Positions 1-64,000 of a DNA stretch of 64,000 nt are shown piece after piece. Source of the DNA: Planctomycetota bacterium (GTDB taxonomy: Bacteria; Planctomycetota; B15-G4; JADJEK01). Location: positions 7,354 through 71,353 of the forward strand of contig JBPOIU010000022.1 in assembly GCA_052034255.1 (NCBI GenBank), read 5' to 3'. How positions within the stretch are numbered: the stretch's first letter is position 1; the number at the start of each line of letters is the position of its first letter. The notes beneath the pieces were generated by a model. It was not told where the DNA came from. It did not search any database and saw only the letters and a program-made list of their open reading frames with translations. Position numbers and translations under genes: made by a program.

Positions 1-225
1 CAACAGGCCGCGCCACATGTAGACGCGCGTCACCGGCACGCCGTCGTCGACCGTCTCCTCGCGCCGCACCAGCGCGGCGTCGGCGCGATACGAGGGCTCG
101 AACGTGAACACGCGGACGTCGTGCCCGGCCGTGCCACGCAGCTTCAGCGCCAGGCGTTTCGCGTAGAGCTCGGTACCGGTCGTGTACTGCGGCGGGTATT
201 GGTGCGTGACGAACACGATCCGCAT
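1..225 (-). CDS. Glycosyltransferase family 4, N-terminal fragment; gene continues past the window start
   Basis: Minus-strand translation from the ATG at 225 gives MRIVFVTHQYPPQYTTGTELYAKRLALKLRGTAGHDVRVF, a typical GT4 N-terminus paralogous to the downstream GT4s. Its start overlaps the stop of the next gene (TGATG). Confidence 0.5.
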   Translation of the reverse strand, partial: MRIVFVTHQYPPQYTTGTELYAKRLALKLRGTAGHDVRVFTFEPSYRADAALVRREETVDDGVPVTRVYMWRGLL

Positions 226-1646
226 CAGCGTCGCCCCCCGGCGAAGTCGGCATAGTTGCGCAGCAAGTCGTTCGCGTTCTCGTGCACGGTTCGTACTCGC
301 GGTCGGGAGTCCGCCAAGCGCGCGGCGAGCCCTGGCTCGTGCGCGAGTCGGTGCAAGACCAACCGCAATGCATCGGCGTTTCCAGCCGGGAACAGGAGTC
401 CGTCGACCCCGTCCGAAACCGCCTCCTCGAGGGCTCCGATGCAGGACGCAGCGACCGGCAGTCGTGCGAGCCAACCTTCACGCAAGGTCAGACAGAACGC
501 CTCGTACCACAACGACGGCACGACCAGAGCGTCCAGGCCGGCGAGGATGCGCGGCAAGTCGTGGGCGCCGTACCGGCCATGGAAGGCGATTCGCTCGTGG
601 CCGGCCGTCGCCGCCCGGAGCTTCGCGCCGTAATCCGTGACCTCGTGCCAAGCGCCGGCTTCGCCCCAGACGTGGAGTTCCGTCGCCGGGTCCGCGAGCT
701 TCACGAACGCGTCGATCAGCACATGGACGCCCTTGGTCGGCAGTACCGAGCCGACGTAGCCGAAGCGGAAACGCGGCGACGGCGTGCGCGTGATGCCGCG
801 GAACGGAGCATCGTCGAGCCCGTTCTCGACCACGACGATGCGTTCGGGCGCGATGCCATAGCGCTCGAACACGAGCTTCGAATGGCGCGACGGCGTGATC
901 AGGCGCTCGACGCGACCGAGCAGCCCCCGCATCCAGGTGTGGTACTGCGCGAGTTGTTCCAAGTCCCGACGGTCGCGCTCCGCCTCCGGCACGTTCGGTC
1001 CGTCGCGGCCGAGGCCGAACCAGCCGCTCCACATCTGGGGCAGGCAAGTGGCACATCGCGCGACGTCGACGTCCTCGCACAGGAACAATTCGCGCGTCAT
1101 TCGTTGGCCGCGCGGACATCCCATCCAGAAGTCATGCAGTGTCATGACCACCGGCAAGCCTCGCGCGCGCGCCGCGTCGATGAGATCGGTCGACAGGCAC
1201 GTCAGATGATGGACGTGGACCACGTCGAACGACTGCCGCGCGAGTTCGGCATCGAACGCGGCGCGGATCGACGCGTTGCGCACGATGCCCGCGAAGTCGA
1301 CGCAGTCCGAGAAGCGGTAGTTCAAGCGCACGACCGCGACGCCGTCGACGCGATAGCGCTCGATCGCGAACTCCGGCCGAGTCGCGTCCGCGCCTCGCGT
1401 GAACACGACGACCTCGTGCCCGAGGCGGGCGTACTCGCGCGCCAGCGCGTGAACGTGGAGTTCGACGCCGCCGATGCTCTCCGGCAGGTAGGCCGCGGTG
1501 ACGAAGAGAATGCGCAAGGGAAGTCCGCTCGTCGCGGGTCGGGAAAGGCGCACAGCATAGACCGGGCCTTGCCCGCTCGCATGGCGTCGCTCGTCAGCCG
1601 CCGTCACCGCATGCGCGACCGAGCACGCGCTCCATGTCCGCCGCAT
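225..1646 (-). CDS. Glycosyltransferase family 4 (Cys4-insert paralog)
   Basis: The 473-aa ORF contains RILFVTAAYLPESIGGVELHVHALA, DVVHVHH, MTLHDF, a CPRG..C..CATC Cys4 motif, and a C-terminal GT-B domain. The true start is probably internal (GTG near 1553 or TTG near 1517), because the first ~40 aa are not GT4-like. Confidence 0.8.
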   Translation of the reverse strand: MRRTWSACSVAHAVTAADERRHASGQGPVYAVRLSRPATSGLPLRILFVTAAYLPESIGGVELHVHALAREYARLGHEVVVFTRGADATRPEFAIERYRVDGVAVVRLNYRFSDCVDFAGIVRNASIRAAFDAELARQSFDVVHVHHLTCLSTDLIDAARARGLPVVMTLHDFWMGCPRGQRMTRELFLCEDVDVARCATCLPQMWSGWFGLGRDGPNVPEAERDRRDLEQLAQYHTWMRGLLGRVERLITPSRHSKLVFERYGIAPERIVVVENGLDDAPFRGITRTPSPRFRFGYVGSVLPTKGVHVLIDAFVKLADPATELHVWGEAGAWHEVTDYGAKLRAATAGHERIAFHGRYGAHDLPRILAGLDALVVPSLWYEAFCLTLREGWLARLPVAASCIGALEEAVSDGVDGLLFPAGNADALRLVLHRLAHEPGLAARLADSRPRVRTVHENANDLLRNYADFAGGRR

Positions 1647-2934
1647 CGGTCGCGATCGACTTGACCGCCGGGATCGTCGCGCGCAGCCGATCCACCACCG
1701 CGGGATCGGCGACGAGGCGGAGAAGCACCGCGGCCAAGTCGGCGGGGTCCGCGCGTCGGAACGTCAGTCCGCCGCCGGAAGCGACCAATTCGCGCATCCC
1801 GCCGAGATCACTCGTGACCACCGGGACGCCGCACTGGAATGCCTCGTGGATCGTCAGTGGCGAGTTCTCGAACCAGATCGAAGGGACGACCAACGCATCG
1901 AGGCCCGTGAGGAAGCGCGGCGCGTCGCCGGGCGCCAACGGACCGGCGAGGTCGATGCCGGCTCCGGGCGCGATCGCGGCGCGCAAGCGCTCGACGTAGT
2001 CCGGGAACCAATCGAGCGCGCCATGGACGACGAGCGTCGCGCTGCCGCGCGGCAAGCGCTGGAACGCGTCGATCAGCACGTCGACACCTTTGTAGTCCGC
2101 GATCGTGCCGAGATAGCCGAGCCGCAACGGCGCCCCCGCACCGCGCGGCGCACGTGGAGGCGCGGACAGTGGCGGGAAGCCGTAGTCGCTGACGACGACT
2201 CTCGCCGCGTCGAGTCCGAGTCCGATCATCTGGTTCGCGAGGAATTGCGAGGGCGCGACGAACGTCTTCACCGCCGCGACGCCATCGCGCATCGCGAAGA
2301 ACCGCGTTTGCGCCGCGCGCGCGAAGTAGCGCAATTCGCCGAGAGACGCGAACGGATCGGCGCCATCGGCACCATCGGCGCCGTCCGGGTAGCGCTGGCG
2401 CTGGATCGGATACGGCGCGAGGCATTGCGCGCACGTCGCGAACGGGATCGGATCGCACAGGTTGCCGGCCGGATCGAGCAGCAAGCCCCCCCGCGGACAC
2501 GCGAGGAAGTACTCGTGCAGCGTCATGACGATCGGGATGCGCCGCGCGACGGCTTGGCGGATCAGGCCCAAGCCGAAGTAGACGAGGCTCTGGACGTGCA
2601 CCACGTCGGGGGCGACCTCGTCGAGCACCGCGCCGATCGCGGCATCCATGCGCCGATCGTCGTAGAGATCGCGGATGTCGTCGAAGTGGCGGTTGTAGAC
2701 GACTTCGTGGAACGGCAGCCCGTCGTAGACGCCGGTCGACAGCGCGAATTGCGGGCGATCGAGCCGCTTCTCCGTGAACACGACGCGGACGTCGTGGCCG
2801 CGCGCCGCGAGCGCCTTCGCGAGGTGGTAGGTGTAGATCTCGGAGCCGGCGCGATGGTCGGGCAAGAAGTCGTGGATGGCTTCGAGGATGCGCACGCGGC
2901 GAACTCCGAGGGCTCGATGCCGCGACCATAGCAA
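1594..2934 (-). CDS. Glycosyltransferase family 4 (Cys4-insert paralog)
   Basis: The 446-aa ORF contains RILEAIHDFLPDHRAGSEIYTYHLAKAL, DVVHVQSL, MTLHEYFLACPRGG..C..CAQC, and a GT-B C-domain. The exact start is uncertain; a GTG at aa 11 or 14 is possible. It contains a DGADGADGAD triplet repeat. Confidence 0.8.
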   Translation of the reverse strand: MLWSRHRALGVRRVRILEAIHDFLPDHRAGSEIYTYHLAKALAARGHDVRVVFTEKRLDRPQFALSTGVYDGLPFHEVVYNRHFDDIRDLYDDRRMDAAIGAVLDEVAPDVVHVQSLVYFGLGLIRQAVARRIPIVMTLHEYFLACPRGGLLLDPAGNLCDPIPFATCAQCLAPYPIQRQRYPDGADGADGADPFASLGELRYFARAAQTRFFAMRDGVAAVKTFVAPSQFLANQMIGLGLDAARVVVSDYGFPPLSAPPRAPRGAGAPLRLGYLGTIADYKGVDVLIDAFQRLPRGSATLVVHGALDWFPDYVERLRAAIAPGAGIDLAGPLAPGDAPRFLTGLDALVVPSIWFENSPLTIHEAFQCGVPVVTSDLGGMRELVASGGGLTFRRADPADLAAVLLRLVADPAVVDRLRATIPAVKSIATDAADMERVLGRACGDGG

Positions 2935-3087
2935 GCCGGCCTGGGAGTCCGACGGCTGGCACGCGAGGAACGCGCGCGCGGGGATCGCCGCCGAGCGGCA
3001 AAGCGCGATCGCGACATGCGCTGCGTACGATGCGCCCCACAGCGCCCGGTTCCAGAGTTGGTCCAGAGTCCGTCGGTTGGGGACGTC

Positions 3088-4476
3088 ATGCGTGCGTGGT
3101 TACGGCGCGGCCATCACGGTCCCGTCGGCGCTTTGTTTTGGATCGTCGCCACGGTGCTCGGGTGGCGCGGTGTGGAGCCGGTCGCGACGTACTTCTACGT
3201 CGCGGCGTGGTACCCCGCGCTGCTGGTCGTCGATGCCGCGACGGCGCGCAAGCGCGGCTGGTCGATGCTGTCCGACCGTCCGCTCGCGTTGTTCTGCCTG
3301 TGGGCGTGGTCGACACCGTTCTGGCTGTTCTTCGAGGTCGTCAACCTGCGCCTCGAGAACTGGTACTACGTCTTCGCCCCGGCCGACCCACTCGCGGGCC
3401 GCCTGTTCCTGATCGCGTCGTTTTCCACCGTGCTGCCCGCTCTGTTCCTCGTCGCCGATCTGCTCGACGCATACGGCTGGTTCGAGAACACGCGCATTCG
3501 CCCGTTGCCGCTGACCATCGCGACGCGCACATGGTGCTTCGTCGCCGGCGTGGCGATGCTCGTGCTGGTGTTCGCGCTCCCGACGCTCGCGTACCCGCTC
3601 GCGTGGGGCTTCCTCGTGCTCCTGCTGGAGCCGTTCAACGTCCAGCCGCGCTGGAACAGTCTGCTGCGCGACCTCGCGTTCGGGCAGCCCGGCCGACTGT
3701 TGCGCCTCGTCGTGGCGGGCCTCGCGTGCGGCGCGTACTGGGAGATCATGAACGTGCCGGCGCGCGCGCGCTGGATCTACACGATCCCGTTCTTCGACAG
3801 GACGCTCGGCGTCGAGATGCCGCCGCTCGGCTTCCTCGGCTTTGCGCCCTTCGCGCTCGAGGCCTACGCCTTCGTCCGCGCGCTCGAGATCCAAGGTCTG
3901 TCGGTGCCGTGGGAGTCCGGCCCTGGTCGAGCACGCCCGCTCGCACCGTGGTTCCGGCTGTTCGCCGTGCCAGCCGTGGTCACGGCCACGGCGCTGCTCG
4001 GCATTCGAGCGCTCGAGCGCTGGACGGTGGACTCCCGCCAGTCGACCACCGCGGAACTCCCGACCGTGACCGCGCGGGAGGCCCGGATCCTCGACCAGCT
4101 CGGGCTCGCCGACCCGCGCGACCTAGCCGTGATCGACGCCGCGTCGACGCCGTTGAACGCGACCGACCTCGCGAAAATCCTGTTCGTCGAGGACGAACGT
4201 GCCACGGACCTGATCACGCTGGCGCGGCTCGCCGAGTTCCGAGGCCTCGGAGCGCAGCGCGCGGCGCTGCTGTTTCGCGTCGGCATCCGGTCCGTGGCCG
4301 ACCTCGCCGCCGCCGATCCGGACCTGCTGCTCGATCGTTTGGCCGCGCTTGGTCCACCGTCGCGAACGGTTCGCCCCCAGCGGGTTCTGGGCTGGATTCG
4401 GGCTGCGCGCAAGGCCATACGTGATCGGGTGATCGGTCCGGATACGAGCTTCCGTTCCGAGGCCGATGCTCCCTAG
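3088..4476 (+). CDS. Polytopic integral membrane protein with C-terminal tandem helix-hairpin-helix (DUF4332-like) domain
   Basis: Start is at MRAWLRRGHHGPVGALFWIV. There are about 8 hydrophobic segments, including WYYVF and LFLVADLLD. The C-terminus reads LDQLGLADPRDLAVIDAASTPLNATDLAKILFV...FRGLGAQRAALLFRVGIRSVADLAAADP, which is HhH-like. It is divergent from the GT4 gene at 2934. Confidence 0.6.
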   Translation: MRAWLRRGHHGPVGALFWIVATVLGWRGVEPVATYFYVAAWYPALLVVDAATARKRGWSMLSDRPLALFCLWAWSTPFWLFFEVVNLRLENWYYVFAPADPLAGRLFLIASFSTVLPALFLVADLLDAYGWFENTRIRPLPLTIATRTWCFVAGVAMLVLVFALPTLAYPLAWGFLVLLLEPFNVQPRWNSLLRDLAFGQPGRLLRLVVAGLACGAYWEIMNVPARARWIYTIPFFDRTLGVEMPPLGFLGFAPFALEAYAFVRALEIQGLSVPWESGPGRARPLAPWFRLFAVPAVVTATALLGIRALERWTVDSRQSTTAELPTVTAREARILDQLGLADPRDLAVIDAASTPLNATDLAKILFVEDERATDLITLARLAEFRGLGAQRAALLFRVGIRSVADLAAADPDLLLDRLAALGPPSRTVRPQRVLGWIRAARKAIRDRVIGPDTSFRSEADAP

Positions 4477-4595
4477 AATCCCCGCCTCGTCCGTCGAGCC
4501 ATCCGGTTCGTCCACGATGCGGGGCGCTCACGCGCCGCGCTCCCGGACGTCGGTGTCGTGTGAGTCCTCTCCTCTCGATCGCAAGGACCCATCGC

Positions 4596-6104
4596 ATGAA
4601 GAGCTTCGTGAATCGTTTCCGGATCGCCGTGCCCTGCTTGTTCCTCGCCGTCGCGGCCGGTTCGGCCGACGCAGCGACGATCAACGTTCCGGCCAACTTC
4701 CCGACGATCCAAGGAGCGATCGACGCTGCGCTCCCGGGTGACACGATCGTCGTCGCCAAGGGTGTGTACGAAGAAGTCCTCAACATCCCGAACACGCTCG
4801 TCGGTCTGACGCTGCGCGGCAAGAAGGGTGCGATCTTGGACGCTCGGCCGGCCGGCGTGGACTCCGGCGCCGGCATCGTCGTCGTCGCGAACTCCGTGAC
4901 GGTGCGTGACCTCGTCATCCGCCATGCGGCGGACATCGTCAGCAACGACGGCGACGGGATCCGGGTGACCGGAACCGGCTTCATCGGCCGCAACCTGACG
5001 ATTCAACACTGCGAAGGCAGCGGCGTCGCGCTGGGCGGTACGGGCGCATTGCTCGACAACGTGACCATTTCCGGCACGTCCGATGGCGTCAACTTCGGCG
5101 CCGCGACCACGACGCTGCGTCGCGTGCGGACGAACGGAACGTCGTCGAACGGCATCGATGGAACGGGCGCCACGGCCGTGATCGACCGGTGCACCGTCCG
5201 CGACAGCGATGGATTCGCCATCGTGATCACGGGTGCCACGGCGACGCTGACGAAGAACACGGTGACCAACTGTGGTTCCACGGCGATCGTGATCACTGGC
5301 GCCGGCGCGACTCTGACGCAGAACACCGTGACCCTCTGCAACGACGGCATCTCCGTCGCGGGCAACAACGCCGCGGTGACCAAGAACAAGCTGCGCTCGG
5401 TGGACGGCACCGGCATCGCCCTCACCGGGGATACCGCCAACATCCAGTCCAACGTGATCGACGACGCCGACACGTGCGTCGCGATCCTCGGCAACGGCAA
5501 CTCGGCGATCGGAAACACCGGTCGACGCTCGGCGGAAGGCATCACGGCCGTCGGCACGACGAACAACGTCGGCGACAACGTGCTGCGCGACCAGTCCAAC
5601 GTCGGCATCTCCATCACGGGTGCGAGTTCCGGAACGTCGGTGATCGCCAACGACATCCGTAACTGCGTCGCCGAGGGCATCGTCTGCACGTCGGACACCG
5701 TGACGATCGCCGGCAACGCTCTGCGCGACTGCGGCACGTTCGATCTCGCGGCGCTAAGCGTCACGGCGAACTCGAACGACGTCACCGGCAACAACGTCCG
5801 CAACGCGCGCTCCGACGGCATTCGCGTGAGCGGCAACTCGAACTCGGTCGCGGCGAACGTCTGCCAATCGAACCTCGAGGACGGCATCGACATCGAAGGC
5901 GGCACGAACAACACGCTCAGCAACAACAACTGCTCGTCGAACTCCGCCGAGGGCATCGAGAACAACGGCGGCAACACGACGATCCAGAACTGCACGGCGC
6001 AGAAGAACCGCACCGACATCGCCAATGACGGCACGCTCGGCGCGTTCAACTTCAACGTGTTCACGACGGGTGGTCAGGCCACCGCGCCCGAAGTCGACGG
6101 CTGA
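4596..6104 (+). CDS. Secreted right-handed parallel beta-helix repeat protein (pectate-lyase / NosD-like fold)
   Basis: MKSFVNRFRIAVPCLFLAVAAGSADA is a signal peptide. About 20 periodic xxGxxIxGxxxTLTxNTVTNC coils follow, and the protein is rich in N, T and G. Its composition is unlike the high-GC artefact ORFs. Confidence 0.7.
   Translation: MKSFVNRFRIAVPCLFLAVAAGSADAATINVPANFPTIQGAIDAALPGDTIVVAKGVYEEVLNIPNTLVGLTLRGKKGAILDARPAGVDSGAGIVVVANSVTVRDLVIRHAADIVSNDGDGIRVTGTGFIGRNLTIQHCEGSGVALGGTGALLDNVTISGTSDGVNFGAATTTLRRVRTNGTSSNGIDGTGATAVIDRCTVRDSDGFAIVITGATATLTKNTVTNCGSTAIVITGAGATLTQNTVTLCNDGISVAGNNAAVTKNKLRSVDGTGIALTGDTANIQSNVIDDADTCVAILGNGNSAIGNTGRRSAEGITAVGTTNNVGDNVLRDQSNVGISITGASSGTSVIANDIRNCVAEGIVCTSDTVTIAGNALRDCGTFDLAALSVTANSNDVTGNNVRNARSDGIRVSGNSNSVAANVCQSNLEDGIDIEGGTNNTLSNNNCSSNSAEGIENNGGNTTIQNCTAQKNRTDIANDGTLGAFNFNVFTTGGQATAPEVDG
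5221..5352 (+). repeat. Intragenic tandem duplication of ~66 bp (two beta-helix coils)
   Basis: The segment atcgtgatcacgggtgccacggcgacgctgacgaagaacacggtgaccaactg is followed by atcgtgatcactggcgccggcgcgactctgacgcagaacaccgtgaccctctg at about 80% identity. Both encode IVITGA(T/G)ATLT(K/Q)NTVT. Confidence 0.4.
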
Positions 6105-6133
6105 TCCGACCGCTGCGCGAAGTGACGTGAAAC

Positions 6134-6168
6134 GGGGGCCGCTCTCGACGTAGAGCGGCCCCCTTTCG
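6134..6168 (+). terminator. Rho-independent terminator hairpin after the beta-helix gene
   Basis: The sequence gggggccgctc-tcgacgta-gagcggccccc forms an 11-bp GC stem followed by tttcgc, 30 nt after the stop at 6104. It lies between convergent genes. Confidence 0.5.
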
Positions 6169-6226
6169 CATCACATGTGGATCCGCCGCGGCGCGGAATG
6201 GACGGCGCGCGCGCCGACGAACGCGT

Positions 6227-7639
6227 TCACTTCGGCGGAGCGTCCACGCGCGCCCGCAGGGCGTCCTCGAGCTCGTGGATGCGCCGCCGCTGTTCGGCCA
6301 CGATGTCCTCCCACTTCTCGATGCGCACCAACTCCTGGAACGCCGTCTCGCGCCGATTCCATTCGTCGCGCAGACGTTCCGCGTCGTCGCGCACGGGTGG
6401 CGGAGGCGTCGGTCGCCGCAGCGCGTCGGCATAGATGGCTTCGAGCCGGGACGCGTGCTCCACGAACGTCGCGAGCCGCGGCCCTTCCGCCGTCCGCATC
6501 GCATCGAGCCGCCCCGGCTCGTCGACGAGCAGCGCGAGCTTCCGGGCGAGATCGTCCGCGTCGTTCGGCACGAACGTCAGCACGCGTCCGGTCGCCCGTT
6601 CCGCGAGAGCGCCCGCCGCCGCGGCGAGGATCGGAACTCCGAACAGCGTGGCCTCGTCGAGGATGAACGAGTACGACTCGCGCGCGAGTGTCGGGATCAC
6701 CGCCACGTCCATCGTCGCGCCTTCGAGGTCGGCGACGCGAAAGCGGCCGTGGAAGTGGACGTCGGAACCCTCGGCCAGGAGCTCCAGGCGCTCCTTGTAC
6801 TCCGGCGACGACGCTTCGCCATGCAGGTGGACGGCCAAGCGATCCCGCCGCGCGCACCGCCGCACGGCTTCGAGCAGCACGTGCGCGCCCTTCAGTGGAT
6901 GCAGATGGCTCCAGTACGCGACATGGAGTTTGCCGTCCGCCCCGCGGGCCGGCGCGGTCCGAGGCGTTTCTTCGAGCGAACCGTGCGGCAACGTGACGAG
7001 CTGCGCCGCGGTGTAGCCGAGCATGCGTCCGAGGAACGTCCCGTGCGACGTCGAAGGGGTGATCACGCACGCGGCGAGTTCGAGCTCGCGCAGCATGTCC
7101 GCGCGATAGCGGCGAATCGCCGCCGTGATCTCCGGGTCGCGTTGGAAGCGCCAGCGCGGCACGCACGTCAGGCACGCGTCCACGCTCATCGGCCGTTCGC
7201 ACGGCTCGTCGCCGTTCGTTCCCTTGAGCCGGAACACGCGCGGACAACTCGGATACAGATCGTGCGCGGTCACGACCGCACGGACTCCGAGGCGCGTCGC
7301 GATGGCGACCAGGTTCGTCGACAGCCGGATCCAATGATGCACATGCACGAGATCGGGGCGCAACGAGCCGATGTGGCGCTCGAACACCTGCGACACGCCG
7401 GGGTGGTACCCCTTGTCCCAGCGGTCGAAGTACAGGTCGTTGCGGTGCACGCGCGTGACCGGCACGTCGTCGACGACTCCGCGCTCGACTTCGAGGTCCT
7501 TGCGCCACTCGAGCGAGCCGGCGAACACGTGCGGCTCGTGGCCTGCGCGCCGTTGCTCACGCACGAGGCGCGCCACGTAGAGCTCGGTGCCGCCGATGAC
7601 TTCGGGCGGATAGCCGTGGACGACGTGCAAGATCTTCAC
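6227..7639 (-). CDS. Glycosyltransferase family 4 (Cys4-insert paralog) with C-terminal coiled-coil tail
   Basis: MKILHVVHGYPPEVIGGTELYVARLV, DLVHVHHW, VVTAHDLYPSCPRV..C..CLTC. The C-terminal ~70 aa are charged and helical (ERLRDEWNRRETAFQELVRIEKWEDIVAEQRRRIHELEDALRAR). Confidence 0.8.
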   Translation of the reverse strand: MKILHVVHGYPPEVIGGTELYVARLVREQRRAGHEPHVFAGSLEWRKDLEVERGVVDDVPVTRVHRNDLYFDRWDKGYHPGVSQVFERHIGSLRPDLVHVHHWIRLSTNLVAIATRLGVRAVVTAHDLYPSCPRVFRLKGTNGDEPCERPMSVDACLTCVPRWRFQRDPEITAAIRRYRADMLRELELAACVITPSTSHGTFLGRMLGYTAAQLVTLPHGSLEETPRTAPARGADGKLHVAYWSHLHPLKGAHVLLEAVRRCARRDRLAVHLHGEASSPEYKERLELLAEGSDVHFHGRFRVADLEGATMDVAVIPTLARESYSFILDEATLFGVPILAAAAGALAERATGRVLTFVPNDADDLARKLALLVDEPGRLDAMRTAEGPRLATFVEHASRLEAIYADALRRPTPPPPVRDDAERLRDEWNRRETAFQELVRIEKWEDIVAEQRRRIHELEDALRARVDAPPK

Positions 7640-9057
7640 GAACCGACCTCGCTGACGGGGTGCCGACCGACGAGCGCCATCAGTTCCTCCTCGACGCGAT
7701 CGACGTGCGCATCAAGCGTCAGCGGCTGCGGCGCCGCGGCGCGCATGCGCTCGATCACGGCACGGTCCTGGACGAAGACCGCGAACGCGCGGGCCAGCGC
7801 TTTGGCGTCTCCCGGCGCGAACAGCAGGCCGTCGACGTCGTGGCGCACGGCCTCGGCCATGCCACCGAGGTTCGACGCGACGACCGGCACGCCGGCGGCG
7901 CGGGCTTCTTGGATCACGATCGGAAAGTTCTCGAACCAGATCGACGGCACGACCAGCACGTCGATCTGCGCGAACGCCTTCGCCAGATCGCGGCGCGGCA
8001 CCGGGCCCTTCAGATCGACGTCGAGACCCTGCGCCAGTTGTTCGAGGCGCGCGACGTAGTCCGGGTAGTAATCGCGGCGTCCGAACACGAGCAGCCGGCC
8101 GTGGCCCTTCATGAAGCGCATCGCTTCGATCGCCACGTGGACGCCCTTGTGCGGCGCCAACGTGCCGATGAACCCGAACACGACGTGGTCGTGCTCGCGG
8201 CGCTTGCGCTCGGCGTGCGCGGGCATCTCGATCCCGAGCGGCAATACGTGGATCTTGCGCTTCGGCAAGCCGAACGCGGCCATGCCCTCGCGGACGGTGT
8301 TCGACGGCGCGAGGAATCGATCGACGTGGCGCGCGAGCGCGTGGAACGCCTTGTCGCGACGCTTGAACAACGGCGCGAACGAGTCCACGCGCGCACGACG
8401 CGCGCGATCCGCCTTCTCGTCCTGCGTCGCGCTCGGCGCGTCGCCGCCGCCGCGCACGAGCGGCAATCCGCGCAAGACGTCGACGACCGGCGCGAGATCG
8501 AAGCCCGCGACGTTCTTCGTCCAGCGGATCGCCGAGATCATGCGTTGCTGCAGCTTCGTTTGCGCGAACTTGAAGTCGGCCATGCAGTTCGCGCACTTCT
8601 TCGGCTCGGGGCCGGTGCAGACGCGCTCACCGTGTTCGAGCAATTGGCCGAAGCGCGCGCACGCGAGGAAGAAGTCGTGCAGGGTCATCAACACCGGGAT
8701 GCCGCGTTCCTTCGCGATGGCGGGCAAACCCATCGACAACAGCATCACGTGCTGCACGTGGACGACGTCCGGCCGGACGTCGTCGAGCACCACGCGGAAC
8801 TGACGCTCGACCTCGGGGTTCGCGAAGGTCTCGTCGAACGACGCGTAGAGCAGGTTGTTCGTCAACACGTGACACGGGATGCCGTGCCACTCGCGTCGCT
8901 CGAGCGTGTAGTTGTGCCGCGACAACACCTTCTCGGTGAAGAACAGGTGCACGTCGTGGCCACGTTGTTTCAACGCCCGCGCGATGCTGTCGGTGTAGAC
9001 CTCGGTGCCGGCCGAGTGTCGTGGCAAGAAGAAGTGCAGGACGAGCAGCACTCTCAT
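7636..9057 (-). CDS. Glycosyltransferase family 4 (Cys4-insert paralog)
   Basis: Start is at MRVLLVLHFFLPRHSAGTEVYTDSIARAL, which is aa 160 of the listed ORF; the upstream extension is a compositional artefact. DVVHVQHV, MTLHDFFLACARFG..C..CANC. ATGA overlap with the upstream GT2 stop. Confidence 0.8.
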   Translation of the reverse strand: MRVLLVLHFFLPRHSAGTEVYTDSIARALKQRGHDVHLFFTEKVLSRHNYTLERREWHGIPCHVLTNNLLYASFDETFANPEVERQFRVVLDDVRPDVVHVQHVMLLSMGLPAIAKERGIPVLMTLHDFFLACARFGQLLEHGERVCTGPEPKKCANCMADFKFAQTKLQQRMISAIRWTKNVAGFDLAPVVDVLRGLPLVRGGGDAPSATQDEKADRARRARVDSFAPLFKRRDKAFHALARHVDRFLAPSNTVREGMAAFGLPKRKIHVLPLGIEMPAHAERKRREHDHVVFGFIGTLAPHKGVHVAIEAMRFMKGHGRLLVFGRRDYYPDYVARLEQLAQGLDVDLKGPVPRRDLAKAFAQIDVLVVPSIWFENFPIVIQEARAAGVPVVASNLGGMAEAVRHDVDGLLFAPGDAKALARAFAVFVQDRAVIERMRAAAPQPLTLDAHVDRVEEELMALVGRHPVSEVGS

Positions 9058-10067
9058 GCGCGCCGTCCTGGCTTCAAGAAGCGCGCGACGCGCTCGGGCG
9101 TGACTGCCCGGCCGAGGAAGCCGTCCTTCAGCCCGATCCACTTCGCGACCGCCGCCCCCGCGCGGCCGCGGCTCGCGGCGACGACGAACGCGAGCGGCCA
9201 GGCGAGGACGTCGAACACGAACAGCCCGATCCAACCGCGGACGCTGCCGTGGCGACGCAGGAAGTGCACCGAGTTCACGGCGTTCATGTACTTGCGCGCC
9301 GCCGTGTAGCCGCCGCCCGTCGACGCGGACGCGTCGTGGACCGCGACCGCGCTCGCGACGTAGCGATTCTCGAAGCCCGCGCGCGCGGCACGCTGCCCGA
9401 ACTCGACGTCCTCCATGTAGCAAAAGAAGGATTCGTCGAAGACGCCCGCGCGCTCGAACACCGTGCGCCGCACGAGCAGCGCGGCGCCGGGTACGTAATC
9501 GACCGTCGAGTCCTCGCGGAAGCGGCCGTTCCACACCCGGCCGTGACCGCGCAGACGCGAGACGTTCTGTCGGTGGGTGACTTCACCACCCGCTGCCCAG
9601 ATCCGCCGCTCGGCGCCGGGCAACAGCACCATCGGCCCCACCACGCCGACGTGGTCGTCCGCGTCCAGCGCGGCCTCGAGGCGCGCGACGCAATCGGGGT
9701 CGACCTCGATGTCGTTGTTCAGCAACAGCACGCGGTCGGCGCCGCGCTCCAACGCCAGTCGGATCCCGAGGTTGATTCCGCCGCCGTAGCCGAGATTCGA
9801 ATGCGCGACGTGAAGTTGGACGTGCGGTAGCCGCGCCCGGATGCGCGCGACCGAATCGTCGTGCGAGGCGTTGTCGACGACCACGATCGCCGGCGGGCGC
9901 GGACGTGAACGCTCGACCGCGGCCACGCAACGCAGCGTGTGCTCTGCTCCGTTCCAATTGAGCACGACCGCGACGGTGCCGCCGCTGACCCGGGGTGCCG
10001 ACATCGGCCGCGAGTCTACACCCCGACCGCGGCGAAGAACGCGACGCCCTCGACGCCGATTCGACAC
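9054..10067 (-). CDS. Glycosyltransferase family 2 (GT-A)
   Basis: VAVVLNWNGAEHTLRCVAAV...IVVVDNASHDDS...LLNNDIEVDPDC...YMEDVEFGQRA gives the DxD and ED signature. A C-terminal amphipathic or TM tail is present. An alternative start is MSAPRVSGG at 10004. Confidence 0.75.
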   Translation of the reverse strand: MSNRRRGRRVLRRGRGVDSRPMSAPRVSGGTVAVVLNWNGAEHTLRCVAAVERSRPRPPAIVVVDNASHDDSVARIRARLPHVQLHVAHSNLGYGGGINLGIRLALERGADRVLLLNNDIEVDPDCVARLEAALDADDHVGVVGPMVLLPGAERRIWAAGGEVTHRQNVSRLRGHGRVWNGRFREDSTVDYVPGAALLVRRTVFERAGVFDESFFCYMEDVEFGQRAARAGFENRYVASAVAVHDASASTGGGYTAARKYMNAVNSVHFLRRHGSVRGWIGLFVFDVLAWPLAFVVAASRGRAGAAVAKWIGLKDGFLGRAVTPERVARFLKPGRRA

Positions 10068-10160
10068 GGCCCCACGATCGTCGGCCTCGCGCTTCCGGCG
10101 GTCGCTCGAGCGGCCGGGGTCAGGCTCGCGCCAGCCGAAGCGGCGAATCGTCCGAGCCGT

Positions 10161-11228
10161 TCACGGGACGAGCCACGAAACGCAGGCCCACCAGGCGCGC
10201 AGCAGCCCGGACAGCACGCGTTCGCCGAAACTGCCGGTCTTGCCGCGGTCGATCCGCGGCGAAAACGTCAGGTCGGGCGCCCCGAGCAGGCGGCGGTCGC
10301 CCTGCTTGCGGAACTTGGCGATGGCCTTGCGCTGGGCGCGGATCTCCGGGAACTGCGCGATCAGTGACGATTTCGCCTTCACGTATTCGCCCAGCGCGCC
10401 TTCGCGCAGCGCGAACACGACATACGCGAGCCCGAGCAACAGCAGGCCCGGCAAGGCGAGCACCAGCGTGCGCTTTCGATAGTTCTTCAGCACCACGCGC
10501 CAACGATTGCGCGAATGCAAGAACAGGCGTCGCGCTGGGTAGCTCGGACCGCCGCGGAACGAGATGCCGGCGGTGCCGGCCCGATGGTCGACCAACGCGT
10601 CCGGCAGCGCACGAATGCGCCAGCCCGCGAGCCGCAGTCGGTACGAAAGATCGTGATCCTCGAACAGGATGAAGAACGCCGGGTCGTAACCGCCCACGGC
10701 ACGCAGCTTCACCCGATCGACGAGCGCCGCCAGCGAGATGAACGCGTCGACGTCGGCGGCTTCGTGCGTACACCGATCGAGCGGCACGAAGAAATGGCGC
10801 AGCGCCATGACGCCCGCGTAGTGGAACGAGCCGCCGTCGTAATGCACGACGTCCGGTCGCGCCGCATCCAGCGCACGCGGTGCGGCCACCGCGACGTCCT
10901 GCTCGCGCTCGAACTCCAGCAGCAAGCGCTCGACACAGCCGTTTCGCACCAGCACGTCCTGATCGAGCTGGAACACGAGGTCGTGGCGCGCCTCGCTCAA
11001 CCCGACGTTGCGCGCCGGGCACGGACCATCGTTGGTCGGCATCCGGATCACGCGGACGCGGGGGAACTCGGCCGCCACCATCTCGGAAGTGCCGTCGGTC
11101 GACGCGTTGTCGACGACCAGGATCTCGGCGAACGGGAACTGCCCGGGCTGGTACAGCGACCGCAGACAGTCGCGCAGGTCGTCGCGACCGTTGTACGACA
11201 CGATGGAGACGGACACCGGGACGACCAT
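10161..11228 (-). CDS. Glycosyltransferase family 2 (GT-A) with C-terminal membrane anchor
   Basis: VSVSIVSYNGRDDLRDCLRSL...ILVVDNASTDGTSEM...FQLDQDVLV...FEDHDLSYRLRLAGW, followed by C-terminal hydrophobic segments LVLALPGLLLLGLAYVVFAL. Confidence 0.75.
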   Translation of the reverse strand: MVVPVSVSIVSYNGRDDLRDCLRSLYQPGQFPFAEILVVDNASTDGTSEMVAAEFPRVRVIRMPTNDGPCPARNVGLSEARHDLVFQLDQDVLVRNGCVERLLLEFEREQDVAVAAPRALDAARPDVVHYDGGSFHYAGVMALRHFFVPLDRCTHEAADVDAFISLAALVDRVKLRAVGGYDPAFFILFEDHDLSYRLRLAGWRIRALPDALVDHRAGTAGISFRGGPSYPARRLFLHSRNRWRVVLKNYRKRTLVLALPGLLLLGLAYVVFALREGALGEYVKAKSSLIAQFPEIRAQRKAIAKFRKQGDRRLLGAPDLTFSPRIDRGKTGSFGERVLSGLLRAWWACVSWLVP

Positions 11229-11231
11229 GCG

Positions 11232-14200
11232 TCACTTCACCGGCGGTTCGAAATCGGGAGCGCGGCAGACGACGCGGTGACGCAGGCAATACGGCAGCAT
11301 CGCGAGCGCCGCGAACGTCGCTTTGGTCGCGATCCACAAGCCACCCGGCGTCTGCTTCACGGCCTTGTCGATGCCGATCGTGCCGCTGGCGTCGTTGGCG
11401 TTGCCGCGCTTCAGTCCGAGGCCTTTCAGCCCGAGCACCCACGCCGCGCGGACGATCTGACCGATCGAGCAGTGCTTGAACGCGTACAGCCAGAAATTGC
11501 GCACGTGGAAATAGAGCGAGCGCTTGCCGCCCTTCATGCCGAACGGCGTCTTGTGGAACAGCTCGGCATCGGGGCACATCACGATGCGGTGACCGAGGCG
11601 CAGCACGCGACTCGCGAGATCGCGCTCGTTGCCGTAGATGAAGAAGCGCTCGTCGTAGTAGTCGGCGGCCTTCAGAACGTCGCTGCGCGCCAACGTCCCG
11701 CAACCGCGGAACGTCGCCATGTAGCGCTCGCGCTTCTCGGCCAGCAGGAACTCGGGCGGCATGCCGGGCTCGACGACCAACGACGACACCATCGCGGTCG
11801 AGTTCGGCTCCGCCAACATGCGGTCGTACAGGCGGCCGAGCCATTCGGGCGGCGCGACCACGTCGTCGTCCATGATCGCCGTGAACGGCTGCGTCGCGGC
11901 CTTCATGCCGAGATTGAACGTCTCGCAGGCTCCGGCCTTGTCGTGCGGCATCTCGATCAGCGTCACCTGCGGGAACTCGCGCCGGATCATCGCGGCGGTG
12001 CCGTCCTTCGACGCGTTGTCGACGACCACGATCTGCGCCGGTCGCGCCGTCTGCCGCGTCAACGCCAGCAAGTTCTCGCGGACGTCGGCGCACTTGTTCC
12101 ACGTCGAGATCACGCAACTGACCGGGACTTCGCGCGAGCTCGGGGCGGCCGGCGCGGCGGTTGGCGCGACGACATCGGTTGCCGAGGGGCGAACGGCGGT
12201 CGCACCAGCGACGAACGCTCGCGCGCGCGCGGCGAGTTCGGCCCACGCGAACAGGCGATCCGCGTCGATCTCGAGATAGGCCTCGGCCGCTTCGACGCCG
12301 CGCACGTCGACGTTGACCGTGCGCGCGCGATTCGCGGTCAGCGTCTTGTCGGTGACGTCGAGGTACGCGCGTTGGCTCGCGAACGCGTTCAGCGCGGCGC
12401 GCTTCTTCGGGAGCTGCGCCGTGACGTCGAGCAAGTACGACGCCGGCTGCGGCTCGTTCACTTCGTACAGCACGACGCGCGGGCGCATGCCGCTCTGCAA
12501 GAGCGCGTGCGCCGCGAGCCAGTACGTCGCGCGATGATCCGGATGGTGTTCCCACGGCGACGGCACGTACAGCACGTCGGGCCGCAGCGTTTCGAGCAGG
12601 CCGGTGAACCCGGACAGGAATGCCCCGTCGGGGCGCAACGCGCCATCGGGGAAGTCGAGCGCGTGGAACTCGGTGAGGCCGAGCTCGCGTCCCGCGGCCC
12701 GCGCTTCTTCCTTGCGCACCTCGGCGATGCGGCCGCGCTCCTTGCCGTCACGATCCCCGCCGGCGCCATCGGTGACATGGACGACGGCCACGCGATCGCC
12801 GCGTTGCGCGTGAAGACCCAGGGCTCCGCCCGCGCCGATGATCTCGTCATCGGGATGCGGCGCCAGCACGACCACCCGACCGCCGGGCACGCGCGCGAAC
12901 TCGGCGAGCGGCACGAACGTGAAGCGCGGATCGAACGGCGGGATTTCTTGCGGGGGCAGCGGGCCTGCGGACATCGGGGCGGACATCGGGGCGGTCGTCG
13001 ACGGAGGTGGCGAAGCGTAAAGGGCTTCCAACGTCACGGCATGGTCCGAAATCGCGAACCGACGCGCCGCGGTCCGCGCGCGGGCGGCCGCCAGCTCGGC
13101 CGGCCGCTGCAGCAGGCGCATGAGCAGGCGCGCGAGCGCGTCCACGTCCCCCACCGCGACCACGAAACCGGCGTCGCCGGCTCGCTCGGGCGCAGCGCCG
13201 CGGTCGGCCACGACCACCGGGATGCCGAGCGCGAGCGCCTCGTCGACGACCAACGAATAGGTCTCCGCAGCCGCGCTGAAGAACACCGCGACGTCGGTCT
13301 CCGCGGCGAGGCGCTGCAGTCGATCGGAGTCGAACGCTCCTTCGCGGACGACCTCGAGCGGGGCCAGGCGCTCGAGTCGGCCGAGCTGCTCGCGTTCGAA
13401 GACGGCATCCGTCGCGCGACCGAGCAACGTCAGTCGCAGCCGCGCCCGAACTTCCGCAGGCAGTCGCTCGAGCGCGTCGATCACCCGATCGACGCCCTTC
13501 ACGGGAGCGAGGTTGCCCCACCACGCGATCCGGAGCCGCCCCGCGGGATCGGCACGCCACGCTTCGGGATGGAGCGTGCGCGTCAGCCCGAGCGGCAACA
13601 CGTCGATCGGAACGACTTGCGGCAGGATGCCGGAATCGCGCAGCGTGCGCGCGGCCGCGGCCGACGGCGCCAACACCTCGTCGGCGGCGCGCAACTCGGC
13701 GTCGAAGAACGCGCGGCGCGCGAGCAGCTCCGCGCGCGGTCGCGCCTCGTCGCCACCGAATTCCGGCGCGCAACACGTCACGCAGCGCTCGAGCGGCACC
13801 GGCGTGTCGTCGCCGCAGAAGCCGCCGTCGTTCCGCACCATGAAGAAGCGCGGACACGCGGCGAGGAAATCATGCAGCGAGACGATGGTCCGCGCGCCGA
13901 ACGCTTTGGCGTCGGCGACCAGCGGACAGAACAGGTTCATGTAGTGATGGACGTGGACCACGTCGGGCGCGAATGCTCGCAGGCAATCCGCCCACCGCGT
14001 TCGGACCTCCGGCACCTCGAGGTGCGCCGAGAAGCGCGGTCCGCGATGCAAGACGCGCCACACGCGCACGCCGTGATGGGTCTCTTCGAGGACGCCGTCG
14101 CCGTCGCGCTCGCTGCCCGAGAACACCGCGACCTCGTGGCCGCGCGCCGCCTGTTCGACGACCAGCGCGGCGAGGTACGCCTCGGTGCCGCCGACGAACT

Positions 14201-14237
14201 CCGGCGGGAAGTTGTGGACCGCGTGCAGGATCCTCAT
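11232..14237 (-). CDS. Tri-domain fusion: GT4 glycosyltransferase - LmbE/PIG-L-type N-acetylglucosaminyl deacetylase - GT2 glycosyltransferase (1001 aa)
   Basis: One uninterrupted frame. aa 1-408 are GT4 (MRILHAVHNFPPEFVGGTEAYLAAL, DVVHVHHYMNLFC, SLHDFLAACPRFF..C..CVTCC). A Pro-rich linker with the tandem duplicate PMSAPMSA follows. aa ~440-690 are LmbE (VVVLAPHPDDEIIGAGGA, HPDHRATY). aa ~715-1001 are GT2 (VSCVISTWNK, IVVVDNASKDGT, DDDVV). The first 261 codons of the listed 1262-aa ORF are artefact and overlap the real LmbE gene in another frame. Confidence 0.7.
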   Translation of the reverse strand: MRILHAVHNFPPEFVGGTEAYLAALVVEQAARGHEVAVFSGSERDGDGVLEETHHGVRVWRVLHRGPRFSAHLEVPEVRTRWADCLRAFAPDVVHVHHYMNLFCPLVADAKAFGARTIVSLHDFLAACPRFFMVRNDGGFCGDDTPVPLERCVTCCAPEFGGDEARPRAELLARRAFFDAELRAADEVLAPSAAAARTLRDSGILPQVVPIDVLPLGLTRTLHPEAWRADPAGRLRIAWWGNLAPVKGVDRVIDALERLPAEVRARLRLTLLGRATDAVFEREQLGRLERLAPLEVVREGAFDSDRLQRLAAETDVAVFFSAAAETYSLVVDEALALGIPVVVADRGAAPERAGDAGFVVAVGDVDALARLLMRLLQRPAELAAARARTAARRFAISDHAVTLEALYASPPPSTTAPMSAPMSAGPLPPQEIPPFDPRFTFVPLAEFARVPGGRVVVLAPHPDDEIIGAGGALGLHAQRGDRVAVVHVTDGAGGDRDGKERGRIAEVRKEEARAAGRELGLTEFHALDFPDGALRPDGAFLSGFTGLLETLRPDVLYVPSPWEHHPDHRATYWLAAHALLQSGMRPRVVLYEVNEPQPASYLLDVTAQLPKKRAALNAFASQRAYLDVTDKTLTANRARTVNVDVRGVEAAEAYLEIDADRLFAWAELAARARAFVAGATAVRPSATDVVAPTAAPAAPSSREVPVSCVISTWNKCADVRENLLALTRQTARPAQIVVVDNASKDGTAAMIRREFPQVTLIEMPHDKAGACETFNLGMKAATQPFTAIMDDDVVAPPEWLGRLYDRMLAEPNSTAMVSSLVVEPGMPPEFLLAEKRERYMATFRGCGTLARSDVLKAADYYDERFFIYGNERDLASRVLRLGHRIVMCPDAELFHKTPFGMKGGKRSLYFHVRNFWLYAFKHCSIGQIVRAAWVLGLKGLGLKRGNANDASGTIGIDKAVKQTPGGLWIATKATFAALAMLPYCLRHRVVCRAPDFEPPVK

Positions 14238-14947
14238 GGCGTTCCGGCGCGTGCGTCCGGCTCGAGCGCGACGAATGCCTCGCCGTACGTCGCTCCCTTG
14301 TCGAGGAACACCGCGCGATACGCGTTCAGACCGGACACGAAGCGGCGGATGTCGGTGTGCTCGAGCTGACTCGGATAGCAGTCGAGCGCCGCCATCTTCG
14401 TGGCGTAGACGCGCGAGACGTCGACGATCCACGTCGCGCGCGACGCGCTCCAGACTTCGTAGCCGAAGGCGCGCGGCGGACGATCGAGTTGCGCGAGCAC
14501 GCGCTGCGTCAGCACTGCGGTCGTGTAGTGGTCCGAGTGCTGGTCGCCGAGATGCGGTGCGTAGACCACGTCGGGCGCGAACCGCACGAGCGCGTCCTTC
14601 AACCGCGGCAGGATCGCGCCGAGGTCGTCCTCGTGGACGCGGTAGTTGTCGGGGAAGCCCCAGAACTCCTGCGCGGCGATCCCGAGCACCTTGGCCGCCG
14701 CGCGCGCTTCGGCCTGCCGGCGCGCCGCGTACGCCGGCTTGTCCTCGCGCCCGGTCGGATCGCCCGACGTCCCGGCCGTCAGGAACAGCACGTGGATTTC
14801 GTCCCCGAGCTCCGCATGCAACCGGATCGTGCCTCCGGGTCCGATCGTCTCGTCGTCGGGGTGTGGAGCGAGCACGAGCACGCGACCCCGCGCAGGCGGC
14901 GCGCTCAAGCGGATCGGCGGAGCGGGAGGTTCGAGGTAGCGCGTCAT
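14234..14947 (-). CDS. PIG-L/LmbE family deacetylase (standalone paralog)
   Basis: VLVLAPHPDDETIGPGGTIRLHAELGDEIHVLFLTAG and the DQHSDHYTTA motif form the Zn-binding His/Asp pattern of the MshB/BshB/PIG-L fold. Its stop overlaps the ATG of the fusion gene (ATGA). Confidence 0.8.
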   Translation of the reverse strand: MTRYLEPPAPPIRLSAPPARGRVLVLAPHPDDETIGPGGTIRLHAELGDEIHVLFLTAGTSGDPTGREDKPAYAARRQAEARAAAKVLGIAAQEFWGFPDNYRVHEDDLGAILPRLKDALVRFAPDVVYAPHLGDQHSDHYTTAVLTQRVLAQLDRPPRAFGYEVWSASRATWIVDVSRVYATKMAALDCYPSQLEHTDIRRFVSGLNAYRAVFLDKGATYGEAFVALEPDARAGTP

Positions 14948-15110
14948 ACGGGCGAGAGCTTGGGCACTCCGAGGGTGGACGGCGGTCGTCGTGGACTTCC
15001 GAGGCCGCGCATCCCACCAAACCGTTCGAGGTCGTGAAAGAATCCCCCGCGAGCGGCGGAACGAGCGAGAACGGCGAGCGCGAGGAGGATGGTCGAGGCG
15101 ACTCCGAGAC

Positions 15111-15141
15111 CGTGAATCAATCGGATGGATTCACGTTTTCT
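15111..15141. other. Stem-loop abutting the GNAT gene stop
   Basis: cgtgaatc-aatcggatg-gattcacg is followed by ttttct on the plus strand. On the coding (minus) strand it is preceded by an A-tract and is not followed by a U-tract. Confidence 0.3.
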
Positions 15142-16154
15142 CAGTAGATGTCCGAGTCCCCCATCGTGAAGAACCAATGATCCTGCGCCCAGCGTTCGTC
15201 GAACTCCGGGCCGAACACACGGATGCAGAGGTTGAACGTCGACGGATCCGGTGCGAAACCGAGAGTGCGAAGCGTCTGCGCGAGGCTCGACCAGCCGGGA
15301 GCCCAGGTCTCCATGCGCGACTTCCCGGCATCGCGCGCGAGCATGGCCGCGCGTTGCGCAAGGCCGGCGACGGCCTCGCGATCCTCGCCCTCGACGATCC
15401 AGTCGACGAGCGGCGCGAGCGGTTTGTCGAACCACTCGGTGCGCAGCACCAGCACGCCGCGCAAGCGCCCCGCCGCGCGCGCTTCGAGCACGCGATAGCG
15501 GAACGACGGACAGCGGGAGTAGCGCCACTCGAGGTACGCATGATCGCGGCATAGCACCAGCGGCAGCTTCGCCATCGTCGCGTCGAACAACGCGTCGACG
15601 TCCGCTGGAATCGAGGCGACCTCGCGGACCTGGACCGCATCCCCACCCATCGGTCCGAGGTAGTCGATCCAGTCCTGCGCGAAGTCGCGGACCAGCGCGA
15701 CGACCGGCGTGTGGACCGGTCGGTAGTCGAGGATGCGCGTGCCGATGCGGAACGCCTGCGGATTCGGGAAGCCGTAGACGATGCGATCGCGATCCGGTCG
15801 CCCGTAGGCGTCGAAGAACGCGCGCGCGAGCGACAGGAACAGGCCCTCCTTCTTCAGCACGCGACGCCACGCCGGTGCGACGCAGGTGTCGACCGCTTGC
15901 GACCCGAGCATCGGCGCGCCGCGATCGAGCCATAGCGCCGGGATGGCCGTGTAGTTGCCGACGATGGCTCCGCTCGCGTCCTCGGCGACGAACGTGTGGT
16001 GCCCGTGCGGGTTGTGCGCGAACTGCCACTGCCAGTGCGCGAGCGTGCGCGGCGTGAACGTCGGATTGCCCTCGGCGAACACTGCGTTGAACAGCGCGAG
16101 GATCCCGTGTTCGTCGCCGGACCGATAGGGCCGGATCGTGAAGTCGGAGCTCAT
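15141..16154 (-). CDS. GNAT-superfamily acyltransferase, ~337 aa (two-lobe, MshD/Eis/FemAB-like size)
   Basis: Start is at MSSDFTIRPYRSGDEHGILALFNAVFAEGNPTF, aa 101 of the listed ORF. AWRRVLKKEGLF resembles the (R/Q)xxGxG/A motif. The C-terminus is NLCIRVFGPEFDERWAQDHWFFTMGDSDIY. It is a paralog of the gene at 17211. ATGA overlap with the kinase stop. Confidence 0.6.
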   Translation of the reverse strand: MSSDFTIRPYRSGDEHGILALFNAVFAEGNPTFTPRTLAHWQWQFAHNPHGHHTFVAEDASGAIVGNYTAIPALWLDRGAPMLGSQAVDTCVAPAWRRVLKKEGLFLSLARAFFDAYGRPDRDRIVYGFPNPQAFRIGTRILDYRPVHTPVVALVRDFAQDWIDYLGPMGGDAVQVREVASIPADVDALFDATMAKLPLVLCRDHAYLEWRYSRCPSFRYRVLEARAAGRLRGVLVLRTEWFDKPLAPLVDWIVEGEDREAVAGLAQRAAMLARDAGKSRMETWAPGWSSLAQTLRTLGFAPDPSTFNLCIRVFGPEFDERWAQDHWFFTMGDSDIY

Positions 16155-16993
16155 GCCAACGTCTTTCGGCCAGGGCCATCGCCCGACTTGCGCGCAGGCC
16201 TTTGCCACAGCGCGCGCCATTTCGCGCGCGAGCAGTACGTCGCCGCGCGCGCACCGCTCTCGCGCAACGCGAGCGCGCGGTCGGCGAATCCGGTCGCGTC
16301 GGGCGCGTAGGCGCGCAGGAACGCGCGCGCCGCTTCGTCGTCGGGCACCAACGCCGCGCTCTCGAATGCCGACAACACATCGGCGAGCGCCGCTTCGCGC
16401 GCCCGCACCGAATGATCGACCAGCACCCCCGACGGATGATCGATCCACAGCCATCGCGTGGCTTCGTCGCGCGAACGCACGCGCAGCAGGTTGCGCGGGC
16501 TCGCCGCCAGATGGAGGTAGCCGCCGTCATGCATGCGGCTCAGCGTGCGCGCGAACTGCAGCCGCCCTTCGTCGCGTCGTGCTTCCGGCGTGCCGCTCCA
16601 CAGCAGGATCTGCGCCAACGACTTCACGTCGCCCAGGTCCTCGAACGCGACCAGTTGGTCGACGACGAACCCGCGCGCGCGACGCTCGCCGTAGGCGATC
16701 GCGGGAACCACCGGCAGGCCGCGTTCGAACGCCGTCCGCGAGTTGTCGTACTCGCGGTGCGCGCGCGACCGGCTCCAGGGCGTCAATGCGTTGCGAGCGA
16801 ACGGCGGGCGATAGAGCTTCACGAACACGCGGGGCGCGGCGGGAGTCGGTTCGACCCACGCATGGAACGTGTTGCGCTCGCGCCGCCATTGCTTGACGGC
16901 GGGATGCTCGGGCACGAGCTCGCGCAACACGGCGGCGAGGCCGGGCCAGCGATCCGGTTCGGCGACGACCAGGTCCGGGAAGAGGGGCGGCAT
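16151..16993 (-). CDS. Kdo/WaaP-family (lipopolysaccharide/sugar) kinase-like protein
   Basis: Start is at MPPLFPDLVVAEPD. VFVKLYRPPFARNALTPW...FERGLPVVPAIAYGE...MHDGGYLHLAASPRNLLRV matches the protein-kinase-like fold of the KdkA/InaA/WaaP family. Confidence 0.5.
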   Translation of the reverse strand: MPPLFPDLVVAEPDRWPGLAAVLRELVPEHPAVKQWRRERNTFHAWVEPTPAAPRVFVKLYRPPFARNALTPWSRSRAHREYDNSRTAFERGLPVVPAIAYGERRARGFVVDQLVAFEDLGDVKSLAQILLWSGTPEARRDEGRLQFARTLSRMHDGGYLHLAASPRNLLRVRSRDEATRWLWIDHPSGVLVDHSVRAREAALADVLSAFESAALVPDDEAARAFLRAYAPDATGFADRALALRESGARAATYCSRAKWRALWQRPARKSGDGPGRKTLA

Positions 16994-17210
16994 GACGCGA
17001 GAGCTTCGAACTTCCACCGGCCCGCATCAACTGCCGGCTGAAAAAGACCGGCCCGACCGGCACGCGCTCCAGTGGCCCGCGGGCAACCGGGGGACGCGTC
17101 CCGCCTCGACCGGCCTCCGCGGTCCGTCGGCGGCCGAGCCAAGTTCAAGGCGCGCCGGAGTTCGTGACGATGGGCTTGAACCCACGCCGACGAAGGTCGA
17201 AGCTCCCCGC

Positions 17211-18242
17211 ATGACCGTGCCCTCCGAACAGCTCGTGATCCGTCCGTACCGCGAGGGCGACGCGCCGCGCATCCTCGCGTTGTTCAACGAGGTCTTCGCC
17301 GAAGGCGATCCGAACTTCCACGAGCGCACGCTCGCGGAATGGGAATGGGAGTTCGTCCACAACCCCGCCGGCGAACAGATCGTCGTCGCCGAGGAGCCCG
17401 GCACCGAGCGCATCGTCGCGCAGTACGCGTGCTTGCCGGCCTGGGCGAACTTGAACGGCCAGCGCGTGTGGATCGGGCAGGGCATCGACTCGGTGGTCCA
17501 CAAGGACTACCGCCGCGGGCTGAAGCGCGAGGGCGCGTTCCTGCGCACCGCGAAGTACTACTTCGACCACATCGGCATCGCCGACAAGAACGCGTGGGGT
17601 TACGGCTTCCCGAACAGCAAGGCGTTCGGGATCGGCGTGAAGCTGCTGAAGTACCTGCCGATCGCCGCGCCGGTGCCAACGCTGTTCCGCAACCTGTTCC
17701 AGTGCGCGAACGACGACGCCGTCGGGCGGCACCGCTCCGCGGACCTGCGCGTCGTCGACGTGCAGCGCTTCGACGCGTCGGCGGACGCGTTCTGGGCGCG
17801 ACTCGAACCGCTCTATCCGATGGCGATCCGGCGCGACGCCGCATACCTCAATTGGCGTTACCTCGACAATCCACTGGCGCGCTACGTCGCGTTGCGGCTG
17901 GTCGACGCCAATGGTGCGCAGCGCGGCGTCTGCGTGCTGCGGCCGGATTGGACCGGCCCGCCGATCCTCGCCGTCGCCGAATGGCTGGTCGAGCCGAACG
18001 ACGTGGTCGCGACGTCGTCGCTGCTGCATGCGGTGACGCAGTGGGCACGCGCGCATGGCCAACAACGCATCGAGGTCTGGGTGCCGCCGACGCACCCGCA
18101 GTTCACCGCGATCCAGGCCGAGGGCTTCGCGGTCGAGTCGTCGCCCTTCAACCTCTGCATCAAGATCTACCGCCCGGAACTGACCGAGGACTGGGTCAGG
18201 GCGCACTGGTACTGGACGATCGGCGACTCCGACGTGTTCTGA
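17211..18242 (+). CDS. GNAT-superfamily acyltransferase, ~343 aa (paralog of 15141..16154)
   Basis: MTVPSEQLVIRPYREGDAPRILALFNEVFAEGDPNFHERTLAEWEWEF...DYRRGLKREGAF...NLCIKIYRPELTEDWVRAHWYWTIGDSDVF is collinear with the minus-strand GNAT at roughly 50% identity. It is divergent from the kinase gene. Confidence 0.6.
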   Translation: MTVPSEQLVIRPYREGDAPRILALFNEVFAEGDPNFHERTLAEWEWEFVHNPAGEQIVVAEEPGTERIVAQYACLPAWANLNGQRVWIGQGIDSVVHKDYRRGLKREGAFLRTAKYYFDHIGIADKNAWGYGFPNSKAFGIGVKLLKYLPIAAPVPTLFRNLFQCANDDAVGRHRSADLRVVDVQRFDASADAFWARLEPLYPMAIRRDAAYLNWRYLDNPLARYVALRLVDANGAQRGVCVLRPDWTGPPILAVAEWLVEPNDVVATSSLLHAVTQWARAHGQQRIEVWVPPTHPQFTAIQAEGFAVESSPFNLCIKIYRPELTEDWVRAHWYWTIGDSDVF

Positions 18243-18312
18243 TCCGCACGAAGCCGCGCGCTCTCGCGGACCCCTTGCTTGCACACCGGGTTACCGTGGT
18301 ACCCTGCAACCC

Positions 18313-18735
18313 ATGGACCTCGCCACCGAACAGGGCCGCGGCTCCGTCGCGCCCGTACATCCGCTGCTCGCCCGCTTCCTCGACGGCGTCCCGCCGTGCG
18401 CTCCGTTCACGCATCGCGACCACGTCGAGGTCGCGTGGCGACTGCTCGAAGCCATGCCGCTCGAGCGCGCGATCGGCGTGTTCTGCGATCGCCTCCGGCG
18501 CATCGCGACGGCCGCCGGCGTCCCCCAGAAGTTCCACGCGACGCTGACGTGGTGCTACCTCGTGCTCGTCGACGCGCGTCGCGCGCAAGCTCAGTCGTGG
18601 GACGCGTTCGCGCGCGGCAATGCCGAGTTGTTCGACCGCACGCACCCCGCGGTCGCCCAGCACTACTCCCCGCAGCGGCTGGCCACGGACGAGGCCCGCC
18701 GCACGTTCGTCTTCCCCGATCGCCTGCCGCTTTGA
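18313..18735 (+). CDS. Hypothetical protein (140 aa)
   Basis: Protein-like composition (MDLATEQ...HRDHVEVAWRLLEAMPLERAIGVFCDRL...TLTWCYLVLVDARRAQ), but no recognisable family. Confidence 0.35.
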   Translation: MDLATEQGRGSVAPVHPLLARFLDGVPPCAPFTHRDHVEVAWRLLEAMPLERAIGVFCDRLRRIATAAGVPQKFHATLTWCYLVLVDARRAQAQSWDAFARGNAELFDRTHPAVAQHYSPQRLATDEARRTFVFPDRLPL

Positions 18736-18776
18736 GCGCTCGCGAGACCAGCTCCACCCCTTCGAGGACACGAGCC

Positions 18777-19064
18777 ATGCCCAAACGCGCCCGGACGAAA
18801 CCCGCAGCGAACGACGCGCCACGCGTCGTCGAGCGCATCCAAACCGGCCTCCGCATCGAGAAGCGGATCCTGAAAGTCCTGAAAGGTGTCGCCGAGATCC
18901 ACGATTTGACGCTCGGCGATCTGCTCGAGGGCATCGTGCTACATGCGTTCGCGGGCAAAGCGCCGTTCTCGAAGGAGACGTTGCAACAGATCGAGCGCTT
19001 GAAGGCCGTCTACGGACTCGACCTGACGGTCGCGGACAGCCACCGCTTGCGCGAGGCGGATTGA
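18777..19064 (+). CDS. Hypothetical small protein (95 aa), possible ribbon-helix-helix-like DNA binder
   Basis: MPKRARTKPAANDAPRVVERIQTGLRIEKRILKVLKGVAEIHDLTLGDLLEGIVLHAF... has balanced composition. A basic N-tail is followed by a strand-helix-helix pattern. Confidence 0.4.
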   Translation: MPKRARTKPAANDAPRVVERIQTGLRIEKRILKVLKGVAEIHDLTLGDLLEGIVLHAFAGKAPFSKETLQQIERLKAVYGLDLTVADSHRLREAD

Positions 19065-19259
19065 CCCGCGGTTGACTTGAGGCCGCCCGGCACGGGCAGT
19101 ACGGTCACGCCGCGTCGAAGTTCGCGCGGCGCGCATCGCTCGAGGGATTCTTCGGGGCGAGCCGGAACGGGCGGTCGCGCGCGGTGCGATCGCCGTCGTG
19201 TTCCGAACTGGCTCGTGCTGGCGATGCCGAAGTCCGCCGTCGTTCGAAGGGACCGCGTC

Positions 19260-21380
19260 ATGAGACTTCCACTCGCATTCGTGATGACGCTGGCGGTCGG
19301 CGCGCACCCGACGACCTTCGGCAACACGGCCCGCGACGAGCGCTTGGCGCTGCCGACCGTGGAAGCGCGCGAGGACGCGCTGAAGCAGCTGCGCGCGCAC
19401 TTCGCGACGGAGTACGCGGACACGTCAGCGGCGGGGCGCGCGGCGCTCGCGGCGACGTTGCTCGACATGGAGAGCGCGCTCACCGACGACCCGGTCGGGC
19501 GATACGTCCTCCTCGATCAAGCGCGCACGCTGTCCATCCAAGCGTCCCACGCGCAACGCGCCCTGGATGCCGTCGAGCGCCTGGCGACGAAGTACGTCGT
19601 CGACGGGCGCACCGAACGCTTCGAGACCGTGACGCAATTGTTGGCGAAACCCGACGCCGACCCGACGGCGGTCGCGAACGCGGCGTTCGCCAGCGCCGAC
19701 GAGTGCTTGCAACTCGGCGACGAGACCGGCGCGAACAAGATCACGCGCGCACTGGCTGAACGCCTGAAGTCGTCCCCGGATGAATCCCTGCAGTCGCGGC
19801 TCCGTGCGTTGCGCGCGACGGTGAACCTCCGCCTCAAGGTCCGCGCGTGGCGTACGCAGCTCGAAACGAAGCCCGACGATCCGACGACGAACTTCGAACT
19901 CGGCGCCCACGAGTGCTTCGTGCTCGGCGATTGGACCCGCGGCCTGCCGCGGCTCGTGAAGGGCTCCGATCCGAAGCTCGCCGCGATCGCGCGCATCGAA
20001 CTCGACGATCCTCGCTCCGCGGACGCGCAATTCGAACTCGCCGAGGCGTGGTTCAAGTACGCCGAATCCGCGCGCGAGGACTTGCGCGCCGGCTCCCAGC
20101 TGCGCGCCGCGTTGCGCTTCAAGAGCGCGGAGCCCGGCTTGACGGGTCTCCGCCGCCAGCTCGCCGCGGAGCGCTTGAAGAAGCTCGAAGCGACGAGCGC
20201 CAGCGCCCCCGCCGCTGCCGGGACCGACACCGATTCCGCCCCGAGCGACTCCGCGAGTACCGCGCGTTCCGACGACACGCCGTCCAGCACGGCACCAACG
20301 ACGCGAATCGCGATCCCCGCGAAGTACGCGAACCGCTCGCGCGCCGCCAAGCTGCCGACGGTCGCCGCCGCATTGACGTGGCTGCAAAAGCACCAAAGCC
20401 CAAGCGGCTCGTGGTCCGCCACCAAGTTCATGAGCAACTGCGTCGACGACGGATGCGTCGGGGAAGGTGTGTCCGAGCACGACATCGGCATCACCGCATT
20501 GGCGGTCCTCGCGTTCCTCGGGGCGGGCCACACGCCGACGTCCGGTCCGTACGCGCGCGAGGTCGAGGCTGGCTTGCGCTTCCTTCTCGCCCGGCAGGAC
20601 GCGAAGTCGGGCTGCGTCGGGACGATCGGCAAGCCGCGCGACTTCCTGTACGACCACGCGATCGCGACACTCGCGCTCGTCGAGGCGTACGGATTGACCG
20701 GCGCGGCCGAATACGAGAACGCGGCAAACGCCGGGGTGCGGTTCGTCCTCGCCGCGCGGAATCCGAATTCCGCGTGGCGGTACGACGTTCCGCCGACCGG
20801 TGAGAACGACGTCTCGGTCACGGGCTGGATGGTGCTGACGCTGTGCGCCGCGCGTGACGTCGGGATCACCGTGGACGACAGCGCCATCGTGGACGCGATG
20901 CGCTACATCGAGTCGATGACCGACGCCACGACGTGGCGCACGGGCTACATCACCAAGGGCGGCTACTCGGCGCGTGAAGCCGGAATGGCCGAACTCTGGC
21001 GCCCGGAATACACCGAAGCGATGACGGCGGTGGCGATGCTGTGCCGCATCGTCACCGGCACCGAGCCGACGCGTTCCCCGGCGCTGAAGGGCGGCGCCGG
21101 CCTCCTCCACGCGCAGTCGCCGAACTGGGAGCGTGCCGACTTCTACTACTGGTACTACGGCTCGCAGGCCATGTTCCAGATGAGCGCGGCCGACTGGCAG
21201 CGCTGGGAATCCAAGCTGAACACCGCGCTGCGGACGCACCAGCAGACGACTGGTTGCGCCGCCGGCTCATGGGATCCGCGGGTGGATCCGTGGGGACATC
21301 GCGGCGGCCGCGTCTATGCGACCGCGATCCTCTGCTTGTGCGCCGAGGCGCCGTATCGCTACGCGCGCGTGTTCAAGTGA
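19260..21380 (+). CDS. Secreted protein with prenyltransferase/squalene-oxidase-type alpha/alpha-toroid repeats
   Basis: MRLPLAFVMTLAVGAHP is a signal peptide. A ~350-aa helical, Ala/Glu-rich region follows. The C-terminal ~330 aa have a repeat signature (LTWLQKHQSPSGSW, ALAVLAFLGAGHT, LLARQDAKSGCVG, GVRFVLAARNPNSAWRY, DVSVTGWMVLTL, YYWYYGSQAMF). Confidence 0.6.
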   Translation: MRLPLAFVMTLAVGAHPTTFGNTARDERLALPTVEAREDALKQLRAHFATEYADTSAAGRAALAATLLDMESALTDDPVGRYVLLDQARTLSIQASHAQRALDAVERLATKYVVDGRTERFETVTQLLAKPDADPTAVANAAFASADECLQLGDETGANKITRALAERLKSSPDESLQSRLRALRATVNLRLKVRAWRTQLETKPDDPTTNFELGAHECFVLGDWTRGLPRLVKGSDPKLAAIARIELDDPRSADAQFELAEAWFKYAESAREDLRAGSQLRAALRFKSAEPGLTGLRRQLAAERLKKLEATSASAPAAAGTDTDSAPSDSASTARSDDTPSSTAPTTRIAIPAKYANRSRAAKLPTVAAALTWLQKHQSPSGSWSATKFMSNCVDDGCVGEGVSEHDIGITALAVLAFLGAGHTPTSGPYAREVEAGLRFLLARQDAKSGCVGTIGKPRDFLYDHAIATLALVEAYGLTGAAEYENAANAGVRFVLAARNPNSAWRYDVPPTGENDVSVTGWMVLTLCAARDVGITVDDSAIVDAMRYIESMTDATTWRTGYITKGGYSAREAGMAELWRPEYTEAMTAVAMLCRIVTGTEPTRSPALKGGAGLLHAQSPNWERADFYYWYYGSQAMFQMSAADWQRWESKLNTALRTHQQTTGCAAGSWDPRVDPWGHRGGRVYATAILCLCAEAPYRYARVFK

Positions 21381-21389
21381 CGCGCCGCG

Positions 21390-21944
21390 TCAATGCGGCG
21401 CGAGGGCCCGCTCGAGCCCGGCGACGTCGATCTTGACCATCTTCATCATCGCGTCGGTCGCGCGCTGGCGCGTCGTCGCGTCCGCGTGCTCGAGCAGCTC
21501 CATCAATCGCTTCGGGATGATCTGCCACGACACGCCGTAGCGGTCCTCGAGCCAGCCGCATTGCGTGGGTTTGCCGCCTCCCGCGAGCAGCGCGTCCCAA
21601 TAGCGGTCGACCTCGGCCTGGTCCTCGCACGCGACGAACGTCGAGTACGCGGCCGTGAGCCGGTAGTGCGGCCCACCGTTCAACGCCATGAACGATTGGC
21701 CGTTCAGCGTGAACTCGACGAGTTGCGCCGTGGACTTCGTGATCTTCGAGTTCGGGAAGATCGAGCAATAGAACTTCGCCGCATCCTGCGCGTTCGCTTC
21801 GAACCACAGGAACGGCGTGAGCGTCGGCGTCGCGGCGGTCGGTCGGGTCGTCACGGTTGACTCCTGCTCCTCGGGGAACGAATGGGGAACGAAAGGACTC
21901 GCGACGAGCGCGGCGAGGACGGCGCATCGAGGGAACGTGAGCAT
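21390..21944 (-). CDS. VOC-family protein (PhnB / 3-demethylubiquinone methyltransferase-like, glyoxalase fold), secreted
   Basis: Start is at MLTFPRCAVLAALVASPFV, a signal peptide. TPFLWFEANAQDAAKFYCSIFPNS...QCGWLEDRYGVSWQIIP is the PhnB-like signature. Confidence 0.65.
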   Translation of the reverse strand: MLTFPRCAVLAALVASPFVPHSFPEEQESTVTTRPTAATPTLTPFLWFEANAQDAAKFYCSIFPNSKITKSTAQLVEFTLNGQSFMALNGGPHYRLTAAYSTFVACEDQAEVDRYWDALLAGGGKPTQCGWLEDRYGVSWQIIPKRLMELLEHADATTRQRATDAMMKMVKIDVAGLERALAPH

Positions 21945-22095
21945 GATCGAGGTCTCGTTGGGGACAGGTTTTCCCCAAGTCGGCGCTGACGGCGACGGCT
22001 CGACATGCCGTTCCATGTTTCTCGCGAAGTTTGCCGAGCGCCACCACGGGCGCAGCGACCGCGACGCGCATCGCCGATGACTCTGAACGGCGTAT

Positions 22096-23352
22096 TCATC
22101 CGGTCACCATCCGGCGCGACTTCGCGATCAAGTACGCGTGCTCCGCGCGGTTCGACGTTAGCTGCGCCGCGACCTCGAACTGCTCGCGCGCGGCGTCGCG
22201 ATCACCTGCACGCTCGAGCAGATGCGCTCGCACGGCGACGAGCCGGTGATGCCGCGCGAGGCGCGGATCGTGCGCCAACTCTTCGAGCCGCTCGAGTCCG
22301 GCGCGCGGCCCCCGCACCATCGCCAGCGCCACGGTTCGATTCAGATGCGCCATCGGATTGTCCTGGAGCCCCACGAGCACGTCGTAGAGCGCGAGGATCT
22401 GCGGCCAATCGGTCGCGTCCGCGTGCGCGGCTTCGCAGTGGACCGCGGCGATCGCGGCTTGCACGGCGTAGATGCCGGGCGGCGCACGCGTCAAGGCCGA
22501 CGTGACCAACCCGACGCCTTCCGCGATCGCAGCTTGGTCCCAGCGCGTTCGATCCTGCTCGTCGAGCGGGATCACCTCGCCGCTCGAGCCCACGCGCGCG
22601 GCACGTCGCGCGTGCGTCAACACCAGCAGCGCGAGCAAGCCGTCGATCTCCGCGGACGGCGGCGACAGCCGATGCAAGAGCCGCGCCAGACGGATCGCTT
22701 CGAAACAGAGCTCGACGCGATCGAGACGGTCCGCGGCGCTGGCCGCATAGCCCTCGTTGAAGATCAGGTAGAGCACGTGCAAGACCGCGGGCAGACGCGC
22801 CGCGCGCTGCGACGCGTCCGGCCGCGCCAGCGCGTCGTCGGCTTCTTGCAGCGTCCGTTTCGCGCGCACGACGCGCTGCGCGATCGTCGCCTCGGGCGCG
22901 AGCAGCGCGCTCGCGATCGCCGCCGTCGACAGTCCTCCCACGGTGCGCAACGTCAACGCGACTGCCGAGGTCGCGGACAGCGCCGGATGGCAACAGAGGA
23001 ACAGCGCCACCAAGGCGTCGTCCTGCTCGATCGAGTCCGCGGAGTCGACGGCGTCGAGCTCGCGCATCGCGGTCGACTCGCGCGCGCTCACGCGGACCTC
23101 GCGAGCGCGTCGAGCGCGTTCGGCCGCGATGCGATCCGAGAGTCGGCGACACGCCACGCGATGCAGCCAACCGCCGGGATTGGCCGGAACGCCCGCGTGC
23201 GGCCATTGCAGGAACGCCGCGATCAACGCCTCTTGGACAGCGTCCTCCGCCGCGTCGAACGCGTGCCCGCGGCGCAACAACGCACCGAGCACGCGCGGCG
23301 CCAGCTCGCGCAGCGCGTCGTCCAGCGGCGCCAGCGGTGCTTCCGCACTCAC
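22096..23352 (-). CDS. ECF sigma-70 factor with long C-terminal extension (ECF42-like)
   Basis: GTG start overlaps the YCII stop (GTGA). Sigma-2 is LRELAPRVLGALLRRGHAFDAAEDAVQEALIAAF. Sigma-4 is LALFLCCHPALSATSAVALTLRTVGGLSTAAIASALLAPEATIAQRVVRAKRTL. About 230 aa of helical, TPR-like extension follow. Confidence 0.75.
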   Translation of the reverse strand: MSAEAPLAPLDDALRELAPRVLGALLRRGHAFDAAEDAVQEALIAAFLQWPHAGVPANPGGWLHRVACRRLSDRIAAERARRAREVRVSARESTAMRELDAVDSADSIEQDDALVALFLCCHPALSATSAVALTLRTVGGLSTAAIASALLAPEATIAQRVVRAKRTLQEADDALARPDASQRAARLPAVLHVLYLIFNEGYAASAADRLDRVELCFEAIRLARLLHRLSPPSAEIDGLLALLVLTHARRAARVGSSGEVIPLDEQDRTRWDQAAIAEGVGLVTSALTRAPPGIYAVQAAIAAVHCEAAHADATDWPQILALYDVLVGLQDNPMAHLNRTVALAMVRGPRAGLERLEELAHDPRLARHHRLVAVRAHLLERAGDRDAAREQFEVAAQLTSNRAEHAYLIAKSRRMVTG

Positions 23353-23744
23353 GCTTCGATCGGCGGCGCACCCGCGACCGCGCGCAACTCGATCGGGATC
23401 GCGAACGGCTTGCCGCCTGGACCCGGCGCGGTCGACGCCAACGCCGCGATCTCGATGGCGCGCGCCTCCGACGCGACGTCGACGATCCAGAAGCCGGCCA
23501 GGAACTCCTTCGATTCCGCGAACGGTCCATCGGACACGATCGGCGCGTCGGCCCGCGTGGCCTGGACCACCTTCGCGTGGTGCGGGACGTCGAGCCCTTC
23601 GGCCACGACGAGTTCTCCGGACTCCGTGAGTTTGCGGTTCAAACCGATCATGAACTCGATGTGAGCGCCGAACTCGGCCGGCGTCCAACTGCCGAGGGAC
23701 TCGAAGTTCGCGCGGGTGCATGACATCAACAGCATGTACTTCAT
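23349..23744 (-). CDS. YCII-related / DGPF-domain protein
   Basis: MKYMLLMSCTRANFESLGSWTPAEFGAHIEFMIGLNRKL...DGPFAESKEFLAGFWIVDVAS is the DGPF motif. It is the conserved genomic partner of ECF42 sigma factors. Confidence 0.75.
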   Translation of the reverse strand: MKYMLLMSCTRANFESLGSWTPAEFGAHIEFMIGLNRKLTESGELVVAEGLDVPHHAKVVQATRADAPIVSDGPFAESKEFLAGFWIVDVASEARAIEIAALASTAPGPGGKPFAIPIELRAVAGAPPIEA

Positions 23745-23787
23745 GGGGTCGACCTCCGATGGATGACGTGGTACGGGAACGAGGATC

Positions 23788-23814
23788 CGAACGGAAGTCG
23801 GAGCCGACCGCACG
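23788..23814 (-). promoter_or_regulatory. Candidate ECF-type autoregulatory promoter (TGTCGA-N17-CGAC) upstream of the YCII-sigma operon
   Basis: The minus strand reads TGTCGA tctcgtgcggtcggct c CGAC, about 45 nt upstream of the YCII ATG. GGAGG lies 10 nt before the ATG. The match to the ECF42 target motif is recalled from the literature, not computed. Confidence 0.25.
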
Positions 23815-23904
23815 AGATCGACATCGGCCCGCGGAAATTTCGCGTGTCGCCGCGCGCGACCGGCTGCGGCCGAGACCGCGGGTCCAACGGGTTGCCGCGG
23901 GGGG

Positions 23905-25029
23905 TCAGATCGGCAGCTTCGCGTCCGGGTCGTAGCCGGTCAGCTCGACGTAGCCGCGACCGACCACGCGCCCATCGCGCTTCACGGTGATCGGGCCTTC
24001 GAAGTACTCGATGCCGTCGACCAACACGCTCGCGTTGATCGAACGCGGCGTCACCGCTTCGATCGCGAACGACTCGTCGCCGACGCGGACGTCGAACCCG
24101 GTCGGATAGCGCGAGCCGTCGCTTGGCGGCTTGCCCGTGATCGTGAACTCGTCGCCGCGCAGCGCCGCGCTGTGGCCCGTCGCGTCGACCCACGTTCCGC
24201 TGGCGTAATCCACCGCGCCATCCGCGCGCCGCAGCACGTAGAGCATCAGATCGCGCCCGTCCTCGAGCTGGATGCTGAACCAATCCCAACCCACTTGGCG
24301 CTTCGCGAGTTGCCCGCTCGAGAACTCGTGATCCATCCAGCTGGAGCCCACCACGGCGAACTCGTCCCCGCGCCAGCGCACGCTTCCTCGCGTCGCCATG
24401 CGCGTGAACGACGCGTATTGGCTCGCGGCCGAGCCGTCCTCCGACTTCTTCGAGTACCCGCGCTCCCCATGCAGCACGACGGGTCGAGTCGGCTGCGTGT
24501 CGAGCGCGAACGCTACCCCCCGCGTGTCGTCGCGCATCGTGAACGCGAAGCCGTCGCCCTGTAGACGCAACTCCCAACGCCCGCTGGTGCCCGCCGGAGC
24601 CTTCGACCATGCGATGACCGGATCGGGCTCGCGCGGAAAGCCGCCGAGGTCTCCGGATGCTCGCCACAGCGTTTCGCTGAACACGTGCTCACCGGTGCGC
24701 AGGTCCGTGAGCGCTGCGTGCCCCATGACCAGTGCGTTCGCCGCCCAACGCGAACCCTCGCGCGCGGGCTGCGGGTCGATCCCGATGCGGAACAGCGTGA
24801 ATTGGTATCCGAATCGCGCGACGCCGGGCGCGTCGGCCGCATCGAGATGCCCCGTGAAGTACCACCACTCGGTCTTCGAGGTGTCGTGCGCGCGATGATC
24901 GCGCGGGAACTCGAAGACGTGGTCGGGTGACGCTTGGACCCACGGCGAGGTCGTCGACTCCTCGGCCGCGAAGCCTCGCACCAGGAATGCGAGCCCGACC
25001 AGCGCGAGCACGCCCCATCGCTTCCGCAT
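23905..25029 (-). CDS. AttH/CrtC-like (hydroxyneurosporene-synthase family) lipocalin-fold protein, secreted
   Basis: Start is at MRKRWGVLALVGLAFLVRG, which is only the C-terminal third of a listed 1209-aa artefact ORF. HDTSKTEWWYFTGHL...YQFTLFRIG...WMDHEFSS matches the AttH family. Its start shares 1 nt with the permease stop. Confidence 0.65.
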   Translation of the reverse strand: MRKRWGVLALVGLAFLVRGFAAEESTTSPWVQASPDHVFEFPRDHRAHDTSKTEWWYFTGHLDAADAPGVARFGYQFTLFRIGIDPQPAREGSRWAANALVMGHAALTDLRTGEHVFSETLWRASGDLGGFPREPDPVIAWSKAPAGTSGRWELRLQGDGFAFTMRDDTRGVAFALDTQPTRPVVLHGERGYSKKSEDGSAASQYASFTRMATRGSVRWRGDEFAVVGSSWMDHEFSSGQLAKRQVGWDWFSIQLEDGRDLMLYVLRRADGAVDYASGTWVDATGHSAALRGDEFTITGKPPSDGSRYPTGFDVRVGDESFAIEAVTPRSINASVLVDGIEYFEGPITVKRDGRVVGRGYVELTGYDPDAKLPI

Positions 25030-27581
25030 CAGACGTCCTCCCGACACAGCTCGGTCGCTGGCGCTCGACTCGCGCGCAAGGCCGGCACGATCGCCGCGGC
25101 GACCGCGGCCGCCAGCACGGTCGCGACTTGCGCGAACACGTCGACGCCGGGCGCTTCGATCGGGATCGTCCAACCGAAGTACGCGCGGTTGATCGCGACC
25201 ACGAGCACCCACGCCAACGCGAGTCCGCCGATGGCTCCGGGCACGAGGCCGAGCAATGCCAGCGCCACGCCCTTGCCGACCCACACGACGAACAGTTGCG
25301 CGCGCGTCGCGCCGAGCGATCGCAGCAGCGCGATCTCGGCGCGGCGCTCGCGCGCCATCACGAGCAACGCGAGCGTCACGCCGGCGACCGCGACCAGCAA
25401 GCTCATGCCTTGCAAGACGCCCGTGATCACGAAGGTCTGATCGAAGATCCGCATGCCGGCCGCGCGCACCGCGGCGCTGCTCGCGAACACGAGGCCGACC
25501 GCGGCGAACTCGGTCTGGAACGCCTCGGTCGCACGCTCGGCGTCGGAACCGGGCACGAGGTAGATCGACAGATCCGTTGGTGGCCCAGGTCCGAACACGC
25601 GCGCGTACGTTTCGAGGTCGAGCACCGCGGCGCCGAACTCCGACGTGTAGTCGTAGAACACGCCCTCGATCGGGAACCGGAACGCGCCACGCGCGGTCGT
25701 CAGCGTGAACGTGTCGCCGACGCCCAAACGCAGCGTCCGCGCCAGCGGTTCGCCGAGCAGCACGCCGCCGGCCTTCACCGCCGCGAACGCGGCCGTCGCG
25801 TCGCCGCCCGCGCGATCGGCGAACAGCGGAAAGCGGTGCTCGCCGCCTTCCAACGCGATGTCGACTCCGCGCACGCGGATGCGTTCGCCGTCTTGCCAGA
25901 CCAACGTGTCGCGCAAGCGATCGACGGCGCGCACACCCGCGGTCGTGCGGATGCGCGTGAGCGCCGCGTCGTCGATGCCGCCGGATTCGAGCCCCGTGCG
26001 ATGCCCCATGCCGGCGACGTACACGTCCGCCGAAATCGTCGTTTCGATCCACGACGCGACCGTGCGGCGGAAGCTCGACACCATCAAGGTGATGCCGAGC
26101 ATCATGCTGACCGCGATCGACAACGCGGCGACGGCGAACGACGCGGTCAACAGCCGCGCGCGCAAGCTCTTCACGCCGAACCCGAAGCCGAACGTCGTGC
26201 CGCGCACCGAGCGACCCGCGAGCACGACGACGCCCGGCGCGACCAACGCCGCCGCGACGAGCACCGTGAGGCCCAGCAGGAACCCGGCCGGTCGCCAATG
26301 CTCCGCGACGAGCGCGTACGTCGAGCCGCCAACGAGCAGGACCGCGAACCCAAGCACCGTGCTGCGACCCGCGTGGCGCGCGACCTCTTCGTGCGCCTGC
26401 CACGCGGCGAGCAACGTGCGCGGATCGCGTCGCGCGACGTCGATCGCGGGCCACGCCGCGCCAAGCCAGGCGCCGCCGAAGCCGACGAGTCCCGCCAGCG
26501 GCCACAGCGTCCACGTCGCATGCACGGCGGTGATCTCTTCCAGCAGGTAGAGGTTCGTCATCGTCGCGCTGATCGCGCCGAGATTGCCGCGCGCGAGCGC
26601 GAAGCCGAGCGGCAATCCGATCGCGATGCCGATCGCCGCGAACGCGGTCGCTTCGCCGACGATGAGCGCGACGATCTGCGCACGCGTGGCGCCGAAGCTG
26701 CGCAACACCCCGAACTCGCGCCTTCGCCGCGACAACATCGCCTGCGTCGCGCTGGTCACGAGGAACAAGCCGGCGAACACCGCGACGAACGACAACGCTG
26801 TGAGGTTCACGCGGAACGCTTCGAGCAAGCCGTCCGCGCGCGCGCGCTGTTCCGCGGTGGTCCGCACTTCGACTCCGACCGGCATGCGCGCCGCGAGCCG
26901 CGCCCGAGCCACGTCCGCATCGGCTCCGGCGCGCAGCTTCACGTCGATGCGTGAAACCCGACCGTCGAGGCCGAACATCGCCTGCACCTGCGCCAGATCG
27001 GCGAATGCCGTGCGCGGTGACAGCAGCGGCGACTTGCGCGAGAAGTCGAACACGAGCCCGAGCCGCAGTCGCAACGTCCGCGAGCCGCTCCGCACGTCGA
27101 ACGCATCGCCGCGCCGCAACCCGAGGCGCTCCGCGAGCGGCGCCGACAGCGCGACGAATCCCGGTGTCGACAGCGGCTGCCCGAGCTCGAGCGCGGGACC
27201 GACGACGTCGCCGGCGTCCAGCGCGCCGCTGCCGACCGCAGCGAAATCCACGCCGAACAACTCGAGCGGGACGCGCTCGTCGCCGCGCGTCGCGATCGCG
27301 ATGACGCGCAGATGCGGCCGCGCGCCCGCTACGTCGACGTCGTCGAGCGCCAGCGCCCACGCGGCGTCGTCGAACGTCGCTTCCGCACCGGTGATCGAGA
27401 GTTCGCAATCGCCGGACACGGCGTCGACGGACGCTTGGAACGCGCCGACCGCGCTCGTGTTCAACAGGCGGATGCTCGTCACCGACGCGACGCCGAGCGC
27501 AACGCCGACGATGCACAAGGCCACTAGCGACCACGACGCGCGCAGCTGCGCGAGCTCGGTCCTCAGGAAGACGCGGAGCAC
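25029..27581 (-). CDS. ABC transporter permease with two FtsX domains (YbbP/MacB-like, ~850 aa)
   Basis: GTG start is at VLRVFLRTELAQLRAS. There are two TM bundles, each with an RRREFGVLRSFGATRAQI / RRAEIALLRSLGATRAQL FtsX motif, and large periplasmic loops. Confidence 0.75.
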   Translation of the reverse strand: MLRVFLRTELAQLRASWSLVALCIVGVALGVASVTSIRLLNTSAVGAFQASVDAVSGDCELSITGAEATFDDAAWALALDDVDVAGARPHLRVIAIATRGDERVPLELFGVDFAAVGSGALDAGDVVGPALELGQPLSTPGFVALSAPLAERLGLRRGDAFDVRSGSRTLRLRLGLVFDFSRKSPLLSPRTAFADLAQVQAMFGLDGRVSRIDVKLRAGADADVARARLAARMPVGVEVRTTAEQRARADGLLEAFRVNLTALSFVAVFAGLFLVTSATQAMLSRRRREFGVLRSFGATRAQIVALIVGEATAFAAIGIAIGLPLGFALARGNLGAISATMTNLYLLEEITAVHATWTLWPLAGLVGFGGAWLGAAWPAIDVARRDPRTLLAAWQAHEEVARHAGRSTVLGFAVLLVGGSTYALVAEHWRPAGFLLGLTVLVAAALVAPGVVVLAGRSVRGTTFGFGFGVKSLRARLLTASFAVAALSIAVSMMLGITLMVSSFRRTVASWIETTISADVYVAGMGHRTGLESGGIDDAALTRIRTTAGVRAVDRLRDTLVWQDGERIRVRGVDIALEGGEHRFPLFADRAGGDATAAFAAVKAGGVLLGEPLARTLRLGVGDTFTLTTARGAFRFPIEGVFYDYTSEFGAAVLDLETYARVFGPGPPTDLSIYLVPGSDAERATEAFQTEFAAVGLVFASSAAVRAAGMRIFDQTFVITGVLQGMSLLVAVAGVTLALLVMARERRAEIALLRSLGATRAQLFVVWVGKGVALALLGLVPGAIGGLALAWVLVVAINRAYFGWTIPIEAPGVDVFAQVATVLAAAVAAAIVPALRASRAPATELCREDV

Positions 27582-28264
27582 GGCGCCTCCAAGCGACCGG
27601 AATGCAGTGTCAGCACGCGATCGGCGCGGGCGGCCAACTCGTGGTCGTGCGTGACGAACAGCAGTGCGGCGCCGCTGTCCTTCACCAGCTCGAGCAGCAG
27701 ATCCATCACGATCGTCGCGTTGCGATCGTCGAGATTGCCGGTCGGTTCGTCGGCGAGCACGAGACGCGGCCGCATCACCAACGCGCGACACAGCGCGACG
27801 CGCTGCTGCTCGCCCCCGGACAACACTCCGGCGGGAGCGTCACGACGCGGCAGCAGACCGACGCGCTCGAGCAGCGTCAGCGCCCTGGCTCGCGCCTCGG
27901 ATCGCGAAGCTCCGGCGATCGACGCGGGCAACAGCACGTTCTCGAGCACCGACAGATGCGGCAGCAGATGGAAGAACTGGAACACGAGTCCGATCGCGTC
28001 GCGCCGCAAGCGCGTGCGCGTCGCGTCGGGCAATGCCGCGAGATCGACCCCTTCGAATCGCACGTGCCCACGCGTCGGCACGTCGATGCCGGCGGCCAAG
28101 TGGATCAGCGTGGACTTGCCGCTGCCGCTGCGCCCGAGCAACGCGACGACTTGACCGCGGCCGAGTCCGAAACTCACGTCGTCCAGCACGGACGTCGTGG
28201 CCGCCGCCGCCGCGAACTCGCGGGACACGTGTTCGAAACGCAGCAAGTCGTCGTTTGCGCCCAT
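27563..28264 (-). CDS. ABC transporter ATP-binding protein (LolD/MacB-type)
   Basis: Walker A is GRSGSGKST. Signature is LSGGEQQRVALCRAL. Walker B is LVLADEPTGNLD. H-loop is FVTHD. Confidence 0.85.
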   Translation of the reverse strand: MGANDDLLRFEHVSREFAAAAATTSVLDDVSFGLGRGQVVALLGRSGSGKSTLIHLAAGIDVPTRGHVRFEGVDLAALPDATRTRLRRDAIGLVFQFFHLLPHLSVLENVLLPASIAGASRSEARARALTLLERVGLLPRRDAPAGVLSGGEQQRVALCRALVMRPRLVLADEPTGNLDDRNATIVMDLLLELVKDSGAALLFVTHDHELAARADRVLTLHSGRLEAPCSASS

Positions 28265-28330
28265 GAGTTCCTCACCACCATCGGATCAACGACCACCCGC
28301 GGCTCGTCGGTGGACGTCGACCCGTCGCCA

Positions 28331-29065
28331 TCAGACCACGGCGAGCGCCTCGGCCAAGGCGTCGGTGATCGCGGCAAACCAGCGCACGCGAACGGCAGAG
28401 GCGCGCGCGACGACGGCTTGATTCAGTTCGAGCTCGATCCCCGCGTACGCCGCATCCGCGAACGAACGGCGCGTCGCCGTCGTGAGCCCATCCGACACGC
28501 CGCGATACGGTTGGTTGAAGCGCACGCGCACGTCCGGGAGTCGGCGCACCAACGCCGCGCGCCACGTCGTCGCGAGGCGCCGTTCGAACCGCCGCCGCGG
28601 GTCGAACAACAGTCCGATGTCGACGCGGCGCGTCACTCCATCGAGGATCGGCGTGAACGAATGACATGCGACGTGCACGACGCGGCCCGCGCGGCGGTGC
28701 GCGCGCGCGAGCTCCTCGGCGACGCGGTCCCGATGGGCGCGCCAATGAGCGTCGAACACGCGCCGTGCGAGCGCCGCCGGCAAGTCCTTCGTGAACTCCG
28801 ACCACAGCCGCGGATGGTGGGCGGACCGATTGGTGTCGACCACCAGGCGCGACACGGTGGTCGCGACCAACGGAGCGCCCAGTCGATCCCGCAGCATGCG
28901 CGCCAACACCAAGGCCCCGGGGTCATGCCCACGATGCGATTCCAACACCGCCGCGGCATGCGCGAAGCGTGCGCGCAACGCCGCCGGAATGCGATGACCC
29001 GCGTGTTCGCAACTGACGACCAGCGCCGGCGCGCCGCGCGGCGACCGGCGGGAAACGGTCGTCAT
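28331..29065 (-). CDS. N-formylglutamate amidohydrolase (FGase)-family protein
   Basis: Start is at MTTVSRRSP. ALVVSCEHAGHRIP...LVVDTNRS...HVACHSFTP matches the FGase/HutG-like fold motifs. ATGA-type overlap with the GCS2 stop. Confidence 0.65.
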   Translation of the reverse strand: MTTVSRRSPRGAPALVVSCEHAGHRIPAALRARFAHAAAVLESHRGHDPGALVLARMLRDRLGAPLVATTVSRLVVDTNRSAHHPRLWSEFTKDLPAALARRVFDAHWRAHRDRVAEELARAHRRAGRVVHVACHSFTPILDGVTRRVDIGLLFDPRRRFERRLATTWRAALVRRLPDVRVRFNQPYRGVSDGLTTATRRSFADAAYAGIELELNQAVVARASAVRVRWFAAITDALAEALAVV

Positions 29066-30303
29066 GCGCCGTACTGCGTGCCGTGTTCGAGGCATTGCGC
29101 GAGCTCGCCATAGACCGCGCGCAACGTGCCGAGCGTCGGGTCGAGTCCCGTCACGCGCACGATGCGGCGCGCCAGAGGTCCGCGCTCGAGGATCGTCTTC
29201 AGTGCGAGCCGGACGTCGAGATTCTCCGTGGTCTCGACGATCACCTGCTCGGCGATCTGGCGCCAGACGTCACCCGCTCGAATCCGTTGCGCCCGCACAC
29301 CGAACGCGGCGAGCCACTCGTGGTCCTCGATGATCGCCTCGTCGGCGTCGCGCGCGCAGCGCAAGAACTGACTCGCGAGTCGTTCGGTCGAGAACGAGCG
29401 CAGGTGCGCGTCGTCGAGCCAACGACCAGACAACATCGCCTTCAGCGTCTCCACGGTGATCCACGCGATCGCGATGTCCGCGACTGGTGTCTCCTGCACG
29501 TCGAGCACGCGGATCTCGAACGCATCGCGCACGAAGCGCGCGATGACGCCGCGCGAATTGAAGAACTCGTCCTTCAGCGTGCCTTCGGGATCGAACGGCG
29601 CGGCGTCGCGCCAGATGCGCTCCAGGATCTCCGTGCGGTAGGCCTGCGGCGTGAACACCGCTTCGGGCACGATTTGCCCCGTCGCCGATGGGATGCGCGC
29701 CTGGTTCTTGCGGTAGACCTCGAGCCGGTTGTCGAGCCAACCGGTGCCGCGACCGTCGACGAACGGCGAACTCGCCGCGAGCGCGGGCAACAACGGCAGC
29801 ACGACGCGCAACGCCGCGTGCAGGCGGCCGAACTCCACCGCGTCTCCGAACGGCAGATTGACGTGGCAGCTCTGCAGGTTCGACCAACCGTGCCCGCGGC
29901 AGTCGAAGATGCGGTCGTAGGTCGCGTAGACCTCGCCGCTTCCGTGCGGCCACAACTTCATCTGACGCGACGGGTCCATCCACGGATGCATCGCCGACGG
30001 CAACAGGCGGGCGTTGTGCGCATCCAGCAGGCGCTGCATCTTCGCGAGCGACGTGTTGAACGCGCCCGGCAACGGCAGCAGGCTCGGCGCGGGGCCGTTC
30101 GTCTTCAGCTCGATCACATGCAGCACGAGTTCGTTCGACCACGCGATCGGCCCGTCCTCGTGATCGCCACTGAGATTGCCCGCGGCGGCCTCGAGCAAAC
30201 GGTCGGCGATCGGCGCGACGTCCAGCGTGTCGCGGTCGACGATCATGTACTCGAGCTCGATGCCGAAGCCTTCGAACAGGTGCAGCGGACGACGATCGCT
30301 CAT
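29062..30303 (-). CDS. Carboxylate-amine ligase, GCS2 family (YbdK / gamma-glutamylcysteine-synthetase-2-like)
   Basis: Start is at MSDRRPLHLFEGFGIELEYMIVD. HVIELKTNGP...HPWMDPSR...GWSNLQSCHVNLPF is the GCS2 signature. The upstream 210 codons of the listed ORF are artefact. Confidence 0.7.
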   Translation of the reverse strand: MSDRRPLHLFEGFGIELEYMIVDRDTLDVAPIADRLLEAAAGNLSGDHEDGPIAWSNELVLHVIELKTNGPAPSLLPLPGAFNTSLAKMQRLLDAHNARLLPSAMHPWMDPSRQMKLWPHGSGEVYATYDRIFDCRGHGWSNLQSCHVNLPFGDAVEFGRLHAALRVVLPLLPALAASSPFVDGRGTGWLDNRLEVYRKNQARIPSATGQIVPEAVFTPQAYRTEILERIWRDAAPFDPEGTLKDEFFNSRGVIARFVRDAFEIRVLDVQETPVADIAIAWITVETLKAMLSGRWLDDAHLRSFSTERLASQFLRCARDADEAIIEDHEWLAAFGVRAQRIRAGDVWRQIAEQVIVETTENLDVRLALKTILERGPLARRIVRVTGLDPTLGTLRAVYGELAQCLEHGTQYGA

Positions 30304-31790
30304 GCGAAGCTCCGATTGCGACGACGCTCGACGCGCTGCATCAGCACGCGCATCACGCGCAGATACAGCTCGTCCTTCAGCACCGCGTCCTCGACTCCCG
30401 CATCGATGTTCGGGTTGTCGTTGACCTCGATGACGTAGACCTTGTCGCCGATCTGCTTCAGATCGACGCCGTACAGCCCGTCGCCGATCAGGTTCGCGGC
30501 CTTCAGCGCCGCTTTCACCACCCGCGTCGGCGCGTGCTCGATCGGCAGCGTTTCCGCGCGACCGAACGTCTTCTGCTGCGACGCGGCGTCGCGCTTGACG
30601 ATCTGCCAGTGGCGCGTCGCCATGAAGTAGCGACACGCGTACAGCGGCTGGCGATCGAGGATGCCGATGCGCCAGTCGAACTCGGTCGGCACGAACTCTT
30701 GCGCCACGATCAGGTCCGAGCGTTCGAGCCACTCGTCGATCAACGCCTCGAGCTGTTCGCGCGTGTCGGCCTTCTTCACGCCTTGCGAGAACGCGCTGTC
30801 CGGCTGCTTCAGGATGCACGGCAAGCCGAGCGTCTCGAGCACGCGCTGCTCGTTGCCGCGATGCACGATCATCGTCTTCGGATGCGGCACCTTGTTGCGC
30901 AGCAGCATCTCGGCGAGGAACACCTTGTTCGAGCACTTCAGGATCGAATCCGGATCGTCGATGACGACCAGTCCTTGCGCCTTCGCCTTCTCCGCGAACC
31001 GATAGGTGCGGTGATTCACGCTGGTGGTCTCGCGCAGGAACAGCGCCTCGAACTCACCGAGTCGCGCGAAGTCGTCGGGATCGATGAAGTCGACGTCGAA
31101 CCCGACGGCCTCACCGGCCTTTTGGAACTTCTTCAGCGCGCGCTCGTCGCTCGGCGAATCCTCGGCACTGGCGTCGCACAGGATCGCGAGGTCGTAGCGC
31201 GTGTCGGTGCGCTTGCGCGCGGTGCGATGCCGGCACGCGAAGTACTCGCGCGTGACGTCGAACAGGAACGGGCGGTGCTCGATCGGCACTTCGACGTAGC
31301 CGATGAGGCTGATGCCGGTCATGCCCCAGCGCCCGGACTTCGGATGGCGCTCGAACTCCGCGCGCAGCAGCGGCGCCGCGAATTGCCGAAACAGCGCGGC
31401 GGCGAGCTCGTCGTGGCGCTTCGCGACGTTGCGACCGAAGTAGACGCTGAGCGTGAACTGGTCCGACTGGATCGGCGTCAGGCTCTTCTGGATCAGATCT
31501 TCGAGTTCGCCCGACACGACGCGGATCACGGCCGGCGACTTCAGCTCTTGGATGGTCGCGACGCTCGGGCTCGGCTTGTGCCCGCGCGCTTCGGCGAGCA
31601 GCGACACGTAGTAGCCGGCCTTCTGATACCGATACGCGCGGCAGAGGTTGAACACGCGCGTTCGCGGCAACTCCACGTACGCGGGATCGGTCAGGTAGTC
31701 CTTCGACGCGACGACGCGCGTGTCCGGCACGTCGAGCGGCCAATCCGAAGGATCGCGGACGACGATGAGATTCGGCGGACGAGCGTTCAT
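30300..31790 (-). CDS. RimK-like ATP-grasp amidoligase with ~200-aa N-terminal pre-ATP-grasp domain
   Basis: Start is at MNARPPNLIVV. The C-terminal half (LVVIDDPDSILKCSNKVFLAEML...PCILKQPDSAFSQGV...LIVAQEFVPTEFDWRIGILD...YGVDLKQIGDKVYVIEVNDNP) matches the RimK/GshB ATP-grasp signature. ATGA overlaps on both sides. Confidence 0.7.
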   Translation of the reverse strand: MNARPPNLIVVRDPSDWPLDVPDTRVVASKDYLTDPAYVELPRTRVFNLCRAYRYQKAGYYVSLLAEARGHKPSPSVATIQELKSPAVIRVVSGELEDLIQKSLTPIQSDQFTLSVYFGRNVAKRHDELAAALFRQFAAPLLRAEFERHPKSGRWGMTGISLIGYVEVPIEHRPFLFDVTREYFACRHRTARKRTDTRYDLAILCDASAEDSPSDERALKKFQKAGEAVGFDVDFIDPDDFARLGEFEALFLRETTSVNHRTYRFAEKAKAQGLVVIDDPDSILKCSNKVFLAEMLLRNKVPHPKTMIVHRGNEQRVLETLGLPCILKQPDSAFSQGVKKADTREQLEALIDEWLERSDLIVAQEFVPTEFDWRIGILDRQPLYACRYFMATRHWQIVKRDAASQQKTFGRAETLPIEHAPTRVVKAALKAANLIGDGLYGVDLKQIGDKVYVIEVNDNPNIDAGVEDAVLKDELYLRVMRVLMQRVERRRNRSFA

Positions 31791-32527
31791 GACGCGCGCG
31801 AGTTCTCCCGCTTGGGACGTACGACCAAGAGCACGGCGTCGTACGTCAGTACGCCGAGCAGGATCGATCCGATGACGCGATCGATGTCGACTTCGTAGTG
31901 ATGCGCTTTGCGCCGCATCGGGTTCTCGAGATACGGATCGGCCACGTGGACGACGCGATCGTCCGCGTCGTAGCCGGCGAGCACGACGAAGTGGCCCTGC
32001 GGCTCGCCGCGGATGTCGTCGGGCTCGTCGTCGTCGCCGTGCTCGCGCTTCGCGCGGTAGAGGAACGTCGACGACAGGCCGGTCAGGATCGGTTGCTTCT
32101 TCGTCAGGTACTTGCGGATCAGCGCCGGCGTCAGATCGACCAGTCGCAGGTCGCCGCCGCGATCGAGGAACTCGAGGTAGGCGCGGGTCGCGGCTTGGAG
32201 ACGCCGACCGCTCTTCACCGCGCGCTGGCGCATCAGCCGTTCGGCGATGTCGACGCGTTCGGTCGAGAACCACGTCGGATCGAAGACTTGCAGGTTGTAC
32301 GTGTACAGGATCGCTTCGAAGCCGCGCTCGAGCGCGTCGTTCGCGAGCAGCACCGCGAGCGTGCCGCCGGAGTCGAGCGTCCGCACGTCCCGGATCACGT
32401 CCTCGAGCTCGAGCTCGAGTCCGTAGTAGCGGTAGACCGCGTGCAAACACGTCGGCCCGCACGTGCGATCGTCGGGTTGCGGCAGGATGTCGAGGAGCAG
32501 GCGTTCGGCCATGAGGGGCGCGATCAT
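31787..32527 (-). CDS. Papain-like / C39-like cysteine peptidase-domain protein (ATP-grasp associated)
   Basis: Start is at MIAPLMAERLL. DRTCGPTCLHAVYRYYG is a putative catalytic Cys. GHFVVLAGYDADDRVVHVADP is the His..Asp. The same CxPTC / GHxxVLxGxD..DP pattern appears in the protein at 52442..53485. Confidence 0.5.
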   Translation of the reverse strand: MIAPLMAERLLLDILPQPDDRTCGPTCLHAVYRYYGLELELEDVIRDVRTLDSGGTLAVLLANDALERGFEAILYTYNLQVFDPTWFSTERVDIAERLMRQRAVKSGRRLQAATRAYLEFLDRGGDLRLVDLTPALIRKYLTKKQPILTGLSSTFLYRAKREHGDDDEPDDIRGEPQGHFVVLAGYDADDRVVHVADPYLENPMRRKAHHYEVDIDRVIGSILLGVLTYDAVLLVVRPKRENSRAS

Positions 32528-32583
32528 AGGCGCCGAGGCGCGCTCGTCGGTGCGTACGACCGACAGTTCCCACTGGGCCGCGA

Positions 32584-33534
32584 TCAACGCACGCGGGGAT
32601 CGTGGCGGCCGGAGTCGCGCCAAACTTCGTCGACCACGCGCCGGATCGCCGCCGTCGCGGCGGCCCGCTCGGCCGGCGCGGTCATCCGGCGTGCCGTCCG
32701 CCACCATTCCTCGGTGGCCCGCCAGGCCGTCATCAGCTTCGCGAGCACGAAACCGAACGGGCCGTACGCACGCTGGTAATAACGGGCCCGGTTCTTGTGC
32801 CATTCGAGCGCGAAGTCGCCGTAGCGCCGCGTCGACGCGCCGCCGTGATGCACGACACGCGCACCGGCCAGGAACCAGATCGAGAAGCCGCGCGCCACCA
32901 AGCGCCGGCACAACTCGACGTCGTTGAAGAACAGGAACAGGTCGGCGTCCAGCAAGCCGACTTCCGCGAGCGCGCTCTTACGCAGCATCAGCGCCGCGCC
33001 CGGCGGCTGGTCCACGCGACGGGTCGACAGGTGATCGAAGTCGGAGCAGAAGTACTGGTCGATGACGCGACGCAACGGCCAACGCTTGCCGAACCAGGTG
33101 TCGAAGCCGACGGCGACGGCGAGCGTCGGAAAGCGCATGCACGCGCGTTGGATCGAGCCGTCGACGTTGAACAACTGCGCGCCAACCGCGCCCACCCACG
33201 GATCGTCCTCGAGGAAGCGCACGAGCCGCGTCGGCGCGTCGGGCGCGACTTCGGTGTCGCTGTTCAACAGGAACACGAAACGGCCGCGCGCGGCACGGAT
33301 CCCGACGTTGTTGCCTTCGGCGTAGCCGACGTTGCGCGGGTTCTCGATCAGACGGACCTCGGGAAAGCGCTCGCGGACGCACGCCACGCTGTCGTCGGAC
33401 GAGGCGTTGTCGACGACGATGACCTCGCGCGACAATTCCGGATCGACCGCACGCACGCATTCGAGGCAGCGCACCAGCAGGTCGCGCGTGTTCCACGACA
33501 GGATCACGATCGACAGCAGCGGCGGAGCGCTCAT
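32584..33534 (-). CDS. Glycosyltransferase family 2
   Basis: Start is at MSAPPLLSIVILSWNTRDLLVRCL. VIVVDNASSDDS...LLNSDTEV. ATGA overlap with the upstream GT2. Confidence 0.75.
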   Translation of the reverse strand: MSAPPLLSIVILSWNTRDLLVRCLECVRAVDPELSREVIVVDNASSDDSVACVRERFPEVRLIENPRNVGYAEGNNVGIRAARGRFVFLLNSDTEVAPDAPTRLVRFLEDDPWVGAVGAQLFNVDGSIQRACMRFPTLAVAVGFDTWFGKRWPLRRVIDQYFCSDFDHLSTRRVDQPPGAALMLRKSALAEVGLLDADLFLFFNDVELCRRLVARGFSIWFLAGARVVHHGGASTRRYGDFALEWHKNRARYYQRAYGPFGFVLAKLMTAWRATEEWWRTARRMTAPAERAAATAAIRRVVDEVWRDSGRHDPRVR

Positions 33535-34700
33535 CCGAGAGCCTCGAACGCGATCGGGCCGGTCGAGTGCACCGACTTCGCGAACGTCACGTACGCGAGC
33601 GGCGCCAGCGTCGCGACGTCGAGCACGCGCACGAACCAGGTCGTGGCCTCGAGCGCGTTCCACGCGCGCTGCGGGAACTCGAGGCGCGTTCCGGTACCGA
33701 CGTGTCCGCCGCAGAACAGGAACGCCGGATCGGTCGCCAACTCCATGACCCAGGAAGTCGTGTGCGCCGGCAAATCGATCGCGAGTGGCTCCGTGCGCGG
33801 TCCGAGGTCGACGGGTTCGAGGAAGCGCCAACCTTGCCCGCGCGGGCCGTGCTTCGCGGCGTAGGCCTCGAGGCGATCGAACGCCCACGCCCCGAGCTTG
33901 CCGTAGTGCTTGCGGTAGTAGCGCCCGCGCGAGACGTGATAGCGGCGCTGGACTTCTTCGCGCAGCGTCCGCGCGCTCTGATCGAAGAAGTGGATCATGC
34001 GCGCCGCCGGCGCCAACACCACGCGCGCGCCGGCCGCGCGCACGCGCCGACAAAGATCCGCGTCCTCGAAGTAGAACGGGAACTCCTCGTCGAACGGCCC
34101 GAGTCGGCGCGCGAGATCGGCGCGCAGCATCATCGCGAAGCCCGAGATCATGCGGCAGTCGAATGGCTCACGCGCGAGCCACGCGTGCAGGAAGCGGCGC
34201 GAGCGTTGGAACGACGCGCGCTTCGCGACGCTCGGATGCACGCGTCCGAGCGATTCGGCGACGTGCAGCGACAACGTCGGCAGATCGTTCTGCGGCAGCA
34301 GGATGAACCGATCGGGGTCGAGGTAGCCGCGGGGACCGACCGCGCCGATGCGCGGATCCGAGCGCAGCACGTCGACGAACGCCGCGAGCGCGCCCTCGAG
34401 CACCAACACGTCGGGGTTCGACAACAGCACGAACTCGGCGTCGATCGACTTCATGCCGAGGTTCATGCCCGGGCCGTAGCCATCGTTGCGATCGTGGTAG
34501 ATCACGTCGACGCCGAGTTCGCGCAGCGGATCGAGCTCCGCGTGCTGATCGACCGGCGAGCGATTGTCGACGACGACGATCTGCAACGAGCCCGGCGCGC
34601 CGTCGCGCCCGGGGAACGACTGCGCGCGCAACGACCTCACCGCCGACGCCGTCAGGCGGCCGGAGTTGAAGTTCACGATCACCACGCCGACGTCGTACAT
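33531..34700 (-). CDS. Glycosyltransferase family 2
   Basis: MYDVGVVIVNFNSGRLTASAV...IVVVDNRSPVDQ...LLSNPDVLV...YFEDADLCRR. Confidence 0.75.
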   Translation of the reverse strand: MYDVGVVIVNFNSGRLTASAVRSLRAQSFPGRDGAPGSLQIVVVDNRSPVDQHAELDPLRELGVDVIYHDRNDGYGPGMNLGMKSIDAEFVLLSNPDVLVLEGALAAFVDVLRSDPRIGAVGPRGYLDPDRFILLPQNDLPTLSLHVAESLGRVHPSVAKRASFQRSRRFLHAWLAREPFDCRMISGFAMMLRADLARRLGPFDEEFPFYFEDADLCRRVRAAGARVVLAPAARMIHFFDQSARTLREEVQRRYHVSRGRYYRKHYGKLGAWAFDRLEAYAAKHGPRGQGWRFLEPVDLGPRTEPLAIDLPAHTTSWVMELATDPAFLFCGGHVGTGTRLEFPQRAWNALEATTWFVRVLDVATLAPLAYVTFAKSVHSTGPIAFEALG

Positions 34701-34722
34701 CGCAAAGCCGCGCAGATCGGGA

Positions 34723-35937
34723 TCAACGAATGTCTTCGAAACGCCACTCGTGATTCAGGGAGATCACGCCGACGTGTCCGGCTTGCGGCTGGATCACGAG
34801 CGGCAGTTCATTCATGCGGTGGTCGTAGATGTGCAGGCAGTTCTCGTCGTAGAGGTACCCGATCACCGTGAACTCGCCGTCGTTCAGGTCGACGCGCGGC
34901 ACCGTGATGAACGCGCGATGGCGGCCGCCCGGCGTCTGCGGGACCTTGACGCCGTCGTGCCCCGACGACGCCGCCGCGATCAACACGTTGTCCGAGCGCC
35001 AGATCGCGAAGCCGCAGTTGATCGGCGCAGTCCAGCCCTCGGGCACGTGGTATTCGAGGCGCATCACGAGCTTCTGGCCCGTGCGCGTCAGCGACACCGC
35101 TTCACCGCGTTCGTCGAGCAGCGTGACCGCGTCGAGCTTCGGCGGATTGCGTTCGGGCGAGATCGGCACGCCGCCGACCGCGAGCTCGGGCTCGTGCAGC
35201 AGGCTGCGTTCGTAGTTCGCGTAATTCGCGGTGACGGTCAGCGGATCGCCGCGCTGCTCGATCTTGCCCTGCTTGACCCAGATGACGTCGTCGCAGACCT
35301 GGCGGACGTCGTACAGCGAGTGCGAACAGAAGATGATCGTCTTGCCGCGCTTGCGGAAGTCGAAGATGCGGTCGATGCACTTCTTTTGGAAGTGCAAGTC
35401 GCCGACCGCCAGGATCTCGTCGATGATCAGTACGTCGGGGTCGATCGCCGTCGCGACCGAGAAGCCGAGGCGCATGATCATGCCCGACGAATACGTGCGG
35501 ACCGGCTGATCGATGAAGTGGCCGAGCTCCGTGAAGTCGATGATCTGATCGAGTCGCGCGCGCGTCTCCGCGCGCGAGAAGCCCATCACCGACGCGTTCA
35601 GGAAGATGTTGTCGCGGCCGGTGAACTCGGAATGGAAACCGGTGCCGAGTTCGAGCAGCGACGCGACCTTGCCGGCCAACCGGAACGAGCCGACGGTCGG
35701 CAGCGTGGTGCCCGCGAGGATCTTCAACAGCGTGGATTTGCCCGCACCGTTGCTGCCGATGATGCCGAGCGCCTTGCCGTGCGGGACTTCGAGGTCGACG
35801 CCCTGGAGCGCCCACACTTCCTTGTGGAAGCGCTTCTTGCCGAACGACAGACCCTCGCGGATGCGTTGGAACGGCGAGTCGTAGATCTTGTACTTCTTGC
35901 CGACGCCGCGCACGACCACGGCCAGATCAGAGCTCAT
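34723..35937 (-). CDS. wzt: Polysaccharide/O-antigen ABC exporter ATP-binding protein (Wzt/KpsT-type) with C-terminal carbohydrate-binding-like domain
   Basis: GIIGSNGAGKSTLLK, LSGGMIMRLGFSVAT and LIIDEILAVGD form the NBD. A ~150-aa C-terminal beta-rich extension follows. Confidence 0.85.
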   Translation of the reverse strand: MSSDLAVVVRGVGKKYKIYDSPFQRIREGLSFGKKRFHKEVWALQGVDLEVPHGKALGIIGSNGAGKSTLLKILAGTTLPTVGSFRLAGKVASLLELGTGFHSEFTGRDNIFLNASVMGFSRAETRARLDQIIDFTELGHFIDQPVRTYSSGMIMRLGFSVATAIDPDVLIIDEILAVGDLHFQKKCIDRIFDFRKRGKTIIFCSHSLYDVRQVCDDVIWVKQGKIEQRGDPLTVTANYANYERSLLHEPELAVGGVPISPERNPPKLDAVTLLDERGEAVSLTRTGQKLVMRLEYHVPEGWTAPINCGFAIWRSDNVLIAAASSGHDGVKVPQTPGGRHRAFITVPRVDLNDGEFTVIGYLYDENCLHIYDHRMNELPLVIQPQAGHVGVISLNHEWRFEDIR

Positions 35938-36853
35938 CGGCGAACCTCCCCTTGGTGGCGAGGAAGAACGCGTGGCCGGGGATGAACGTGAGCAGCGCCC
36001 ACAGCGCCATGACGAGCAGAGCGGTCCACGGCACGGCCGCGGTCTCGAACGTCAACGCGGCGCGATAGATCTCGACCAAGTGGAAGAACGGATTCACCTG
36101 CATCAGCCACGACCACTGCGCGAGGTTCTCCGCTTTGGTGATCAACTGCGCGGGGTAGACGATCGGCGTGGTGAAGAACCACAGCATCAGGAACAGTTGG
36201 ACGATCTGCGACGTATCGCGGATGAAGATGTTGAGCGCGCCCAGGAACAACCCGAGCCCGGTCGTGAACACGACCTGCAGCACGAGCGCCGGCAGGATCA
36301 GCCAGAAGTGCTGCGGCAGGCTCCCGAGCACGATCAGGCGCACGACGACGTACACGGCGAGCGCGATCAGGAAGTAGATCGCGTTGACGGCGACGGCGTA
36401 CAGCGGCAGCAGCTGCGACGGGAATGCGATCTTCTTGACCAAGTTGCCGTTCTCGAGCACGACGCCGGTGCAGCGCACGATCGACTCGGAGAACGAGATC
36501 CACGGCAGCAAGCCGGCCATGATGTAGAAGGCCGCGTGCGAGCGATCGCTGAGCACTGCGGCGTCGCCGCTGCCGCCTTCGAAGCGCTGCTGCAAGACCT
36601 CGACGAACACGAGGTAGTACACGCCGAACAGGATCAACGGGTTCAGCAACGGCCACAGGCGGCCGAGCAACGAGCCCTCGTAACGGGCTTTGAGGTCGCG
36701 CCATACGAACGACGTCACCAGCTCGCGGTGGCGCCAGGCGATGAACGGCAGCGACAGCGACTCGGGGAGCTTCACGATGGAATGGTGCTCGGAAAACGGG
36801 CGAGGGACGAACGCGAAGGGCGAGCAGACTACCAGCGTCCGCGTGCGCGTCAT
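35927..36853 (-). CDS. wzm: ABC-2 type polysaccharide exporter permease (Wzm/KpsM-type)
   Basis: 6-TM ABC-2 pattern: LLGRLWPLLNPLILFGVYYLVF...LLPWISF...IYFLIALAVYVV. An 11-nt overlap with the ATPase gene. Confidence 0.8.
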   Translation of the reverse strand: MTRTRTLVVCSPFAFVPRPFSEHHSIVKLPESLSLPFIAWRHRELVTSFVWRDLKARYEGSLLGRLWPLLNPLILFGVYYLVFVEVLQQRFEGGSGDAAVLSDRSHAAFYIMAGLLPWISFSESIVRCTGVVLENGNLVKKIAFPSQLLPLYAVAVNAIYFLIALAVYVVVRLIVLGSLPQHFWLILPALVLQVVFTTGLGLFLGALNIFIRDTSQIVQLFLMLWFFTTPIVYPAQLITKAENLAQWSWLMQVNPFFHLVEIYRAALTFETAAVPWTALLVMALWALLTFIPGHAFFLATKGRFADEL

Positions 36854-36979
36854 CCGCGAGGATCCCCCGCGAGCTTCGGCACTCTTTGCCGCCGGACTGA
36901 AACGAGCGTGCTGGACAGCTCGGCGAACGGCGAACCGATCGGTAGCCGATCGTGCGTCCGCTCCTTATGTTCCGCCCCC

Positions 36980-37831
36980 ATGCTGAACCAGGACCAGCCC
37001 CTCGCCGATGTCGTGTTCGTCGCGTTCGACACCGAAACCACCGGGACCGGCGCCGGAACGCGATTGCTCGAGATCGCCGGATCGCGCTTCGTGGGCGACC
37101 GGTTGGAGGGGACGTTCCAAACGCTGATCGACCCGGAGCAACCCATCCCGCCGGAGTCGACGGCGATCCACAACATCGATGACGCGATGGTCCGCGGTCA
37201 GGACAAGGCGCCGGAAGCCTTGCGCAAGTTCCTGGAGTTCGCCCAGGGAGCAGTTCTGATCGCGCACAACGCCAGCTTCGACGCATCGATGGTCGGCCTG
37301 GAACTCGGCCGGGCGAAATTGCCCGCGCCGTCCATGCCGATCCTCGATTCGCTGAAGGCGGCGCGCCGCTCGTACCCCGGGACATCGCATTCGCTGGACA
37401 CGTTGATCGAGACGGCCGGATTGCCGCGCCAGGACGCACGTCACCGTGCGCTCGGCGATGCCGAATTGGTGCGTCATCTCGTTCGACGTTTGACCGAGAT
37501 CCTCGGCGGCGACCGCACGCCGCTGGCGAAGTTCGTGGACTGCGCGGGAGGGATCGACACCTTCGAGAAATACCTGCCCGTCGAGCCCGCGCTGCCGTTC
37601 GCGTTGAAACTGCTGTCCGACGCCGCGCGCTCGCAGACGAAGGTGAACTTGCACCTCGACACCGGCGGCGCGAAGACGCTGCAGAAGATCGTCTCGCCGC
37701 GCCTGCTGTATTCCTGGTACGGCACCGACGTCCTCGAGGCGTATTGCCCCGATGAAGGGATCGTGAAGACCTTCCGCTTGGACAAGATCACGCGCGTCGA
37801 GAAGGGCGCGTCGAGCGGGTTCTTGTTTTAG
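36980..37831 (+). CDS. DEDDh 3'-5' exonuclease (DnaQ-like) with ~110-aa C-terminal extension
   Basis: Start is at MLNQDQPL. Exo I is VAFDTETTG. Exo II is LIAHNASFDASM. Exo III is HRALGDAELV. The listed ORF upstream is artefact. Confidence 0.75.
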   Translation: MLNQDQPLADVVFVAFDTETTGTGAGTRLLEIAGSRFVGDRLEGTFQTLIDPEQPIPPESTAIHNIDDAMVRGQDKAPEALRKFLEFAQGAVLIAHNASFDASMVGLELGRAKLPAPSMPILDSLKAARRSYPGTSHSLDTLIETAGLPRQDARHRALGDAELVRHLVRRLTEILGGDRTPLAKFVDCAGGIDTFEKYLPVEPALPFALKLLSDAARSQTKVNLHLDTGGAKTLQKIVSPRLLYSWYGTDVLEAYCPDEGIVKTFRLDKITRVEKGASSGFLF

Positions 37832-37868
37832 GCGGCGGAGCCGCCGGACTCACCAGGCCTGGCGCGGC

Positions 37869-37919
37869 GTGAACGAATCAGGGGTCGGACCCAGCGGGTC
37901 CGACCCCTGATTCGTTCAC
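37869..37919. terminator. Perfect 24-bp palindrome (bidirectional terminator-like hairpin) between convergent genes
   Basis: gtgaacgaatcaggggtcggaccc-agc-gggtccgacccctgattcgttcac, flanked by the imperfect inverted arms caccagg and cctggtg. There is no strong U-tract. Confidence 0.5.
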
Positions 37920-37990
37920 GTTTCGAGGCGGCTGCCGCCGCCTCGAAGCTACGCCGAACTCCACCTGGTGAAGGCGGCGGCTTCGCTGCC

Positions 37991-38311
37991 TCAATCCATG
38001 TCGAACGGGCGACGTGGCAATTCTTCGTCCGGGTCGATCTCGACCTTTTTCTTGGCGTCGTCGAACGCGCGGTCGAGTTTCTTCTTCTGATCCTTCAACG
38101 AGCGCAGCGCGTCGTCGAACGCGTCGGCTGGATCGGTGGCGCGCTTCTGGACCCGATCGAGCGCGTCGTCGAACGCTTTGACGTCACCCTTCTTGCGCGG
38201 CGGCGCCTTGGCCGGCCGCTCGGTCCCGTGGCGCACGACCTCGCCGGTCTCGAGATCGAGCAGGATCCAGCCTTTGCAGTTGGGACACGAGAGTTCGAAC
38301 TCGCGGCGCAT
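37991..38311 (-). CDS. Small zinc-ribbon protein (106 aa) with charged repeat-containing tail
   Basis: MRREFELSCPNCKGWILLDLETGEVVRHG is a Cys pair typical of a ribbon. The tail has AFDDA repeats (AFDDALDRVQKRATDPADAFDDALRSLKDQKKKLDRAFDDAKKK). It is the only protein-like part of the listed 545-aa ORF. Confidence 0.45.
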   Translation of the reverse strand: MRREFELSCPNCKGWILLDLETGEVVRHGTERPAKAPPRKKGDVKAFDDALDRVQKRATDPADAFDDALRSLKDQKKKLDRAFDDAKKKVEIDPDEELPRRPFDMD

Positions 38312-38467
38312 GTTCACCTCCGGTGCGACGCCCCGGATCGTAGGGACTCCGCCCGCCCGCGGTGAAATCGGCAGGCGTTGCTGGACGCAAGCTGAACGGG
38401 TACGACGCTGCTCCGTTGCTACGCCCTGACTTCGATCGAAAACCGCTCGTCCGACGAGGAGCGCCCG

Positions 38468-39631
38468 ATGACCGCAGACGAAAACGCTCCGCAGAAGAAG
38501 CGCCAGATCGTGATCCGGCCCTCGAAATGGCGGCTCGTGTTCTGGGGGTTGTGTCTCGCCGTGATCGGCTGGTTGGCGTGGGTCGGACCCTTCAGCGAGA
38601 AGAAGGACGCACCGTCGGCCAGCGATCCCATCGTGGAGTCCACGGTGACGCGCTATCCGGTCGCCGGCGACCAGCCCGGCGGCATCGACCCGACCGCCCC
38701 GCCGGTGCTGCGCATCGGCGTGATGAATCGAGCGGCCCACGCGGTGGTGCTGAACGCGCTCGAAGCGAACCTGTTCGCAGTGCTGCTGCAAGAGCACGGT
38801 CGCGTCGACAGCGAGATCTTCACGCGCGCGGCCGAGTTGGCGAACGCCGTGGACGCCGGCGAGCTCGACCTCGCATGCATGCCCTTGCGCGACGCGGTCG
38901 CGCTGGTCGCGAAAGGCAGCCCGGTGCGCGTGATCGCCGGCGCGGCCACGCGCGACGAGCAGTACGTGATCGGCAAGGGACTGACGAAGATCACGTTCAA
39001 GGACCTCACGTCGTACCGCTTCGGACTGGCCGATCCGCCCACGCTCGACGTCGCCGCGGTGTTGGGTCAAAACGTCGGCGCGGTCGAGCTGTTGTCGACG
39101 CAGGACGTGATCAAGGGACTCTCCGCGGGCACGCTCGACGCGGCGATCCTGCCCGAGCCGCACGCGTCGACGGCGGCGCTCGGGGCAGGAGCACGACTCC
39201 TGCCGGCGGAAGAAGTCGGCCCGGCCGGCGCCCTGACGTCGGGAGCGGTCGTCGTGGTGCGCGATGATGCAGCCACGCGGCTCGGCGAGACCCTGGCGCA
39301 CCTGCTGGAACAGCTCGAGTTCTCGCGCTGGCTCGTGACGAACGACCCGGTGACCGCGATCGACCGCGCCCGCACCTTTCTCGTGAACGCGGGCGTTCGT
39401 ACCCCCGACGGCTTCGTTTGGGAGCAAGCCGTGCGCAACGTGACGCTGGACACGGTCGTGCCGATCGATGCGCTGCGTTCGTTGGCGCGGCTGGCGAACA
39501 CCGACGACGCGCGCGCGCAGCAACGGTTGCTGAACGATGCGGCGCAGCGTGCTGCGCGCACCGCGTTCGAAGCGGCGCAGCACGAACCGACGCCCGCGCC
39601 CGACGACGCGAACGGCGACGGCGGGCACTGA
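38468..39631 (+). CDS. Membrane-anchored periplasmic substrate-binding-protein-like (NMT1/SsuA-like fold)
   Basis: An N-terminal TM (LVFWGLCLAVIGWLAWV) is followed by LRIGVMNRAAHAVVLNALEANLF...CMPLRDAVALVAKGSPVRVIAGAATRDEQYVIGKG, which is SBP-like. No cognate ABC genes are adjacent. Confidence 0.5.
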   Translation: MTADENAPQKKRQIVIRPSKWRLVFWGLCLAVIGWLAWVGPFSEKKDAPSASDPIVESTVTRYPVAGDQPGGIDPTAPPVLRIGVMNRAAHAVVLNALEANLFAVLLQEHGRVDSEIFTRAAELANAVDAGELDLACMPLRDAVALVAKGSPVRVIAGAATRDEQYVIGKGLTKITFKDLTSYRFGLADPPTLDVAAVLGQNVGAVELLSTQDVIKGLSAGTLDAAILPEPHASTAALGAGARLLPAEEVGPAGALTSGAVVVVRDDAATRLGETLAHLLEQLEFSRWLVTNDPVTAIDRARTFLVNAGVRTPDGFVWEQAVRNVTLDTVVPIDALRSLARLANTDDARAQQRLLNDAAQRAARTAFEAAQHEPTPAPDDANGDGGH

Positions 39632-39809
39632 TCGACGCCGCGGGACACGCGAGGGTCTCCGCGACGCGCGGTTCGCGCGCGAGCATCCCCACGCGCCCCA
39701 CCGCTCCCCGCGCGCGAGTGCGCGCTACACTCGGCCTCGACGTCGACCGACCTCGTTGCGGAGTGCCCGAGTGCTCGAACCCGCTGGACGCTCCCGCCCG
39801 CAGCTCGAC

Positions 39810-41045
39810 GTGACGCGGGGTTCGTATGCGCTCCCGCTCGCCTACGGCAGCGCGCTGCTGCTGCATTTGCTGTTCCTGAAGAGTCTGGTCTACCGCCTCG
39901 CCTTGCCCGATTTCGCGGTCGTCTTGGTCGCGGCGTCGACGTTCGGCGGGCTGTATCTGCCGACCGTCGTGCTGCAGGCCGCGTTCGCGCAGCACGCCGC
40001 GCGGCGGGACGGATCTACGCCATGGCTCGCGCGACTCGATCGTCTGCTCGGGGTCGGCTCGCTCGTCGCCCTCGGCTGCGGGCTGTGCATCGCGTTCGTC
40101 CCCGGTGTACGCACCGTCTTGCATTGGCCGCTACTGCTCGCGGCGGTCACCTCGCCGCTGATCGGCGCGTGGGCGGCGTCGACGCGCGTGGTGCATGGCG
40201 CGTTGCTCGGACACGAGCGCGAGCGTTGGTTCGCCGCGCTGACGATCGCCGAACCGGCGCTGCGCCTCGCGTTCGCGCTCGGATTGCCGCGTTGGTGCGA
40301 CGACGCCACGGCGGCATCGATCGCGATGACGGCCGCGCCGGTGATCACGTTGCTCGTCGGCCGCGCATTGCTGCCGCGCCGCGACGCCACGACACCGACG
40401 TCGAGCGCACGACGCCCGCTCGAGTTCCAACCGCGCACTTGGTTGACGCTCGCGTTCGCGGGGACGCTGTCGTTCATCGACGTCGTCTTCGCGAACATCC
40501 GGCTGCCGCCCGACGAAGCCGCGCGCTACGTCGGTTTGTCGGCGATCGCGCGTTTCCCCGAACTCCTCGCGGCGCCGCTCGCGCTCGCGCTGCTGACGCG
40601 GACGCGGTTGCGCGTGTTCACGCGCGATTCTCCGTTCCCCGAGCTGTGGCAGAGTCTCGGCAAGGTCGCATTGTGGCTCGCTGCCGCCGTCGCGTTCACG
40701 CATCTGCTCGGACGGGACATCGTGCGCCTGTTGCTGCAGACCGAGACCTTCGCGAGCGTCACACCGCTGCTGCCGCGACTCGTGCTCGGTCACGCGTTGA
40801 TCGCGTTCGCGCAGACGCTGCTGTTCTTCGGGATCGCGAACGGGGCCGTCGGCATGCCGTTGGTCCCGCTGACCCTGCTGTGGTCGTACGCCATGCTGCT
40901 CGCGGAACGCGGCACGACCGCCAGCCATTGCGCGTGGACGTGCGTGCTGATCGGCGCGCTCTCGGTGTTGTTCACGGCAATGGTCGTGATCGTGCCGCCG
41001 CTGCTCGCCGCACGTACGCGTCGAGGACCCCGCCCGGCCAAATGA
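39810..41045 (+). CDS. Polytopic membrane protein (~10-12 TM), possibly MOP/Wzx-like flippase or related; function unknown
   Basis: GTG start is proposed. Hydrophobic segments run throughout (LLLHLLFLKSLVY, AVVLVAASTFGGLYLPTVVL, LVALGCGLCIAFVPG, ...). The in-frame upstream Arg-rich portion of the listed ORF is excluded. Confidence 0.45.
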   Translation: MTRGSYALPLAYGSALLLHLLFLKSLVYRLALPDFAVVLVAASTFGGLYLPTVVLQAAFAQHAARRDGSTPWLARLDRLLGVGSLVALGCGLCIAFVPGVRTVLHWPLLLAAVTSPLIGAWAASTRVVHGALLGHERERWFAALTIAEPALRLAFALGLPRWCDDATAASIAMTAAPVITLLVGRALLPRRDATTPTSSARRPLEFQPRTWLTLAFAGTLSFIDVVFANIRLPPDEAARYVGLSAIARFPELLAAPLALALLTRTRLRVFTRDSPFPELWQSLGKVALWLAAAVAFTHLLGRDIVRLLLQTETFASVTPLLPRLVLGHALIAFAQTLLFFGIANGAVGMPLVPLTLLWSYAMLLAERGTTASHCAWTCVLIGALSVLFTAMVVIVPPLLAARTRRGPRPAK

Positions 41046-41072
41046 ACGCCGATCGCGCGGGCGCTGCGGCGG

Positions 41073-42542
41073 TCAATCCGCGGAAGCCGTCGCCGGATCG
41101 AATTGGAGCTGGTCGTTGAGGGCGCGGGCGCGCAGCGCTTCCACGTGGTCGACGGCCGCGCTCGTCCAAGCGAATGCCAGCGCATAGACGATCGCGAGCA
41201 TCCACAACATCCGCCGGGCACCGGCCAGCACGCCGCCGGTCGTCCCCCCCACGCCGCCGCCGAACACGAACGGCAGCGACGCCAACGGCAACGCGAGCAG
41301 CGCCGGATGCGGAGCGCCGAGCACGTCGAGGAAGTCATCGCCGCGATCGAACGGCCACGTGCGGGTCACCCCGAGGAACAGCAACGTCGCCATCGGCGCA
41401 GCCAAGGCGAGGACCGACGCCAACACCGGAACGGATCGCGAGCGCCGTGTGTTCTTCGCGGGCGGCGGCGGCGCTTGCCGGCGCGAGCGCAACGCGAACG
41501 CGAGCAGCGCGAATCCGGCGGCGCACAGGAACACGAGGTCGTGCAAGGCGCGCACGGGACGCGCTGCGTCGCCGCGCCCGAGTCCGGGAGGTTGGTCGGC
41601 GCCTGCGACCGTCGAATCACCGCGCCGCTGCGCGTCGGGGCGATTCGGGACCGGCGCCGCGTACGTCACCTCGGCCGCGACCCGCGCGTCCGAGCGCAGC
41701 AGCGTCGTCGCCGCCACGCGCTCGGCGACGCGGCGCAGGTCGGCGGTCGTCGACGCGCTCGGTGCGGCCAACGCGAACCGTTCCGCGAACGACCGCGTGA
41801 ACTCGCCGGGGCGCGTGCCCGGGCGTTGGAACGCGCGCCGCACGAGGAAGTCCCGAGCCTCGAGGTCGTCGACGCCGGCTTCGACCAACACGCGTTCCGC
41901 CGCCAACATGCGCCGCAGCGGATGTTCGTCGATCACGACGGCGCACGCGGCGCGCGTCAGCAGGTCCGCGGCTTCGGTCGTCCGCCCCGCATCGAACGCG
42001 GCGGCCGCGAGCACGAGCGGCACCGTGCCGTCGTCGGGATCGAGGTTCGCGTGAACCTGCGCGAGCGCGTCGAGGAGCGCTTCGTCCGCACGGTTCTGGA
42101 CCGTGTCGCTCGGCACCACCGCGGAGCGATGGTCACGCAACGCCGTGACGGCGAGTCCGAGGAACGCCGGCTCGTCGGGGAACGAGTCGCAGAACGTCAG
42201 CAGTTCGTCGAACGCGCGCTCGAATCCGTCGCCGATCAGGTTGGCGCGACCGAGGGCATTGGCCGCCCACGCCACCTCGGCGGCTCCGAGGCGCGTATTC
42301 ACGTCGCGCGCTTCGTCCCGCGCCAAGGATTCGAAGCGTTCCGCGAGTGCCGCGTAGCCCGCTTCGTCGTCCAGCGTCAACCGCTGGTGTCCGGGCGCGC
42401 AGGCGGCGAACGCGCGCTTCGTGGCCTCGTACGCGCGCGAGGCCGCCGACGACGCCAGCGCGAACGACGCGCCGACGCATGCCGCCAGGAGAACCCACCC
42501 GGCCGCGACGAAGCGGCGATCGCGCGTTCCAAAAGCTCCCAT
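41073..42542 (-). CDS. Hypothetical membrane-associated protein
   Basis: Start is at MGAFGTRDRRFVAAGWVLLAACVGA, a signal anchor. A soluble helical region follows, then C-terminal TM segments (LVFLCAAGFALLAFAL, VLASVLALAAPMATLLFLGV, MLWMLAIVYALAFAW). It is divergent from the cyclase gene. Confidence 0.4.
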   Translation of the reverse strand: MGAFGTRDRRFVAAGWVLLAACVGASFALASSAASRAYEATKRAFAACAPGHQRLTLDDEAGYAALAERFESLARDEARDVNTRLGAAEVAWAANALGRANLIGDGFERAFDELLTFCDSFPDEPAFLGLAVTALRDHRSAVVPSDTVQNRADEALLDALAQVHANLDPDDGTVPLVLAAAAFDAGRTTEAADLLTRAACAVVIDEHPLRRMLAAERVLVEAGVDDLEARDFLVRRAFQRPGTRPGEFTRSFAERFALAAPSASTTADLRRVAERVAATTLLRSDARVAAEVTYAAPVPNRPDAQRRGDSTVAGADQPPGLGRGDAARPVRALHDLVFLCAAGFALLAFALRSRRQAPPPPAKNTRRSRSVPVLASVLALAAPMATLLFLGVTRTWPFDRGDDFLDVLGAPHPALLALPLASLPFVFGGGVGGTTGGVLAGARRMLWMLAIVYALAFAWTSAAVDHVEALRARALNDQLQFDPATASAD

Positions 42543-42631
42543 ACGGCTGGCTATGCTACGCGGCCCGCGCGCACCCCGGAAGGCATGCGCGGCAGCGACC
42601 CGTGACCCGCGAGACGACGACACCCGGACCG

Positions 42632-44794
42632 ATGATCACGCTCACACCTACTCGCATCGGTCTCGTGCTCGGGGCCACCGCCGGCATGATCGCGGCTCTG
42701 CTCGGCCAGACGTCGCTGATCCAGCGCATCGAGGCCAAGCCCTACGACGTCCTCGTGTCCGCCTTCGCGCGCCCGGAACTCGGCGCGACGTCGCGCGTGA
42801 AGGTGTTGCTGTACACCGACGACGACGTGCAGATCTTCAAGCGCGAGTACCCGGAGCTGCGCTATCCGCCGCCGCGCTCGTTCTACGCGGACGTCATGGA
42901 GCAGATCCGCGGCATCGGCGTCGAGCCCGGCGCGTTCGTCTTCGACATCATCATGTCCGAGAGCTCGAACATCCCCGGCGACGACGAGGTGTTCGCGACG
43001 GCGGTCCGAAAGGCCGGCAACGTCGCGATGGCGATGGCCGTCTTCCCGCCGGGGGCGGCCGAGGGCACGACGCTCGATGCCGGAACGGACACGCCACCGG
43101 AACCGCTGCCCGCTCCCGCGCGCATCGAGCTCTACGGCGCTCCGGATGCGCTGCCGCTCGTGACCAATGCGCAGCTACCGATGCCGGCGGTGCAAGACGC
43201 CGTCGCCCGCTTCGGGAACGCGTACGTGAAGGTCGACCGCGGCGACCTGCTGCGCACGATGCCGATCGCGTTCCGTTACCTCGACACGATCACCCCGTCG
43301 CTGCCCGTCGCAGCGGTGATGGCGTATTCCGGCGATTCGTCGCTCGCGCTCGAGAAGCGCACGCTGCGCCGCTTCGCCGGCATCGACGTCCCGGTCGTCG
43401 ACGGCAAGCTGCTCGTCAACTTCCGCGGGCCGCGCGGCACGTTCCCCACGGCCTCGCTGACGAGCGCGTTGGCCCTGAAGCCGAGCGCTGCCGGCGAAGC
43501 CTGGCGCCAATCCCTGCGCAAGGGCGACATCGTCGTGATCGGCGCGAACGTCACCGGCCATCCCGACGTCCAAGCGACTCCGGTCGACGAGAGCCTCCCC
43601 GGTCCGGAGTTCATCGCGACCGTCATCGACAACCTGCTGCGTGGCGACGCACGGTCGCGATTGCCTGGTTGGTTGAACTTCCTGATCCCGATCGTGCTCG
43701 GCGCGACCGTCGGTCTGACCGCCGTGCTCGCGAGCCGCAAGCGTTCGGCGCTGGTGCTCGTCCTGCCGCTCGTGCTCGCCTATTTCGGCATCGTCGCGCT
43801 GGCGTTCGCGAACGGGTTGGTCCTCGACGTCGTGACCCCGTTCTCCGGCGCCGCGCTCGCCTACACCGGCTCCGCGCTGTACCTGTTCAACACCGAAGGC
43901 AAGAAGCGCCGTGAGATCCGGCAGTCGTTCTCGCGCTACCTCGCGCCCGAGGTGGTGACGACGCTCGAAGAACATCCGGAGCAACTGCGCCTCGGCGGCG
44001 AACGTCGCGAGATGACGATCCAGTTCTCCGATCTCGCGGGCTTCACGGGCTTCTCCGAGCGCATGAAGCCGGAAGAGCTCGTGACGTTCCTGAACGAGTA
44101 CCTGACCGCGATGACGGACATCATCCTGGATCACCAGGGCGTCATCGACAAGTACCTCGGCGACGCGATCATGGCGTTCTGGGGCGCGCCGATCCCGCGC
44201 GAGGACCACGCGCGTCTCGCGTTGTCCGCGGTCGCGCATTGCCAACAACGACTGCAGAAGTTCGTCGAGGAGAAGAGCCAGCTCGGCCTGCCGAAGCTGA
44301 TGGCGCGCACCGGCATCAACACCGGTCACGTCGTCGTCGGCAACATGGGCAGCAACCGCCGCTTCGACTACACGGTCATGGGCGATTCGGTGAATCTCGC
44401 GTCGCGACTCGAAGGCGCGAACAAGTTCTTCGACAGCATCGTGATGGTCACGGACGCGACGCTCGCCGCCGCCGGCGAAGGCGCGGCAATCGTGCGCCCG
44501 CTCGGCCGTTTACGCGTGAAGGGCAAGAACGAGCCGGTCGGCGTCCACGAATTGCTCGGAGCCGGCGGCGCCCTCGAGACGTCGCTGCCGGCCTGGGCCG
44601 CGACGTTTGGCGAAGGCCTCGCGCTGTTCCAGAAGGGCGAGTTCAAGAAAGCCGCGGCGACCTTCGAACGCAGCCACGCCGCGCGCCCGGGGGGCGACCC
44701 CGTCTCGCAGCGCTACATCAAGTTGTGCGAGGAGTACCGCGTCAAGTACGCCGCCGGCGACTTCGACGGCATCATCACATTGACCGAGAAATGA
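42632..44794 (+). CDS. CHASE2 sensor-domain adenylate/guanylate cyclase (class III)
   Basis: MITLTPTRIGLVLGATAGMIAALLG is TM1. A ~330-aa periplasmic CHASE2-like region follows, then 3 TMs. The cyclase domain reads MTIQFSDLAGFTGFSE...YLGDAIMAFWGAP...GINTGHVVVGNMGS...YTVMGDSVNLASRLE. Confidence 0.8.
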   Translation: MITLTPTRIGLVLGATAGMIAALLGQTSLIQRIEAKPYDVLVSAFARPELGATSRVKVLLYTDDDVQIFKREYPELRYPPPRSFYADVMEQIRGIGVEPGAFVFDIIMSESSNIPGDDEVFATAVRKAGNVAMAMAVFPPGAAEGTTLDAGTDTPPEPLPAPARIELYGAPDALPLVTNAQLPMPAVQDAVARFGNAYVKVDRGDLLRTMPIAFRYLDTITPSLPVAAVMAYSGDSSLALEKRTLRRFAGIDVPVVDGKLLVNFRGPRGTFPTASLTSALALKPSAAGEAWRQSLRKGDIVVIGANVTGHPDVQATPVDESLPGPEFIATVIDNLLRGDARSRLPGWLNFLIPIVLGATVGLTAVLASRKRSALVLVLPLVLAYFGIVALAFANGLVLDVVTPFSGAALAYTGSALYLFNTEGKKRREIRQSFSRYLAPEVVTTLEEHPEQLRLGGERREMTIQFSDLAGFTGFSERMKPEELVTFLNEYLTAMTDIILDHQGVIDKYLGDAIMAFWGAPIPREDHARLALSAVAHCQQRLQKFVEEKSQLGLPKLMARTGINTGHVVVGNMGSNRRFDYTVMGDSVNLASRLEGANKFFDSIVMVTDATLAAAGEGAAIVRPLGRLRVKGKNEPVGVHELLGAGGALETSLPAWAATFGEGLALFQKGEFKKAAATFERSHAARPGGDPVSQRYIKLCEEYRVKYAAGDFDGIITLTEK

Positions 44795-44906
44795 ACCCGA
44801 CTTGCGACGGCGTACGCGCGTCGGCGTCCACAACATGGAGTCAGCCGGTGCGCAACTCGGCCCGGTCGCGCTCTAGAATCCGCCCGCCTCGCTCACGGAG
44901 ATCTCG

Positions 44907-45407
44907 ATGAGTCCACGTCCCATGTTCTCCACGTTCGGCGCGGTCTGCGCCCTGTTGTGCATCGCGGGCGCGCTCGCACAGACCCCGGCGCCGACCTTCG
45001 CACCGGGCACCCAAGCCCGCGTCACGGTTTCGACCGCGGTCCTACGCGCGCAGCCGCGGTCGTTGTCGGCTTCCGTCAAGCAACTGGCGGGCGGCGACAC
45101 GGTCGAGATCATCGAAGCGCAGAGCCCGTGGTACCGCGCCCGCGCCCAGGGCACCGAAGGCTACATCCACGGTTCGGCACTGCTCGACGCGAAGTCGTAC
45201 AGCGTCGCCGTCGGTACCGGCGCGACCGGCGTGACCTACGCCGAACGCACCGCCGCGGCGCGTGGGTTCAACCCGAAGGTCGAAGAGCAGCACCGCAAGG
45301 ACGAACCGAACCTCGACGCCGGCTACGCGCGCGTCGACCAGATCGAAGCGAAGTCGACGACGCTCGAAGCGATCCTGTCGTTCCGCAAGCAGGGAGGGCA
45401 GAACTGA
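44907..45407 (+). CDS. Secreted SH3b-domain protein
   Basis: The signal peptide is followed by ARVTVSTAVLRAQPRSLSASVKQLAGGDTVEIIEAQSPWYRARAQGTEGYIHGSAL, a bacterial SH3 pattern. Its stop shares 1 nt with the next ATG. Confidence 0.6.
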   Translation: MSPRPMFSTFGAVCALLCIAGALAQTPAPTFAPGTQARVTVSTAVLRAQPRSLSASVKQLAGGDTVEIIEAQSPWYRARAQGTEGYIHGSALLDAKSYSVAVGTGATGVTYAERTAAARGFNPKVEEQHRKDEPNLDAGYARVDQIEAKSTTLEAILSFRKQGGQN

Positions 45408-46378
45408 TGAACACGCGCACCCTGTTGCTCGGTTCGAGTGCGATCGCGGCCGTGGCGTTGGTCGTCGCCGGTTGCGGCGGTGATGGAAGCGGGGGCGGCG
45501 GCCTGCTGAAGGGCGCCGGCGATCTCGCGACCGCGGTGACCGGTGACGAGCGGTACTCCGAGATCGGCGACACGCTCGCGCGCACGATCACGGACTACAA
45601 CGACCTGTTGCCGTCCGAGGAGCACTACATCGGTCGCGCAGTCGCCGCGCAGGTGCTGGTCGAACCGCGTTATCCCGTGCGTCCCGCGGATGCGCTGACG
45701 GACTACGTCGCGCTGGTCGGGCAGAACGTGGCGCAGAGCGTGGACTTCGTGCGCCAGACGTACAAGGGCTACCGCTTCACGGTGCTCGAGTCGGACGAGC
45801 TGAACGCGTTCGCGACCCCGGGCGGATTCGTGTTCATCACGACGGGACTGCTGAAGCAGACCCGGAGCGAAGACGAACTCGCGGGCATCCTGGCCCACGA
45901 GATCGCGCACGTCACGCTGAAGCACGGCCTCTCGTCGGTCAACCAGAGCAACTTCGTGCAGGCCGGCCAACTCGGGCTGAACCTCTACAAGGACGAGAAG
46001 TTCAAGGACGACCCGAAGAAGCGCGCCAAGTTCGAGGAGAAGCTCGGCGAGATCTCGAAGGTGTTCGGCAAGAGCTGCGACGAGGTCGCGTTCACGCTGC
46101 TGTCGGGCGGCTACGGCGCCGACAAGGAGCGCGCCGCCGACGAACTCGCGATCCGATTGGTCGCCGCGGCGGGCTACGCGCCGACCGCATTGTCGACCGT
46201 CCTCGATCGCCTGCCCGAACAGAAGGGCGCCGGGGGTTGGCTCGACACCCACCCCTCCGGCCATTCGCGCGCCGCCGATCTGCATGGCCAGGAAGGTGGC
46301 GTCGCCAGCGCCACGACGCCGGCCGCTGTCGCTCAGCGCACGCAACGCCATGCGGCGGCGCTGAAGGCCCTGCAATGA
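45407..46378 (+). CDS. M48-family Zn-metallopeptidase lipoprotein
   Basis: MNTRTLLLGSSAIAAVALVVAGCGG is a lipobox. NAFATPGGFVFITTGLL...LAGILAHEIAHVTLKH is the HExxH motif. A downstream Glu/His supplies the third ligand. Confidence 0.75.
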   Translation: MNTRTLLLGSSAIAAVALVVAGCGGDGSGGGGLLKGAGDLATAVTGDERYSEIGDTLARTITDYNDLLPSEEHYIGRAVAAQVLVEPRYPVRPADALTDYVALVGQNVAQSVDFVRQTYKGYRFTVLESDELNAFATPGGFVFITTGLLKQTRSEDELAGILAHEIAHVTLKHGLSSVNQSNFVQAGQLGLNLYKDEKFKDDPKKRAKFEEKLGEISKVFGKSCDEVAFTLLSGGYGADKERAADELAIRLVAAAGYAPTALSTVLDRLPEQKGAGGWLDTHPSGHSRAADLHGQEGGVASATTPAAVAQRTQRHAAALKALQ

Positions 46379-46509
46379 CGCATCGCAGCCAAAACCGCCC
46401 GCATCCCCGAACGCCCGCGGTTCGTACCTGATCCCGGCGCGCGGCTCGGCGATCCGAGGTCGCGCGCGAAGAACAAGCTCGCTCCTCGTTCGAAAGGAAT
46501 GGAGAAGAC

Positions 46510-47109
46510 ATGAATCGCAGACTCATCACCGCGGCGCTCGCCGGCCTGTCGCTCGTCGCGACCGGATCCGCTTTGGCGCAGAACCGCGGGAACAACGACG
46601 ATGCGGCCCGCCGCGCCGCCGCCGGCCGTAAGGCGCAAGCCGACAAGACCGCGGACGACGCCGCGCGTCGCGCCCAGGCCGAGCGCGCCAAGGCTGGCCG
46701 TGAGGCCGATCAAGCGCAGGACGAAGCCGCCCGCCGCGCGCAGGCCGAGCGTGAGAAGAATGCCCGCCGCGCCGACAGCGCCGGCGACACCGATGCCGAG
46801 CGTCGCGCCAACGCCGAGCGCGCGAACGGCGACGCCGAGACCAAGCGCCGTGGCCTCGAGCGCGCGCGGTTGGTCCATCAGCGCAACGTCACGCTGCGCC
46901 AAGCGAAGCTCGCCCGCCTGCGCGCCATCGCGACGCAGAAGAACGATGCCGAGATGCTGAAGCGGATCGAGCGCCTGGAAGCGAAGCAGCGTGAGTTGGA
47001 CCAGCGCCGTCGGCAGAAGCAGCAGGCCGACGAAGCCGAGCTGCAGCGCGGCGAGCCCACGCGCGAAGCGCCGGCCACGCGCGAGCAGCCGGCCACGCGC
47101 GGCAACTGA
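46510..47109 (+). CDS. Secreted highly charged coiled-coil repeat protein
   Basis: A signal peptide (MNRRLITAALAGLSLVATGSALA) is followed by ~22-aa repeats DDAARRAQAERAKAGREADQAQ / DEAARRAQAEREKNARRAD. GGAG lies 7 nt upstream of the ATG. Confidence 0.5.
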   Translation: MNRRLITAALAGLSLVATGSALAQNRGNNDDAARRAAAGRKAQADKTADDAARRAQAERAKAGREADQAQDEAARRAQAEREKNARRADSAGDTDAERRANAERANGDAETKRRGLERARLVHQRNVTLRQAKLARLRAIATQKNDAEMLKRIERLEAKQRELDQRRRQKQQADEAELQRGEPTREAPATREQPATRGN

Positions 47110-47144
47110 CCCATCATCACGATCCGAAACGGAGGAGATATCGC

Positions 47145-47366
47145 ATGAAGATCCGCAAGTTCGCGCAGGGCGTCGCCGCTGCGCTGGCGTTCCTGCCCCT
47201 CACGGCCTGTGAGAACAAGTTCTTCGAGAGCCCGGACGTGGACGTCGTCGTCCCGACCGAGGCGCAAGCTCAGGCCGAAGCGGAGCAGTCGATCACCGCG
47301 GACAACGCGTCCGCCGAGCTCGACGCCCTCGAGAAGGAAATCGAAGCCGACGCCGCCGAGAATTGA
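47145..47366 (+). CDS. Small acidic lipoprotein (73 aa)
   Basis: A strong SD (GGAGGAG) lies 7 nt upstream. MKIRKFAQGVAAALAFLPLTAC is a lipobox. The mature part is acidic and Ala/Glu-rich. Confidence 0.5.
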   Translation: MKIRKFAQGVAAALAFLPLTACENKFFESPDVDVVVPTEAQAQAEAEQSITADNASAELDALEKEIEADAAEN

Positions 47367-47555
47367 TCGGCGACGAGTTCGTCGAACCACACGGGCCGGA
47401 CGCCCCTGCGTCCGGCCCGTGTGCGTTTTTCGGCGCGCGTCCGACGCGCGGCGGTCGGAGCGGCAGGACAGCGCACTTCCTCGGCGTCTCGTGGCCGCGT
47501 ACTCTCCTGCGCCTCCCCCCGCCGAACTCGCAATCCGCAGGACATCGACGACCGG

Positions 47556-50399
47556 ATGACTCCCTCGAAACCCGCCGCCAAGGCGCCGACCTGGAGACGC
47601 TGGATCGCGGCCGCGCTCGTCGCCGCCGGCTGGCTCGGACTCGGCAAGGCGCAAGTCGACGTCGATGCCCCCAGTGAAACCTCGCATGCGCGTGGGACCT
47701 TTTGGAGCGCGCAAGACGCCGCTGGCGCGGGCTTGCGCGTACCGGCGAAGGACCGCGGGTTCGTCCTGACGCAGGGTCAGCGCATCCGCTTCGGACCGGA
47801 AGACGACGGAGTCCGACGGATCGACACGGTTCGCGTGCTCGCGGAGCGCATGACCGAAGCGTCCGCGCTCGACCTGACCGCGCGCGGATCCGAAGCCGGC
47901 CGCGTGCGCCTACGCCTGACGCCTTCGTACACGTGGGGTCTGGCGTTCTTGCGCGAGGCGAGCGGCGCGGCCCCGAAGAACCTCGCCCAACGCACCGACG
48001 TCGAACTCGCCGGTGCTCTGTTCCAGCCGGTCGAGCTGTCGTTGCGATTGGCCGAGACGGCGCTCGACGCCGAAGTGAATCGCGTGCCGCAGTTGCACTG
48101 CGAGCCCGTCGACGGAAGCGCCGGAGACCTGACGTTCGACGCGGCGACGGGCCCGGTGCGAGTCTTGCAGCTCGAAGTCTCGGGAACGCAGGGCCAAAGC
48201 CGCTTCACTTGGACCGATGACTTGAAGGCGCTCCCGGCCACCAGCGCGGTCGCGTCGTTCGCGTTCGGCCTCGGTCGTGGTGCGCTGGCGTTCGCGTTCG
48301 CCGCGGTCGTGTTGCTCGGTTTCTGCGGCCGACGGCCGGATCGTGCGGCGCTGGTCGCCGCGACGTTGCGGGCGGTCACGCTGCCCGCGCTCGCATGCGT
48401 TTCCGCATGGTTCACGACGTCGAGCGCGCCGCACCCGCCCGCCGCATTGCTGCTGTTGCTCGCGCTGCCGTCGTTTGGCTCAGCGCTGTTCGCGTTGCGC
48501 GCGGCGCTCGCCGTGCCGACGCCCGCCGAGCCGGCCGCGCGCCGCGTCCCCGCGGTCGTTTGCGTCGCGGTGTTCTTCGCTCTCACCGCGTTCGCGGCCA
48601 AGATCGAGTTCGCGCACGAAACCGCTCGCGTCGAACCCCTGCGCGAAGACCTGCGCCTGGCCGCAGCTGCGGACGACGGTCGCTTCGAATTGCGCGACGG
48701 GGTGCGCCTGAACGCGGCGACGCATCTCGCGGTCCGCAACGCGCATCGCGATTTCGCGTTGGATGGCACGGTGGCTCTGGCTCCGGGTGCCGTGCTCGAG
48801 GTCCGCGCGCGCAATCGGCGCGGCGAAGGCGTCGCGCTGTTGCTGTCGGCCGATCCTGCGATCGAGACGTCGTTCGTCCGCATCGAGGAAGACGCGCTGA
48901 CCCGCATCGGCACGCGCTCCGGCGCCGTGGCGGCCCGCGACGCGTTGCGCTTGCGCATCGATGCGCGCGGCCGCTCCTTCGAAGCCCGCATCGGCGACAC
49001 GGTGGTCGCTCGCGCCGAGGAAGTCCTGTTCCCGCGCGGCGATTACGAACTGCTCGCGATGACCGGCGCCGCCGAAGTCCGTGCGCTGTCCATCACGCCG
49101 GTCGAATCGTCGGCGCCGGACGCCGACCTGTCGTTCGCGCGGCTGCGAGCGGCAGTCGTCCCGTTCGTGCTGGCGCTGGTCACAGCCGTGCTGCTCGCCT
49201 TCCTCGCGCGCGGTTCGTTGCTGCACGGACCGGCCGGACTCGTCGTGGGTGCGGCGAGCACGGTGCCATGGTTGCTCACCCGGCTCGACGGCGAAGTCGG
49301 CGAAGCCGCTCGCGGCGGCACCGCCCTACTCGCGGCGGCGGCCTCCACGCTGCTCGTGTTCCTCGCCGGCATGGTGCGCGTGCGTGCGGCCGGAGTGGTC
49401 CGGTTCTATGCGGTGTTCGCGGTCGCGATCGGACTCGGGGCCCTGTCGTTCCGCACGTTGACGGCGCGCCACTGGCCCCCCGACGTCGCGCGCATGAATG
49501 CGTTCACGGCCGTCGAATGGGACGGCGACCGCATCGAGGGCAAACTGCTGCATGCGTGGCATCCGCTGCTGCGGCGCTGGAATCCGTGGGTCACCGACCA
49601 CCGCCTGCGGCGCAGTCATCACGAACTGCGGAAGCCCGCGGGAACGCGGCGCATCCTGTTCCTCGGGACGTCGAGCACGTTCGGCTACGGCACCCGCGAC
49701 GCGTATGGCGCTCTGCTCGGCGAGCGCTTGGCCAAGGACCCCGCGGGCGCACCGATCGCACCCGTCGAAGTGCTGATCGGCGCCTACCCCGGCTCGAGCG
49801 GCATTCGGCAATTCCACTTCCTCGAGCAGGTGGGCCTGCAGTTCGCTCCGGACATCGTGTGCCTGAGCCTCTACTACAACGATGCCCCTGGGCTCACCCA
49901 GTTCGACGAACCGGCGTACCTCGAGCGGATCCGTGCTCCGGAGTACCGGCGCTCCCTGTTCGACGACCTGCGGGTGCGCCGCGCGATCACAGCAGGTGAA
50001 CCCCGCTTCACGGCGATGAACATCGCGTACTGCAAGGACCCGACGAAGAGCCCGACGTGGGACCCGGCATGGGGCGAAGAGCCCGCGCGCATCTTCGAGG
50101 GCGTCCTGCGCCGCTTCGGCGCGCTGTCGCGCGAGCAAGGATTCCGCCTCGTGCTGATCAAGGAACCCGTGCGCGGCAACGGTCCACGCTTGTGGAAGCC
50201 CGAGTTCTACGCCGCGATGGAACGCGTCGGTCAGGAGTTCGGAGCCGTCGTCGTCGACCCGTCACCCGCTCTGCAACGTGCGGGCGGGGCCTCGCTGTTC
50301 ATGGACGAAGTCCATCCATTCGGCAGCGGCCATGCGGTGATGGCAGACGTCCTCGAGCCGATCCTGCGCGAGGAGCTGCGCCAGCTCGACGCGCGCTGA
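47556..50399 (+). CDS. Large membrane protein (947 aa): N-terminal periplasmic domain, multi-TM core with internal beta-rich insert, C-terminal SGNH/GDSL-type hydrolase domain
   Basis: Start is at MTPSKPAAKAPTWRRWIAAALVAAGWLGLG. TM clusters run from aa ~240-360 and ~560-680. The C-terminus has RILFLGTSSTFGYG (GDSx-like block I) and FMDEVHPFGSGHAVMADVL (DxxH block V). Confidence 0.55.
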   Translation: MTPSKPAAKAPTWRRWIAAALVAAGWLGLGKAQVDVDAPSETSHARGTFWSAQDAAGAGLRVPAKDRGFVLTQGQRIRFGPEDDGVRRIDTVRVLAERMTEASALDLTARGSEAGRVRLRLTPSYTWGLAFLREASGAAPKNLAQRTDVELAGALFQPVELSLRLAETALDAEVNRVPQLHCEPVDGSAGDLTFDAATGPVRVLQLEVSGTQGQSRFTWTDDLKALPATSAVASFAFGLGRGALAFAFAAVVLLGFCGRRPDRAALVAATLRAVTLPALACVSAWFTTSSAPHPPAALLLLLALPSFGSALFALRAALAVPTPAEPAARRVPAVVCVAVFFALTAFAAKIEFAHETARVEPLREDLRLAAAADDGRFELRDGVRLNAATHLAVRNAHRDFALDGTVALAPGAVLEVRARNRRGEGVALLLSADPAIETSFVRIEEDALTRIGTRSGAVAARDALRLRIDARGRSFEARIGDTVVARAEEVLFPRGDYELLAMTGAAEVRALSITPVESSAPDADLSFARLRAAVVPFVLALVTAVLLAFLARGSLLHGPAGLVVGAASTVPWLLTRLDGEVGEAARGGTALLAAAASTLLVFLAGMVRVRAAGVVRFYAVFAVAIGLGALSFRTLTARHWPPDVARMNAFTAVEWDGDRIEGKLLHAWHPLLRRWNPWVTDHRLRRSHHELRKPAGTRRILFLGTSSTFGYGTRDAYGALLGERLAKDPAGAPIAPVEVLIGAYPGSSGIRQFHFLEQVGLQFAPDIVCLSLYYNDAPGLTQFDEPAYLERIRAPEYRRSLFDDLRVRRAITAGEPRFTAMNIAYCKDPTKSPTWDPAWGEEPARIFEGVLRRFGALSREQGFRLVLIKEPVRGNGPRLWKPEFYAAMERVGQEFGAVVVDPSPALQRAGGASLFMDEVHPFGSGHAVMADVLEPILREELRQLDAR

Positions 50400-50459
50400 T
50401 CGCCGCGCCCGCGCTCCTCACATCCACGACGACACATCGACCGACTGGGCTCGCGCGGA

Positions 50460-51698
50460 TCACCCGCGACGGCGCGGAGCCTCGGTGCCCGCCGGAGGCG
50501 CGACGTAGCCGTTCTGCTTGCGCCATTCCGGCAGGTGGATCCAGCGCGGACGATCGAGCTCCGCCCGCCAGACCTCGGAGACGCGCGGGTTGTTGTGGAT
50601 CCGCGCGTCGCCCCACGTGGTCCATTCCTTCGTCTTGGTCCAGTCCACCGACAGCATCGTCACGCCCTTGATCTCGGGATGGGCGTCGAGGAAGCGCGAG
50701 AACGGCGTGAACCACGCGTCGCAGATCGCCTGCCCGCGAATGCCCTTCGGGTCGCGCTCGGCCGCCGGGATGTTCATGTTCAACGGCGTCGTTTCGCCGA
50801 TCAGCACCGGCTTGCGCTTCTCGCGCGCCATGCGCAGCAGCGTTTGCGTGATGGTGGTCTCGGCGGCGCCACGACCGCGCCCGGTGCGTGCCGCGCTGCG
50901 CTCGTCGAAGTGCTGCACCGCGAACACGTCGAGGCCGAGCCAATCGACCCACTCGTCGCCCGGGTACCAGCGCGGATTGCCCGCGGCGTCGTACTCCTCG
51001 AGCGCTTCGTCACCGCGCGCTTCGACGCACCAGACGAACGCGACGTGCTCGACGCCGACCGAGCGGAACAACTCGACGAACTTCCGATAGGCGCGCGGAA
51101 ACACGTAGGGATGCAGGCCTTCCCATTCGCCGTTCAATTCGCCACCGATGCGCAACAGCACCGGCACACCCTTCGACTGGATCATCCGCGCGGTCTGGAG
51201 CACCAGATCGTCGTAGAGGTTCGACTCGACGAACTCCTGGTCCTTCGCGGTCGAGAACCCGGCGACGTCCTTGTGTCGGAAGTCGATCGTCAAGTTCAGC
51301 GCTTGGCCGAGGTTCTTGGCCTGATCGAGCGTGCCCGCCAGGCGACGCAACGCCATGTTGTAAGGCCGGGTCCCGGGCAGGCTCATCCACATGGCGATTC
51401 CGACCGGGGCGCGCTCCGGCCCCGTCATGCGGGTGTACGTGGCGACCGCGTCGTCCTGGCCGACCGTGCCGCCCGCAAAATGCAGCACGCGCCCGTCCTC
51501 GGGTTCGAAGCGCGCGCGCGCCGTTGCGCCAGCGTGGACCGGGGCGCCACTGCCCGCACTGCCGCCGCGCTCGTCGACCACCGGATCCGTCGCGACGGAC
51601 GTGCAGGACCACGCAGCCGTGACCGCGGCGAGCAGAAGCGCGCTCGAGAATCCGCGCGATCGGCGCGCAACCTTGCTGGAAGTGACCATCGCTCGCAT
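50460..51698 (-). CDS. Glycoside hydrolase family 26-like (beta-mannanase-type), secreted
   Basis: A signal peptide is followed by LLRIGGELNGEWEG (acid/base Glu context, cf. RFxHEMNGxW) and VLIGETTPL (nucleophile Glu context). Confidence 0.6.
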   Translation of the reverse strand: MRAMVTSSKVARRSRGFSSALLLAAVTAAWSCTSVATDPVVDERGGSAGSGAPVHAGATARARFEPEDGRVLHFAGGTVGQDDAVATYTRMTGPERAPVGIAMWMSLPGTRPYNMALRRLAGTLDQAKNLGQALNLTIDFRHKDVAGFSTAKDQEFVESNLYDDLVLQTARMIQSKGVPVLLRIGGELNGEWEGLHPYVFPRAYRKFVELFRSVGVEHVAFVWCVEARGDEALEEYDAAGNPRWYPGDEWVDWLGLDVFAVQHFDERSAARTGRGRGAAETTITQTLLRMAREKRKPVLIGETTPLNMNIPAAERDPKGIRGQAICDAWFTPFSRFLDAHPEIKGVTMLSVDWTKTKEWTTWGDARIHNNPRVSEVWRAELDRPRWIHLPEWRKQNGYVAPPAGTEAPRRRG

Positions 51699-51803
51699 GG
51701 CAGTCCTTTCGTTCGGCTCGAATCCGTAGCACTCGACTCGGAGCGCCGCGGTTCCATCGGCTGAAGTATGCCTGGACGCGAGGCCAAGACGGTAACGGCT
51801 CCG

Positions 51804-52445
51804 TCAGCGGCGAGTGGACAACGCGCGCAGAGACTCGTCGGCGATCGGGTACCACGCCCAGTGCGGAGCGTCGAAATGCCACCACTCGGTCGCGAGGCCG
51901 GTGAAGCCCTGCGCGAAGAGCGCGCACTCGAGGCGCTCCCGATTCGCGCGCTCCTGTGGCGACGCACCCGCGTAGTCGCGGTGCGCGCGCGGCGTGAACT
52001 CGTCGTACGCGCTCGGCATCGGCAACGGGTTCCCGTCGCGATCGACGAGCCCGACGTCGACCGCCGCTCCACGGTTGTGGCGCGAGCCCTTGCGCGGATC
52101 CGCGACGTAGTCGGGATCGGCGACGACCGACCACAGCGTCCACTGCACCGACCACGGCCGATAGGCGTCGTACACGACGAGGTACAAGCCATCGCGCTCG
52201 AGATCGTCCTGCGCACGCTTCAGTCGCTCCGCGACGCTCGCGCGCAAGTAGGCCTCGGGCGCGTCGTAGAGCACGCGCTGCGTGAAGTTGTTCGCCGTCG
52301 CGTAGCGCATGTCGATCCGGATCCGCGGGTCGACGGCGGCGATGCGCACGAGCGGCTCGTCCCGCAGCGCTGCCGCGTCGAAGGCAGGGCAGACGCAACC
52401 GCCCGCGAGCGATGCGGTGAGCGCGAGTCCGACGGCACGCATCAT
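51804..52445 (-). CDS. D-alanyl-D-alanine dipeptidase (VanX / M15D family), secreted
   Basis: Start is at MMRAVGLALTASLAGGCVC. YRPWSVQ...GSRHNRGAAVDVGL...EWWHFD are the Zn ligands and catalytic motifs of VanX/DdpX. ATGA overlap with the upstream peptidase. Confidence 0.75.
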   Translation of the reverse strand: MMRAVGLALTASLAGGCVCPAFDAAALRDEPLVRIAAVDPRIRIDMRYATANNFTQRVLYDAPEAYLRASVAERLKRAQDDLERDGLYLVVYDAYRPWSVQWTLWSVVADPDYVADPRKGSRHNRGAAVDVGLVDRDGNPLPMPSAYDEFTPRAHRDYAGASPQERANRERLECALFAQGFTGLATEWWHFDAPHWAWYPIADESLRALSTRR

Positions 52446-53485
52446 CGCGCCGCCTGCTGCGGTCGCTCGAGCAGCACGTAGGCCACGCCATTGCGCTGGA
52501 TCCATACGCGTTCCAGATCTTCGGCACGATAGACGCATTGGCCGCGCTCGGCGGTTTCCGCGGCAGGGTCGTTGACGAAGAAATCGCCGTTCGCGTCGAC
52601 GCCCGTGAGCACGATCAAGTGGCCCTTCGTCGAGCGCATCGGACTGCCGCGCAGCGCTCCGTCCTCGAAGCCGATGCTGACGATCAACGGTTGGCCGAAG
52701 CTGACGATCGTCCGCGCGTCCTGGACGTCGGTGATCCGCGTCAGATACCCGGGAACTCCGAACGAGTAGGCCGCTTGGATCGCGTTCGGCCAATTGCCGT
52801 AGACGTCGTGCTCGGCGTCGTACGCGCGGCGCGCGACCTCCCGCGTCGTCGTCTCGACTCCGCGATAGCGGAGCACCATCGCCACGCACGTGGGCGAACA
52901 CACGCGCGACGCCAGCTTCGGATCCTCGGCGCGCTGACTGAGGTACGGCACCTCGAAGCGCTGGCCCTGCGGCGGTGGAGTGATCTTGCACGCCGTGGGC
53001 GAACCGCGTTCCACCGTGGTGTCGCTGAGACAGAGCGCCAACCGCGCGACCCGCACGGGCGCGTCCCCGAATGACGTCACTCGAGTCTGGATCGCCGTCC
53101 AGCGCGAGGGGCTCTTGAACACGTCGACGTCGACCGCACCACCCGCGAACGAGGTCACGGCATCGGTGGCGGGGACCGCGCCGCCGCGACCGAAGCGCAA
53201 CCACGGCGACCACGGACCGGGCGTGCCGTCGTCTCGATTCGCACGCACACGCGCATCGATCACGAATCCACCGTCGGCAGGAACGTCGACGTTCCACGAC
53301 AGCAGCGCTTCGTTGAACGGAGCCGCAGCGACGACGTCGCCGACGCCGTCCGCGTCGAGTTTCGGCGGTTCCTGGCGCACGAGCGCGTGCACGAACGGTC
53401 GAGCGGGATCCATCGCACCACCCATGTCGGTCCGTCCGTCGGCGAGCCCTGCGAGAAGCACGACGCTGCCGACGAGGCCGATCAT
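52442..53485 (-). CDS. Secreted C39-like (Peptidase_C39_2-type) cysteine peptidase-domain protein
   Basis: Start is at MIGLVGSVVLLAGLA. A ~170-aa beta-rich N-domain is followed by VPYLSQRAEDPKLASRVCSPTCVAMVLRY...KGHLIVLTGVDANGDFFVNDP, which carries the Cys/His/Asp. Confidence 0.6.
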   Translation of the reverse strand: MIGLVGSVVLLAGLADGRTDMGGAMDPARPFVHALVRQEPPKLDADGVGDVVAAAPFNEALLSWNVDVPADGGFVIDARVRANRDDGTPGPWSPWLRFGRGGAVPATDAVTSFAGGAVDVDVFKSPSRWTAIQTRVTSFGDAPVRVARLALCLSDTTVERGSPTACKITPPPQGQRFEVPYLSQRAEDPKLASRVCSPTCVAMVLRYRGVETTTREVARRAYDAEHDVYGNWPNAIQAAYSFGVPGYLTRITDVQDARTIVSFGQPLIVSIGFEDGALRGSPMRSTKGHLIVLTGVDANGDFFVNDPAAETAERGQCVYRAEDLERVWIQRNGVAYVLLERPQQAAR

Positions 53486-53588
53486 TCGAAAGCTCCGAAT
53501 CCGGCGCACACTGGGAAGGAATGGGTTCGGGACGCTGCGCAAGAAGATAGTGTCCGCACCCGCGCGACCGCCCTCCGTCGAGCGAAAC

Positions 53589-54347
53589 ATGATCGAACAT
53601 CGACCCACGTTGATCCGCGTCGAAGACCGTGCGCAGGCCGAGCGCGAGGCCGCCGCTCTGTTCTCCGACCTCGTGCGTTCGCGCACGAACTCCGGCGCCC
53701 GCGTCGTGCTCGGGCTCGCGACGGGACGTTCTCCGATCGGGATCTACGACCGTCTCGTCCAGCAACACGCCGCAGGCTTGTCGTTCCGGCTCGTGACGAC
53801 GTTCAACCTCGACGAGTACTGGCCGATCGAACCGACCCACCCAGCCAGCTTCCATCGGTTCATGCACGAGCGACTGTTCGATCGCGTCGACCTCCCGCGC
53901 GGACAGCGTCACGTTCCGCACGGCTGGTTGGACGAAGCTGCGATCGCGGGCCACTGCGCGGACTACGAAGCGAAGATCGTGGCCGCGGGAGGCATCGACC
54001 TCGCGTTGCTCGGGCTCGGACAGAACGGGCACATCGGCTTCAACGAGCCCGGCTCCGCGCGCGAGTCGCGCACCCGGCTCGTGACACTCGATCCGCGAAC
54101 GCGCGCCGACAACGCGGCTGCGTTCGCGCGCGCGGACGACGTGCCGCGACACGCGATCACGATGGGGATCGCGACGATCCTCGACGCGCGACGCATCGTG
54201 ATGCTGTGCTTCGGCGCGAAGAAGGCGCAGATCCTGAAGGCCGCGCTCGAAGGGCCGATCGCGAGCTCCGTGCCCGCGAGCTTCCTGCGCGAGCATCCGA
54301 ACGTGACCATCTACGCCGACCGCGACGCGACGACGCTGTTGGGTTGA
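53589..54347 (+). CDS. nagB: Glucosamine-6-phosphate deaminase
   Basis: MIEHRPTLIRVEDRAQAEREAA...VLGLATGRSP...TTFNLDEYW...LLGLGQNGHIGFNEPGS is the NagB signature. Confidence 0.8.
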   Translation: MIEHRPTLIRVEDRAQAEREAAALFSDLVRSRTNSGARVVLGLATGRSPIGIYDRLVQQHAAGLSFRLVTTFNLDEYWPIEPTHPASFHRFMHERLFDRVDLPRGQRHVPHGWLDEAAIAGHCADYEAKIVAAGGIDLALLGLGQNGHIGFNEPGSARESRTRLVTLDPRTRADNAAAFARADDVPRHAITMGIATILDARRIVMLCFGAKKAQILKAALEGPIASSVPASFLREHPNVTIYADRDATTLLG

Positions 54348-54383
54348 AGCGGTCCGGCGGGCCGTGCCTCCCGTAGCGAACGT

Positions 54384-56993
54384 TCAGGGGCCGTAGAACA
54401 GATCGAGTCCGTTCGTCGACGTCGCACCGGACGGCGCGCCGGGGTCGGCGACGAACGCCTGGTGGAAGAAGTGGAAGCCCGCCGCGGACACCGGCACGAC
54501 GTAGGGCAGCGTGAACTGGCCCGAGCCCGCCTCGCCCGTCCCACGCACCGGCACCGGCACGACGACCGCGAACGGGAACGTGAGGATCGAGAGGCCGACG
54601 TTCGGCTTGTCGACGAGGTTCGACTCGGCCAGACCGACGACGACGAGGCCCGCGCCCGGTCCGGCCGCACCGCGCAACCGCAGCTCCGCGTTCTCGCCGA
54701 CGCGGAATGGACCACTCGCGCCCAGCGTCGGCCGCATGCCCGCGCTGCCCGCAGCGGCCGCGCCGTACTGACGTCGCGAGCCCCCACCGTCCTGCGGCGA
54801 GTACGTCCGATTCAGCGTCTGCATCAAGCGCAACAGGTCGAGGTCGCCGTCGCCATCGACGTCGCGCAACACGGACGCGTCGCAAGCCATCTCGATCGGC
54901 GGCAGGTAACCGCTGTTGTCGGACTTGCGCAGGTTGATCAACGTCGTCGTGTTCGACCCCAGGATGCCCGGATAGCGAGCGATGTCGGTGAGCCCGTCTC
55001 CGTTCACGTCGCCCGCGACGACCGCGCGCACCATCGGCCCGGAGTTCATGTCGACCTCGCCGAGGCCCGCAAGCGGCGTCGTCGCCGTGAACGCGCCGGT
55101 GCCGTCGTTGATGAGCATCGCCGACTCCTGCCCGGCATTCGTGCCATAGGCGATCTCGGCGATGTCGAGATCGCCGTCGTGGTCGAAGTCCGCGACGGCT
55201 TCGATCCCGGACGCCGGCACGAAGAACGGGTAGGCCACCGCGGGCGCGAACGCTCCGCCGCCGAGGCCGAGCGCCGTGCGCCCGCGCATCACGAGGTCCT
55301 TGGTGCCGTCGTTGTTCAGATCGACGACGTGCGTGATGCGCGCGGCCATGGTCGGTCCGGTCGTGAACGAACCGGATCCATCGTTGAAGTAGAGGACGGC
55401 GTCCGCCGCGACGTCGGTGTCACCGTCGCCATCGAGATCGGCGACGACCGCGCGGTCGGACTCGAACGACACGCCGAACTGCGTGCCGGGCTGCGTGATC
55501 GGCACCGCGGTGCCGAACTCGCCGCCACCGGGGTTCCTCCACAGGTACATGCGGTACAGCCGGGCGACGGAGTCGTAGCCGCGCATCAAGCGATCGATCG
55601 AGCCGTCCCCGTCGACGTCGCCGAAGTACCCGTGGCTCGCCCAACTCACGTTCGCGGGCGGCGCCGGCAGGACCGGCATGAAGTCGGCGTACGTGCCCTC
55701 ACCGCCGTTCTTGCGATACGACCCGATCGGACCTTCGAACGTGGCTTGGCGCGGCAGGTCGACGTCGCCATCCCCGTCGAGATCGAACGTCGATCGCACG
55801 GTCGGGAGCCCGACCAACGCGCTGCTCGCGAGGTTCGTCGGACCGCGGATCGGTCCGCGCGCGTAGTAGACGCAGCGCCCCGCGACCAAGTCGACGTCGC
55901 CGTCGGCGTCGAGATCGGTGGCGCCCGCGATGTGCTCCGAGCCGACGCCGGGGAACGTGATCGCCGGCGCGAACGAGCCAGTCCCGTCGTTGATCGTGAT
56001 CTCGAACTTCGAGGCGCTCGAGTTCAGCGGCGGATCCGAGCCGCCGCTGCTGCAGCAGATGCCGTCGAGATCGCCGTCGCCGTCGACGTCCGCGAGCTCG
56101 GTCGCCGGCCCGCCGACGACCGGCGCTTCCATGACGAACGTCGACGCGCCCGTACGACGCAGCGTGACGTAGGTGTCGGGCATCGCTCCGAACACGACGA
56201 TGTCGTCGTCGCCGTCCCCATCGACGTCGCCGGTCGCGGGCATCGGCATCGCGACGTTCGGCACGAACGCCTGCGGCGTCCCCGGCTGGCCATTCGCGAC
56301 CGGGACCAGGACGAGGAAGTCGTCGACGAAGAACAACAGATCGGCCGCGCCGTCGCCGTCGACCTCGGTGACGTCGAACATCGAGAACTCGGCGCCGCCG
56401 AGGAAGGCCGTGTGCGTGATCGCCGGTTCGACGCCGAAGCCCTGATCGAGCCGGATCGAATAGCCGTGCAGGTGCGCGGTCGCGGGATCGTCGACGCCGT
56501 TGCCGTCGAAGTCCGCGAGCACGACCCCGCTGGGGATGTTCGCCTCCGTCCACATGGAGCGCACGGTCGGCGGAGCGGCGCCGTTGCTTTGATACACCGC
56601 GACGGTCGTGCCCGCGGTCACGATGAAGTCGCCGTTCGCGTTGCCGTCGACCGAGCCGACCGCGACATGGTTCGGCAACGCGTAGACGGTCGGTCCCACC
56701 GGTTGCATCACCGACCACGCTTCGACGAGTTTCGTGCCGTCGTTGATCCACCCGGTGACGATCGCGCGGTGGTTCGTGAACTTGTCGGGCCAAGCTCCGA
56801 CCGCATCCATGCGGCCGTCGCCGTTCAGGTCGACCAATGCTTGGTAGCGGTGCAGCGCGTCCAGTTCGACCAACGCGGCGTCGAACGACGCGCGCGACTC
56901 CTGCGCGGAAGCGGAGGTCGGTCCGACCGCCGTCGGCGCCCACAACGAAACGAACAGCAGCGCCACGAAACGCGAGTCGAACGAGCGGGTCAT
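54384..56993 (-). CDS. Secreted FG-GAP/VCBS-repeat (integrin-alpha-like beta-propeller) protein
   Basis: A signal peptide is followed by repeated DxDGDGxxD(L/I) Ca-binding loops (DVDGDGDLD, DLDGDGDVD, DLDGDGDTD, DFDHDGDLD). Confidence 0.75.
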   Translation of the reverse strand: MTRSFDSRFVALLFVSLWAPTAVGPTSASAQESRASFDAALVELDALHRYQALVDLNGDGRMDAVGAWPDKFTNHRAIVTGWINDGTKLVEAWSVMQPVGPTVYALPNHVAVGSVDGNANGDFIVTAGTTVAVYQSNGAAPPTVRSMWTEANIPSGVVLADFDGNGVDDPATAHLHGYSIRLDQGFGVEPAITHTAFLGGAEFSMFDVTEVDGDGAADLLFFVDDFLVLVPVANGQPGTPQAFVPNVAMPMPATGDVDGDGDDDIVVFGAMPDTYVTLRRTGASTFVMEAPVVGGPATELADVDGDGDLDGICCSSGGSDPPLNSSASKFEITINDGTGSFAPAITFPGVGSEHIAGATDLDADGDVDLVAGRCVYYARGPIRGPTNLASSALVGLPTVRSTFDLDGDGDVDLPRQATFEGPIGSYRKNGGEGTYADFMPVLPAPPANVSWASHGYFGDVDGDGSIDRLMRGYDSVARLYRMYLWRNPGGGEFGTAVPITQPGTQFGVSFESDRAVVADLDGDGDTDVAADAVLYFNDGSGSFTTGPTMAARITHVVDLNNDGTKDLVMRGRTALGLGGGAFAPAVAYPFFVPASGIEAVADFDHDGDLDIAEIAYGTNAGQESAMLINDGTGAFTATTPLAGLGEVDMNSGPMVRAVVAGDVNGDGLTDIARYPGILGSNTTTLINLRKSDNSGYLPPIEMACDASVLRDVDGDGDLDLLRLMQTLNRTYSPQDGGGSRRQYGAAAAGSAGMRPTLGASGPFRVGENAELRLRGAAGPGAGLVVVGLAESNLVDKPNVGLSILTFPFAVVVPVPVRGTGEAGSGQFTLPYVVPVSAAGFHFFHQAFVADPGAPSGATSTNGLDLFYGP

Positions 56994-57106
56994 GCGGGGG
57001 TCCTCCGGTCCGGCAGAACGGACGACGCGAAGCGTACGGGACAGCCTGTCTGGAACGAGCCACGCGTCGGCTTGAGCCCCTCCCTGCCCCCCGGTAGGGT
57101 CGCACC

Positions 57107-58885
57107 ATGCTCGATCCCACCCTCGCGACGTACGGCTTCACGTGGCTCGACTGGCTGGTGCTGATCGGGTACCTGACCCTGACGACGGTGCTCGGCGCCA
57201 AGCTCGCGGGCAAGAACACGACGATTCGCGAGTTCTTCCTCGGCGGCCGCAAACTCCCGTGGTGGGCGGTGGCGGGTTCGATCATCGCGACCGAGATCTC
57301 CGCGGTGACGTTCGTGTCGGTGCCGTCGGTGGTGTTCAAACCGGGCGGTGACCTGCGCTATTTCCAGCACGCGCTGTTCGGCGCGCTGTTCGCGCGCGTC
57401 ATCGTCGCGCTGGTGCTCGTGCCCGCGTACTACCAGCGCGAGATCTACTCGCCGTACGACTACATGGGCCACAAGCTCGGCGCCGCGGTGAAGAAGGTCA
57501 CGACCGCGCTGTTCTCGCTGGGCGGCATCCTCGCGCAGTCGTCGCGCGTGTACCTGACCGCGGTCGTGCTCGAGGTCGTGCTCGGTCCCTCGTTCTTCGC
57601 GCCGGTGCAGCAGGCGCTCGGCATCGACCCGGTCATCCAGTCGATCGTGCTGATCGGCGTCATCGCGATCGTGTGGACGTTGCTCGGCGGCATCACGACC
57701 GTGATCTGGACCGACGTGATCCTCTTTGGCGTGTTCTTCGTCGGCGCGCTGGCCGCACTCGGTTGCGTCGTGTGGAACCTCGATGGCGGCTTCGCGGAGC
57801 TGTTCCGCGTCGGTTGGGAAGCAGGCAAGTTCCGCTTGCTCGACTTCGACACCGACCCGACGAAGACCTACACGGTGATCGCCGCGGCGTTCGGCACCAC
57901 GCTCGGCAACATCGGCATCTTCGGCACCGACCAGTTGATGGCACAACGCGTGTTCTGCTGCAAGAACGCGCGCGACGCGCAGAAGGCGATGATCGCGAGC
58001 TGGCTCGGCAACGCCGTGACGTTGACCGTGATGTTGGTCGGCATCGCGCTGTACGCGTACTACGCGCAGCATCCGATGACCGGCGACACGCTCGCGAGCT
58101 ATCAGGCGAACACCGAGCGCATCTTCCCGATCTTCATCGTCCAAGTCATCCCGCCGGGTCTGACGGGTCTGATCATCGCCGGCATCTTCGCCGCGGCGAT
58201 CTCGAGCCTCGATTCGATCCTTGCCGCGCTCGCGCAGACGTCGTTGTCCGCGATCTGGCAACCGCTGCGTCGGCGCAAGCTCGGGCTCGGGCAAGACGAG
58301 CCGTTTCCTCCCGACGAAGACGTCAAACAGGTCGCGGTCGGGCGATGGTTCATCGTCATCGCCGGCGTGGTGCTGACCGCGGCGGCGATTGGCATGATCG
58401 AGGTCGCGAAGTCGTACAAGTCGATCCTGGACCTCGCGCTGGCGATGGCGGGGTACACGAGTGGCGCGTTGCTCGCGGGCTTCCTGCTCGCGTTCCTGCC
58501 GCAAGTGAAGGTCGACGGCTTCGGCTACTGCTTCGCCGCGCCGCTGTCGGCCGTGTTCGTCTACGCACTCGTATGGCACAACGACGCGAGTGCGTGGTTC
58601 TCGGGCGCGTGTGGATTCGTCGCGGTCCTGATCTATTGCGCCTGCTGCGCCCGCGGAGTGCGCGGAGCGAGCGTCGCGAAGCTGCCGTGGCTCGTGCTCG
58701 CGGTCCTGCTGATCCTCGCCGCGAATCGCTGGGGCACGTTCACGCGGATCGACGCCAGCACCGGCACGGCGAACGAAATCGCGATCGCATTCCCGTATCA
58801 AGCCCCGCTCGGCGCGTTGTTCGCATTCGTGTTCGCGCTCGTTCTCGGCAGACCACGTACCGCCGCCCTGGAGCCCGCACGATGA
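57107..58885 (+). CDS. Sodium:solute symporter family (SSF) transporter
   Basis: 13-14 TMs. REFFLGGRKLPWWAVAGSIIATEISAVTFVSVPS is the SSF N-terminal signature. ATGA overlap with the downstream gene. Confidence 0.8.
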   Translation: MLDPTLATYGFTWLDWLVLIGYLTLTTVLGAKLAGKNTTIREFFLGGRKLPWWAVAGSIIATEISAVTFVSVPSVVFKPGGDLRYFQHALFGALFARVIVALVLVPAYYQREIYSPYDYMGHKLGAAVKKVTTALFSLGGILAQSSRVYLTAVVLEVVLGPSFFAPVQQALGIDPVIQSIVLIGVIAIVWTLLGGITTVIWTDVILFGVFFVGALAALGCVVWNLDGGFAELFRVGWEAGKFRLLDFDTDPTKTYTVIAAAFGTTLGNIGIFGTDQLMAQRVFCCKNARDAQKAMIASWLGNAVTLTVMLVGIALYAYYAQHPMTGDTLASYQANTERIFPIFIVQVIPPGLTGLIIAGIFAAAISSLDSILAALAQTSLSAIWQPLRRRKLGLGQDEPFPPDEDVKQVAVGRWFIVIAGVVLTAAAIGMIEVAKSYKSILDLALAMAGYTSGALLAGFLLAFLPQVKVDGFGYCFAAPLSAVFVYALVWHNDASAWFSGACGFVAVLIYCACCARGVRGASVAKLPWLVLAVLLILAANRWGTFTRIDASTGTANEIAIAFPYQAPLGALFAFVFALVLGRPRTAALEPAR

Positions 58886-60126
58886 TCGCTCGCGCCGCGT
58901 TGCGCTGGATCGTTCTCGCATTGCCATGGACGACCGGGTGTGCGACGTCGGCATTCGACGAACCCACGCGCGCGATCTGGGTCACGCGCTTCGACACCAA
59001 GACCGCCGCAGACGTGCAAGGAGCGATCCGCAACTGCGCCGACGCCGGCTTCAACCACGTGATGTTCCAGGCGCGCGGCCATGGCGTCGCGCACTACCGT
59101 TCGGCATTGGAGCCCTGGGCCGACGAACTCGGCGGCGTCGACCCGGGCTACGACCCGCTCGACGTCGCGTGCCGTGAGGCGCATGCGCTCGGCATGAAGC
59201 TCCACGCGTGGATCAACGTGATGCCGTCCTGGCGCGGCACGACTCCGCCGACGAACGCGCGGCAGTTGTACGCGGCGCATCCCGAATGGCATTGGTTCGA
59301 CGCGAGCGGTGCGCGCCAGCCGCTGCGACCGAACTTCTACGTGAGCCTGAATCCGTGCCTGCCCGAAGTCCGCGCGTACTTGGTCGACGTCTGCCGGGAG
59401 CTCGTGACGACCTACCCGATCGACGGCCTCCATCTCGACTACGTGCGCTTCGTCGACGACCTCGATCCCGACCCCGACGCGTATCCGCGAGACGCGACGA
59501 CGCTCGCGCTCTTCCGCGCGGCGACGGGCCTGGCTCCCGACGAGGATCTCGCCACGTGGCGCACGTGGAAGGCCGAACAGGTCACGACGCTGGTGCGCGA
59601 CATCCGCGCGATGGTCGACGCGGAAGGTCGCGACGTCGTGCTCACGGCGGCGGTCGGATCGAGCCCCGAGGGTCCGCAGGACAAGCACCAGCGCGACAGC
59701 CGACGTTGGGTCGACGAAGGCTTGGTCGATGCCGTGTTCCCGATGAACTACACGGCCGACATCTCGCTGTTCCGCACGCGAGCGTCCGCGTGGGGCCACG
59801 CGACGCAGGACTCCGGCGTCGCGTTCGTCCAGGGCATCCAGATCGATCCCGCACGCAGCCTCGACGTCGTCGAGACCCAGCTCGCGTTGTCGCTGCGCGA
59901 GACGTCGCACTACTGCTTGTTCGCGTACGCGCATCTGTTCGGGCGCGACACGTCGCCCGAACGGCGCGAGCGCATCGTTCGCGCGGTCCGAGCGACGGCG
60001 ACGCGACGCGACGATCGAGGGGGCTCGAGCGTTTGGGGACTTGCCGTCGGTGCGAACGCGGTGTTCAGTTGGCAAGCGCCAGCCACCCACTCCGAGGACC
60101 GTGACGCTGCTGCCGTGACTCGCTGA
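58882..60126 (+). CDS. Glycoside-hydrolase-like GHL10 (family 10 glycosylhydrolase / DUF4015) lipoprotein
   Basis: Start is at MIARAALRWIVLALPWTTGC. FNHVMFQARGHGVAHYRS...GMKLHAWINVMP...DGLHLDYVRF resembles GHL10. It is co-operonic with the SSF transporter. Confidence 0.6.
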   Translation: MIARAALRWIVLALPWTTGCATSAFDEPTRAIWVTRFDTKTAADVQGAIRNCADAGFNHVMFQARGHGVAHYRSALEPWADELGGVDPGYDPLDVACREAHALGMKLHAWINVMPSWRGTTPPTNARQLYAAHPEWHWFDASGARQPLRPNFYVSLNPCLPEVRAYLVDVCRELVTTYPIDGLHLDYVRFVDDLDPDPDAYPRDATTLALFRAATGLAPDEDLATWRTWKAEQVTTLVRDIRAMVDAEGRDVVLTAAVGSSPEGPQDKHQRDSRRWVDEGLVDAVFPMNYTADISLFRTRASAWGHATQDSGVAFVQGIQIDPARSLDVVETQLALSLRETSHYCLFAYAHLFGRDTSPERRERIVRAVRATATRRDDRGGSSVWGLAVGANAVFSWQAPATHSEDRDAAAVTR

Positions 60127-60217
60127 GCAGCGGAGTCCGTGGCGGCGACCCCGATCGATCCGCCGCAAAGGGCAGGTCCCTTGGGCGTACCCCGCCCCCA
60201 AACGAATGAGACTTGCG

Positions 60218-61006
60218 TCAGATCCCGTCGGCGATGCCGTTCGCGATCGCCGTCGCGATCGTCTTGCGATACGCCTCGCTGCCGAGATTGCGCGCGTCGG
60301 TCTGGTTCGTGAGGTAGCCGCACTCGACGAGGATCGACGGTCGTCGGTGCCCGACCAGCACGCGGAAGTCGGCGCTGCGGACTCCGCGCGTGGCGATGCC
60401 CGACGCTTTCAGATTGCGCAGCACTGCCTCGGCCACGCGACGGCTCTGCGGGCTCGCGGAGCGCGCGACGTAGACCGTCGCGCCCGCGATCGACCGATCC
60501 TCGTGCGAATCGGCGTGCACCGACACGAGCAAGTCGGCCTTCGTCTTGTCCGCGGTCGCGGCGCGGCGATCGAGCTCGATGAACACATCCTTCGTGCGCG
60601 TCATCGTCACGTGCGCGCCGTGTTGATCGAGTTTCGTCGCCAGCTCCTTCGCGATCGCCAGCGTGATCGACTTCTCCGGGCTCTTCGACACACCTTGCGT
60701 TCCGGGATCCGTGCCGCCGTGGCCGGCGTCGACCACGATCGTCGCTCCACGCAACTCGCCGCGGCTCGCCGTCGGCGCCGGCGCGGGCGGTGTCGTCTTG
60801 CTCGGGGTCGTGACGGCGGGCGCGGGTTTGCTCGGCGGCATCGAGGTGACACTGGGCGCGGGCTTCTGCGGAGCGGGTCGGCTCGTGACCGGGACGTGCT
60901 TCGGTGGAGCGATCGTCTGGGTCGAACCGCAGCCGAGGACGCCGAAGCAAGCCGCGAACGTCACGACCAGCGCGCTTCCGTTGCGCAACACGGAACCCAG
61001 ACCCAT
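60218..61006 (-). CDS. N-acetylmuramoyl-L-alanine amidase (Amidase_3 / AmiC-type) lipoprotein
   Basis: Start is at MGLGSVLRNGSALVVTFAACFGVLGC. A Pro/Thr-rich linker is followed by IVVDAGHGGTDPG...LLVSVHAD...ILVECGYLTN. Confidence 0.75.
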   Translation of the reverse strand: MGLGSVLRNGSALVVTFAACFGVLGCGSTQTIAPPKHVPVTSRPAPQKPAPSVTSMPPSKPAPAVTTPSKTTPPAPAPTASRGELRGATIVVDAGHGGTDPGTQGVSKSPEKSITLAIAKELATKLDQHGAHVTMTRTKDVFIELDRRAATADKTKADLLVSVHADSHEDRSIAGATVYVARSASPQSRRVAEAVLRNLKASGIATRGVRSADFRVLVGHRRPSILVECGYLTNQTDARNLGSEAYRKTIATAIANGIADGI

Positions 61007-61186
61007 CGCGTCCACCCTCCACTGCGGCAATCCGCTTGCTCAAGGAATGCAGTCGATCGCGTCGAAATCGATCGCGGCGGCATGCCGCATGCATGCCCGA
61101 TGCGACGCCCATCGCGCCGCTCCTATAAGGGTTCCGGCACGCGCGAGCGAATGCCGTTCGTCCTATTCCTGGATCTGGAGTTCCCG

Positions 61187-63124
61187 ATGACCACCCACCA
61201 CGACAAGGAACGCCAGGAGGCGATGGACGTCGCCGAATCCGCGCGCGAACAACAGTGGAGCCATCCGAGCTTCGCCGCATCGTTGTTCGCCGGCGCATTC
61301 GACCCCGATCTCGTGTTCCCGTACCCCGAGCAGCCGGAAGCCGACCGCGCGAAGGGCGAGGCATTCGCGGCCGAACTCGAACGCTTCCTGCTGACCCATC
61401 ACGATGCCGAAACGGCCGACCGCGACGGCGTCATGCCGCAGGACGTCATCGACGGCCTGATCGAGATGGGCGCGTTCGCGCTGAAGATCCCGGAGAAGTA
61501 CGGCGGGAAAGGCTTCTCGCAAGCGAACTACAACCGCGTGGTTTCGCGCGCGGCGAGCTACTGCGCGTCGACCGCCGTGTGGCTCTCGGCTCACCAGTCC
61601 ATCGGCGTGCCAAACCCGCTGAAGATGTTCGGCAACGACGAGCAGAAGGCCCGCCTGTTCCCGCGCCTCGCGAACGGCGAGTTGTCGGCGTTCGCGCTGA
61701 CCGAGCCCGGCGTGGGTTCCGACCCGGCGAAGATGGAAACGCACGCGGTGCGTTCGCCCGACGGCAAGGGCTGGCTGATCTCCGGCAAAAAGCTCTGGTG
61801 CACGAACGGCCCGATCGCCGACATCCTGATCGTGATGGCGCGCACGCCGTCCGAGATGGTCGACGGCCGCGAGAAGAAGCGCATCACCGCATTCATCGTC
61901 GAGCGCGCGTGGAAGGGCATCTCGGTCGAGCACCGCTGCCAGTTCATGGGCCTGCGTTCGATCCAGAACGGCGTGCTCGTGTTCGAGAACGTGTTCGTTC
62001 CCGACGAGAACGTGCTGTGGGGTGAAGGCAAGGGCCTGAAGCTCGCGCTGATCACGCTGAACTCGGGGCGCTTGACGTTGCCGGCGTGCTGCTCGGGCGT
62101 CGCGCGCTCGGCGTTGCGCATCGCGCGCATGTGGGCCAAGGAACGCGTCCAATGGGGCGCGCCGATCGGCAAGCACGAGGCGGTCGCGCAGAAGCTCGCG
62201 TTCATGGCCTCGCACAGCTTCGCGATGGACTCGATCACCGAGTTCGCGACGGCGCTCGTCGACCGCGGCGACGCCGACGTGCGGCTCGAGGCCGCGATGG
62301 CGAAGCTGTTCTGCTCGGTGACGCTCGAGATGATCCTGAACGAACTGGTGCAAACGCGCGGCGGACGTGGCTTCGAAGAATCGCAGAGCCTGCGTGCGCG
62401 CGGCGAGACGCCATGGCCGGTCGAGCGCATGTATCGCGACGCGCGCATCAACACGATCGTCGAAGGCACGACCGAGATCCTGCACCTGTTCCTCGCGCGC
62501 GAAGCGCTCGACTTCCATCTGTCGAAGGCGGGCGATCTCGTGCTGAAGAAGCTGCCGTTCGGGCAGATGGCGAAGATCGCGGCCAAGTGCGCGGCGTTCT
62601 ATCCGTTCTGGTTCGTCAAGCAGTTCTTGCCGGGAGGCAAGCCCCTGCCCGACGGCGTGCCGTCCGCGCTCGCGGGTCACCTCGCGTTCGTGCGCAAGAC
62701 GGCGAAGAAGCTCGCGCGCACCACGTTCGTGAAGATGCTGCGCCACGGACCGACGCTCGAGCGGCGCGAACTGCTGCTGAACCGCGTCGTCGACGTCGGC
62801 ATCGAGCTGACCGTGATGTCGGCGACGTGCGCGCGCGCGACGATGATGCTGAAGAAGAACCCAAACGACGCGTCCCCGGCCGAACTCGCCGACTTGTTCT
62901 GCCGCATGGCGCGCCGCCGCATCGCGGTGGCGTTCGACGGCATGTCCGACAACGACGACCGCACGGTGGTCGCGGTCGCGAACGGCGTGCTCGAAGGCCG
63001 CTACGCGTGGCAGGAGTACGGCTTCATCGACCCGCTGGCCCGCGAGGAGATCACGAAGGCGAAGGACCGCGGCACGATCCCGGAGCGGGATGCGGCGGAG
63101 GCTCGCTCGGTCCCGCGTCGCTGA
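61187..63124 (+). CDS. Acyl-CoA dehydrogenase (large FadE-type with C-terminal extension)
   Basis: GGAG lies 8 nt upstream of the ATG (MTTHHDKERQ). SAFALTEPGVGSDPA...GKKLWCTNGPIAD...QTRGGRGFE are ACAD motifs. A ~170-aa C-terminal domain follows. Confidence 0.8.
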   Translation: MTTHHDKERQEAMDVAESAREQQWSHPSFAASLFAGAFDPDLVFPYPEQPEADRAKGEAFAAELERFLLTHHDAETADRDGVMPQDVIDGLIEMGAFALKIPEKYGGKGFSQANYNRVVSRAASYCASTAVWLSAHQSIGVPNPLKMFGNDEQKARLFPRLANGELSAFALTEPGVGSDPAKMETHAVRSPDGKGWLISGKKLWCTNGPIADILIVMARTPSEMVDGREKKRITAFIVERAWKGISVEHRCQFMGLRSIQNGVLVFENVFVPDENVLWGEGKGLKLALITLNSGRLTLPACCSGVARSALRIARMWAKERVQWGAPIGKHEAVAQKLAFMASHSFAMDSITEFATALVDRGDADVRLEAAMAKLFCSVTLEMILNELVQTRGGRGFEESQSLRARGETPWPVERMYRDARINTIVEGTTEILHLFLAREALDFHLSKAGDLVLKKLPFGQMAKIAAKCAAFYPFWFVKQFLPGGKPLPDGVPSALAGHLAFVRKTAKKLARTTFVKMLRHGPTLERRELLLNRVVDVGIELTVMSATCARATMMLKKNPNDASPAELADLFCRMARRRIAVAFDGMSDNDDRTVVAVANGVLEGRYAWQEYGFIDPLAREEITKAKDRGTIPERDAAEARSVPRR

Positions 63125-63136
63125 CGCGGGCGAACC

Positions 63137-63772
63137 TCACGGATACAGCCGCTCCACGAGCCAGCCGCGCCCTTTTCGCGTGTAACGGAACCGATCGTGC
63201 AGGCGGCTCGAGCGGCCTTGCCAGAACTCGACCGTGTCGGGCTTCAGCAGGTAGCCGCCCCATTGCGGCGGCGGCGGCACGTCCTTGCCCTTGAAGCGTG
63301 CTTCGGCGTCGAGCGCTTCGCGCTCGAGCGTCGCTCGATCCGCGAGCACCGCGCTCTGCTTCGATGCCCACGCGCCGATCTGCGAACCGCGAGGACGCGA
63401 GCGGAAGTACGCCTCGGTTTCCTTGCGCGACAGGCGCGCGACCTTGCCCGCCACGCGCACCTGACGCTCGAACGGCATCCAGTAGAAGCACAGCGCCGCG
63501 TTCGGGTTCGCGGCGAGGTCCATGCCCTTTTCGCTCTCGTAGTTCGTGAAGAACGAGAAGCCGTCGGCCGCGAGCCCCTTCAACAACACGATGCGGACCG
63601 AGGGCGCGCCGGACGCGTCGGCCGTCGCCAGCGCCATCGCGTTCGGTTCGATCGGATCGGTCGCGAGCCACTCGTCGAACCACGTGTGGAACTGGCGCAT
63701 GGGCTCGGGGTCGAGTTCGTGTTCGGCCAAGCCGCGATCGCGACAGTGCGTGCGCAGGTCGAGTTCGTTCAT
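63137..63772 (-). CDS. pdxH: Pyridoxamine 5'-phosphate oxidase
   Basis: Start is at MNELDLRTH. RIVLLKG...FFTNYESEKG...FYWMPFERQVRVAGKV...RLHDRFRYTR are PdxH signatures. Confidence 0.85.
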   Translation of the reverse strand: MNELDLRTHCRDRGLAEHELDPEPMRQFHTWFDEWLATDPIEPNAMALATADASGAPSVRIVLLKGLAADGFSFFTNYESEKGMDLAANPNAALCFYWMPFERQVRVAGKVARLSRKETEAYFRSRPRGSQIGAWASKQSAVLADRATLEREALDAEARFKGKDVPPPPQWGGYLLKPDTVEFWQGRSSRLHDRFRYTRKGRGWLVERLYP

Positions 63773-64000
63773 CACGCGGACTCCATGGCGGGGGTGCGCG
63801 AGCCTACTGCGCCGCGGAGGTGAACGCGCGCTTGCGACGAACGACCGCACGGGTGCGCGGGCGGGCCGGGTTCACGCTTGCGCGACTTCCCCGCGCGCGC
63901 ATGATCGCGGACCCGTCGTCGCGAGGCGTCCCGTGAGCTCCCCCACCACCATCGTTCGCCTGGACGCCGAACTCCTCGACGTCGACCTCACGGTTCCGTT

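Follow-up and report, generated by a model that had tools for sequence, protein, structure and literature searches.

Content and extent of the locus

Does a dense run of glycosyltransferase, deacetylase and acyltransferase genes in an uncultured planctomycete encode one pathway, and what would that pathway make? Little is understood of the planctomycetal cell envelope, and its surface glycans are almost uncharacterised. The genes occupy positions 1-18242 of the window, by which we mean the whole stretch of 64,000 nucleotides that was analysed. The initial annotation had described them as a large glycoconjugate-assembly locus with nine glycosyltransferase (GT) domains, including five or more GT4 genes. 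Pfam searches bear this out: six GT4 and three GT2 domains were found, with E-values from 1e-10 to 1e-30, and the GT and PIG-L assignments were upheld. The gene model, based on GC3, was matched by the independent JGI annotation of a near-identical contig. All loci of relatives (denoted by L and a number) come from metagenome-assembled genomes (MAGs).

The locus continues beyond the left edge of the window, as had been expected. The first gene, g0, runs off the edge, and the full gene is present in the 99%-identical strain L037. Within 1-18242, Pfam detected no Wzx, Wzy, Wza, priming enzyme or nucleotide-sugar gene, in agreement with the initial annotation; Wzx and Wzy were also absent from the scanned called genes of the window and from the region past its left edge in L037. 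No polyprenyl-phosphate priming enzyme of the WecA or WbaP type, final ligase or nucleotide-sugar gene was found in the window. Priming enzymes and ligases are usually encoded elsewhere in the genome. However, export machinery is in view further along the window, with Wzm and Wzt at 34.7-36.9 kb.

Hydropathy analysis predicted no membrane-spanning segments in the GT4, PIG-L and GNAT proteins or in the kinase-like protein g12, the exception being one borderline stretch in g9. The GT2 proteins g7, g8 and GT2a have a single hydrophobic stretch each. This scarcity of membrane segments in the GT, PIG-L and GNAT proteins and in g12 fits glycan assembly at the cytoplasmic face.

Two conserved modules

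The 18 kb had been interpreted as one pathway. In the loci of relatives, two separable conserved parts are observed; thus the region is two neighbouring gene modules, A and B, rather than one pathway. All five complete GT4 domains, in both modules, contain a Cys4 insert (C-P/A-R...C...CxxC).

Module A consists of g0-g4 and at least five more GT domains to the left of the window. The fragment g0 (1-225, complementary strand) encodes the N-terminus of a GT4 whose Glyco_trans_4_4 match is below threshold here (23 bits); the full-length protein in L037 is a GT4 of 458 aa. It is followed by two GT4 genes with the Cys4 insert on the same strand, g1 (225-1517, 430 aa), which is supported by Pfam and by the EX7E and Cys4 motifs and has orthologues in 30 metagenome loci, and g2 (1594-2895, 433 aa), supported by Pfam and motifs. 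The divergent gene g3 (3088-4476, forward strand, 462 aa) encodes a multi-pass membrane protein, as judged by hydropathy, with a C-terminal helix-hairpin-helix-like DUF4332 domain (37.7 bits). This corresponds to the membrane protein with a helix-hairpin-helix tail noted initially, the HHH_5 match alone being sub-threshold. The pairing of g3 with a g2-like GT4 is retained in L038 and L042. The next gene, g4 (4596-6104, forward strand, 502 aa), encodes a right-handed beta-helix protein (Beta_helix, 108 bits) with a signal-peptide-like N-terminus, which agrees with its initial description as secreted; it is restricted to close relatives (L042 only).

Module A also contains a short GT2 similar to AglJ, PpgS and ArnC in NCBIfam, and PMT_2 GT-C genes come after it in L010 and L008. 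This second operon of many glycosyltransferases is widespread in Planctomycetota, more so than module B. Since it adjoins module B in several lineages, module A may serve the same glycoconjugate and might build another part of it.

Module B comprises g5-g11, with g12 added in the lineage of the window; all are on the complementary strand. Its last gene, g5 (6227-7639, 470 aa), encodes a GT4 with the Cys4 insert and a C-terminal heptad-like tail. In L021, an orphan 570-aa protein accompanies a g5-like GT4 beside g2/g1-like genes. The product of g6 (7636-9057, 473 aa) is a GT4 with the CAR variant of the insert, and g7 (9054-10004, 316 aa) and g8 (10161-11228, 355 aa) encode GT2 proteins. Based on Pfam and motifs, g9 (11232-14237, 1001 aa) is a tri-domain fusion of GT4, PIG-L and GT2. 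Its counterparts in distant loci are three adjacent genes in the unchanged order GT4, PIG-L, GT2, which were fused in the lineage of the window. Module B was found in about ten Planctomycetota MAG species, and the gene order is the same in ten species-level loci (L042, L122, L050, L044, L048, L049, L046, L047, L070, L045) at 31-92% identity.

The modules may be functionally unrelated glycan systems that are neighbours here by chance, so that the 18-kb locus would be a juxtaposition. We regard this as a serious alternative with somewhat less than an even chance. Each module occurs without the other in the listed loci: module A has no module B within 10 kb in seven (L010, L012, L013, L015, L024, L008, L007), module B lacks module A in six (L044, L046, L048, L050, L070, L045), and in the window g3 and g4 lie between them on the opposite strand. 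On the other hand, a g5-like GT4 adjoins g2/g1-like genes in L020, L021, L029 and L042 as well as in the window, the same Cys4 insert is present in all GT4s of both modules, and a Wzm/Wzt pair adjoins A-like GTs in L030.

PIG-L deacetylases and tandem GNATs

Both predicted LmbE-type domains were recovered. The stand-alone PIG-L/LmbE deacetylase g10 (14234-14947, complementary strand, 237 aa) matches PF02585 with 101 bits, and the middle domain of g9 matches it with 105 bits. The motifs APHPDDE and H(S/P)DH are intact in both, the latter as HSDH in g10.

The upstream gene g11 (15141-16154, complementary strand, 337 aa) encodes a tandem-GNAT N-acyltransferase, the locus-specific paralogue of module B, identified by an AF2 model and Foldseek. 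Its Acetyltransf_9 match (24.0 bits) is just under the gathering threshold of 25. The model contains two GNAT-fold domains (pLDDT 93, pTM 0.91). Foldseek matches at E=1e-12 include Eis2, Eis-like proteins of E. faecalis and B. anthracis, N-myristoyltransferase (NMT), the GlcN N-acetyltransferase 4zm6 and the tandem GNAT 2wpw, with TM scores of 0.56-0.66. In its modelled fold, g11 is like enzymes that N-acylate amines, with amino sugars as substrates or long acyl-CoA as donors. With 337 aa, as opposed to approximately 400 in Eis, it seems to have no counterpart of the third, SCP2-like Eis domain. In the g11 family, the almost invariant motif G-D-S-D-(I/V)-(Y/F) ends the chain. In Eis and NMT, the C-terminal carboxylate is the catalytic base, and the conserved C-terminus of the g11 family is consistent with a base of this type. 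A g11-type GNAT is present in eight of the ten module-B loci and missing from L045 and L070, so re-acylation would not be universal.

A second tandem GNAT, g13 (17211-18242, forward strand, 343 aa), is divergent from g12 and exceeds the Acetyltransf_9 threshold (30.8 bits against 25). Thus, of the two paralogous GNATs noted initially, both are indeed GNATs, 40% identical over the full length, but only g11 is specific to the locus. Genes of the g13 type sit in unrelated contexts elsewhere, and the family is widespread in planctomycetes. Probably g13 is outside the pathway.

Comparison of gene neighbourhoods demonstrated that GT4, PIG-L and GNAT form a unit conserved across species. The order GT4, PIG-L, GT2 and the conserved tandem GNAT support transfer of a hexosamine, its N-deacetylation and re-acylation, and the initial suggestion of HexNAc transfer followed by these two steps was a reasonable inference from such a combination.

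The kinase-like protein g12

The gene g12 (16151-16993, complementary strand, 280 aa) had been taken for a Kdo/WaaP-family sugar kinase, and the product for possibly phosphorylated. The family and the fold stand. The Pfam Kdo match (PF06293) scores 39 bits against a threshold of 21.3, the AF2 model has pLDDT 93.9, and the top Foldseek match is WaaP (6dfl, E=1.5e-10), to which g12 is 21% identical in sequence. However, the catalytic apparatus of this WaaP/Bud32-fold protein is incomplete. Lys58, Glu80, Asn167 and Asp184 are invariant, but the Asp of the HxD motif is replaced by Ala: the catalytic loop reads H-L-A-A-S-P-R-N, compared to the canonical H-N-D-L-V-W-R-N in P0311, and this Asp is absent throughout the g12 subfamily. 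Moreover, g12 is found only in four near relatives and is missing from distant module-B operons. It is a lineage-specific addition to module B, and the phosphorylated product is not upheld.

A candidate exporter

A Wzm-type ABC-2 permease gene (35927-36853, 308 aa) and a gene for a Wzt-type ATPase with a C-terminal carbohydrate-binding domain, Wzt_C (34723-35937, 404 aa), are located on the complementary strand. The permease matches ABC2_membrane with 80.8 bits (threshold 26.9) and has six hydrophobic segments. The ATPase matches ABC_tran with 70.7 bits; its Wzt_C match is marginal (30.9 bits against a threshold of 30.4), with 31.6 bits for the orthologue in L044. Contiguous with them on the same strand are GT2a (33531-34700, 389 aa) and GT2b (32584-33534, 316 aa), orthologues of the third and fourth genes of the module-B operon in relatives, where GT2b directly precedes the g11-type GNAT. 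In tblastn comparisons with L044, the identities are 53% (Wzt), 44.5% (GT2b), 38% (Wzm) and 37% (GT2a), and compared to the heads of module-B operons in general they are 30-41% for Wzm and 39-56% for Wzt.

Based on Pfam and tblastn, all seven distant loci with recognisable upstream-flank genes start with Wzm, Wzt (ABC_tran and Wzt_C) and GT2a, and five of these seven also contain GT2b. The transporter and module B form one contiguous operon in L044, L045, L047, L048, L049, L050 and L070. In the window, the transporter genes are contiguous with GT2a and GT2b only, and approximately 15 kb of unrelated genes separate them from the rest; the coupling of transporter and module B is therefore deduced from the orthologous loci. 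No methyltransferase was found in the module-B operon. The best NCBIfam matches of the transporter genes are TagH, galactan Wzt and Wzm, and KpsM, the window permease being closest to galactan Wzm. They fall far short of the equivalog cut-offs (scores of 181 against 400 and 78 against 380), and no protein tested attained any such cut-off.

The opinion that the locus does not follow the logic of classical EPS or O-antigen loci thus finds no support, since Wzm and Wzt/Wzt_C genes head the orthologous operons and have window orthologues at 32.6-36.9 kb. In addition, a PIG-L gene in an LPS-core cluster has already been discussed for DnpA of P. aeruginosa (PMC10579960).

The same data bear on the initial interpretation, in which the whole 18 kb was one pathway to a phosphorylated, N-acylated GlcN oligosaccharide or glycolipid, made by mycothiol-, bacillithiol-, GPI- or aminoglycoside-like chemistry outside classical export. 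In its favour, the combination of GT4, PIG-L and GNAT is indeed a conserved one, the best NCBIfam matches, although sub-threshold, include BshB1 and BshA, the fold of g11 is like that of the aminoglycoside acetyltransferase Eis, and a GCS2-type carboxylate-amine ligase (29062-30303) is co-transcribed with GT2b. However, this ligase belongs to a different family from the cysteine ligases MshC and BshC, neither of which was found among the scanned genes of the window. Membership in the mycothiol or bacillithiol pathways is not supported, as the scores are far under the NCBIfam cut-offs: MshA 58.7 against 462.5, BshA 47.4 against 273.7, BshB1 82.8 against 182.5 and MshB 31.7 against 224. Eight or nine GT domains are far beyond the need of these pathways, orthologous operons start with Wzm/Wzt, g12, without the catalytic Asp, is confined to one lineage, and the genes fall into two modules. 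We consider this interpretation very improbable.

Proposed pathway

Module B together with Wzm, Wzt, GT2a and GT2b probably makes a conserved envelope heteroglycan of planctomycetes by an ABC-transporter-dependent pathway. The data show which domains are present, that their catalytic motifs are intact, that gene order is conserved and that a transporter is there; which substrates are used, how the reactions are ordered, which acyl group is transferred and what finally accepts the glycan we infer. Firstly, an initiating enzyme encoded elsewhere would provide a polyprenyl-phosphate-linked primer. Secondly, soluble or peripheral GT4 and GT2 enzymes would lengthen it at the cytoplasmic face; eight GT domains form a conserved set. 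Thirdly, the two zinc-dependent PIG-L deacetylases would strip N-acetyl groups from HexNAc residues; the position of PIG-L between GT4 and GT2 suggests a succession of adding HexNAc, deacetylating and extending, as in GPI assembly. The Eis/NMT-like tandem GNAT g11 would then re-acylate a freed amine from an acyl-CoA. Finally, Wzm/Wzt would export the finished lipid-linked glycan, with Wzt_C reading a feature of the chain; PMC9445017 describes Wzt carbohydrate-binding domains as recognising modified O-antigen termini. The ancestral single operon would have been split in the lineage of the window by approximately 15 kb of inserted genes.

The same ABC-dependent assembly could end on a protein (an S-layer or surface glycoprotein) or as a free lipoglycan instead of LPS, with decoration in the periplasm by the polyprenyl-phosphate sugar synthase of module A and ArnT/PMT-like GT-C enzymes of the kind found in relatives. 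This would account for the AglJ/PpgS/ArnC-like GT2 of module A, the PMT_2 genes after that module in L010 and L008, and the lack of a WaaL-type ligase in the window. O-antigen loci are hypervariable, whereas the operon order here is kept across deep divergence. Yet no oligosaccharyltransferase or target protein was identified, the PMT_2 genes are known from relatives only, the contig of L037 ending before that point, and modules A and B are not neighbours in every lineage. We find such an acceptor unlikely.

The preferred reading, the ABC-dependent envelope heteroglycan, can be taken further, to a version that we hold to be rather unlikely. The product would be a conserved, non-serotype-variable Wzm/Wzt envelope glycan built by the Cys4 GT4 subfamily, whose insert is probably zinc-binding. 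Its lipid-linked HexNAc would be deacetylated by the two PIG-Ls and re-acylated by the NMT/Eis-like GNAT with a non-acetyl group (fatty acyl or aminoacyl-type), and an ATP-grasp and GCS2 amidoligase cassette and the degenerate WaaP-like protein would have been recruited in this sub-lineage as modifiers or regulators. If true, N-acyl-hexosamine envelope polymers of this type would form a class not described before.

Uncultured Planctomycetota have two conserved multi-glycosyltransferase operons, one of which is assigned here to ABC-transporter-dependent export. The analysis proposes a specific chemical step on a lipid-linked intermediate, namely HexNAc transfer, PIG-L deacetylation and GNAT re-acylation, which had so far only been speculated for the P. 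aeruginosa LPS core. It also draws attention to a GT4 subfamily with a Cys4 insert, which has no solved structure, and to a WaaP-fold family without the catalytic Asp. No paradigm is changed; the result is a well-delimited glycobiology lead in an understudied phylum.

Comparison with known systems

A close analogy is provided by ABC-dependent O-polysaccharide systems (E. coli O9a, Klebsiella, Wzm-Wzt of Aquifex aeolicus). There, too, the operon begins with a permease and a Wzt_C-containing ATPase and encodes cytoplasmic GT4 and GT2 proteins, of which some have several domains; Wzx and Wzy are missing, and the priming enzyme is outside the cluster. However, only the module-B operon includes two PIG-Ls and a tandem GNAT, every GT4 in it has the Cys4 insert, it is split in this genome, and its order is kept across deep divergence, unlike that of serotype-variable loci. 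A WbdD-type kinase/methyltransferase, the chain terminator that makes the cap read by Wzt_C, was not recognised; g12 is of another fold subtype and lacks the catalytic Asp.

In the LPS core locus of P. aeruginosa, GT4s (WaaG), a PIG-L (DnpA/PA5002) and WaaP-fold kinases are likewise encoded together. The proposal there is that the PIG-L follows a GT4 and precedes N-alanylation, yielding GalN(L-Ala) (PMC10579960), that is, HexNAc transfer, N-deacetylation and re-N-acylation as proposed here. However, that pathway makes a core oligosaccharide at the inner membrane and uses MsbA rather than Wzm/Wzt for export, WaaP is an active kinase, and the sequence identity to the window proteins is low.

In the GPI, mycothiol and bacillithiol pathways (PIG-A/PIG-L; MshA/MshB/MshD; BshA/BshB), a GT4 is followed by a PIG-L zinc deacetylase, and the amine set free is modified further. 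The GT4-PIG-L-GT2 order would fit a deacetylation that gates the next transfer. The planctomycetal system differs in having many more GTs and an ABC polysaccharide exporter, and no MshC/BshC-type cysteine ligase among the scanned window genes.

Finally, mycobacterial galactan export (Wzm-Wzt, Rv3781/Rv3783) and teichoic-acid TagGH supply the best NCBIfam matches of the window transporter subunits. The GT set is unrelated, but these transporters export a conserved, non-serotype-variable lipid-linked envelope polymer.

Gene content of the region

The G+C content of the window is about 69%, and as raw lists of open reading frames are uninformative at this composition, genes were called from the GC content of third codon positions (GC3). 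The resulting model matches the gene calls made independently by JGI on L001, a nearly identical metagenome contig of 240 kb. A single co-directional string on the minus strand, with 4-bp overlaps or short gaps, runs from g12 to g5: g12 (16151-16993, 280 aa, Kdo/WaaP match of 39 bits), g11 (15141-16154, 337 aa, Acetyltransf_9 at 24.0 bits, just under the threshold of 25), g10 (14234-14947, 237 aa, PIG-L), g9 (11232-14237, 1001 aa, with N-terminal GT4, middle PIG-L and C-terminal GT2 domains), g8 (10161-11228, 355 aa, GT2), g7 (9054-10004, 316 aa, GT2), g6 (7636-9057, 473 aa, GT4) and g5 (6227-7639, 470 aa, GT4). Divergent from g12 is g13 (17211-18242, plus strand, 343 aa, Acetyltransf_9 at 30.8 bits, above the threshold). 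The plus strand also carries g3 (3088-4476, 462 aa, a multi-pass membrane protein with DUF4332) and g4 (4596-6104, 502 aa, Beta_helix, with a signal-like N-terminus). The GT4 genes g2 (1594-2895, 433 aa), g1 (225-1517, 430 aa) and the partial g0 (1-225) form a separate minus-strand string running out of the window. Exact look-up of g1, as translated or with Met replacing the TTG-encoded Leu, gave no match; the sole exact match of g9 was a 6-kb contig.

All domains listed in the initial annotation were recovered with Pfam, at E-values far beyond chance. GT4 domains, six in all, are found in g1, g2, g5, g6, the N-terminal part of g9 and, as a fragment, g0; the three GT2 domains belong to g7, g8 and the C-terminal part of g9, and the two PIG-L domains to g10 and the central part of g9. 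The APHPDDE and HxDH motifs are intact in both PIG-L domains, and the GT4s retain the EX7E motif. The earlier remark on Cys4-GT4 paralogs was correct: an insert C-(P/A)-R...C...CxxC is present in the N-terminal half of all five complete GT4 domains. A PDB sequence search with g1 produced generic matches to GT4 C-terminal domains, none of them with the Cys4 insert. No convincing membrane segment was observed in the GT4s, PIG-Ls, GNATs or g12, the hydrophobic stretch in g9 being borderline; in g7 and in g8 a single hydrophobic helix lies at the C-terminus. NCBIfam gave no protein a name. The C-terminal tail of g5 (6227-6420, about 60 aa) is heptad-like and charged.

Two conserved modules

Comparison with related loci (designated by L-numbers) divides the region into module A (g0-g4 and genes beyond the left edge) and module B (g5-g12). 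In a scan of species-representative genomes, full-length relatives of g9 were found in only about ten MAG species, all loci being labelled Planctomycetota with the exception of L049, labelled Pseudohongiellaceae. Of the related loci, L042 corresponds to JADJEK010000014.1 and L044 to BQJR01000003.1, a contig of 1.04 Mb. The order of module B is g11-type GNAT, PIG-L, GT4, PIG-L, GT2, GT2 (g8), GT2 (g7), GT4 (g6), GT4 (g5), and it is kept across proteins merely 31-59% identical. On general knowledge, this resembles conserved envelope polymers more closely than serotype-variable O-antigens. In distant loci the equivalents of g9 are three separate genes in unchanged order, and thus the GT4-PIG-L-GT2 fusion is a trait of the lineage of the window.

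In L049 (JBLIMM010000068.1), the contig whose label is that of a gammaproteobacterial MAG, the operon is a planctomycetal module B. Its transporter subunits and NhaA are 63-71% identical to those of L044, from a Planctomycetota MAG, as compared with 40-63% for the other mapped genes. Either the contig is mis-binned, or the operon has been horizontally transferred.

Module A was extended past the left edge using P0033, a 99% cluster representative, which led to contig L037 of a 99%-identical strain. Past g1 this contig encodes g0, a GT4 of 458 aa, then a coiled-coil-like protein of 149 aa and four further glycosyltransferases: a 300-aa GT2, a 905-aa GT2-GT4 fusion, a 405-aa GT2 and a short GT2 of 240 aa, after which the contig ends. 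No flippase, polymerase or priming enzyme was found up to that end; thus the Wzx/Wzy machinery that would have marked a standard O-antigen cluster does not lie immediately upstream in L037. The 149-aa protein (L037 3890-4339) matches only coiled-coil regions of SMC/Rad50; in some O-antigen systems of the ABC-dependent kind, coiled coils serve as rulers of chain length.

A metagenome scan with g1 yielded 30 loci at 25-58% identity. Mapping of all window proteins onto these loci demonstrated that module A is a conserved operon of the order g2-like GT4 ... g1, g0, small protein, GT2, GT2-GT4, GT2, short GT2, followed by ArnT/PMT-like GT-C genes in L010 and L008. No PIG-L, GNAT or kinase genes were observed within 10 kb of module A in the mapped metagenome loci. 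The short GT2 of L037 is nearest in NCBIfam to polyprenyl-phosphate glycosyltransferases of the AglJ, PpgS and ArnC type, at scores under their cut-offs. This protein (L037 9239-9961, L010 18003-18707 and equivalents) is 68-76% identical across loci, whereas its neighbours in the same loci are just 31-49% identical, which points to a much tighter constraint on this gene than on the others of the operon.

The initial annotation treated the 18 kb as one pathway. This reading is not supported, as the two modules adjoin in the window, L042, L020, L021 and L029 and are apart in most other loci. A functional tie between them is possible. In distant loci (L044 18988-20697; L046, L048, L050) the last gene of module B encodes an orphan membrane protein of about 520-570 aa, which in L021 (1060-3018) precedes module A. 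Neither Pfam (at E<=1) nor NCBIfam offers a match for it, and no homology to g3 or g4 was detected with BLASTP or hhalign.

Export machinery

All seven distant module-B loci with recognisable genes in the upstream flank (L044, L045, L047, L048, L049, L050, L070) start with an ABC-2 permease, an ATPase bearing a Wzt_C domain, and a glycosyltransferase, GT2a, as identified by Pfam and tblastn; a second one, GT2b, is present in five of them. Orthologues of all four are encoded on the minus strand of the window, beyond the 18 kb of the initial annotation. Identity to L044 is 38% for Wzm (35927-36853), 53% for Wzt (34723-35937), 37% for GT2a (33531-34700) and 44.5% for GT2b (32584-33534); Wzt scores 70.7 bits for ABC_tran and 30.9 bits for Wzt_C, whose threshold is 30.4. 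In NCBIfam the transporter genes come closest to TagH (teichoic-acid export), to Wzt/Wzm of galactan export and to KpsM, in each case short of the equivalog cut-off.

The g11-type GNAT directly follows GT2b in distant relatives. In the lineage of the window, about 15 kb of other genes lie between the two, including a C39-like peptidase, a RimK-type ATP-grasp protein, a GCS2 ligase, FGase, a MacB-type ABC system, an AttH-like lipocalin, YCII and an ECF sigma factor. The same split layout is found in L122 (64% identity). Given Wzm, Wzt and GT2a at the head of the distant operons and their orthologues in the window, the best reading of module B is that it belongs to a glycan pathway dependent on an ABC transporter; the ancestral operon of this pathway would have been split in this lineage. 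No priming enzyme, ligase or nucleotide-sugar gene was found in the rest of the window.

The gene content of the lower-GC loci L029 and L030 comes from tblastn labels only. In the most distant g1-like loci (L030/L031 2064-11221, about 32% identity) such labels place a Wzm/Wzt pair immediately upstream of GT2 and GT4 genes resembling those of module A, which hints that module-A-type enzymes may also feed an ABC exporter.

Accessory enzymes

Both GNATs noticed initially are present and paralogous (g11 and g13 are 40% identical end to end), but probably g11 alone is a component of the pathway. The GNAT within module B is always g11-type (it is lacking in L045 and L070), whereas the g13-type family, small and planctomycetal with 130 matches, is represented in distant genomes by genes in unrelated neighbourhoods. 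The AlphaFold model of g11 is a tandem GNAT (pLDDT 93, pTM 0.91). Its nearest folds, at TM 0.56-0.66, are the Eis and Eis2 aminoglycoside acetyltransferases, N-myristoyltransferases (NMT), fungal glucosamine N-acetyltransferase and a tandem GNAT of clavulanate biosynthesis. The C-terminus GDSD(I/V)(Y/F) is nearly invariant in the g11 family. In Eis and NMT the C-terminal carboxylate acts as the base, and by this analogy g11 fits a candidate amine N-acyltransferase.

PDB sequence searches with g13 and g12 gave no meaningful match. A word-indexed search found only four relatives of g12, all at least 64% identical; exhaustive HMMER search revealed a subfamily of nine representatives, followed by a steep drop to generic Kdo/WaaP-like proteins. 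The g12 model (pLDDT 93.9) is structurally nearest to WaaP, an LPS heptose kinase; Bud32/PRPK and RIO come next. Across the alignment there is no variation in the beta3 Lys, the alphaC Glu, the Asn of the loop or the Asp that binds metal. The catalytic Asp of H-x-D is replaced by Ala in g12 (H-L-A-A-S-P-R-N) and is missing across the whole subfamily, whereas a distant relative has canonical H-N-D-L-V-W-R-N. Since, moreover, g12 is missing from the distant module-B loci, the proposed sugar kinase and phosphorylated product are unsupported. Conjecturally, g12 might still bind a nucleotide and have a regulatory or scaffolding role. The position of g12, between the GNAT and the first PIG-L gene, is occupied by an NhaA Na+/H+ antiporter gene in L044 (8680-9918), L046, L048 and L049.

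Other genes in the window

A four-gene cassette (28331-32587, minus strand) encodes a Peptidase_C39_2-like protein, an RLAN plus RimK-type ATP-grasp protein, a GCS2 carboxylate-amine ligase and FGase. As its first three genes are joined to GT2b and to one another by 4-bp overlaps, it is probably co-transcribed with Wzm/Wzt/GT2a/GT2b. Restricted to this lineage, the cassette could provide modification with amino acids or peptides, or could merely have been inserted there. The same minus-strand string continues (23905-28264) with a MacB-type ATPase (27563-28264), an FtsX/MacB_PCD permease (25029-27581) and an AttH/CrtC-type lipocalin, a trio also found in L122.

Between g13 and a PhnB-like gene, the plus strand (19077-21380) encodes a product of about 720-767 aa that marginally matches SQHop_cyclase_C, a prenyltransferase/terpene-cyclase repeat. 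This gene at 19-21 kb is the reason why hopanoid glucosamine synthesis (an HpnI GT2 with an HpnK-type deacetylase) was considered. It was rejected, as HpnI scored 19.6 bits against a cut-off of 310; the link is further weakened by the marginal cyclase match (26.7 vs 26.1 bits) and by the presence of the gene in L042 but not in the more compact layout of L122.

Further minus-strand genes (50460-53542 and 60218-61030) form a cell-wall-related set, whose products are a GH26-like protein, a D-Ala-D-Ala dipeptidase of the M15 type, another Peptidase_C39_2 protein and an N-acetylmuramoyl-L-alanine amidase (Amidase_3). The gene at 42632-44794 encodes a CHASE2-adenylate/guanylate cyclase.

A possible assembly scheme

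The domain identities, intact catalytic motifs, conserved gene order, presence of Wzm/Wzt and largely soluble glycosyltransferases are consistent with the following scheme. A polyprenyl-phosphate-linked primer, made elsewhere, would be extended at the cytoplasmic face by eight conserved glycosyltransferase domains (module B plus GT2a and GT2b). The invariant order of GT4, PIG-L and GT2, fused here, suggests that a HexNAc may be added, de-N-acetylated and extended in consecutive steps, with a second deacetylation by g10; deacetylation as a gate before extension would be analogous to GPI assembly. The freed amine would be re-acylated by g11. The finished chain would then be exported by Wzm/Wzt, and one of its features would be read by Wzt_C; according to PMC9445017, Wzt carbohydrate-binding domains recognise O-antigen termini that carry modifications. 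The chain could end up on lipid A-core or on a protein, or as a free lipoglycan.

Comparison with known systems

The initial annotation likened the chemical logic of the locus to that of mycothiol, bacillithiol, GPI and aminoglycoside pseudo-disaccharide assembly. Equivalog models for the mycothiol and bacillithiol pathways fail by wide margins and no Cys ligase was found among the window genes scanned, so membership in these two was rejected; the idea of deacetylation followed by acylation remains applicable. The observation was confirmed as a whole, and its interpretation upheld in part only.

In the literature outside subscription journals, we found no description of PIG-L and GNAT in a Wzm/Wzt operon, and no described system combining LmbE/PIG-L with Wzm/Wzt or O-antigen; the sole relevant item was a discussion of P. 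aeruginosa DnpA, proposed to deacetylate the GalNAc transferred by WaaG ahead of L-alanylation (PMC10579960). This cluster is the nearest described parallel, with a PIG-L enzyme in an LPS-type cluster, and another of its products is WaaP, to which g12 is structurally closest.

The permease, the ATPase with Wzt_C, the operonic glycosyltransferases and the lack of Wzx/Wzy among the window genes scanned and in L037 are features shared with Wzm/Wzt export of O-polysaccharide, galactan and teichoic acid, and on these sequence features the pathway is assigned to Wzm/Wzt-type systems. This glycan-assembly system is real, is conserved in an understudied phylum and belongs to a known type of pathway. 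Its accessory chemistry is unusual, and so are some of its parts: the GT4 subfamily with the Cys4 insert, the fusion of GT4, PIG-L and GT2, the GNAT resembling NMT and Eis, and the WaaP-like protein that lacks the catalytic Asp.

Follow-up and report, generated by a model that had tools for sequence, protein, structure and literature searches.

GT-B glycosyltransferases, including those of family GT4, are generally regarded as metal-independent. GT4 enzymes are found together with PIG-L deacetylases in the pathways to mycothiol (MshA/MshB), bacillithiol (BshA/BshB), and the GPI anchor (PIG-A/PIG-L), in which the transfer of GlcNAc is followed by its de-N-acetylation. In the GT-B heptosyltransferase TibC, four cysteines bind one Fe3+ tetrahedrally, and oligomer assembly, substrate recognition, and activity all depend on this Cys4 metal finger (PMC4358343). 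Within GT4, the Sinorhizobium meliloti proteins WgeG and WgeD have been described as galactosyltransferases of EPS II (PMC1403797), and the name "ExpE7-like" has been given to the domain model cd03823 (PMC4701759). WgeG (ExpE7) and WgeD (ExpE4) are encoded in the galactoglucan (EPS II) cluster on pSymB. Here, we compare with these systems a group of GT4 paralogs from a 64,000-nucleotide stretch of planctomycetal DNA (the whole stretch that was analyzed, hereafter the window), all complete members of which carry a four-cysteine segment.

GT4 paralogs and their gene cluster

Five complete GT4 genes, named A to E, lie on the minus strand of the window, as do all other features located below. The true starts of A and B are probably later than those of their maximal ORFs (225..1646 and 1594..2934, respectively): GT4 homology in A begins near 1520, with TTG 1517 and GTG 1553 as candidate starts, and GTG 2895 is the candidate start of B. 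Paralog C (6227..7639) has a GTG start, with a 4-nt overlap between this start and the stop codon of D, D (7636..9057) encodes the 473-amino-acid protein that was modelled with AlphaFold (pLDDT 92.6), and E (11232..14237) is a triple fusion of a GT4 (~12990-14237), a PIG-L deacetylase (~12504-12869), and a GT2 domain (~11772-12119), the members of its sequence cluster being 997-1001 amino acids long. The window edge cuts a sixth paralog, of which the 5' part of ~75 codons is present (1..225). Its start codon, an ATG at 225, and the stop codon of A share 1 nt; the N-terminus, MRIVFVTHQYPPQYTTGTELY, is of the same type as in the complete paralogs, as originally noted, and the Cys region falls beyond the window.

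These genes are accompanied by two conserved GT2 glycosyltransferase neighbors, GT2a (9054..10067) and GT2b (10161..11228), by a conserved stand-alone PIG-L/LmbE-family deacetylase (14234..14947) whose stop codon and the start of E share 4 nt, and, heading the conserved cluster, by a GNAT-like protein (15141..16454; a weak match to Acetyltransf_9). Among the 80 related genome loci from a profile scan, on which both our synteny and our orthologue counts are based, many share the gene order GNAT-like, PIG-L, E, GT2b, GT2a, D, C, (B), (A). In the window genome, the GT4s, GT2s, and PIG-L deacetylases constitute a translationally coupled operon, which is conserved in Planctomycetota. A gene for a beta-helix protein lies between B and C. 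Glycosylation of this protein by the GT4s, by analogy with TibC and TibA, was considered and rejected, since the gene is outside the conserved cluster in the 80 loci. Also outside the cluster is a DUF4332 membrane gene, with a homologue in one of the 80 related loci.

All five proteins matched PF13439/PF13579 and PF00534/PF13692 above the Pfam gathering thresholds (PF13439 at 1e-27 and PF00534 at 2.4e-20 for A) and contain both the catalytic Lys and the EX7E motif. In an alignment of 72 sequences, K304 and E376/E384 (D numbering) are invariant. The model of D has a GT-B fold, for which the best Foldseek matches are MshA, SPS, BshA, and HepE (probability 1.0). Domain matches, motifs, and model place A to E in CAZy family GT4, as GT-B glycosyltransferases with a predicted retaining mechanism. 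A narrower identity as MshA, BshA, PelF, EpsE, or similar was rejected: NCBIfam provided no family name for the window proteins, and every score was far below the equivalog cut-offs (for instance, 82 bits vs a cut-off of 182 for BshB1, and 59-65 bits vs 462 for MshA).

A Cys4 segment inserted in the N-terminal domain

In each of the five complete GT4 ORFs, a motif C-x12-14-C-x7-10-C-x2-C begins 6-7 residues past the (T/S)xH(D/E) strand. This Cys4 knuckle reads CPRGQRMTRELFLCEDVDVARCATC in A (1044..1118; C-x12-C-x7-C-x2-C), CPRGGLLLDPAGNLCDPIPFATCAQC in B (2422..2499; C-x13-C-x7-C-x2-C), CPRVFRLKGTNGDEPCERPMSVDACLTC in C (7163..7246; C-x14-C-x8-C-x2-C), CARFGQLLEHGERVCTGPEPKKCANC in D (8584..8661; C-x13-C-x7-C-x2-C, formed by C133, C147, C155, and C158), and CPRFFMVRNDGGFCGDDTPVPLERCVTC in E (13773..13856; C-x12-C-x10-C-x2-C, with an extra Cys directly after). 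The original prediction of a four-cysteine cluster in all five complete GT4s, just past the H(D/E) strand, is therefore borne out. Its spacing of C-x13-14-C-x8-10 counted one residue too many, and the sequence blocks it described as shared hold with exceptions: B has MTLHEYF and DVVHVQS in place of the (M)TLHDF and DVVHV(H/Q)H blocks, and the N-terminus GG(T/V)E(L/V)Y is replaced in A by GGVELHV, in which the Tyr is absent. The paralogs are mutually 29-33% identical. In the alignment of the five, every Cys column but one is invariant, the second Cys being shifted by one or two columns in E only, and all four columns become invariant when the two S. meliloti relatives, WgeG and WgeD, are added.

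Relative to canonical GT4s, the segment is an insertion, as had also been proposed. Pfam PF13439 matches stop at profile position 108, immediately before the first Cys, while PDB profile alignments end at "tlHd" and restart 55-70 profile positions further on. When a profile spanning beta4 to the Cys4 segment was compared with solved chains, the match reached "HDF" and no further, and the Foldseek targets of D were ~100 residues shorter than D itself. Neither sequence-profile nor fold searches of the PDB identified a Cys-bearing insertion in solved GT4s. In D, the insertion covers residues 126-250 (8308..8682) and comprises the Cys4 knuckle followed by helices, without counterpart in solved GT4s. 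Residues 131-160 form a mostly irregular segment in the full-length model (block pLDDT 86-93), and the insert modelled alone (pLDDT 88.8) displayed the same hairpin and helix pattern. The first two Cys, 12-14 residues apart among the paralogs, flank a short beta-hairpin, and in these models the CxxC is located on helix 152-159. A Foldseek search of the PDB with the D insert alone, looking for a known zinc module, returned no match (best E = 5), a result that speaks neither for nor against a metal site.

The four cysteines are strongly conserved at their positions, in agreement with the original prediction. In the 72-sequence alignment, they account for four of the 20 invariant columns; Cys represents 1.46% of all residues, and 288 of the 492 Cys fall in these four columns, a concentration far above what chance would give in this alignment. 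In the 72 sequences, an Arg located two residues past the first Cys is likewise invariant, whereas both WgeD and WgeG have His at this position, which indicates that the role of the Arg is not universal. Among the full-length orthologues of A to E in the 80 loci, 161 of 174 match the motif, and truncation or a variant spacing accounts for most of the other 13.

The segment also extends far beyond this lineage. A search with a 69-residue profile detected 6930 clusters at 50% identity (E ≤ 1e-3), including 1226 at E ≤ 1e-10, which span Bacteria and Archaea and include Rickettsia/Wolbachia and planctomycetal proteins; in a motif check covering the best 150 of these 6930 clusters, 141 of the 144 new best matches of the representative search fit the regular expression. 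In a tblastn search with paralog A, WgeD was among the best-ranked plasmid matches (19th by coverage × identity). As a working definition derived here, we took the subfamily to consist of GT4s with a post-beta5 insertion bearing four conserved Cys, a description that applies to A to E. The alignment with WgeG and WgeD, with its shared insertion and Cys, suggests that A to E, together with the sixth gene, are members of the subfamily whose type proteins are S. meliloti ExpE7/WgeG and ExpE4/WgeD. By these comparisons, the Cys4 segment is not peculiar to this genome and is the hallmark of a subfamily that is very large and has already been catalogued. The earlier view of the segment as both unusual and subfamily-specific is thus half retained: specificity stands, and rarity does not, given 6930 clusters that include ExpE7/WgeG and ExpE4/WgeD. 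Full-text searches of the literature revealed no report of zinc or of these cysteines in GT4 or ExpE7-like enzymes, nor of any metal in WgeG or WgeD; subscription journals are thinly covered there, and such an absence is not proof.

Possible roles of the four cysteines

Based on sequence, model, and analogy, we lean toward the view that the segment forms a metal knuckle with a structural role, Zn(Cys)4 being the most likely kind, which would stiffen a loop on the acceptor side and anchor the variable helical insert. P0175 domain 1 and P0179 domain 2, both degenerate domains, have no Cys in the region at all; in P0182, the first Cys is gone and CTCRVC stands in place of C..C, with an extra Cys beside the third; and the variant spacings C-x13-C-x3-C-x14-C and C-x16-C-x7-C-x3-C retain four Cys. 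Joint loss, a displaced fourth Cys, and four-Cys variants point to a shared ligand set rather than to independent roles, and the loss or replacement together of four conserved thiol ligands is, at the level of sequence, what is generically expected of a Zn(Cys)4 site.

In the N-terminal Rossmann domain, the insertion comes directly after strand beta5, its constant core being a loop of 25-28 residues that bears the four Cys, with a helical segment of variable length next. The first Cys is usually followed by x-Arg, the second comes after the short beta-hairpin, and the last two form the CxxC on a helix. Under the structural-metal reading, the four thiolates would bind a single metal ion tetrahedrally, most likely Zn2+ and possibly Fe as in TibC. 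The putative metal would stiffen an otherwise irregular loop, and the stiffened loop would position the His/Asp of the catalytic loop and the invariant Arg at the acceptor side of the cleft. It would also anchor the variable helices, which may set acceptor recognition and/or subunit contacts.

The site does not correspond to a zinc ribbon, the likeness originally suggested for it. A zinc ribbon is built from two beta-hairpins that carry two knuckles of the type CxxC (or CPxC), and the segment has only one CxxC, located on a helix, with the first two Cys 12-14 residues apart. The single CxxC, the distance in sequence between the first two ligands, and the lack of fit to any classical zinc-finger class are features that speak against a metal site.

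Binding of iron, either in a rubredoxin-like Fe(Cys)4 site (as in TibC) or as a [4Fe-4S] cluster, with redox or oxygen sensing possible besides a structural role, is the best of the alternatives and still an unlikely one. TibC provides a precedent, as a GT-B heptosyltransferase that binds Fe3+ via four Cys in an inserted finger, and the motif is common in anaerobe-rich lineages, for example Thermodesulfobacteriota, Kuenenia, and Omnitrophota. However, the family occurs just as much in aerobes, among them Sinorhizobium, Azospirillum, and Halomarina, and the radical-SAM domains to which some members are fused, which might be taken to suggest iron, bring their own CxxxCxxC; the sequence itself cannot discriminate Fe from Zn. 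A TibC-type iron finger as such was rejected, because the segment is in the N-lobe of a GT4 enzyme and its ligands have another order and spacing, so that TibC serves as an analogy only.

A thiol/disulfide or zinc-release redox switch, which would turn polysaccharide synthesis on and off, appears improbable. Zn(Cys)4 redox switches are known in other proteins, and the four close Cys adjoin the catalytic loop, but the gene cluster has no conserved redox partner or sensor, and invariance across thousands of enzymes with differing partners argues for a structural need. In addition, the N-terminus is strand beta1 itself, and a signal peptide is absent (sequence and D model), consistent with cytoplasmic enzymes, in which disulfides are unlikely. 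Nothing was found in support of the regulatory role that had been suggested for the metal site. Equally improbable is a segment that binds no metal, its Cys being kept for packing or acting as single catalytic or acceptor-binding thiols: the two Cys-free domains preserve the insert length, and the fold may thus survive without metal, but the loss of all four Cys, the one displaced fourth Cys, and the variant spacings with four Cys argue against it, and to our knowledge catalysis by retaining GT-B enzymes of family GT4 requires no thiol.

Returning to the structural metal knuckle, we propose more tentatively, by analogy, that it may represent an undescribed GT-B metal-finger module present in thousands of bacterial and archaeal GT4s. 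Neither assembly nor acceptor recognition, or at least not both, could then do without this module, and the supply of metal or the redox state might affect it. If the metal-finger reading is true, ExpE7-like enzymes would become the first GT4s with a metal dependence (through a structural metal), and a structural metal by the acceptor side would define a subfamily of ~10^3-10^4 sequence clusters. It would also explain likely expression trouble, through a dependence on zinc or iron supply, and the Cys4 segment would offer a simple way to sort GT4s by a signature in their sequence. Such a consequence would be incremental, in that it would refine the annotation and structure of a known enzyme family and would not reveal a new system.

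Comparison with known systems

WgeG and WgeD are ~30% identical to the window paralogs, the level observed among the paralogs themselves, and share with them the position of the insertion, the four Cys columns, EX7E, and Lys. The gene contexts differ: a methyltransferase adjoins the wge/exp cluster, which, unlike the window cluster, includes neither a PIG-L gene nor a GT4-PIG-L-GT2 fusion.

The solved GT4/GT5 structures compared here are MshA (3C4Q/3C48), BshA (5D00, 6N1X), Anabaena HepE (4XSO), 7QSG, 6KIH, and 3FRO, the last three of which are a M. hassiacum mannosyltransferase, a sucrose-phosphate synthase, and P. abyssi GlgA, respectively. They have the GT-B two-Rossmann fold in common with D (Foldseek probability 1.0, E down to 4e-18), and the Gly-rich N-terminal loop, the His after beta5, the Lys, and EX7E in common with the window paralogs. 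However, identity is 12-18%, none of them has the Cys4 segment, and the distance from the His to the (P)S motif is ~45 residues in 7QSG vs 68-124 in the window paralogs.

TibC/AAH enzymes (BAHT family) resemble the window GT4s as GT-B enzymes with an inserted four-Cys module, which binds a metal in TibC and for which we propose a functional analogy. TibC differs in being a WaaC-like heptosyltransferase with its insertion in the C-lobe rather than the N-lobe, and its ligands C339, C342, C358, and C370 (C-x2-C-x15-C-x11-C) follow another order. It has no sequence relationship to the window GT4s and is thus an analogue, not a relative.

Finally, as in the known GT4/PIG-L pairs, the window cluster combines GT4s with PIG-L-family domains, of which there are two, one standing alone and one located between the GT4 and GT2 parts of a fusion. 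This pairing suggests the same logic of GlcNAc transfer and de-N-acetylation. Unlike in the MshA, BshA, and PIG-A pairs, many more transferases are present and a Wzt-type ABC ATPase is encoded nearby, pointing to a polysaccharide rather than a small thiol. The product of the operon is probably a heteropolysaccharide with mixed alpha/beta linkages and a de-N-acetylated hexosamine.

The Cys4 motif as an insertion in GT4 enzymes

The window encodes five complete GT4 glycosyltransferases on its minus strand: A (225–1646), B (1594–2934), C (6227–7639), D (7636–9057), and E, the N-terminal GT4 domain of a 1001-residue GT4, PIG-L, and GT2 fusion (11232–14237). All five have Pfam scores above threshold for both GT4 domains, N-terminal (PF13439/PF13579) and C-terminal (PF00534/PF13692), and each retained the Lys and EX7E motif. 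As the original prediction held, all share a four-cysteine motif (Cys4), whose first Cys lies 6–7 residues past a (T/S)xH(D/E) strand. The spacings are x12/x7/x2 in A, x13/x7/x2 in B and D, x14/x8/x2 in C, and x12/x10/x2 in E, those of the original prediction being off by one, and B reads HEY instead of HDF. Since pairwise identity among the paralogs is only 29–33%, recent duplication does not account for the motif they have in common. The cysteines are also positionally conserved: in an alignment of 72 sequences (D, the remaining four paralogs, and 67 relatives), only 20 columns were invariant, including the four cysteines and, fifth, the Arg two residues past the first Cys. Cys makes up 1.46% of residues in this alignment, with 288 of 492 cysteines located in these four columns.

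Several comparisons identified the Cys4 segment as an insertion relative to canonical GT4s, as had been proposed. The Pfam N-domain match of A and D is interrupted at profile position 108 of 170, directly ahead of the first Cys; the matches of C and E require ~40 extra residues. A five-paralog profile aligned to solved GT4s through "tlHd" and then again only 55–70 profile positions further on; between the His and the (P)S motif, 7QSG has ~45 residues and the window paralogs 68–124. A profile of the segment from beta4 to Cys4 had no match in the PDB past "HDF". The confident AlphaFold model of D (pLDDT 92.6) had MshA, sucrose-phosphate synthase, BshA, HepE, and GlgA as top Foldseek matches, at 12–18% identity and ~100 residues shorter than D. 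In this model, residues 126–151 are predicted to be irregular apart from a two-stranded hairpin (140–141 and 145–146), with C147 placed directly past the hairpin, C155 and C158 within a helix (152–159), and long helices from there to residue 244. Block pLDDT was 86–93 across residues 131–160, and the insert modeled in isolation adopted the same pattern (pLDDT 88.8), with no neighbor in a structural search of the PDB (best E = 5). The "zinc-ribbon-like" label initially given to the insert is not apt, as the motif has one CxxC instead of two knuckles, and the models place this CxxC on a helix. Overall, Cys4 is a conserved and widespread module without counterpart in solved structures.

A large group of D orthologues has Asn or Gln (TLNDF, TLQDF) at the position of the TLHDF His (H127 in D), with the four cysteines and the Arg remaining invariant. 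This swap is unexpected because the His at this position is usually regarded as a GT4 active-site residue.

Distribution of the module and behavior of its cysteines

When a 69-position profile built from the five paralogs was searched against 1.84 billion cluster representatives, it matched 6930 proteins at E ≤ 1e-3, a set whose weaker tail may include GT4s matching the beta4/beta5 part only, and 1226 at E ≤ 1e-10. Among the best 150 matches, the Cys4 regular expression fitted 141 of 144 new proteins. Orthologues of D were found in at least 594 species genomes, mostly Planctomycetota, with others in Thermodesulfobacteriota, Rokubacteria, Binatia, Omnitrophota, Acidobacteriota, and Kuenenia. 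The module is not local to this genome, nor as rare as the original prediction had implied. On plasmids, tblastn with A yielded matches in Sinorhizobium, Ensifer, Azospirillum, Paracoccus, Rickettsia, and the archaeon Halomarina, and Cys4 was present in the inspected matches from Sinorhizobium meliloti, Azospirillum, and Halomarina. The Rickettsia protein (Rickettsia asiatica plasmid pRA1, 5460–7796) is a Cys4-GT4 of variant spacing, C-x16-C-x7-C-x3-C, joined to a radical-SAM domain (CNYACIMC), an architecture that agrees with Wolbachia WD0613, published as ExpE7-like plus radical SAM/SPASM. On the Halomarina sp. BND7 plasmid (L082), a 46-residue "rubrerythrin-like domain" protein (370171–370311) lies directly upstream of the Cys4-GT4, which may be a coincidence.

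Many profile matches are ~1200 residues long and contain two or more GT4 modules, with Cys4 in each. Many of the proteins P0149–P0172 (~1150–1370 residues) combine a C-like N-terminal and a B-like C-terminal Cys4-GT4 module, spaced by ~400 residues without Pfam match, and P0183 (2415 residues) unites GT2 and several GT4 modules. Genes that are separate in the window thus have fused counterparts elsewhere.

The Cys4 regular expression fitted 161 of 174 full-length orthologues of A–E from 80 genome loci, the exceptions being mostly cut at contig ends or carrying four cysteines at other spacings. In two degenerate, profile-matching domains (P0175 domain 1 and P0179 domain 2), the region is devoid of Cys but the insert length is kept, P0182 has Arg for the first Cys and an extra Cys beside the third (CTCRVC), and P0179 and P0211 show the alternative spacing C-x13-C-x3-C-x14-C. 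Such joint loss of all four, the displaced fourth Cys of one domain, and spacing that varies around a constant count of four are as expected of a shared set of metal ligands, and provide evidence that the cysteines may act together. Disulfides among them are unlikely: the proteins begin directly at strand beta1 without a signal peptide, so they are cytoplasmic.

The surrounding gene cluster and its likely product

In this genome of ~69% G+C, a series of minus-strand genes occupies the window's left 16 kb. In transcription order, these are a GNAT-like gene (15141–16454; weak Acetyltransf_9 match, no NCBIfam match), a PIG-L deacetylase (14234–14947), the E fusion, GT2b (10161–11228), GT2a (9054–10067), D, and C, followed, beyond two plus-strand genes, by B, A, and a sixth GT4 cut by the window edge after 75 codons (1–225). 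Overlaps of 4 nt at PIG-L/E, GT2a/D, and D/C, and of 1 nt at A and the sixth GT4, indicate a single translationally coupled operon. The same order, GNAT-like member included and often extending to B and A, was found in dozens of Planctomycetota genomes. The two intervening genes, encoding a membrane protein with a C-terminal DUF4332/HhH domain (3016–4476) and a right-handed beta-helix/NosD-repeat protein whose hydrophobic N-terminal segment resembles a signal peptide (4560–6104), were absent from the conserved set across 80 related loci, with a DUF4332 homologue in one. A second weak-GNAT (Acetyltransf_9) gene (16869–18242, plus strand) diverges from the first, both products being ~440–460 residues long.

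The domain order of E suggests three consecutive steps: GlcNAc addition, de-N-acetylation, and addition of the next sugar. The 90% cluster of E comprises 19 proteins, mostly 997–1001 residues long, and in more distant Planctomycetota its three parts are separate adjacent ORFs. Further along the window, the minus strand carries two more GT2 genes (32584–34053 and 33531–34700, overlapping as maximal ORFs) and the ATPase of an ABC transporter, which has a Wzt C-terminal glycan-binding domain (34723–35937); this suggests ABC-transporter-dependent polysaccharide export. Together with the two PIG-L domains, this Wzt-type context points to a heteropolysaccharide containing de-N-acetylated hexosamine. 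No NCBIfam model attained its cut-off, so no specific pathway name applies.

Elsewhere, a GCS2-family glutamate-cysteine-ligase-like protein adjoins a RimK-like ATP-grasp protein with an RLAN domain (29062–32573, minus), and the two could form a peptide- or amino-acid-ligating pair. The window also encodes a MacB/FtsX-type permease (25029–27791, minus) and, on the plus strand, an RNase T-like exonuclease fused to a WYL domain (35888–37831), a CHASE2 sensor fused to an adenylate/guanylate cyclase (42347–44794), and an M48 peptidase (44957–46378).

A candidate metal site and its closest precedents

We propose that the four thiolates would bind one metal ion, most likely Zn2+, which could rigidify the loop past the catalytic-loop His/Asp, position the conserved Arg, and anchor the variable helices. 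The sequence is compatible with iron as well as zinc, and with a redox-sensitive as well as a purely structural role. As established from the structures of MshA, PimA, and BshA, the acceptor side of GT4 active sites is built from the N-domain loops that follow beta4 and beta5, so the module probably shapes acceptor recognition, or else an interface with another subunit or the membrane. Its nearest functional precedent is TibC, a GT-B heptosyltransferase that needs an inserted Cys4 "iron finger" to assemble into oligomers, recognize its substrate, and be active (PMC4358343). TibC belongs to another family, with its insert in the other lobe and a different ligand order; it is an analogy and not a homologue.

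Two Sinorhizobium meliloti pSymB proteins were identified by exact look-up as WgeD (formerly ExpE4) and WgeG (formerly ExpE7). Aligned with the window paralogs, they share ~30% identity and have the four cysteines in the same invariant columns. Both ExpE4 and ExpE7 appear in the literature as galactosyltransferases that act in galactoglucan synthesis (PMC1403797), and CDD cd03823 is named after ExpE7 (PMC4701759). On this basis, the window GT4s probably are new members of an already catalogued subfamily of GT4, whose hallmark appears to be the Cys4 loop. We found no prior description of the module in the searchable open-access literature. The Cys4 module refines the picture of a known enzyme family, the ExpE7-like GT4s, and is not a new system.

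Follow-up and report, generated by a model that had tools for sequence, protein, structure and literature searches.

The window analysed here is a 64,000-bp stretch of DNA from an uncultured planctomycete in which one long reading frame appears to join two glycosyltransferases (GTs) and a deacetylase. The locus raises the question of whether such a polypeptide is real, how it arose, and whether its domains might act in succession on a single glycan.

The fusion gene and its homologs

The coding sequence of the fusion (positions 11232..14237 of the window, minus strand, stop codon included) contains no internal stops on translation and encodes 1001 aa. Its N-terminal part is a GT4 domain (GT-B, retaining; aa 1-409, 13011..14237, minus strand), identified by Pfam, a domain HMM and invariant columns. 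Both Pfam halves of this domain, PF13439 (Glyco_transf_4; 64.8 bits, gathering score 28.5) and PF00534 (Glycos_transf_1; 58.8 bits, gathering score 26.4), lie within aa 15-388. The EX7E motif, the defining mark of the GT4 family, corresponds to E325-E333 (ETYSLVVDE) and, together with K247, a lysine of the C-terminal half of the kind that binds the nucleotide-sugar, is invariant in 11 aligned sequences; a cysteine cluster (C128/C141/C152/C155/C156) is also invariant. The nearest solved relatives of this domain are MshA, PimB', BshA and WaaG.

The central domain, designated LmbE-b (aa 433-665, 12243..12941, minus strand), belongs to the PIG-L (CE14) zinc deacetylases, as the sequence-only reading had proposed: it matches PF02585 over aa 457-578 with 106.3 bits (gathering score 28.2; E = 2.2e-30). 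Its closest solved relatives are the CE14 diacetylchitobiose deacetylases (Dac; PDB 8bgn, 3we7, 3wl4), BshB and TT1542/BC1534. The invariant motifs APHPDDE (459-465) and HHPDH (564-568) align with those of Dac, and in the comparison with Dac, TT1542 and BC1534 (E values from 6e-17 to 6e-11) the AHPDD and HxxH metal/catalytic motifs are in register. These relatives are standalone proteins, catabolic or uncharacterised, acting on free chito-oligosaccharides or GlcNAc, and are not GT-fused biosynthetic modules. The C-terminal part is a GT2 domain (GT-A, inverting; aa 701-1001, 11235..12137, minus strand), which matches PF00535 (Glycos_transf_2) over aa 707-822 with 75.3 bits (gathering score 23.3; E = 7e-21), has the invariant motifs VVDNAS (738-743, including D740) and DDD (790-792, the metal-binding DxD motif), and ends in a helical, highly conserved extension. 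Neither a transmembrane (TM) helix nor a signal peptide was predicted in the fusion protein. One stop-free frame thus encodes all three domains, each scoring above its Pfam gathering score, in line with what had been read from the sequence.

The window DNA has a G+C content of 69%, and a shadow ORF of 1284 aa lies on the strand opposite the fusion gene; the length of the frame is therefore in itself weak evidence for a gene. That this frame is the real gene is indicated by the domain matches and by 10 full-length homologs (56-99% identity) that agree with it in architecture and in their Pfam matches, and in which EX7E, K247, APHPDDE, HHPDH, VVDNAS and DDD are all unchanged. All three catalytic signatures of the protein are intact. 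A frameshift, a lost stop or an assembly chimera joining separate genes might still be imagined, given that split versions occur in relatives and that high-GC DNA tolerates long spurious ORFs. However, the frame is unbroken in independent assemblies, which stem from separate samples and several sources (Logan, NCBI, ENA) and encode proteins sharing 56-99% identity, and their in-frame linkers differ in both length and sequence. We consider an artefact of this kind extremely improbable: the identical architecture in independent assemblies argues against it, and the invariance of the catalytic motifs across the 10 homologs indicates a real and conserved fusion protein.

Among 1.84 billion representatives, proteins with the fusion architecture fall into just one cluster at 50% identity. 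Its members are already present in public databases, under automatic names such as "PIG-L family deacetylase". The best 150 matches of a profile search (floor of about 255 bits, so that remoter GT4-LmbE-GT2 proteins below this score lie out of view) are mostly standalone and multi-GT4 proteins of the Cys-rich GT4 subtype. A word-index search with the LmbE domain missed the fusion proteins and so describes only the wider subfamily, in which 118 of 120 proteins were standalone. No characterised enzyme with the same architecture turned up, in keeping with the impression that it was unfamiliar. Literature searches on LmbE/PIG-L-glycosyltransferase fusions, on CE14 multidomain enzymes and on a Planctomycetes cluster returned nothing relevant; subscription journals were thinly covered, which makes this a weak absence. 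The domain order GT4-LmbE-GT2 is without description in the searchable literature, and each of the enzyme types is ordinary.

Origin of the fusion and its linkers

Domain-HMM mapping over 30 loci revealed that the order LmbE-a (a standalone deacetylase, described below), GT4, LmbE-b, GT2 is constant in about 25 Planctomycetota genomes. Distant relatives (L019, L022, L023, L025 and L027-L030) carry these as four separate genes. Partial fusions mark the intermediates of the series: within the family, LmbE and GT2 are fused in L004, L011, L017, L018, L021, P0013 and P0110, and GT4 and LmbE are fused, with a separate GT2, in L020, P0109 and P0140; the full three-domain fusion is limited to one crown clade of the tree. 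The split state is genuine: the two genes of L004 meet in a clean ATGA overlap, and those of L011 are separated by an inserted hipA gene. The apparent split in L012 proved to be a string of Ns within the linker and was left out of the evidence. As relatives with split genes keep the identical order, locus comparison indicates that the fusion arose stepwise from three adjacent operon genes, encoding GT4, LmbE-b and GT2.

Depending on the lineage, LmbE-b is joined to GT4 or to GT2, which is what an enzyme acting between the two would lead one to expect. LmbE-GT2 is by far the commonest fused pair, and is also found in two unrelated proteins, P0206 and P0227, so that LmbE-b might instead couple to GT2 alone.

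The first linker (approximately aa 410-432, 12942..13010, minus strand) is rich in Pro, Ser and Ala, hypervariable among the homologs in the alignment and predicted to be disordered. It contains a 12-nt tandem repeat (12967..12994; 2.3 copies, 100% identical) encoding PMSAPMSA (aa 417-424), the duplication noticed in the sequence-only reading and taken there as a sign of a recent or evolving fusion junction. The repeat is missing in relatives at 83-84% identity, which points to a recent, lineage-specific duplication reflecting a disordered, hypervariable linker. The recency applies to the duplication and not to the junction, which is old: homologs carry the fusion down to 56% identity, and a recent fusion event was rejected on these grounds. 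The second linker (approximately aa 666-700, 12138..12242, minus strand) is variable in the alignment, with a predicted helix that gives way to disorder. An AF2 model of the full-length fusion, built from 11 sequences, was used for linker disorder alone (pLDDT 67, pTM 0.44, GT2 core < 50); as it is poor for the GT2 core, it lends no structural support to channelling between the active sites.

A second deacetylase and an exporter operon

The standalone deacetylase LmbE-a (237 aa; 14234..14947, minus strand) matches PIG-L with 101.1 bits (gathering score 28.2), contains the motifs PHPDDE and HSDH, and is a paralog of LmbE-b (38% identity). Its TGA stop overlaps the ATG of the fusion as ATGA. The overlap and the PIG-L assignment had both been predicted correctly; of the two placements given in the sequence-only reading, "upstream" stands and "followed by" does not, as LmbE-a is transcribed ahead of the fusion. 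That reading had also left open whether the pathway includes two deacetylation steps or a redundant one. The paralogs have diverged to 38% identity and both are retained at fixed syntenic positions in about 25 genomes, which makes two separate steps more likely than redundancy; LmbE-a as a redundant copy was rejected on account of this retention.

Upstream of LmbE-a lie genes for GNATa, a tandem-GNAT N-acyltransferase-like protein (337 aa; 15141..16154, minus strand; identified by Pfam, homologs, AF2 and Foldseek), and for a Kdo/WaaP-family sugar-kinase-like protein recognised in a domain scan (288 aa; 16151..17017, minus strand). The AF2 model of GNATa is a confident tandem GNAT (pLDDT 94.7), and Foldseek places a glucosamine N-acetyltransferase region first among its structural matches. 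Of the loci examined, the window, L005 and L006 alone have the kinase, which is not conserved across the family. A divergently transcribed paralog, GNATb (343 aa; 17211..18242, plus strand), shares 40% identity with GNATa.

Downstream of the fusion, Pfam and locus comparison identified a GT2 (355 aa; 10161..11228, minus strand), which directly follows the fusion in all loci, a conserved GT2 (337 aa; 9054..10067, minus strand) and a conserved GT4 (466 aa; 7636..9036, minus strand). Each of these GT2s has one C-terminal TM helix, against none in the fusion. Another conserved GT4 (470 aa; 6227..7639, minus strand) is the closest paralog of the fusion GT4 domain. Four accessory genes are conserved in closer relatives: two GT4s (225..1646 and 1594..2934, minus strand), a DUF4332 protein (3016..4476, plus strand) and a beta-helix protein (4560..6104, plus strand).

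Genes for Wzm (ABC-2 permease), Wzt (ABC ATPase with the carbohydrate-binding domain Wzt_C) and a GT2 (407 aa) occupy 33531..36964 (minus strand; Wzm and Wzt 34723..36964), a trio displaced here by approximately 16 kb from the cluster. Most related loci, namely L003, L008, L012, L019-L024 and L027-L030, have it directly upstream of the cluster and in the same orientation. The window Wzt is borderline for PF14524 (Wzt_C; 30.6 bits, gathering score 30.4), and a precomputed Wzt_C match exists for the Wzt of L003. A carbohydrate-binding module (CBM) at the C-terminus of Wzt implies that the chain is ended by a cap; dedicated terminators of such pathways are kinases, methyltransferases or Kdo transferases, often with a coiled coil. 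The operon opens with Wzm, Wzt(CBM) and a GT2 in most loci and also has one or two tandem-GNAT proteins (acyltransferases) and 4-5 further GTs; in all it holds 7-8 GTs, beside the Wzm/Wzt exporter. The joint presence of Wzm/Wzt(CBM), tandem GNATs and GTs marks it as a putative ABC-transporter-dependent (O-polysaccharide-type) glycan pathway. The cluster showed neither an initiating phosphoglycosyltransferase nor sugar-nucleotide genes, and Rfam and tRNA scans of the window gave no matches.

The same two enzyme families, GT4 and LmbE, form the canonical pairs MshA/MshB (mycothiol), BshA/BshB (bacillithiol), PIG-A/PIG-L (GPI anchor) and BtrM/BtrD-type (2-deoxystreptamine aminoglycosides), in which the retaining GT4 transfers GlcNAc and the LmbE zinc hydrolase removes the acetyl group, enabling further elaboration. 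The product of the locus might accordingly be a thiol resembling bacillithiol or mycothiol, a GlcN-lipid anchor of the GPI kind or a metabolite akin to the aminoglycosides; BshB1 is the best NCBIfam match of both LmbE domains, the GT4 weakly matches BshA and MshA, and the tandem GNAT resembles MshD. However, these scores are far under the cutoffs (BshB1 82.2 versus 182.5 bits, BshA 48.1 versus 273.7; MshA 26 versus 462.5 for the GT4, and MshB 31.7 versus 224 for LmbE-a), no BshC/MshC ligase was found among the window genes scanned with Pfam, and the operon combines 7-8 GTs with a polysaccharide exporter. Such a pathway is very improbable, and membership in bacillithiol or mycothiol synthesis was rejected on the missed NCBIfam equivalog cutoffs. 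The known pairs are also two separate proteins with small-molecule or PI acceptors and no fused GT2.

A putative three-step relay

Somewhat more probable than not, and the most likely of the readings considered, is that the fusion is a soluble cytoplasmic trifunctional enzyme, which adds an alpha-HexNAc, deacetylates it and adds a beta-linked sugar during synthesis of a Wzm/Wzt-exported glycan in Phycisphaerae-like Planctomycetota. The acceptor would be a lipid-linked glycan at the cytoplasmic membrane face. The GT4 domain would attach an N-acetylhexosamine in alpha linkage, most likely GlcNAc with UDP-GlcNAc as its donor, LmbE-b would strip off the N-acetyl group of this residue and leave a free amine, and the inverting GT2 domain would attach the next, beta-linked sugar, the flexible linkers holding the three active sites together. 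LmbE-a may carry out a separate de-N-acetylation, one or two tandem-GNAT proteins would probably re-acylate freed amines, and Wzm/Wzt would export the finished chain. The sugar identities and the role of the GNATs are proposals, as are the donor, the acceptor and the reaction order, which were read from family membership and from gene and domain order. Gene or domain order need not match reaction order.

Gene fusions of this type are natural "Rosetta stones", and the repeated, independent fusion of LmbE-b to each of its neighbours suggests that GT4, LmbE-b and GT2 act together on one intermediate; the three domains may catalyse three consecutive steps. The same gene order can also be read as two repeats of [LmbE, GT], LmbE-a working with GT4 and LmbE-b with GT2, in which case the three-way fusion would be mere adjacency or co-localisation with no relay. 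GT2 might then attach a beta-HexNAc as the substrate of LmbE-b, or might have its acceptor unmasked by LmbE-b independently of GT4. The predominance of the LmbE-GT2 pair within the family fits this alternative, as does its recurrence outside the family, twice in P0227 as (LmbE-GT2)x2 and as LmbE-GT2-...-GT4 in a Methylobacter MAG; moreover, the ATGA overlap of the LmbE-a stop and the GT4 start suggests translational coupling. However, LmbE-b is fused to GT4, with GT2 separate, in three cases, and for all the overlap of their genes, none of about 25 loci has LmbE-a fused to GT4. We regard two independent modules of this kind as unlikely, while giving them appreciable weight.

The exporter setting admits a further possibility, namely that the fusion is a self-contained polymerase, whose GT4 and GT2 alternate on a disaccharide repeat, each module making one linkage as in WbdA or WbbB, while the deacetylase acts on every repeat during synthesis, yielding a GlcN-rich or re-acylated product. 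Wzm/Wzt(CBM) loci are typical of polymerase-terminator systems using multi-module GTs, the best solved relative of the GT2 domain is, weakly (2.5e-7), the bifunctional chondroitin polymerase K4CP, and a kinase that could cap chains sits in the clusters of the window, L005 and L006. On the other hand, the 4-5 other GTs of the conserved operon are equally eligible, the cluster yielded neither a coiled-coil ruler nor a terminator protein, the candidate kinase is not kept across the family, and the sequence here gives no distinction between a polymerising and a single-addition GT. We consider a polymerase rather improbable. Its "deprotect-to-extend" form, in which CE14 must strip each N-acetyl group before the chain can grow and the two tandem GNATs load non-acetyl acyl groups onto the amines, is similarly doubtful. 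If true, it would be the first deacetylase module inside a bacterial glycan polymerase and would define, for Planctomycetota, a new class of surface polymers rich in GlcN or bearing unusual N-acyl groups.

All the domains of the fusion come from well-known families, multidomain GTs are widespread, and no established idea is overturned. Read as a relay, an otherwise anonymous operon with eight GTs becomes a reaction scheme that can be tested. The fusion also points to an uncharacterised surface polysaccharide with de-N-acetylated or re-acylated amino sugars, whose pathway is conserved across many uncultured Phycisphaerae-like Planctomycetota, a phylum whose envelope glycans are little known. 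As a single polypeptide, the fusion is an easy target for heterologous expression, in which point mutants could switch off single steps, and it could serve the chemoenzymatic synthesis of glucosamine-containing glycans.

Among known systems, WbdA (E. coli O9a/K. pneumoniae O3), WbbB (K. pneumoniae O12) and ORF6 (O7) likewise carry several GT modules per chain, are cytoplasmic soluble or peripheral proteins, and are encoded beside wzm/wzt with a CBM on Wzt. Unlike them, the fusion has no identified coiled-coil ruler and contains a CE14/LmbE module, which is absent from the described examples; the word "deacetylase" does not occur in PMC11231755. P0206 (Methylobacter MAG, 1404 aa; PIG-L-GT2-GT1-like-GT4 on one chain) and P0227 combine the three domain families in one polypeptide, with the LmbE-GT2 unit as the same module; these uncharacterised proteins differ in domain order and lineage, and their LmbE domains score about 150 bits against the family HMM, compared with 400+ within the family. 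The bifunctional ribofuranosyltransferases of OPS/CPS synthesis, in which PRPP-dependent transferase and phosphatase domains serve an ABC-transporter-dependent pathway, add a masked residue and hydrolytically unmask it within a single polypeptide, leaving an extendable chain (PMC11231755). Their chemistry is phosphoribosyl transfer and dephosphorylation, as opposed to the HexNAc transfer and de-N-acetylation proposed for the fusion, and the folds are unrelated.

The three-domain protein and its conservation

The ORF located at positions 11232..14237 (reverse strand) encodes a protein of 1001 aa and, on translation, has no internal stop. Pfam searches identified in it (i) a complete GT4 (Glyco_transf_4 and Glycos_transf_1; aa 15-388), (ii) a PIG-L/LmbE deacetylase domain (aa 457-578; 2.2e-30), here designated LmbE-b, and (iii) a GT2 domain (aa 707-822; 7e-21), all scoring far above the gathering thresholds. 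The gene just upstream on the same strand (14234..14947) encodes a standalone PIG-L protein of 237 aa, LmbE-a, whose TGA overlaps the ATG of the fusion gene (ATGA). ORF length alone is no proof of a gene here, because the DNA has a G+C content of 69% and a 1284-aa frame lies opposite; the fusion frame therefore rests on the domain hits and on homologs. The opposite frame (10515..14369, forward strand) covers the whole fusion gene and failed the GC3/codon-position filter; it has the appearance of a shadow ORF of the kind common in high-GC DNA, not of a gene. Another stop-to-stop frame (60119..63124, forward strand), coincidentally of 1001 codons, encodes an acyl-CoA dehydrogenase of the ACAD9/ACADV type; its domains begin only at about codon 414, and the N-terminal 400 codons are probably non-coding.

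A search of 5.8 billion proteins yielded 10 full-length homologs, 991-1046 aa long and 56-99% identical, that share its set of Pfam domains. They come from independent assemblies, those named being Planctomycetota MAGs, which excludes an artefactual joining of separate genes. The sequence-only reading, which placed GT4, LmbE and GT2 in one frame, assigned the central region to LmbE/PIG-L and reported a second LmbE gene upstream with an ATGA overlap, is thus confirmed on these points.

The alignment of the homologs revealed invariant catalytic motifs in the GT4 (EX7E, E325...E333; K247), LmbE (APHPDDE, 459-465; HHPDH, 564-568) and GT2 (VVDNAS, D740; DDD, 790-792) domains. Conservation is strongest in the GT2 half and the helical C-terminal tail. 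Neither interdomain linker is conserved in length or sequence, and AlphaFold2 predicts both to be disordered (pLDDT below 50 at 413-442 and 680-701). The first linker contains a perfect 12-nt tandem repeat (12967..12994; Tandem Repeats Finder) coding for PMSAPMSA (aa 417-424). Its presence had been reported correctly; its interpretation as consistent with a recent or evolving fusion junction does not hold. Relatives of 83-84% identity carry a single PMSA, and the doubled form is restricted to the window and its 99% twin; it therefore reflects recent slippage in a linker free of constraint and is silent on the age of the fusion.

The N-terminal half of the GT4 domain also contains an invariant cysteine cluster (C128, C141, C152, C155 and C156; 13770..13856, reverse strand, aa 128-156), possibly a zinc site, within an insert that is poorly modelled by AlphaFold2. 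The same cysteine-bearing GT4 subtype forms the N-terminal unit of many GT4-GT4-GT4 proteins of 1100-1400 aa among the matches listed in an exhaustive search, and a similar C...C...CxxC pattern is present in the neighbouring GT4 (7636..9036).

The operon and a putative glycosylation relay

Comparison of related loci revealed that the neighbouring genes are conserved to the same degree as the fusion. In most loci the operon begins with Wzm, Wzt, GT2, (GT2), one or two GNAT-like genes and LmbE-a, followed by GT4, LmbE-b, GT2, GT2 (355 aa), GT2 (about 315-337 aa), GT4 and GT4. In the window, the Wzm/Wzt/GT2 trio (33531..36964) stands apart from the remaining operon, with about 16 kb of unrelated sequence in between. 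Wzt carries a Wzt_C carbohydrate-binding domain, and a Kdo/WaaP-family kinase gene is present in the cluster of the window and of two related loci, L005 and L006. The fusion protein is cytoplasmic, with neither a signal peptide nor a transmembrane helix predicted; one such helix is predicted in each of the two downstream GT2s.

Exporters of the Wzm/Wzt type with a CBM are the hallmark of ABC-transporter-dependent glycan assembly. There, the entire chain is built up on a carrier lipid on the cytoplasmic side, receives a cap, is recognized by the CBM and is exported (PMC11231755). We consider it somewhat probable that the fusion acts in such a pathway as a relay from GT4 through LmbE-b to GT2. 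The retaining GT4 domain would add an alpha-HexNAc, most likely GlcNAc, the CE14 domain (LmbE-b) would strip its acetyl group, and the inverting GT2 domain would extend the chain by a beta-linked sugar. A further, separate deacetylation would fall to LmbE-a, and the tandem GNATs would put acyl groups back on the exposed amines. We infer the sugars, the acceptor, the order of reactions and the role of the GNATs. An analogous pairing of transferase and hydrolase is that of a ribofuranosyltransferase and its phosphatase, by which the added sugar is unmasked "to facilitate chain extension" (PMC11231755). A self-contained polymerase with in-line deacetylation would also agree with this type of pathway; we regard it as unlikely.

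The nearest solved relatives of the fusion GT4 (MshA, BshA and PimB') and of LmbE-b (diacetylchitobiose deacetylase, TT1542 and BshB) agree with a logic of GT4 followed by LmbE. This logic is used in the mycothiol, bacillithiol, GPI and aminoglycoside pathways. That the fusion itself serves a thiol or GPI-like small-molecule pathway is very improbable, as the NCBIfam cutoffs were missed by a wide margin and the genomic context is a polysaccharide operon. The main value of the finding is that it offers a ready testable hypothesis on reaction order and a way into an uncharacterized planctomycete surface glycan.

Both LmbE and GNAT proteins are present as two paralogs (38% and 40% identity, respectively). 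The tandem-GNAT proteins (15141..16154, reverse strand; 17211..18242, forward strand) belong to a family almost confined to Planctomycetota MAGs, with a nearly invariant C-terminal GDSD motif. No sequence relative of the GNAT-like protein was found in the PDB. Its AlphaFold2 model is a tandem GNAT (pLDDT 94.7), best matched structurally (TM ~0.6) by a fungal glucosamine N-acetyltransferase region, Eis-type enzymes and N-myristoyltransferases.

A run of genes (28331..32911, reverse strand), flanked by the displaced Wzm/Wzt/GT2/GT2 block and a MacB/FtsX-type ABC transporter (25029..28264), encodes an N-formylglutamate amidohydrolase-like protein, a GCS2 glutamate-cysteine-ligase-like protein, a RimK-like ATP-grasp protein (RLAN domain) and a C39-like peptidase; the set resembles a system for peptide ligation or modification. 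A scan of the whole window (1..64000; 64 kb) detected no tRNA genes and no Rfam families at the gathering threshold.

Distribution and probable stepwise origin of the fusion

The three enzyme families are textbook ones, multidomain GTs are common, and GenBank already holds these proteins under the name "PIG-L family deacetylase". The sequence-only reading had not recognized the architecture among characterized enzymes, and our literature search likewise gave no match: no description of the architecture, its fusion history or its link to the operon was found in the searchable literature, whose coverage is incomplete. What appears to be new is (i) a CE14 deacetylase module flanked on both sides by GT modules, the protein family falling into a single 50% cluster among the matches listed, (ii) a visible stepwise fusion history and (iii) the tie to a conserved, uncharacterized Wzm/Wzt glycan operon of Planctomycetota.

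An exhaustive profile search covered 1.84 billion representative proteins (50% identity clusters); among the matches listed, exactly one cluster spans all three domains. The other LmbE-containing proteins among the best 150 matches either have two domains or show a different fusion order. When the LmbE-b domain is taken by itself, 118 of its 120 best homologs are standalone proteins with a length of about 240 aa. Two database proteins, P0206 (Methylobacter sp. MAG, 1404 aa; PIG-L-GT2-GT1-like-GT4) and P0227 (1084 aa; LmbE-GT2-LmbE-GT2), are independent fusions of the same families in other orders; the LmbE-GT2 module thus seems to recur as a fused unit outside Planctomycetota.

Loci were sought in one genome per GTDB species, and about 25 encode relatives, nearly all in Planctomycetota or Phycisphaerae-type MAGs. 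Gene structures were mapped with one HMM per domain, run on stop-to-stop ORFs. The order LmbE-a, GT4, LmbE-b, GT2 is constant across the mapped loci, and gene number varies: four separate genes (L019, L022, L023, L025, L027-L030), GT4 with an adjoining LmbE-GT2 fusion (L004, L011, L017, L018, L021), a GT4-LmbE fusion with an adjoining GT2 (L020 and, independently, the database protein P0109), or the full fusion (the window, L001-L003, L005-L010, L015). The split state is genuine, as shown by the clean ATGA junction between the split genes of L004 and the intervening hipA in L011. This HipA-family toxin gene (HipA_C and Couple_hipA; L011 6561..7859, reverse strand) lies between GT4 and LmbE-GT2 and splits the operon. 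The apparent split of L012 was rejected: a stretch of N within the linker between GT4 and LmbE (~11980..12010) gives a seeming frame change, so this locus is not scorable as fused or split.

In a neighbor-joining tree built from the concatenated domains, all full fusions fall within one crown clade, and its sister clade is occupied by the four-gene state. This suggests that the fusion arose stepwise from neighboring genes of the operon, with a polarity (fusion versus fission) that is provisional because the tree is midpoint-rooted. The predominance of LmbE-GT2 fusions, together with P0227 and P0206, might suggest two modules of deacetylase plus GT, with LmbE-b serving GT2 only; the existence of GT4-LmbE fusions speaks against this arrangement, which we consider rather doubtful. 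The joining of LmbE-b to GT4 in some lineages and to GT2 in others is as expected of the middle enzyme of the proposed GT4-LmbE-b-GT2 relay.

One locus (L030; JBLIMM010000068.1) is labelled Pseudohongiellaceae (Gammaproteobacteria), yet contains a complete operon of the four-gene type, syntenic with the Planctomycetota loci and sharing 38-53% identity with them, which reflects either mis-binning or horizontal transfer.
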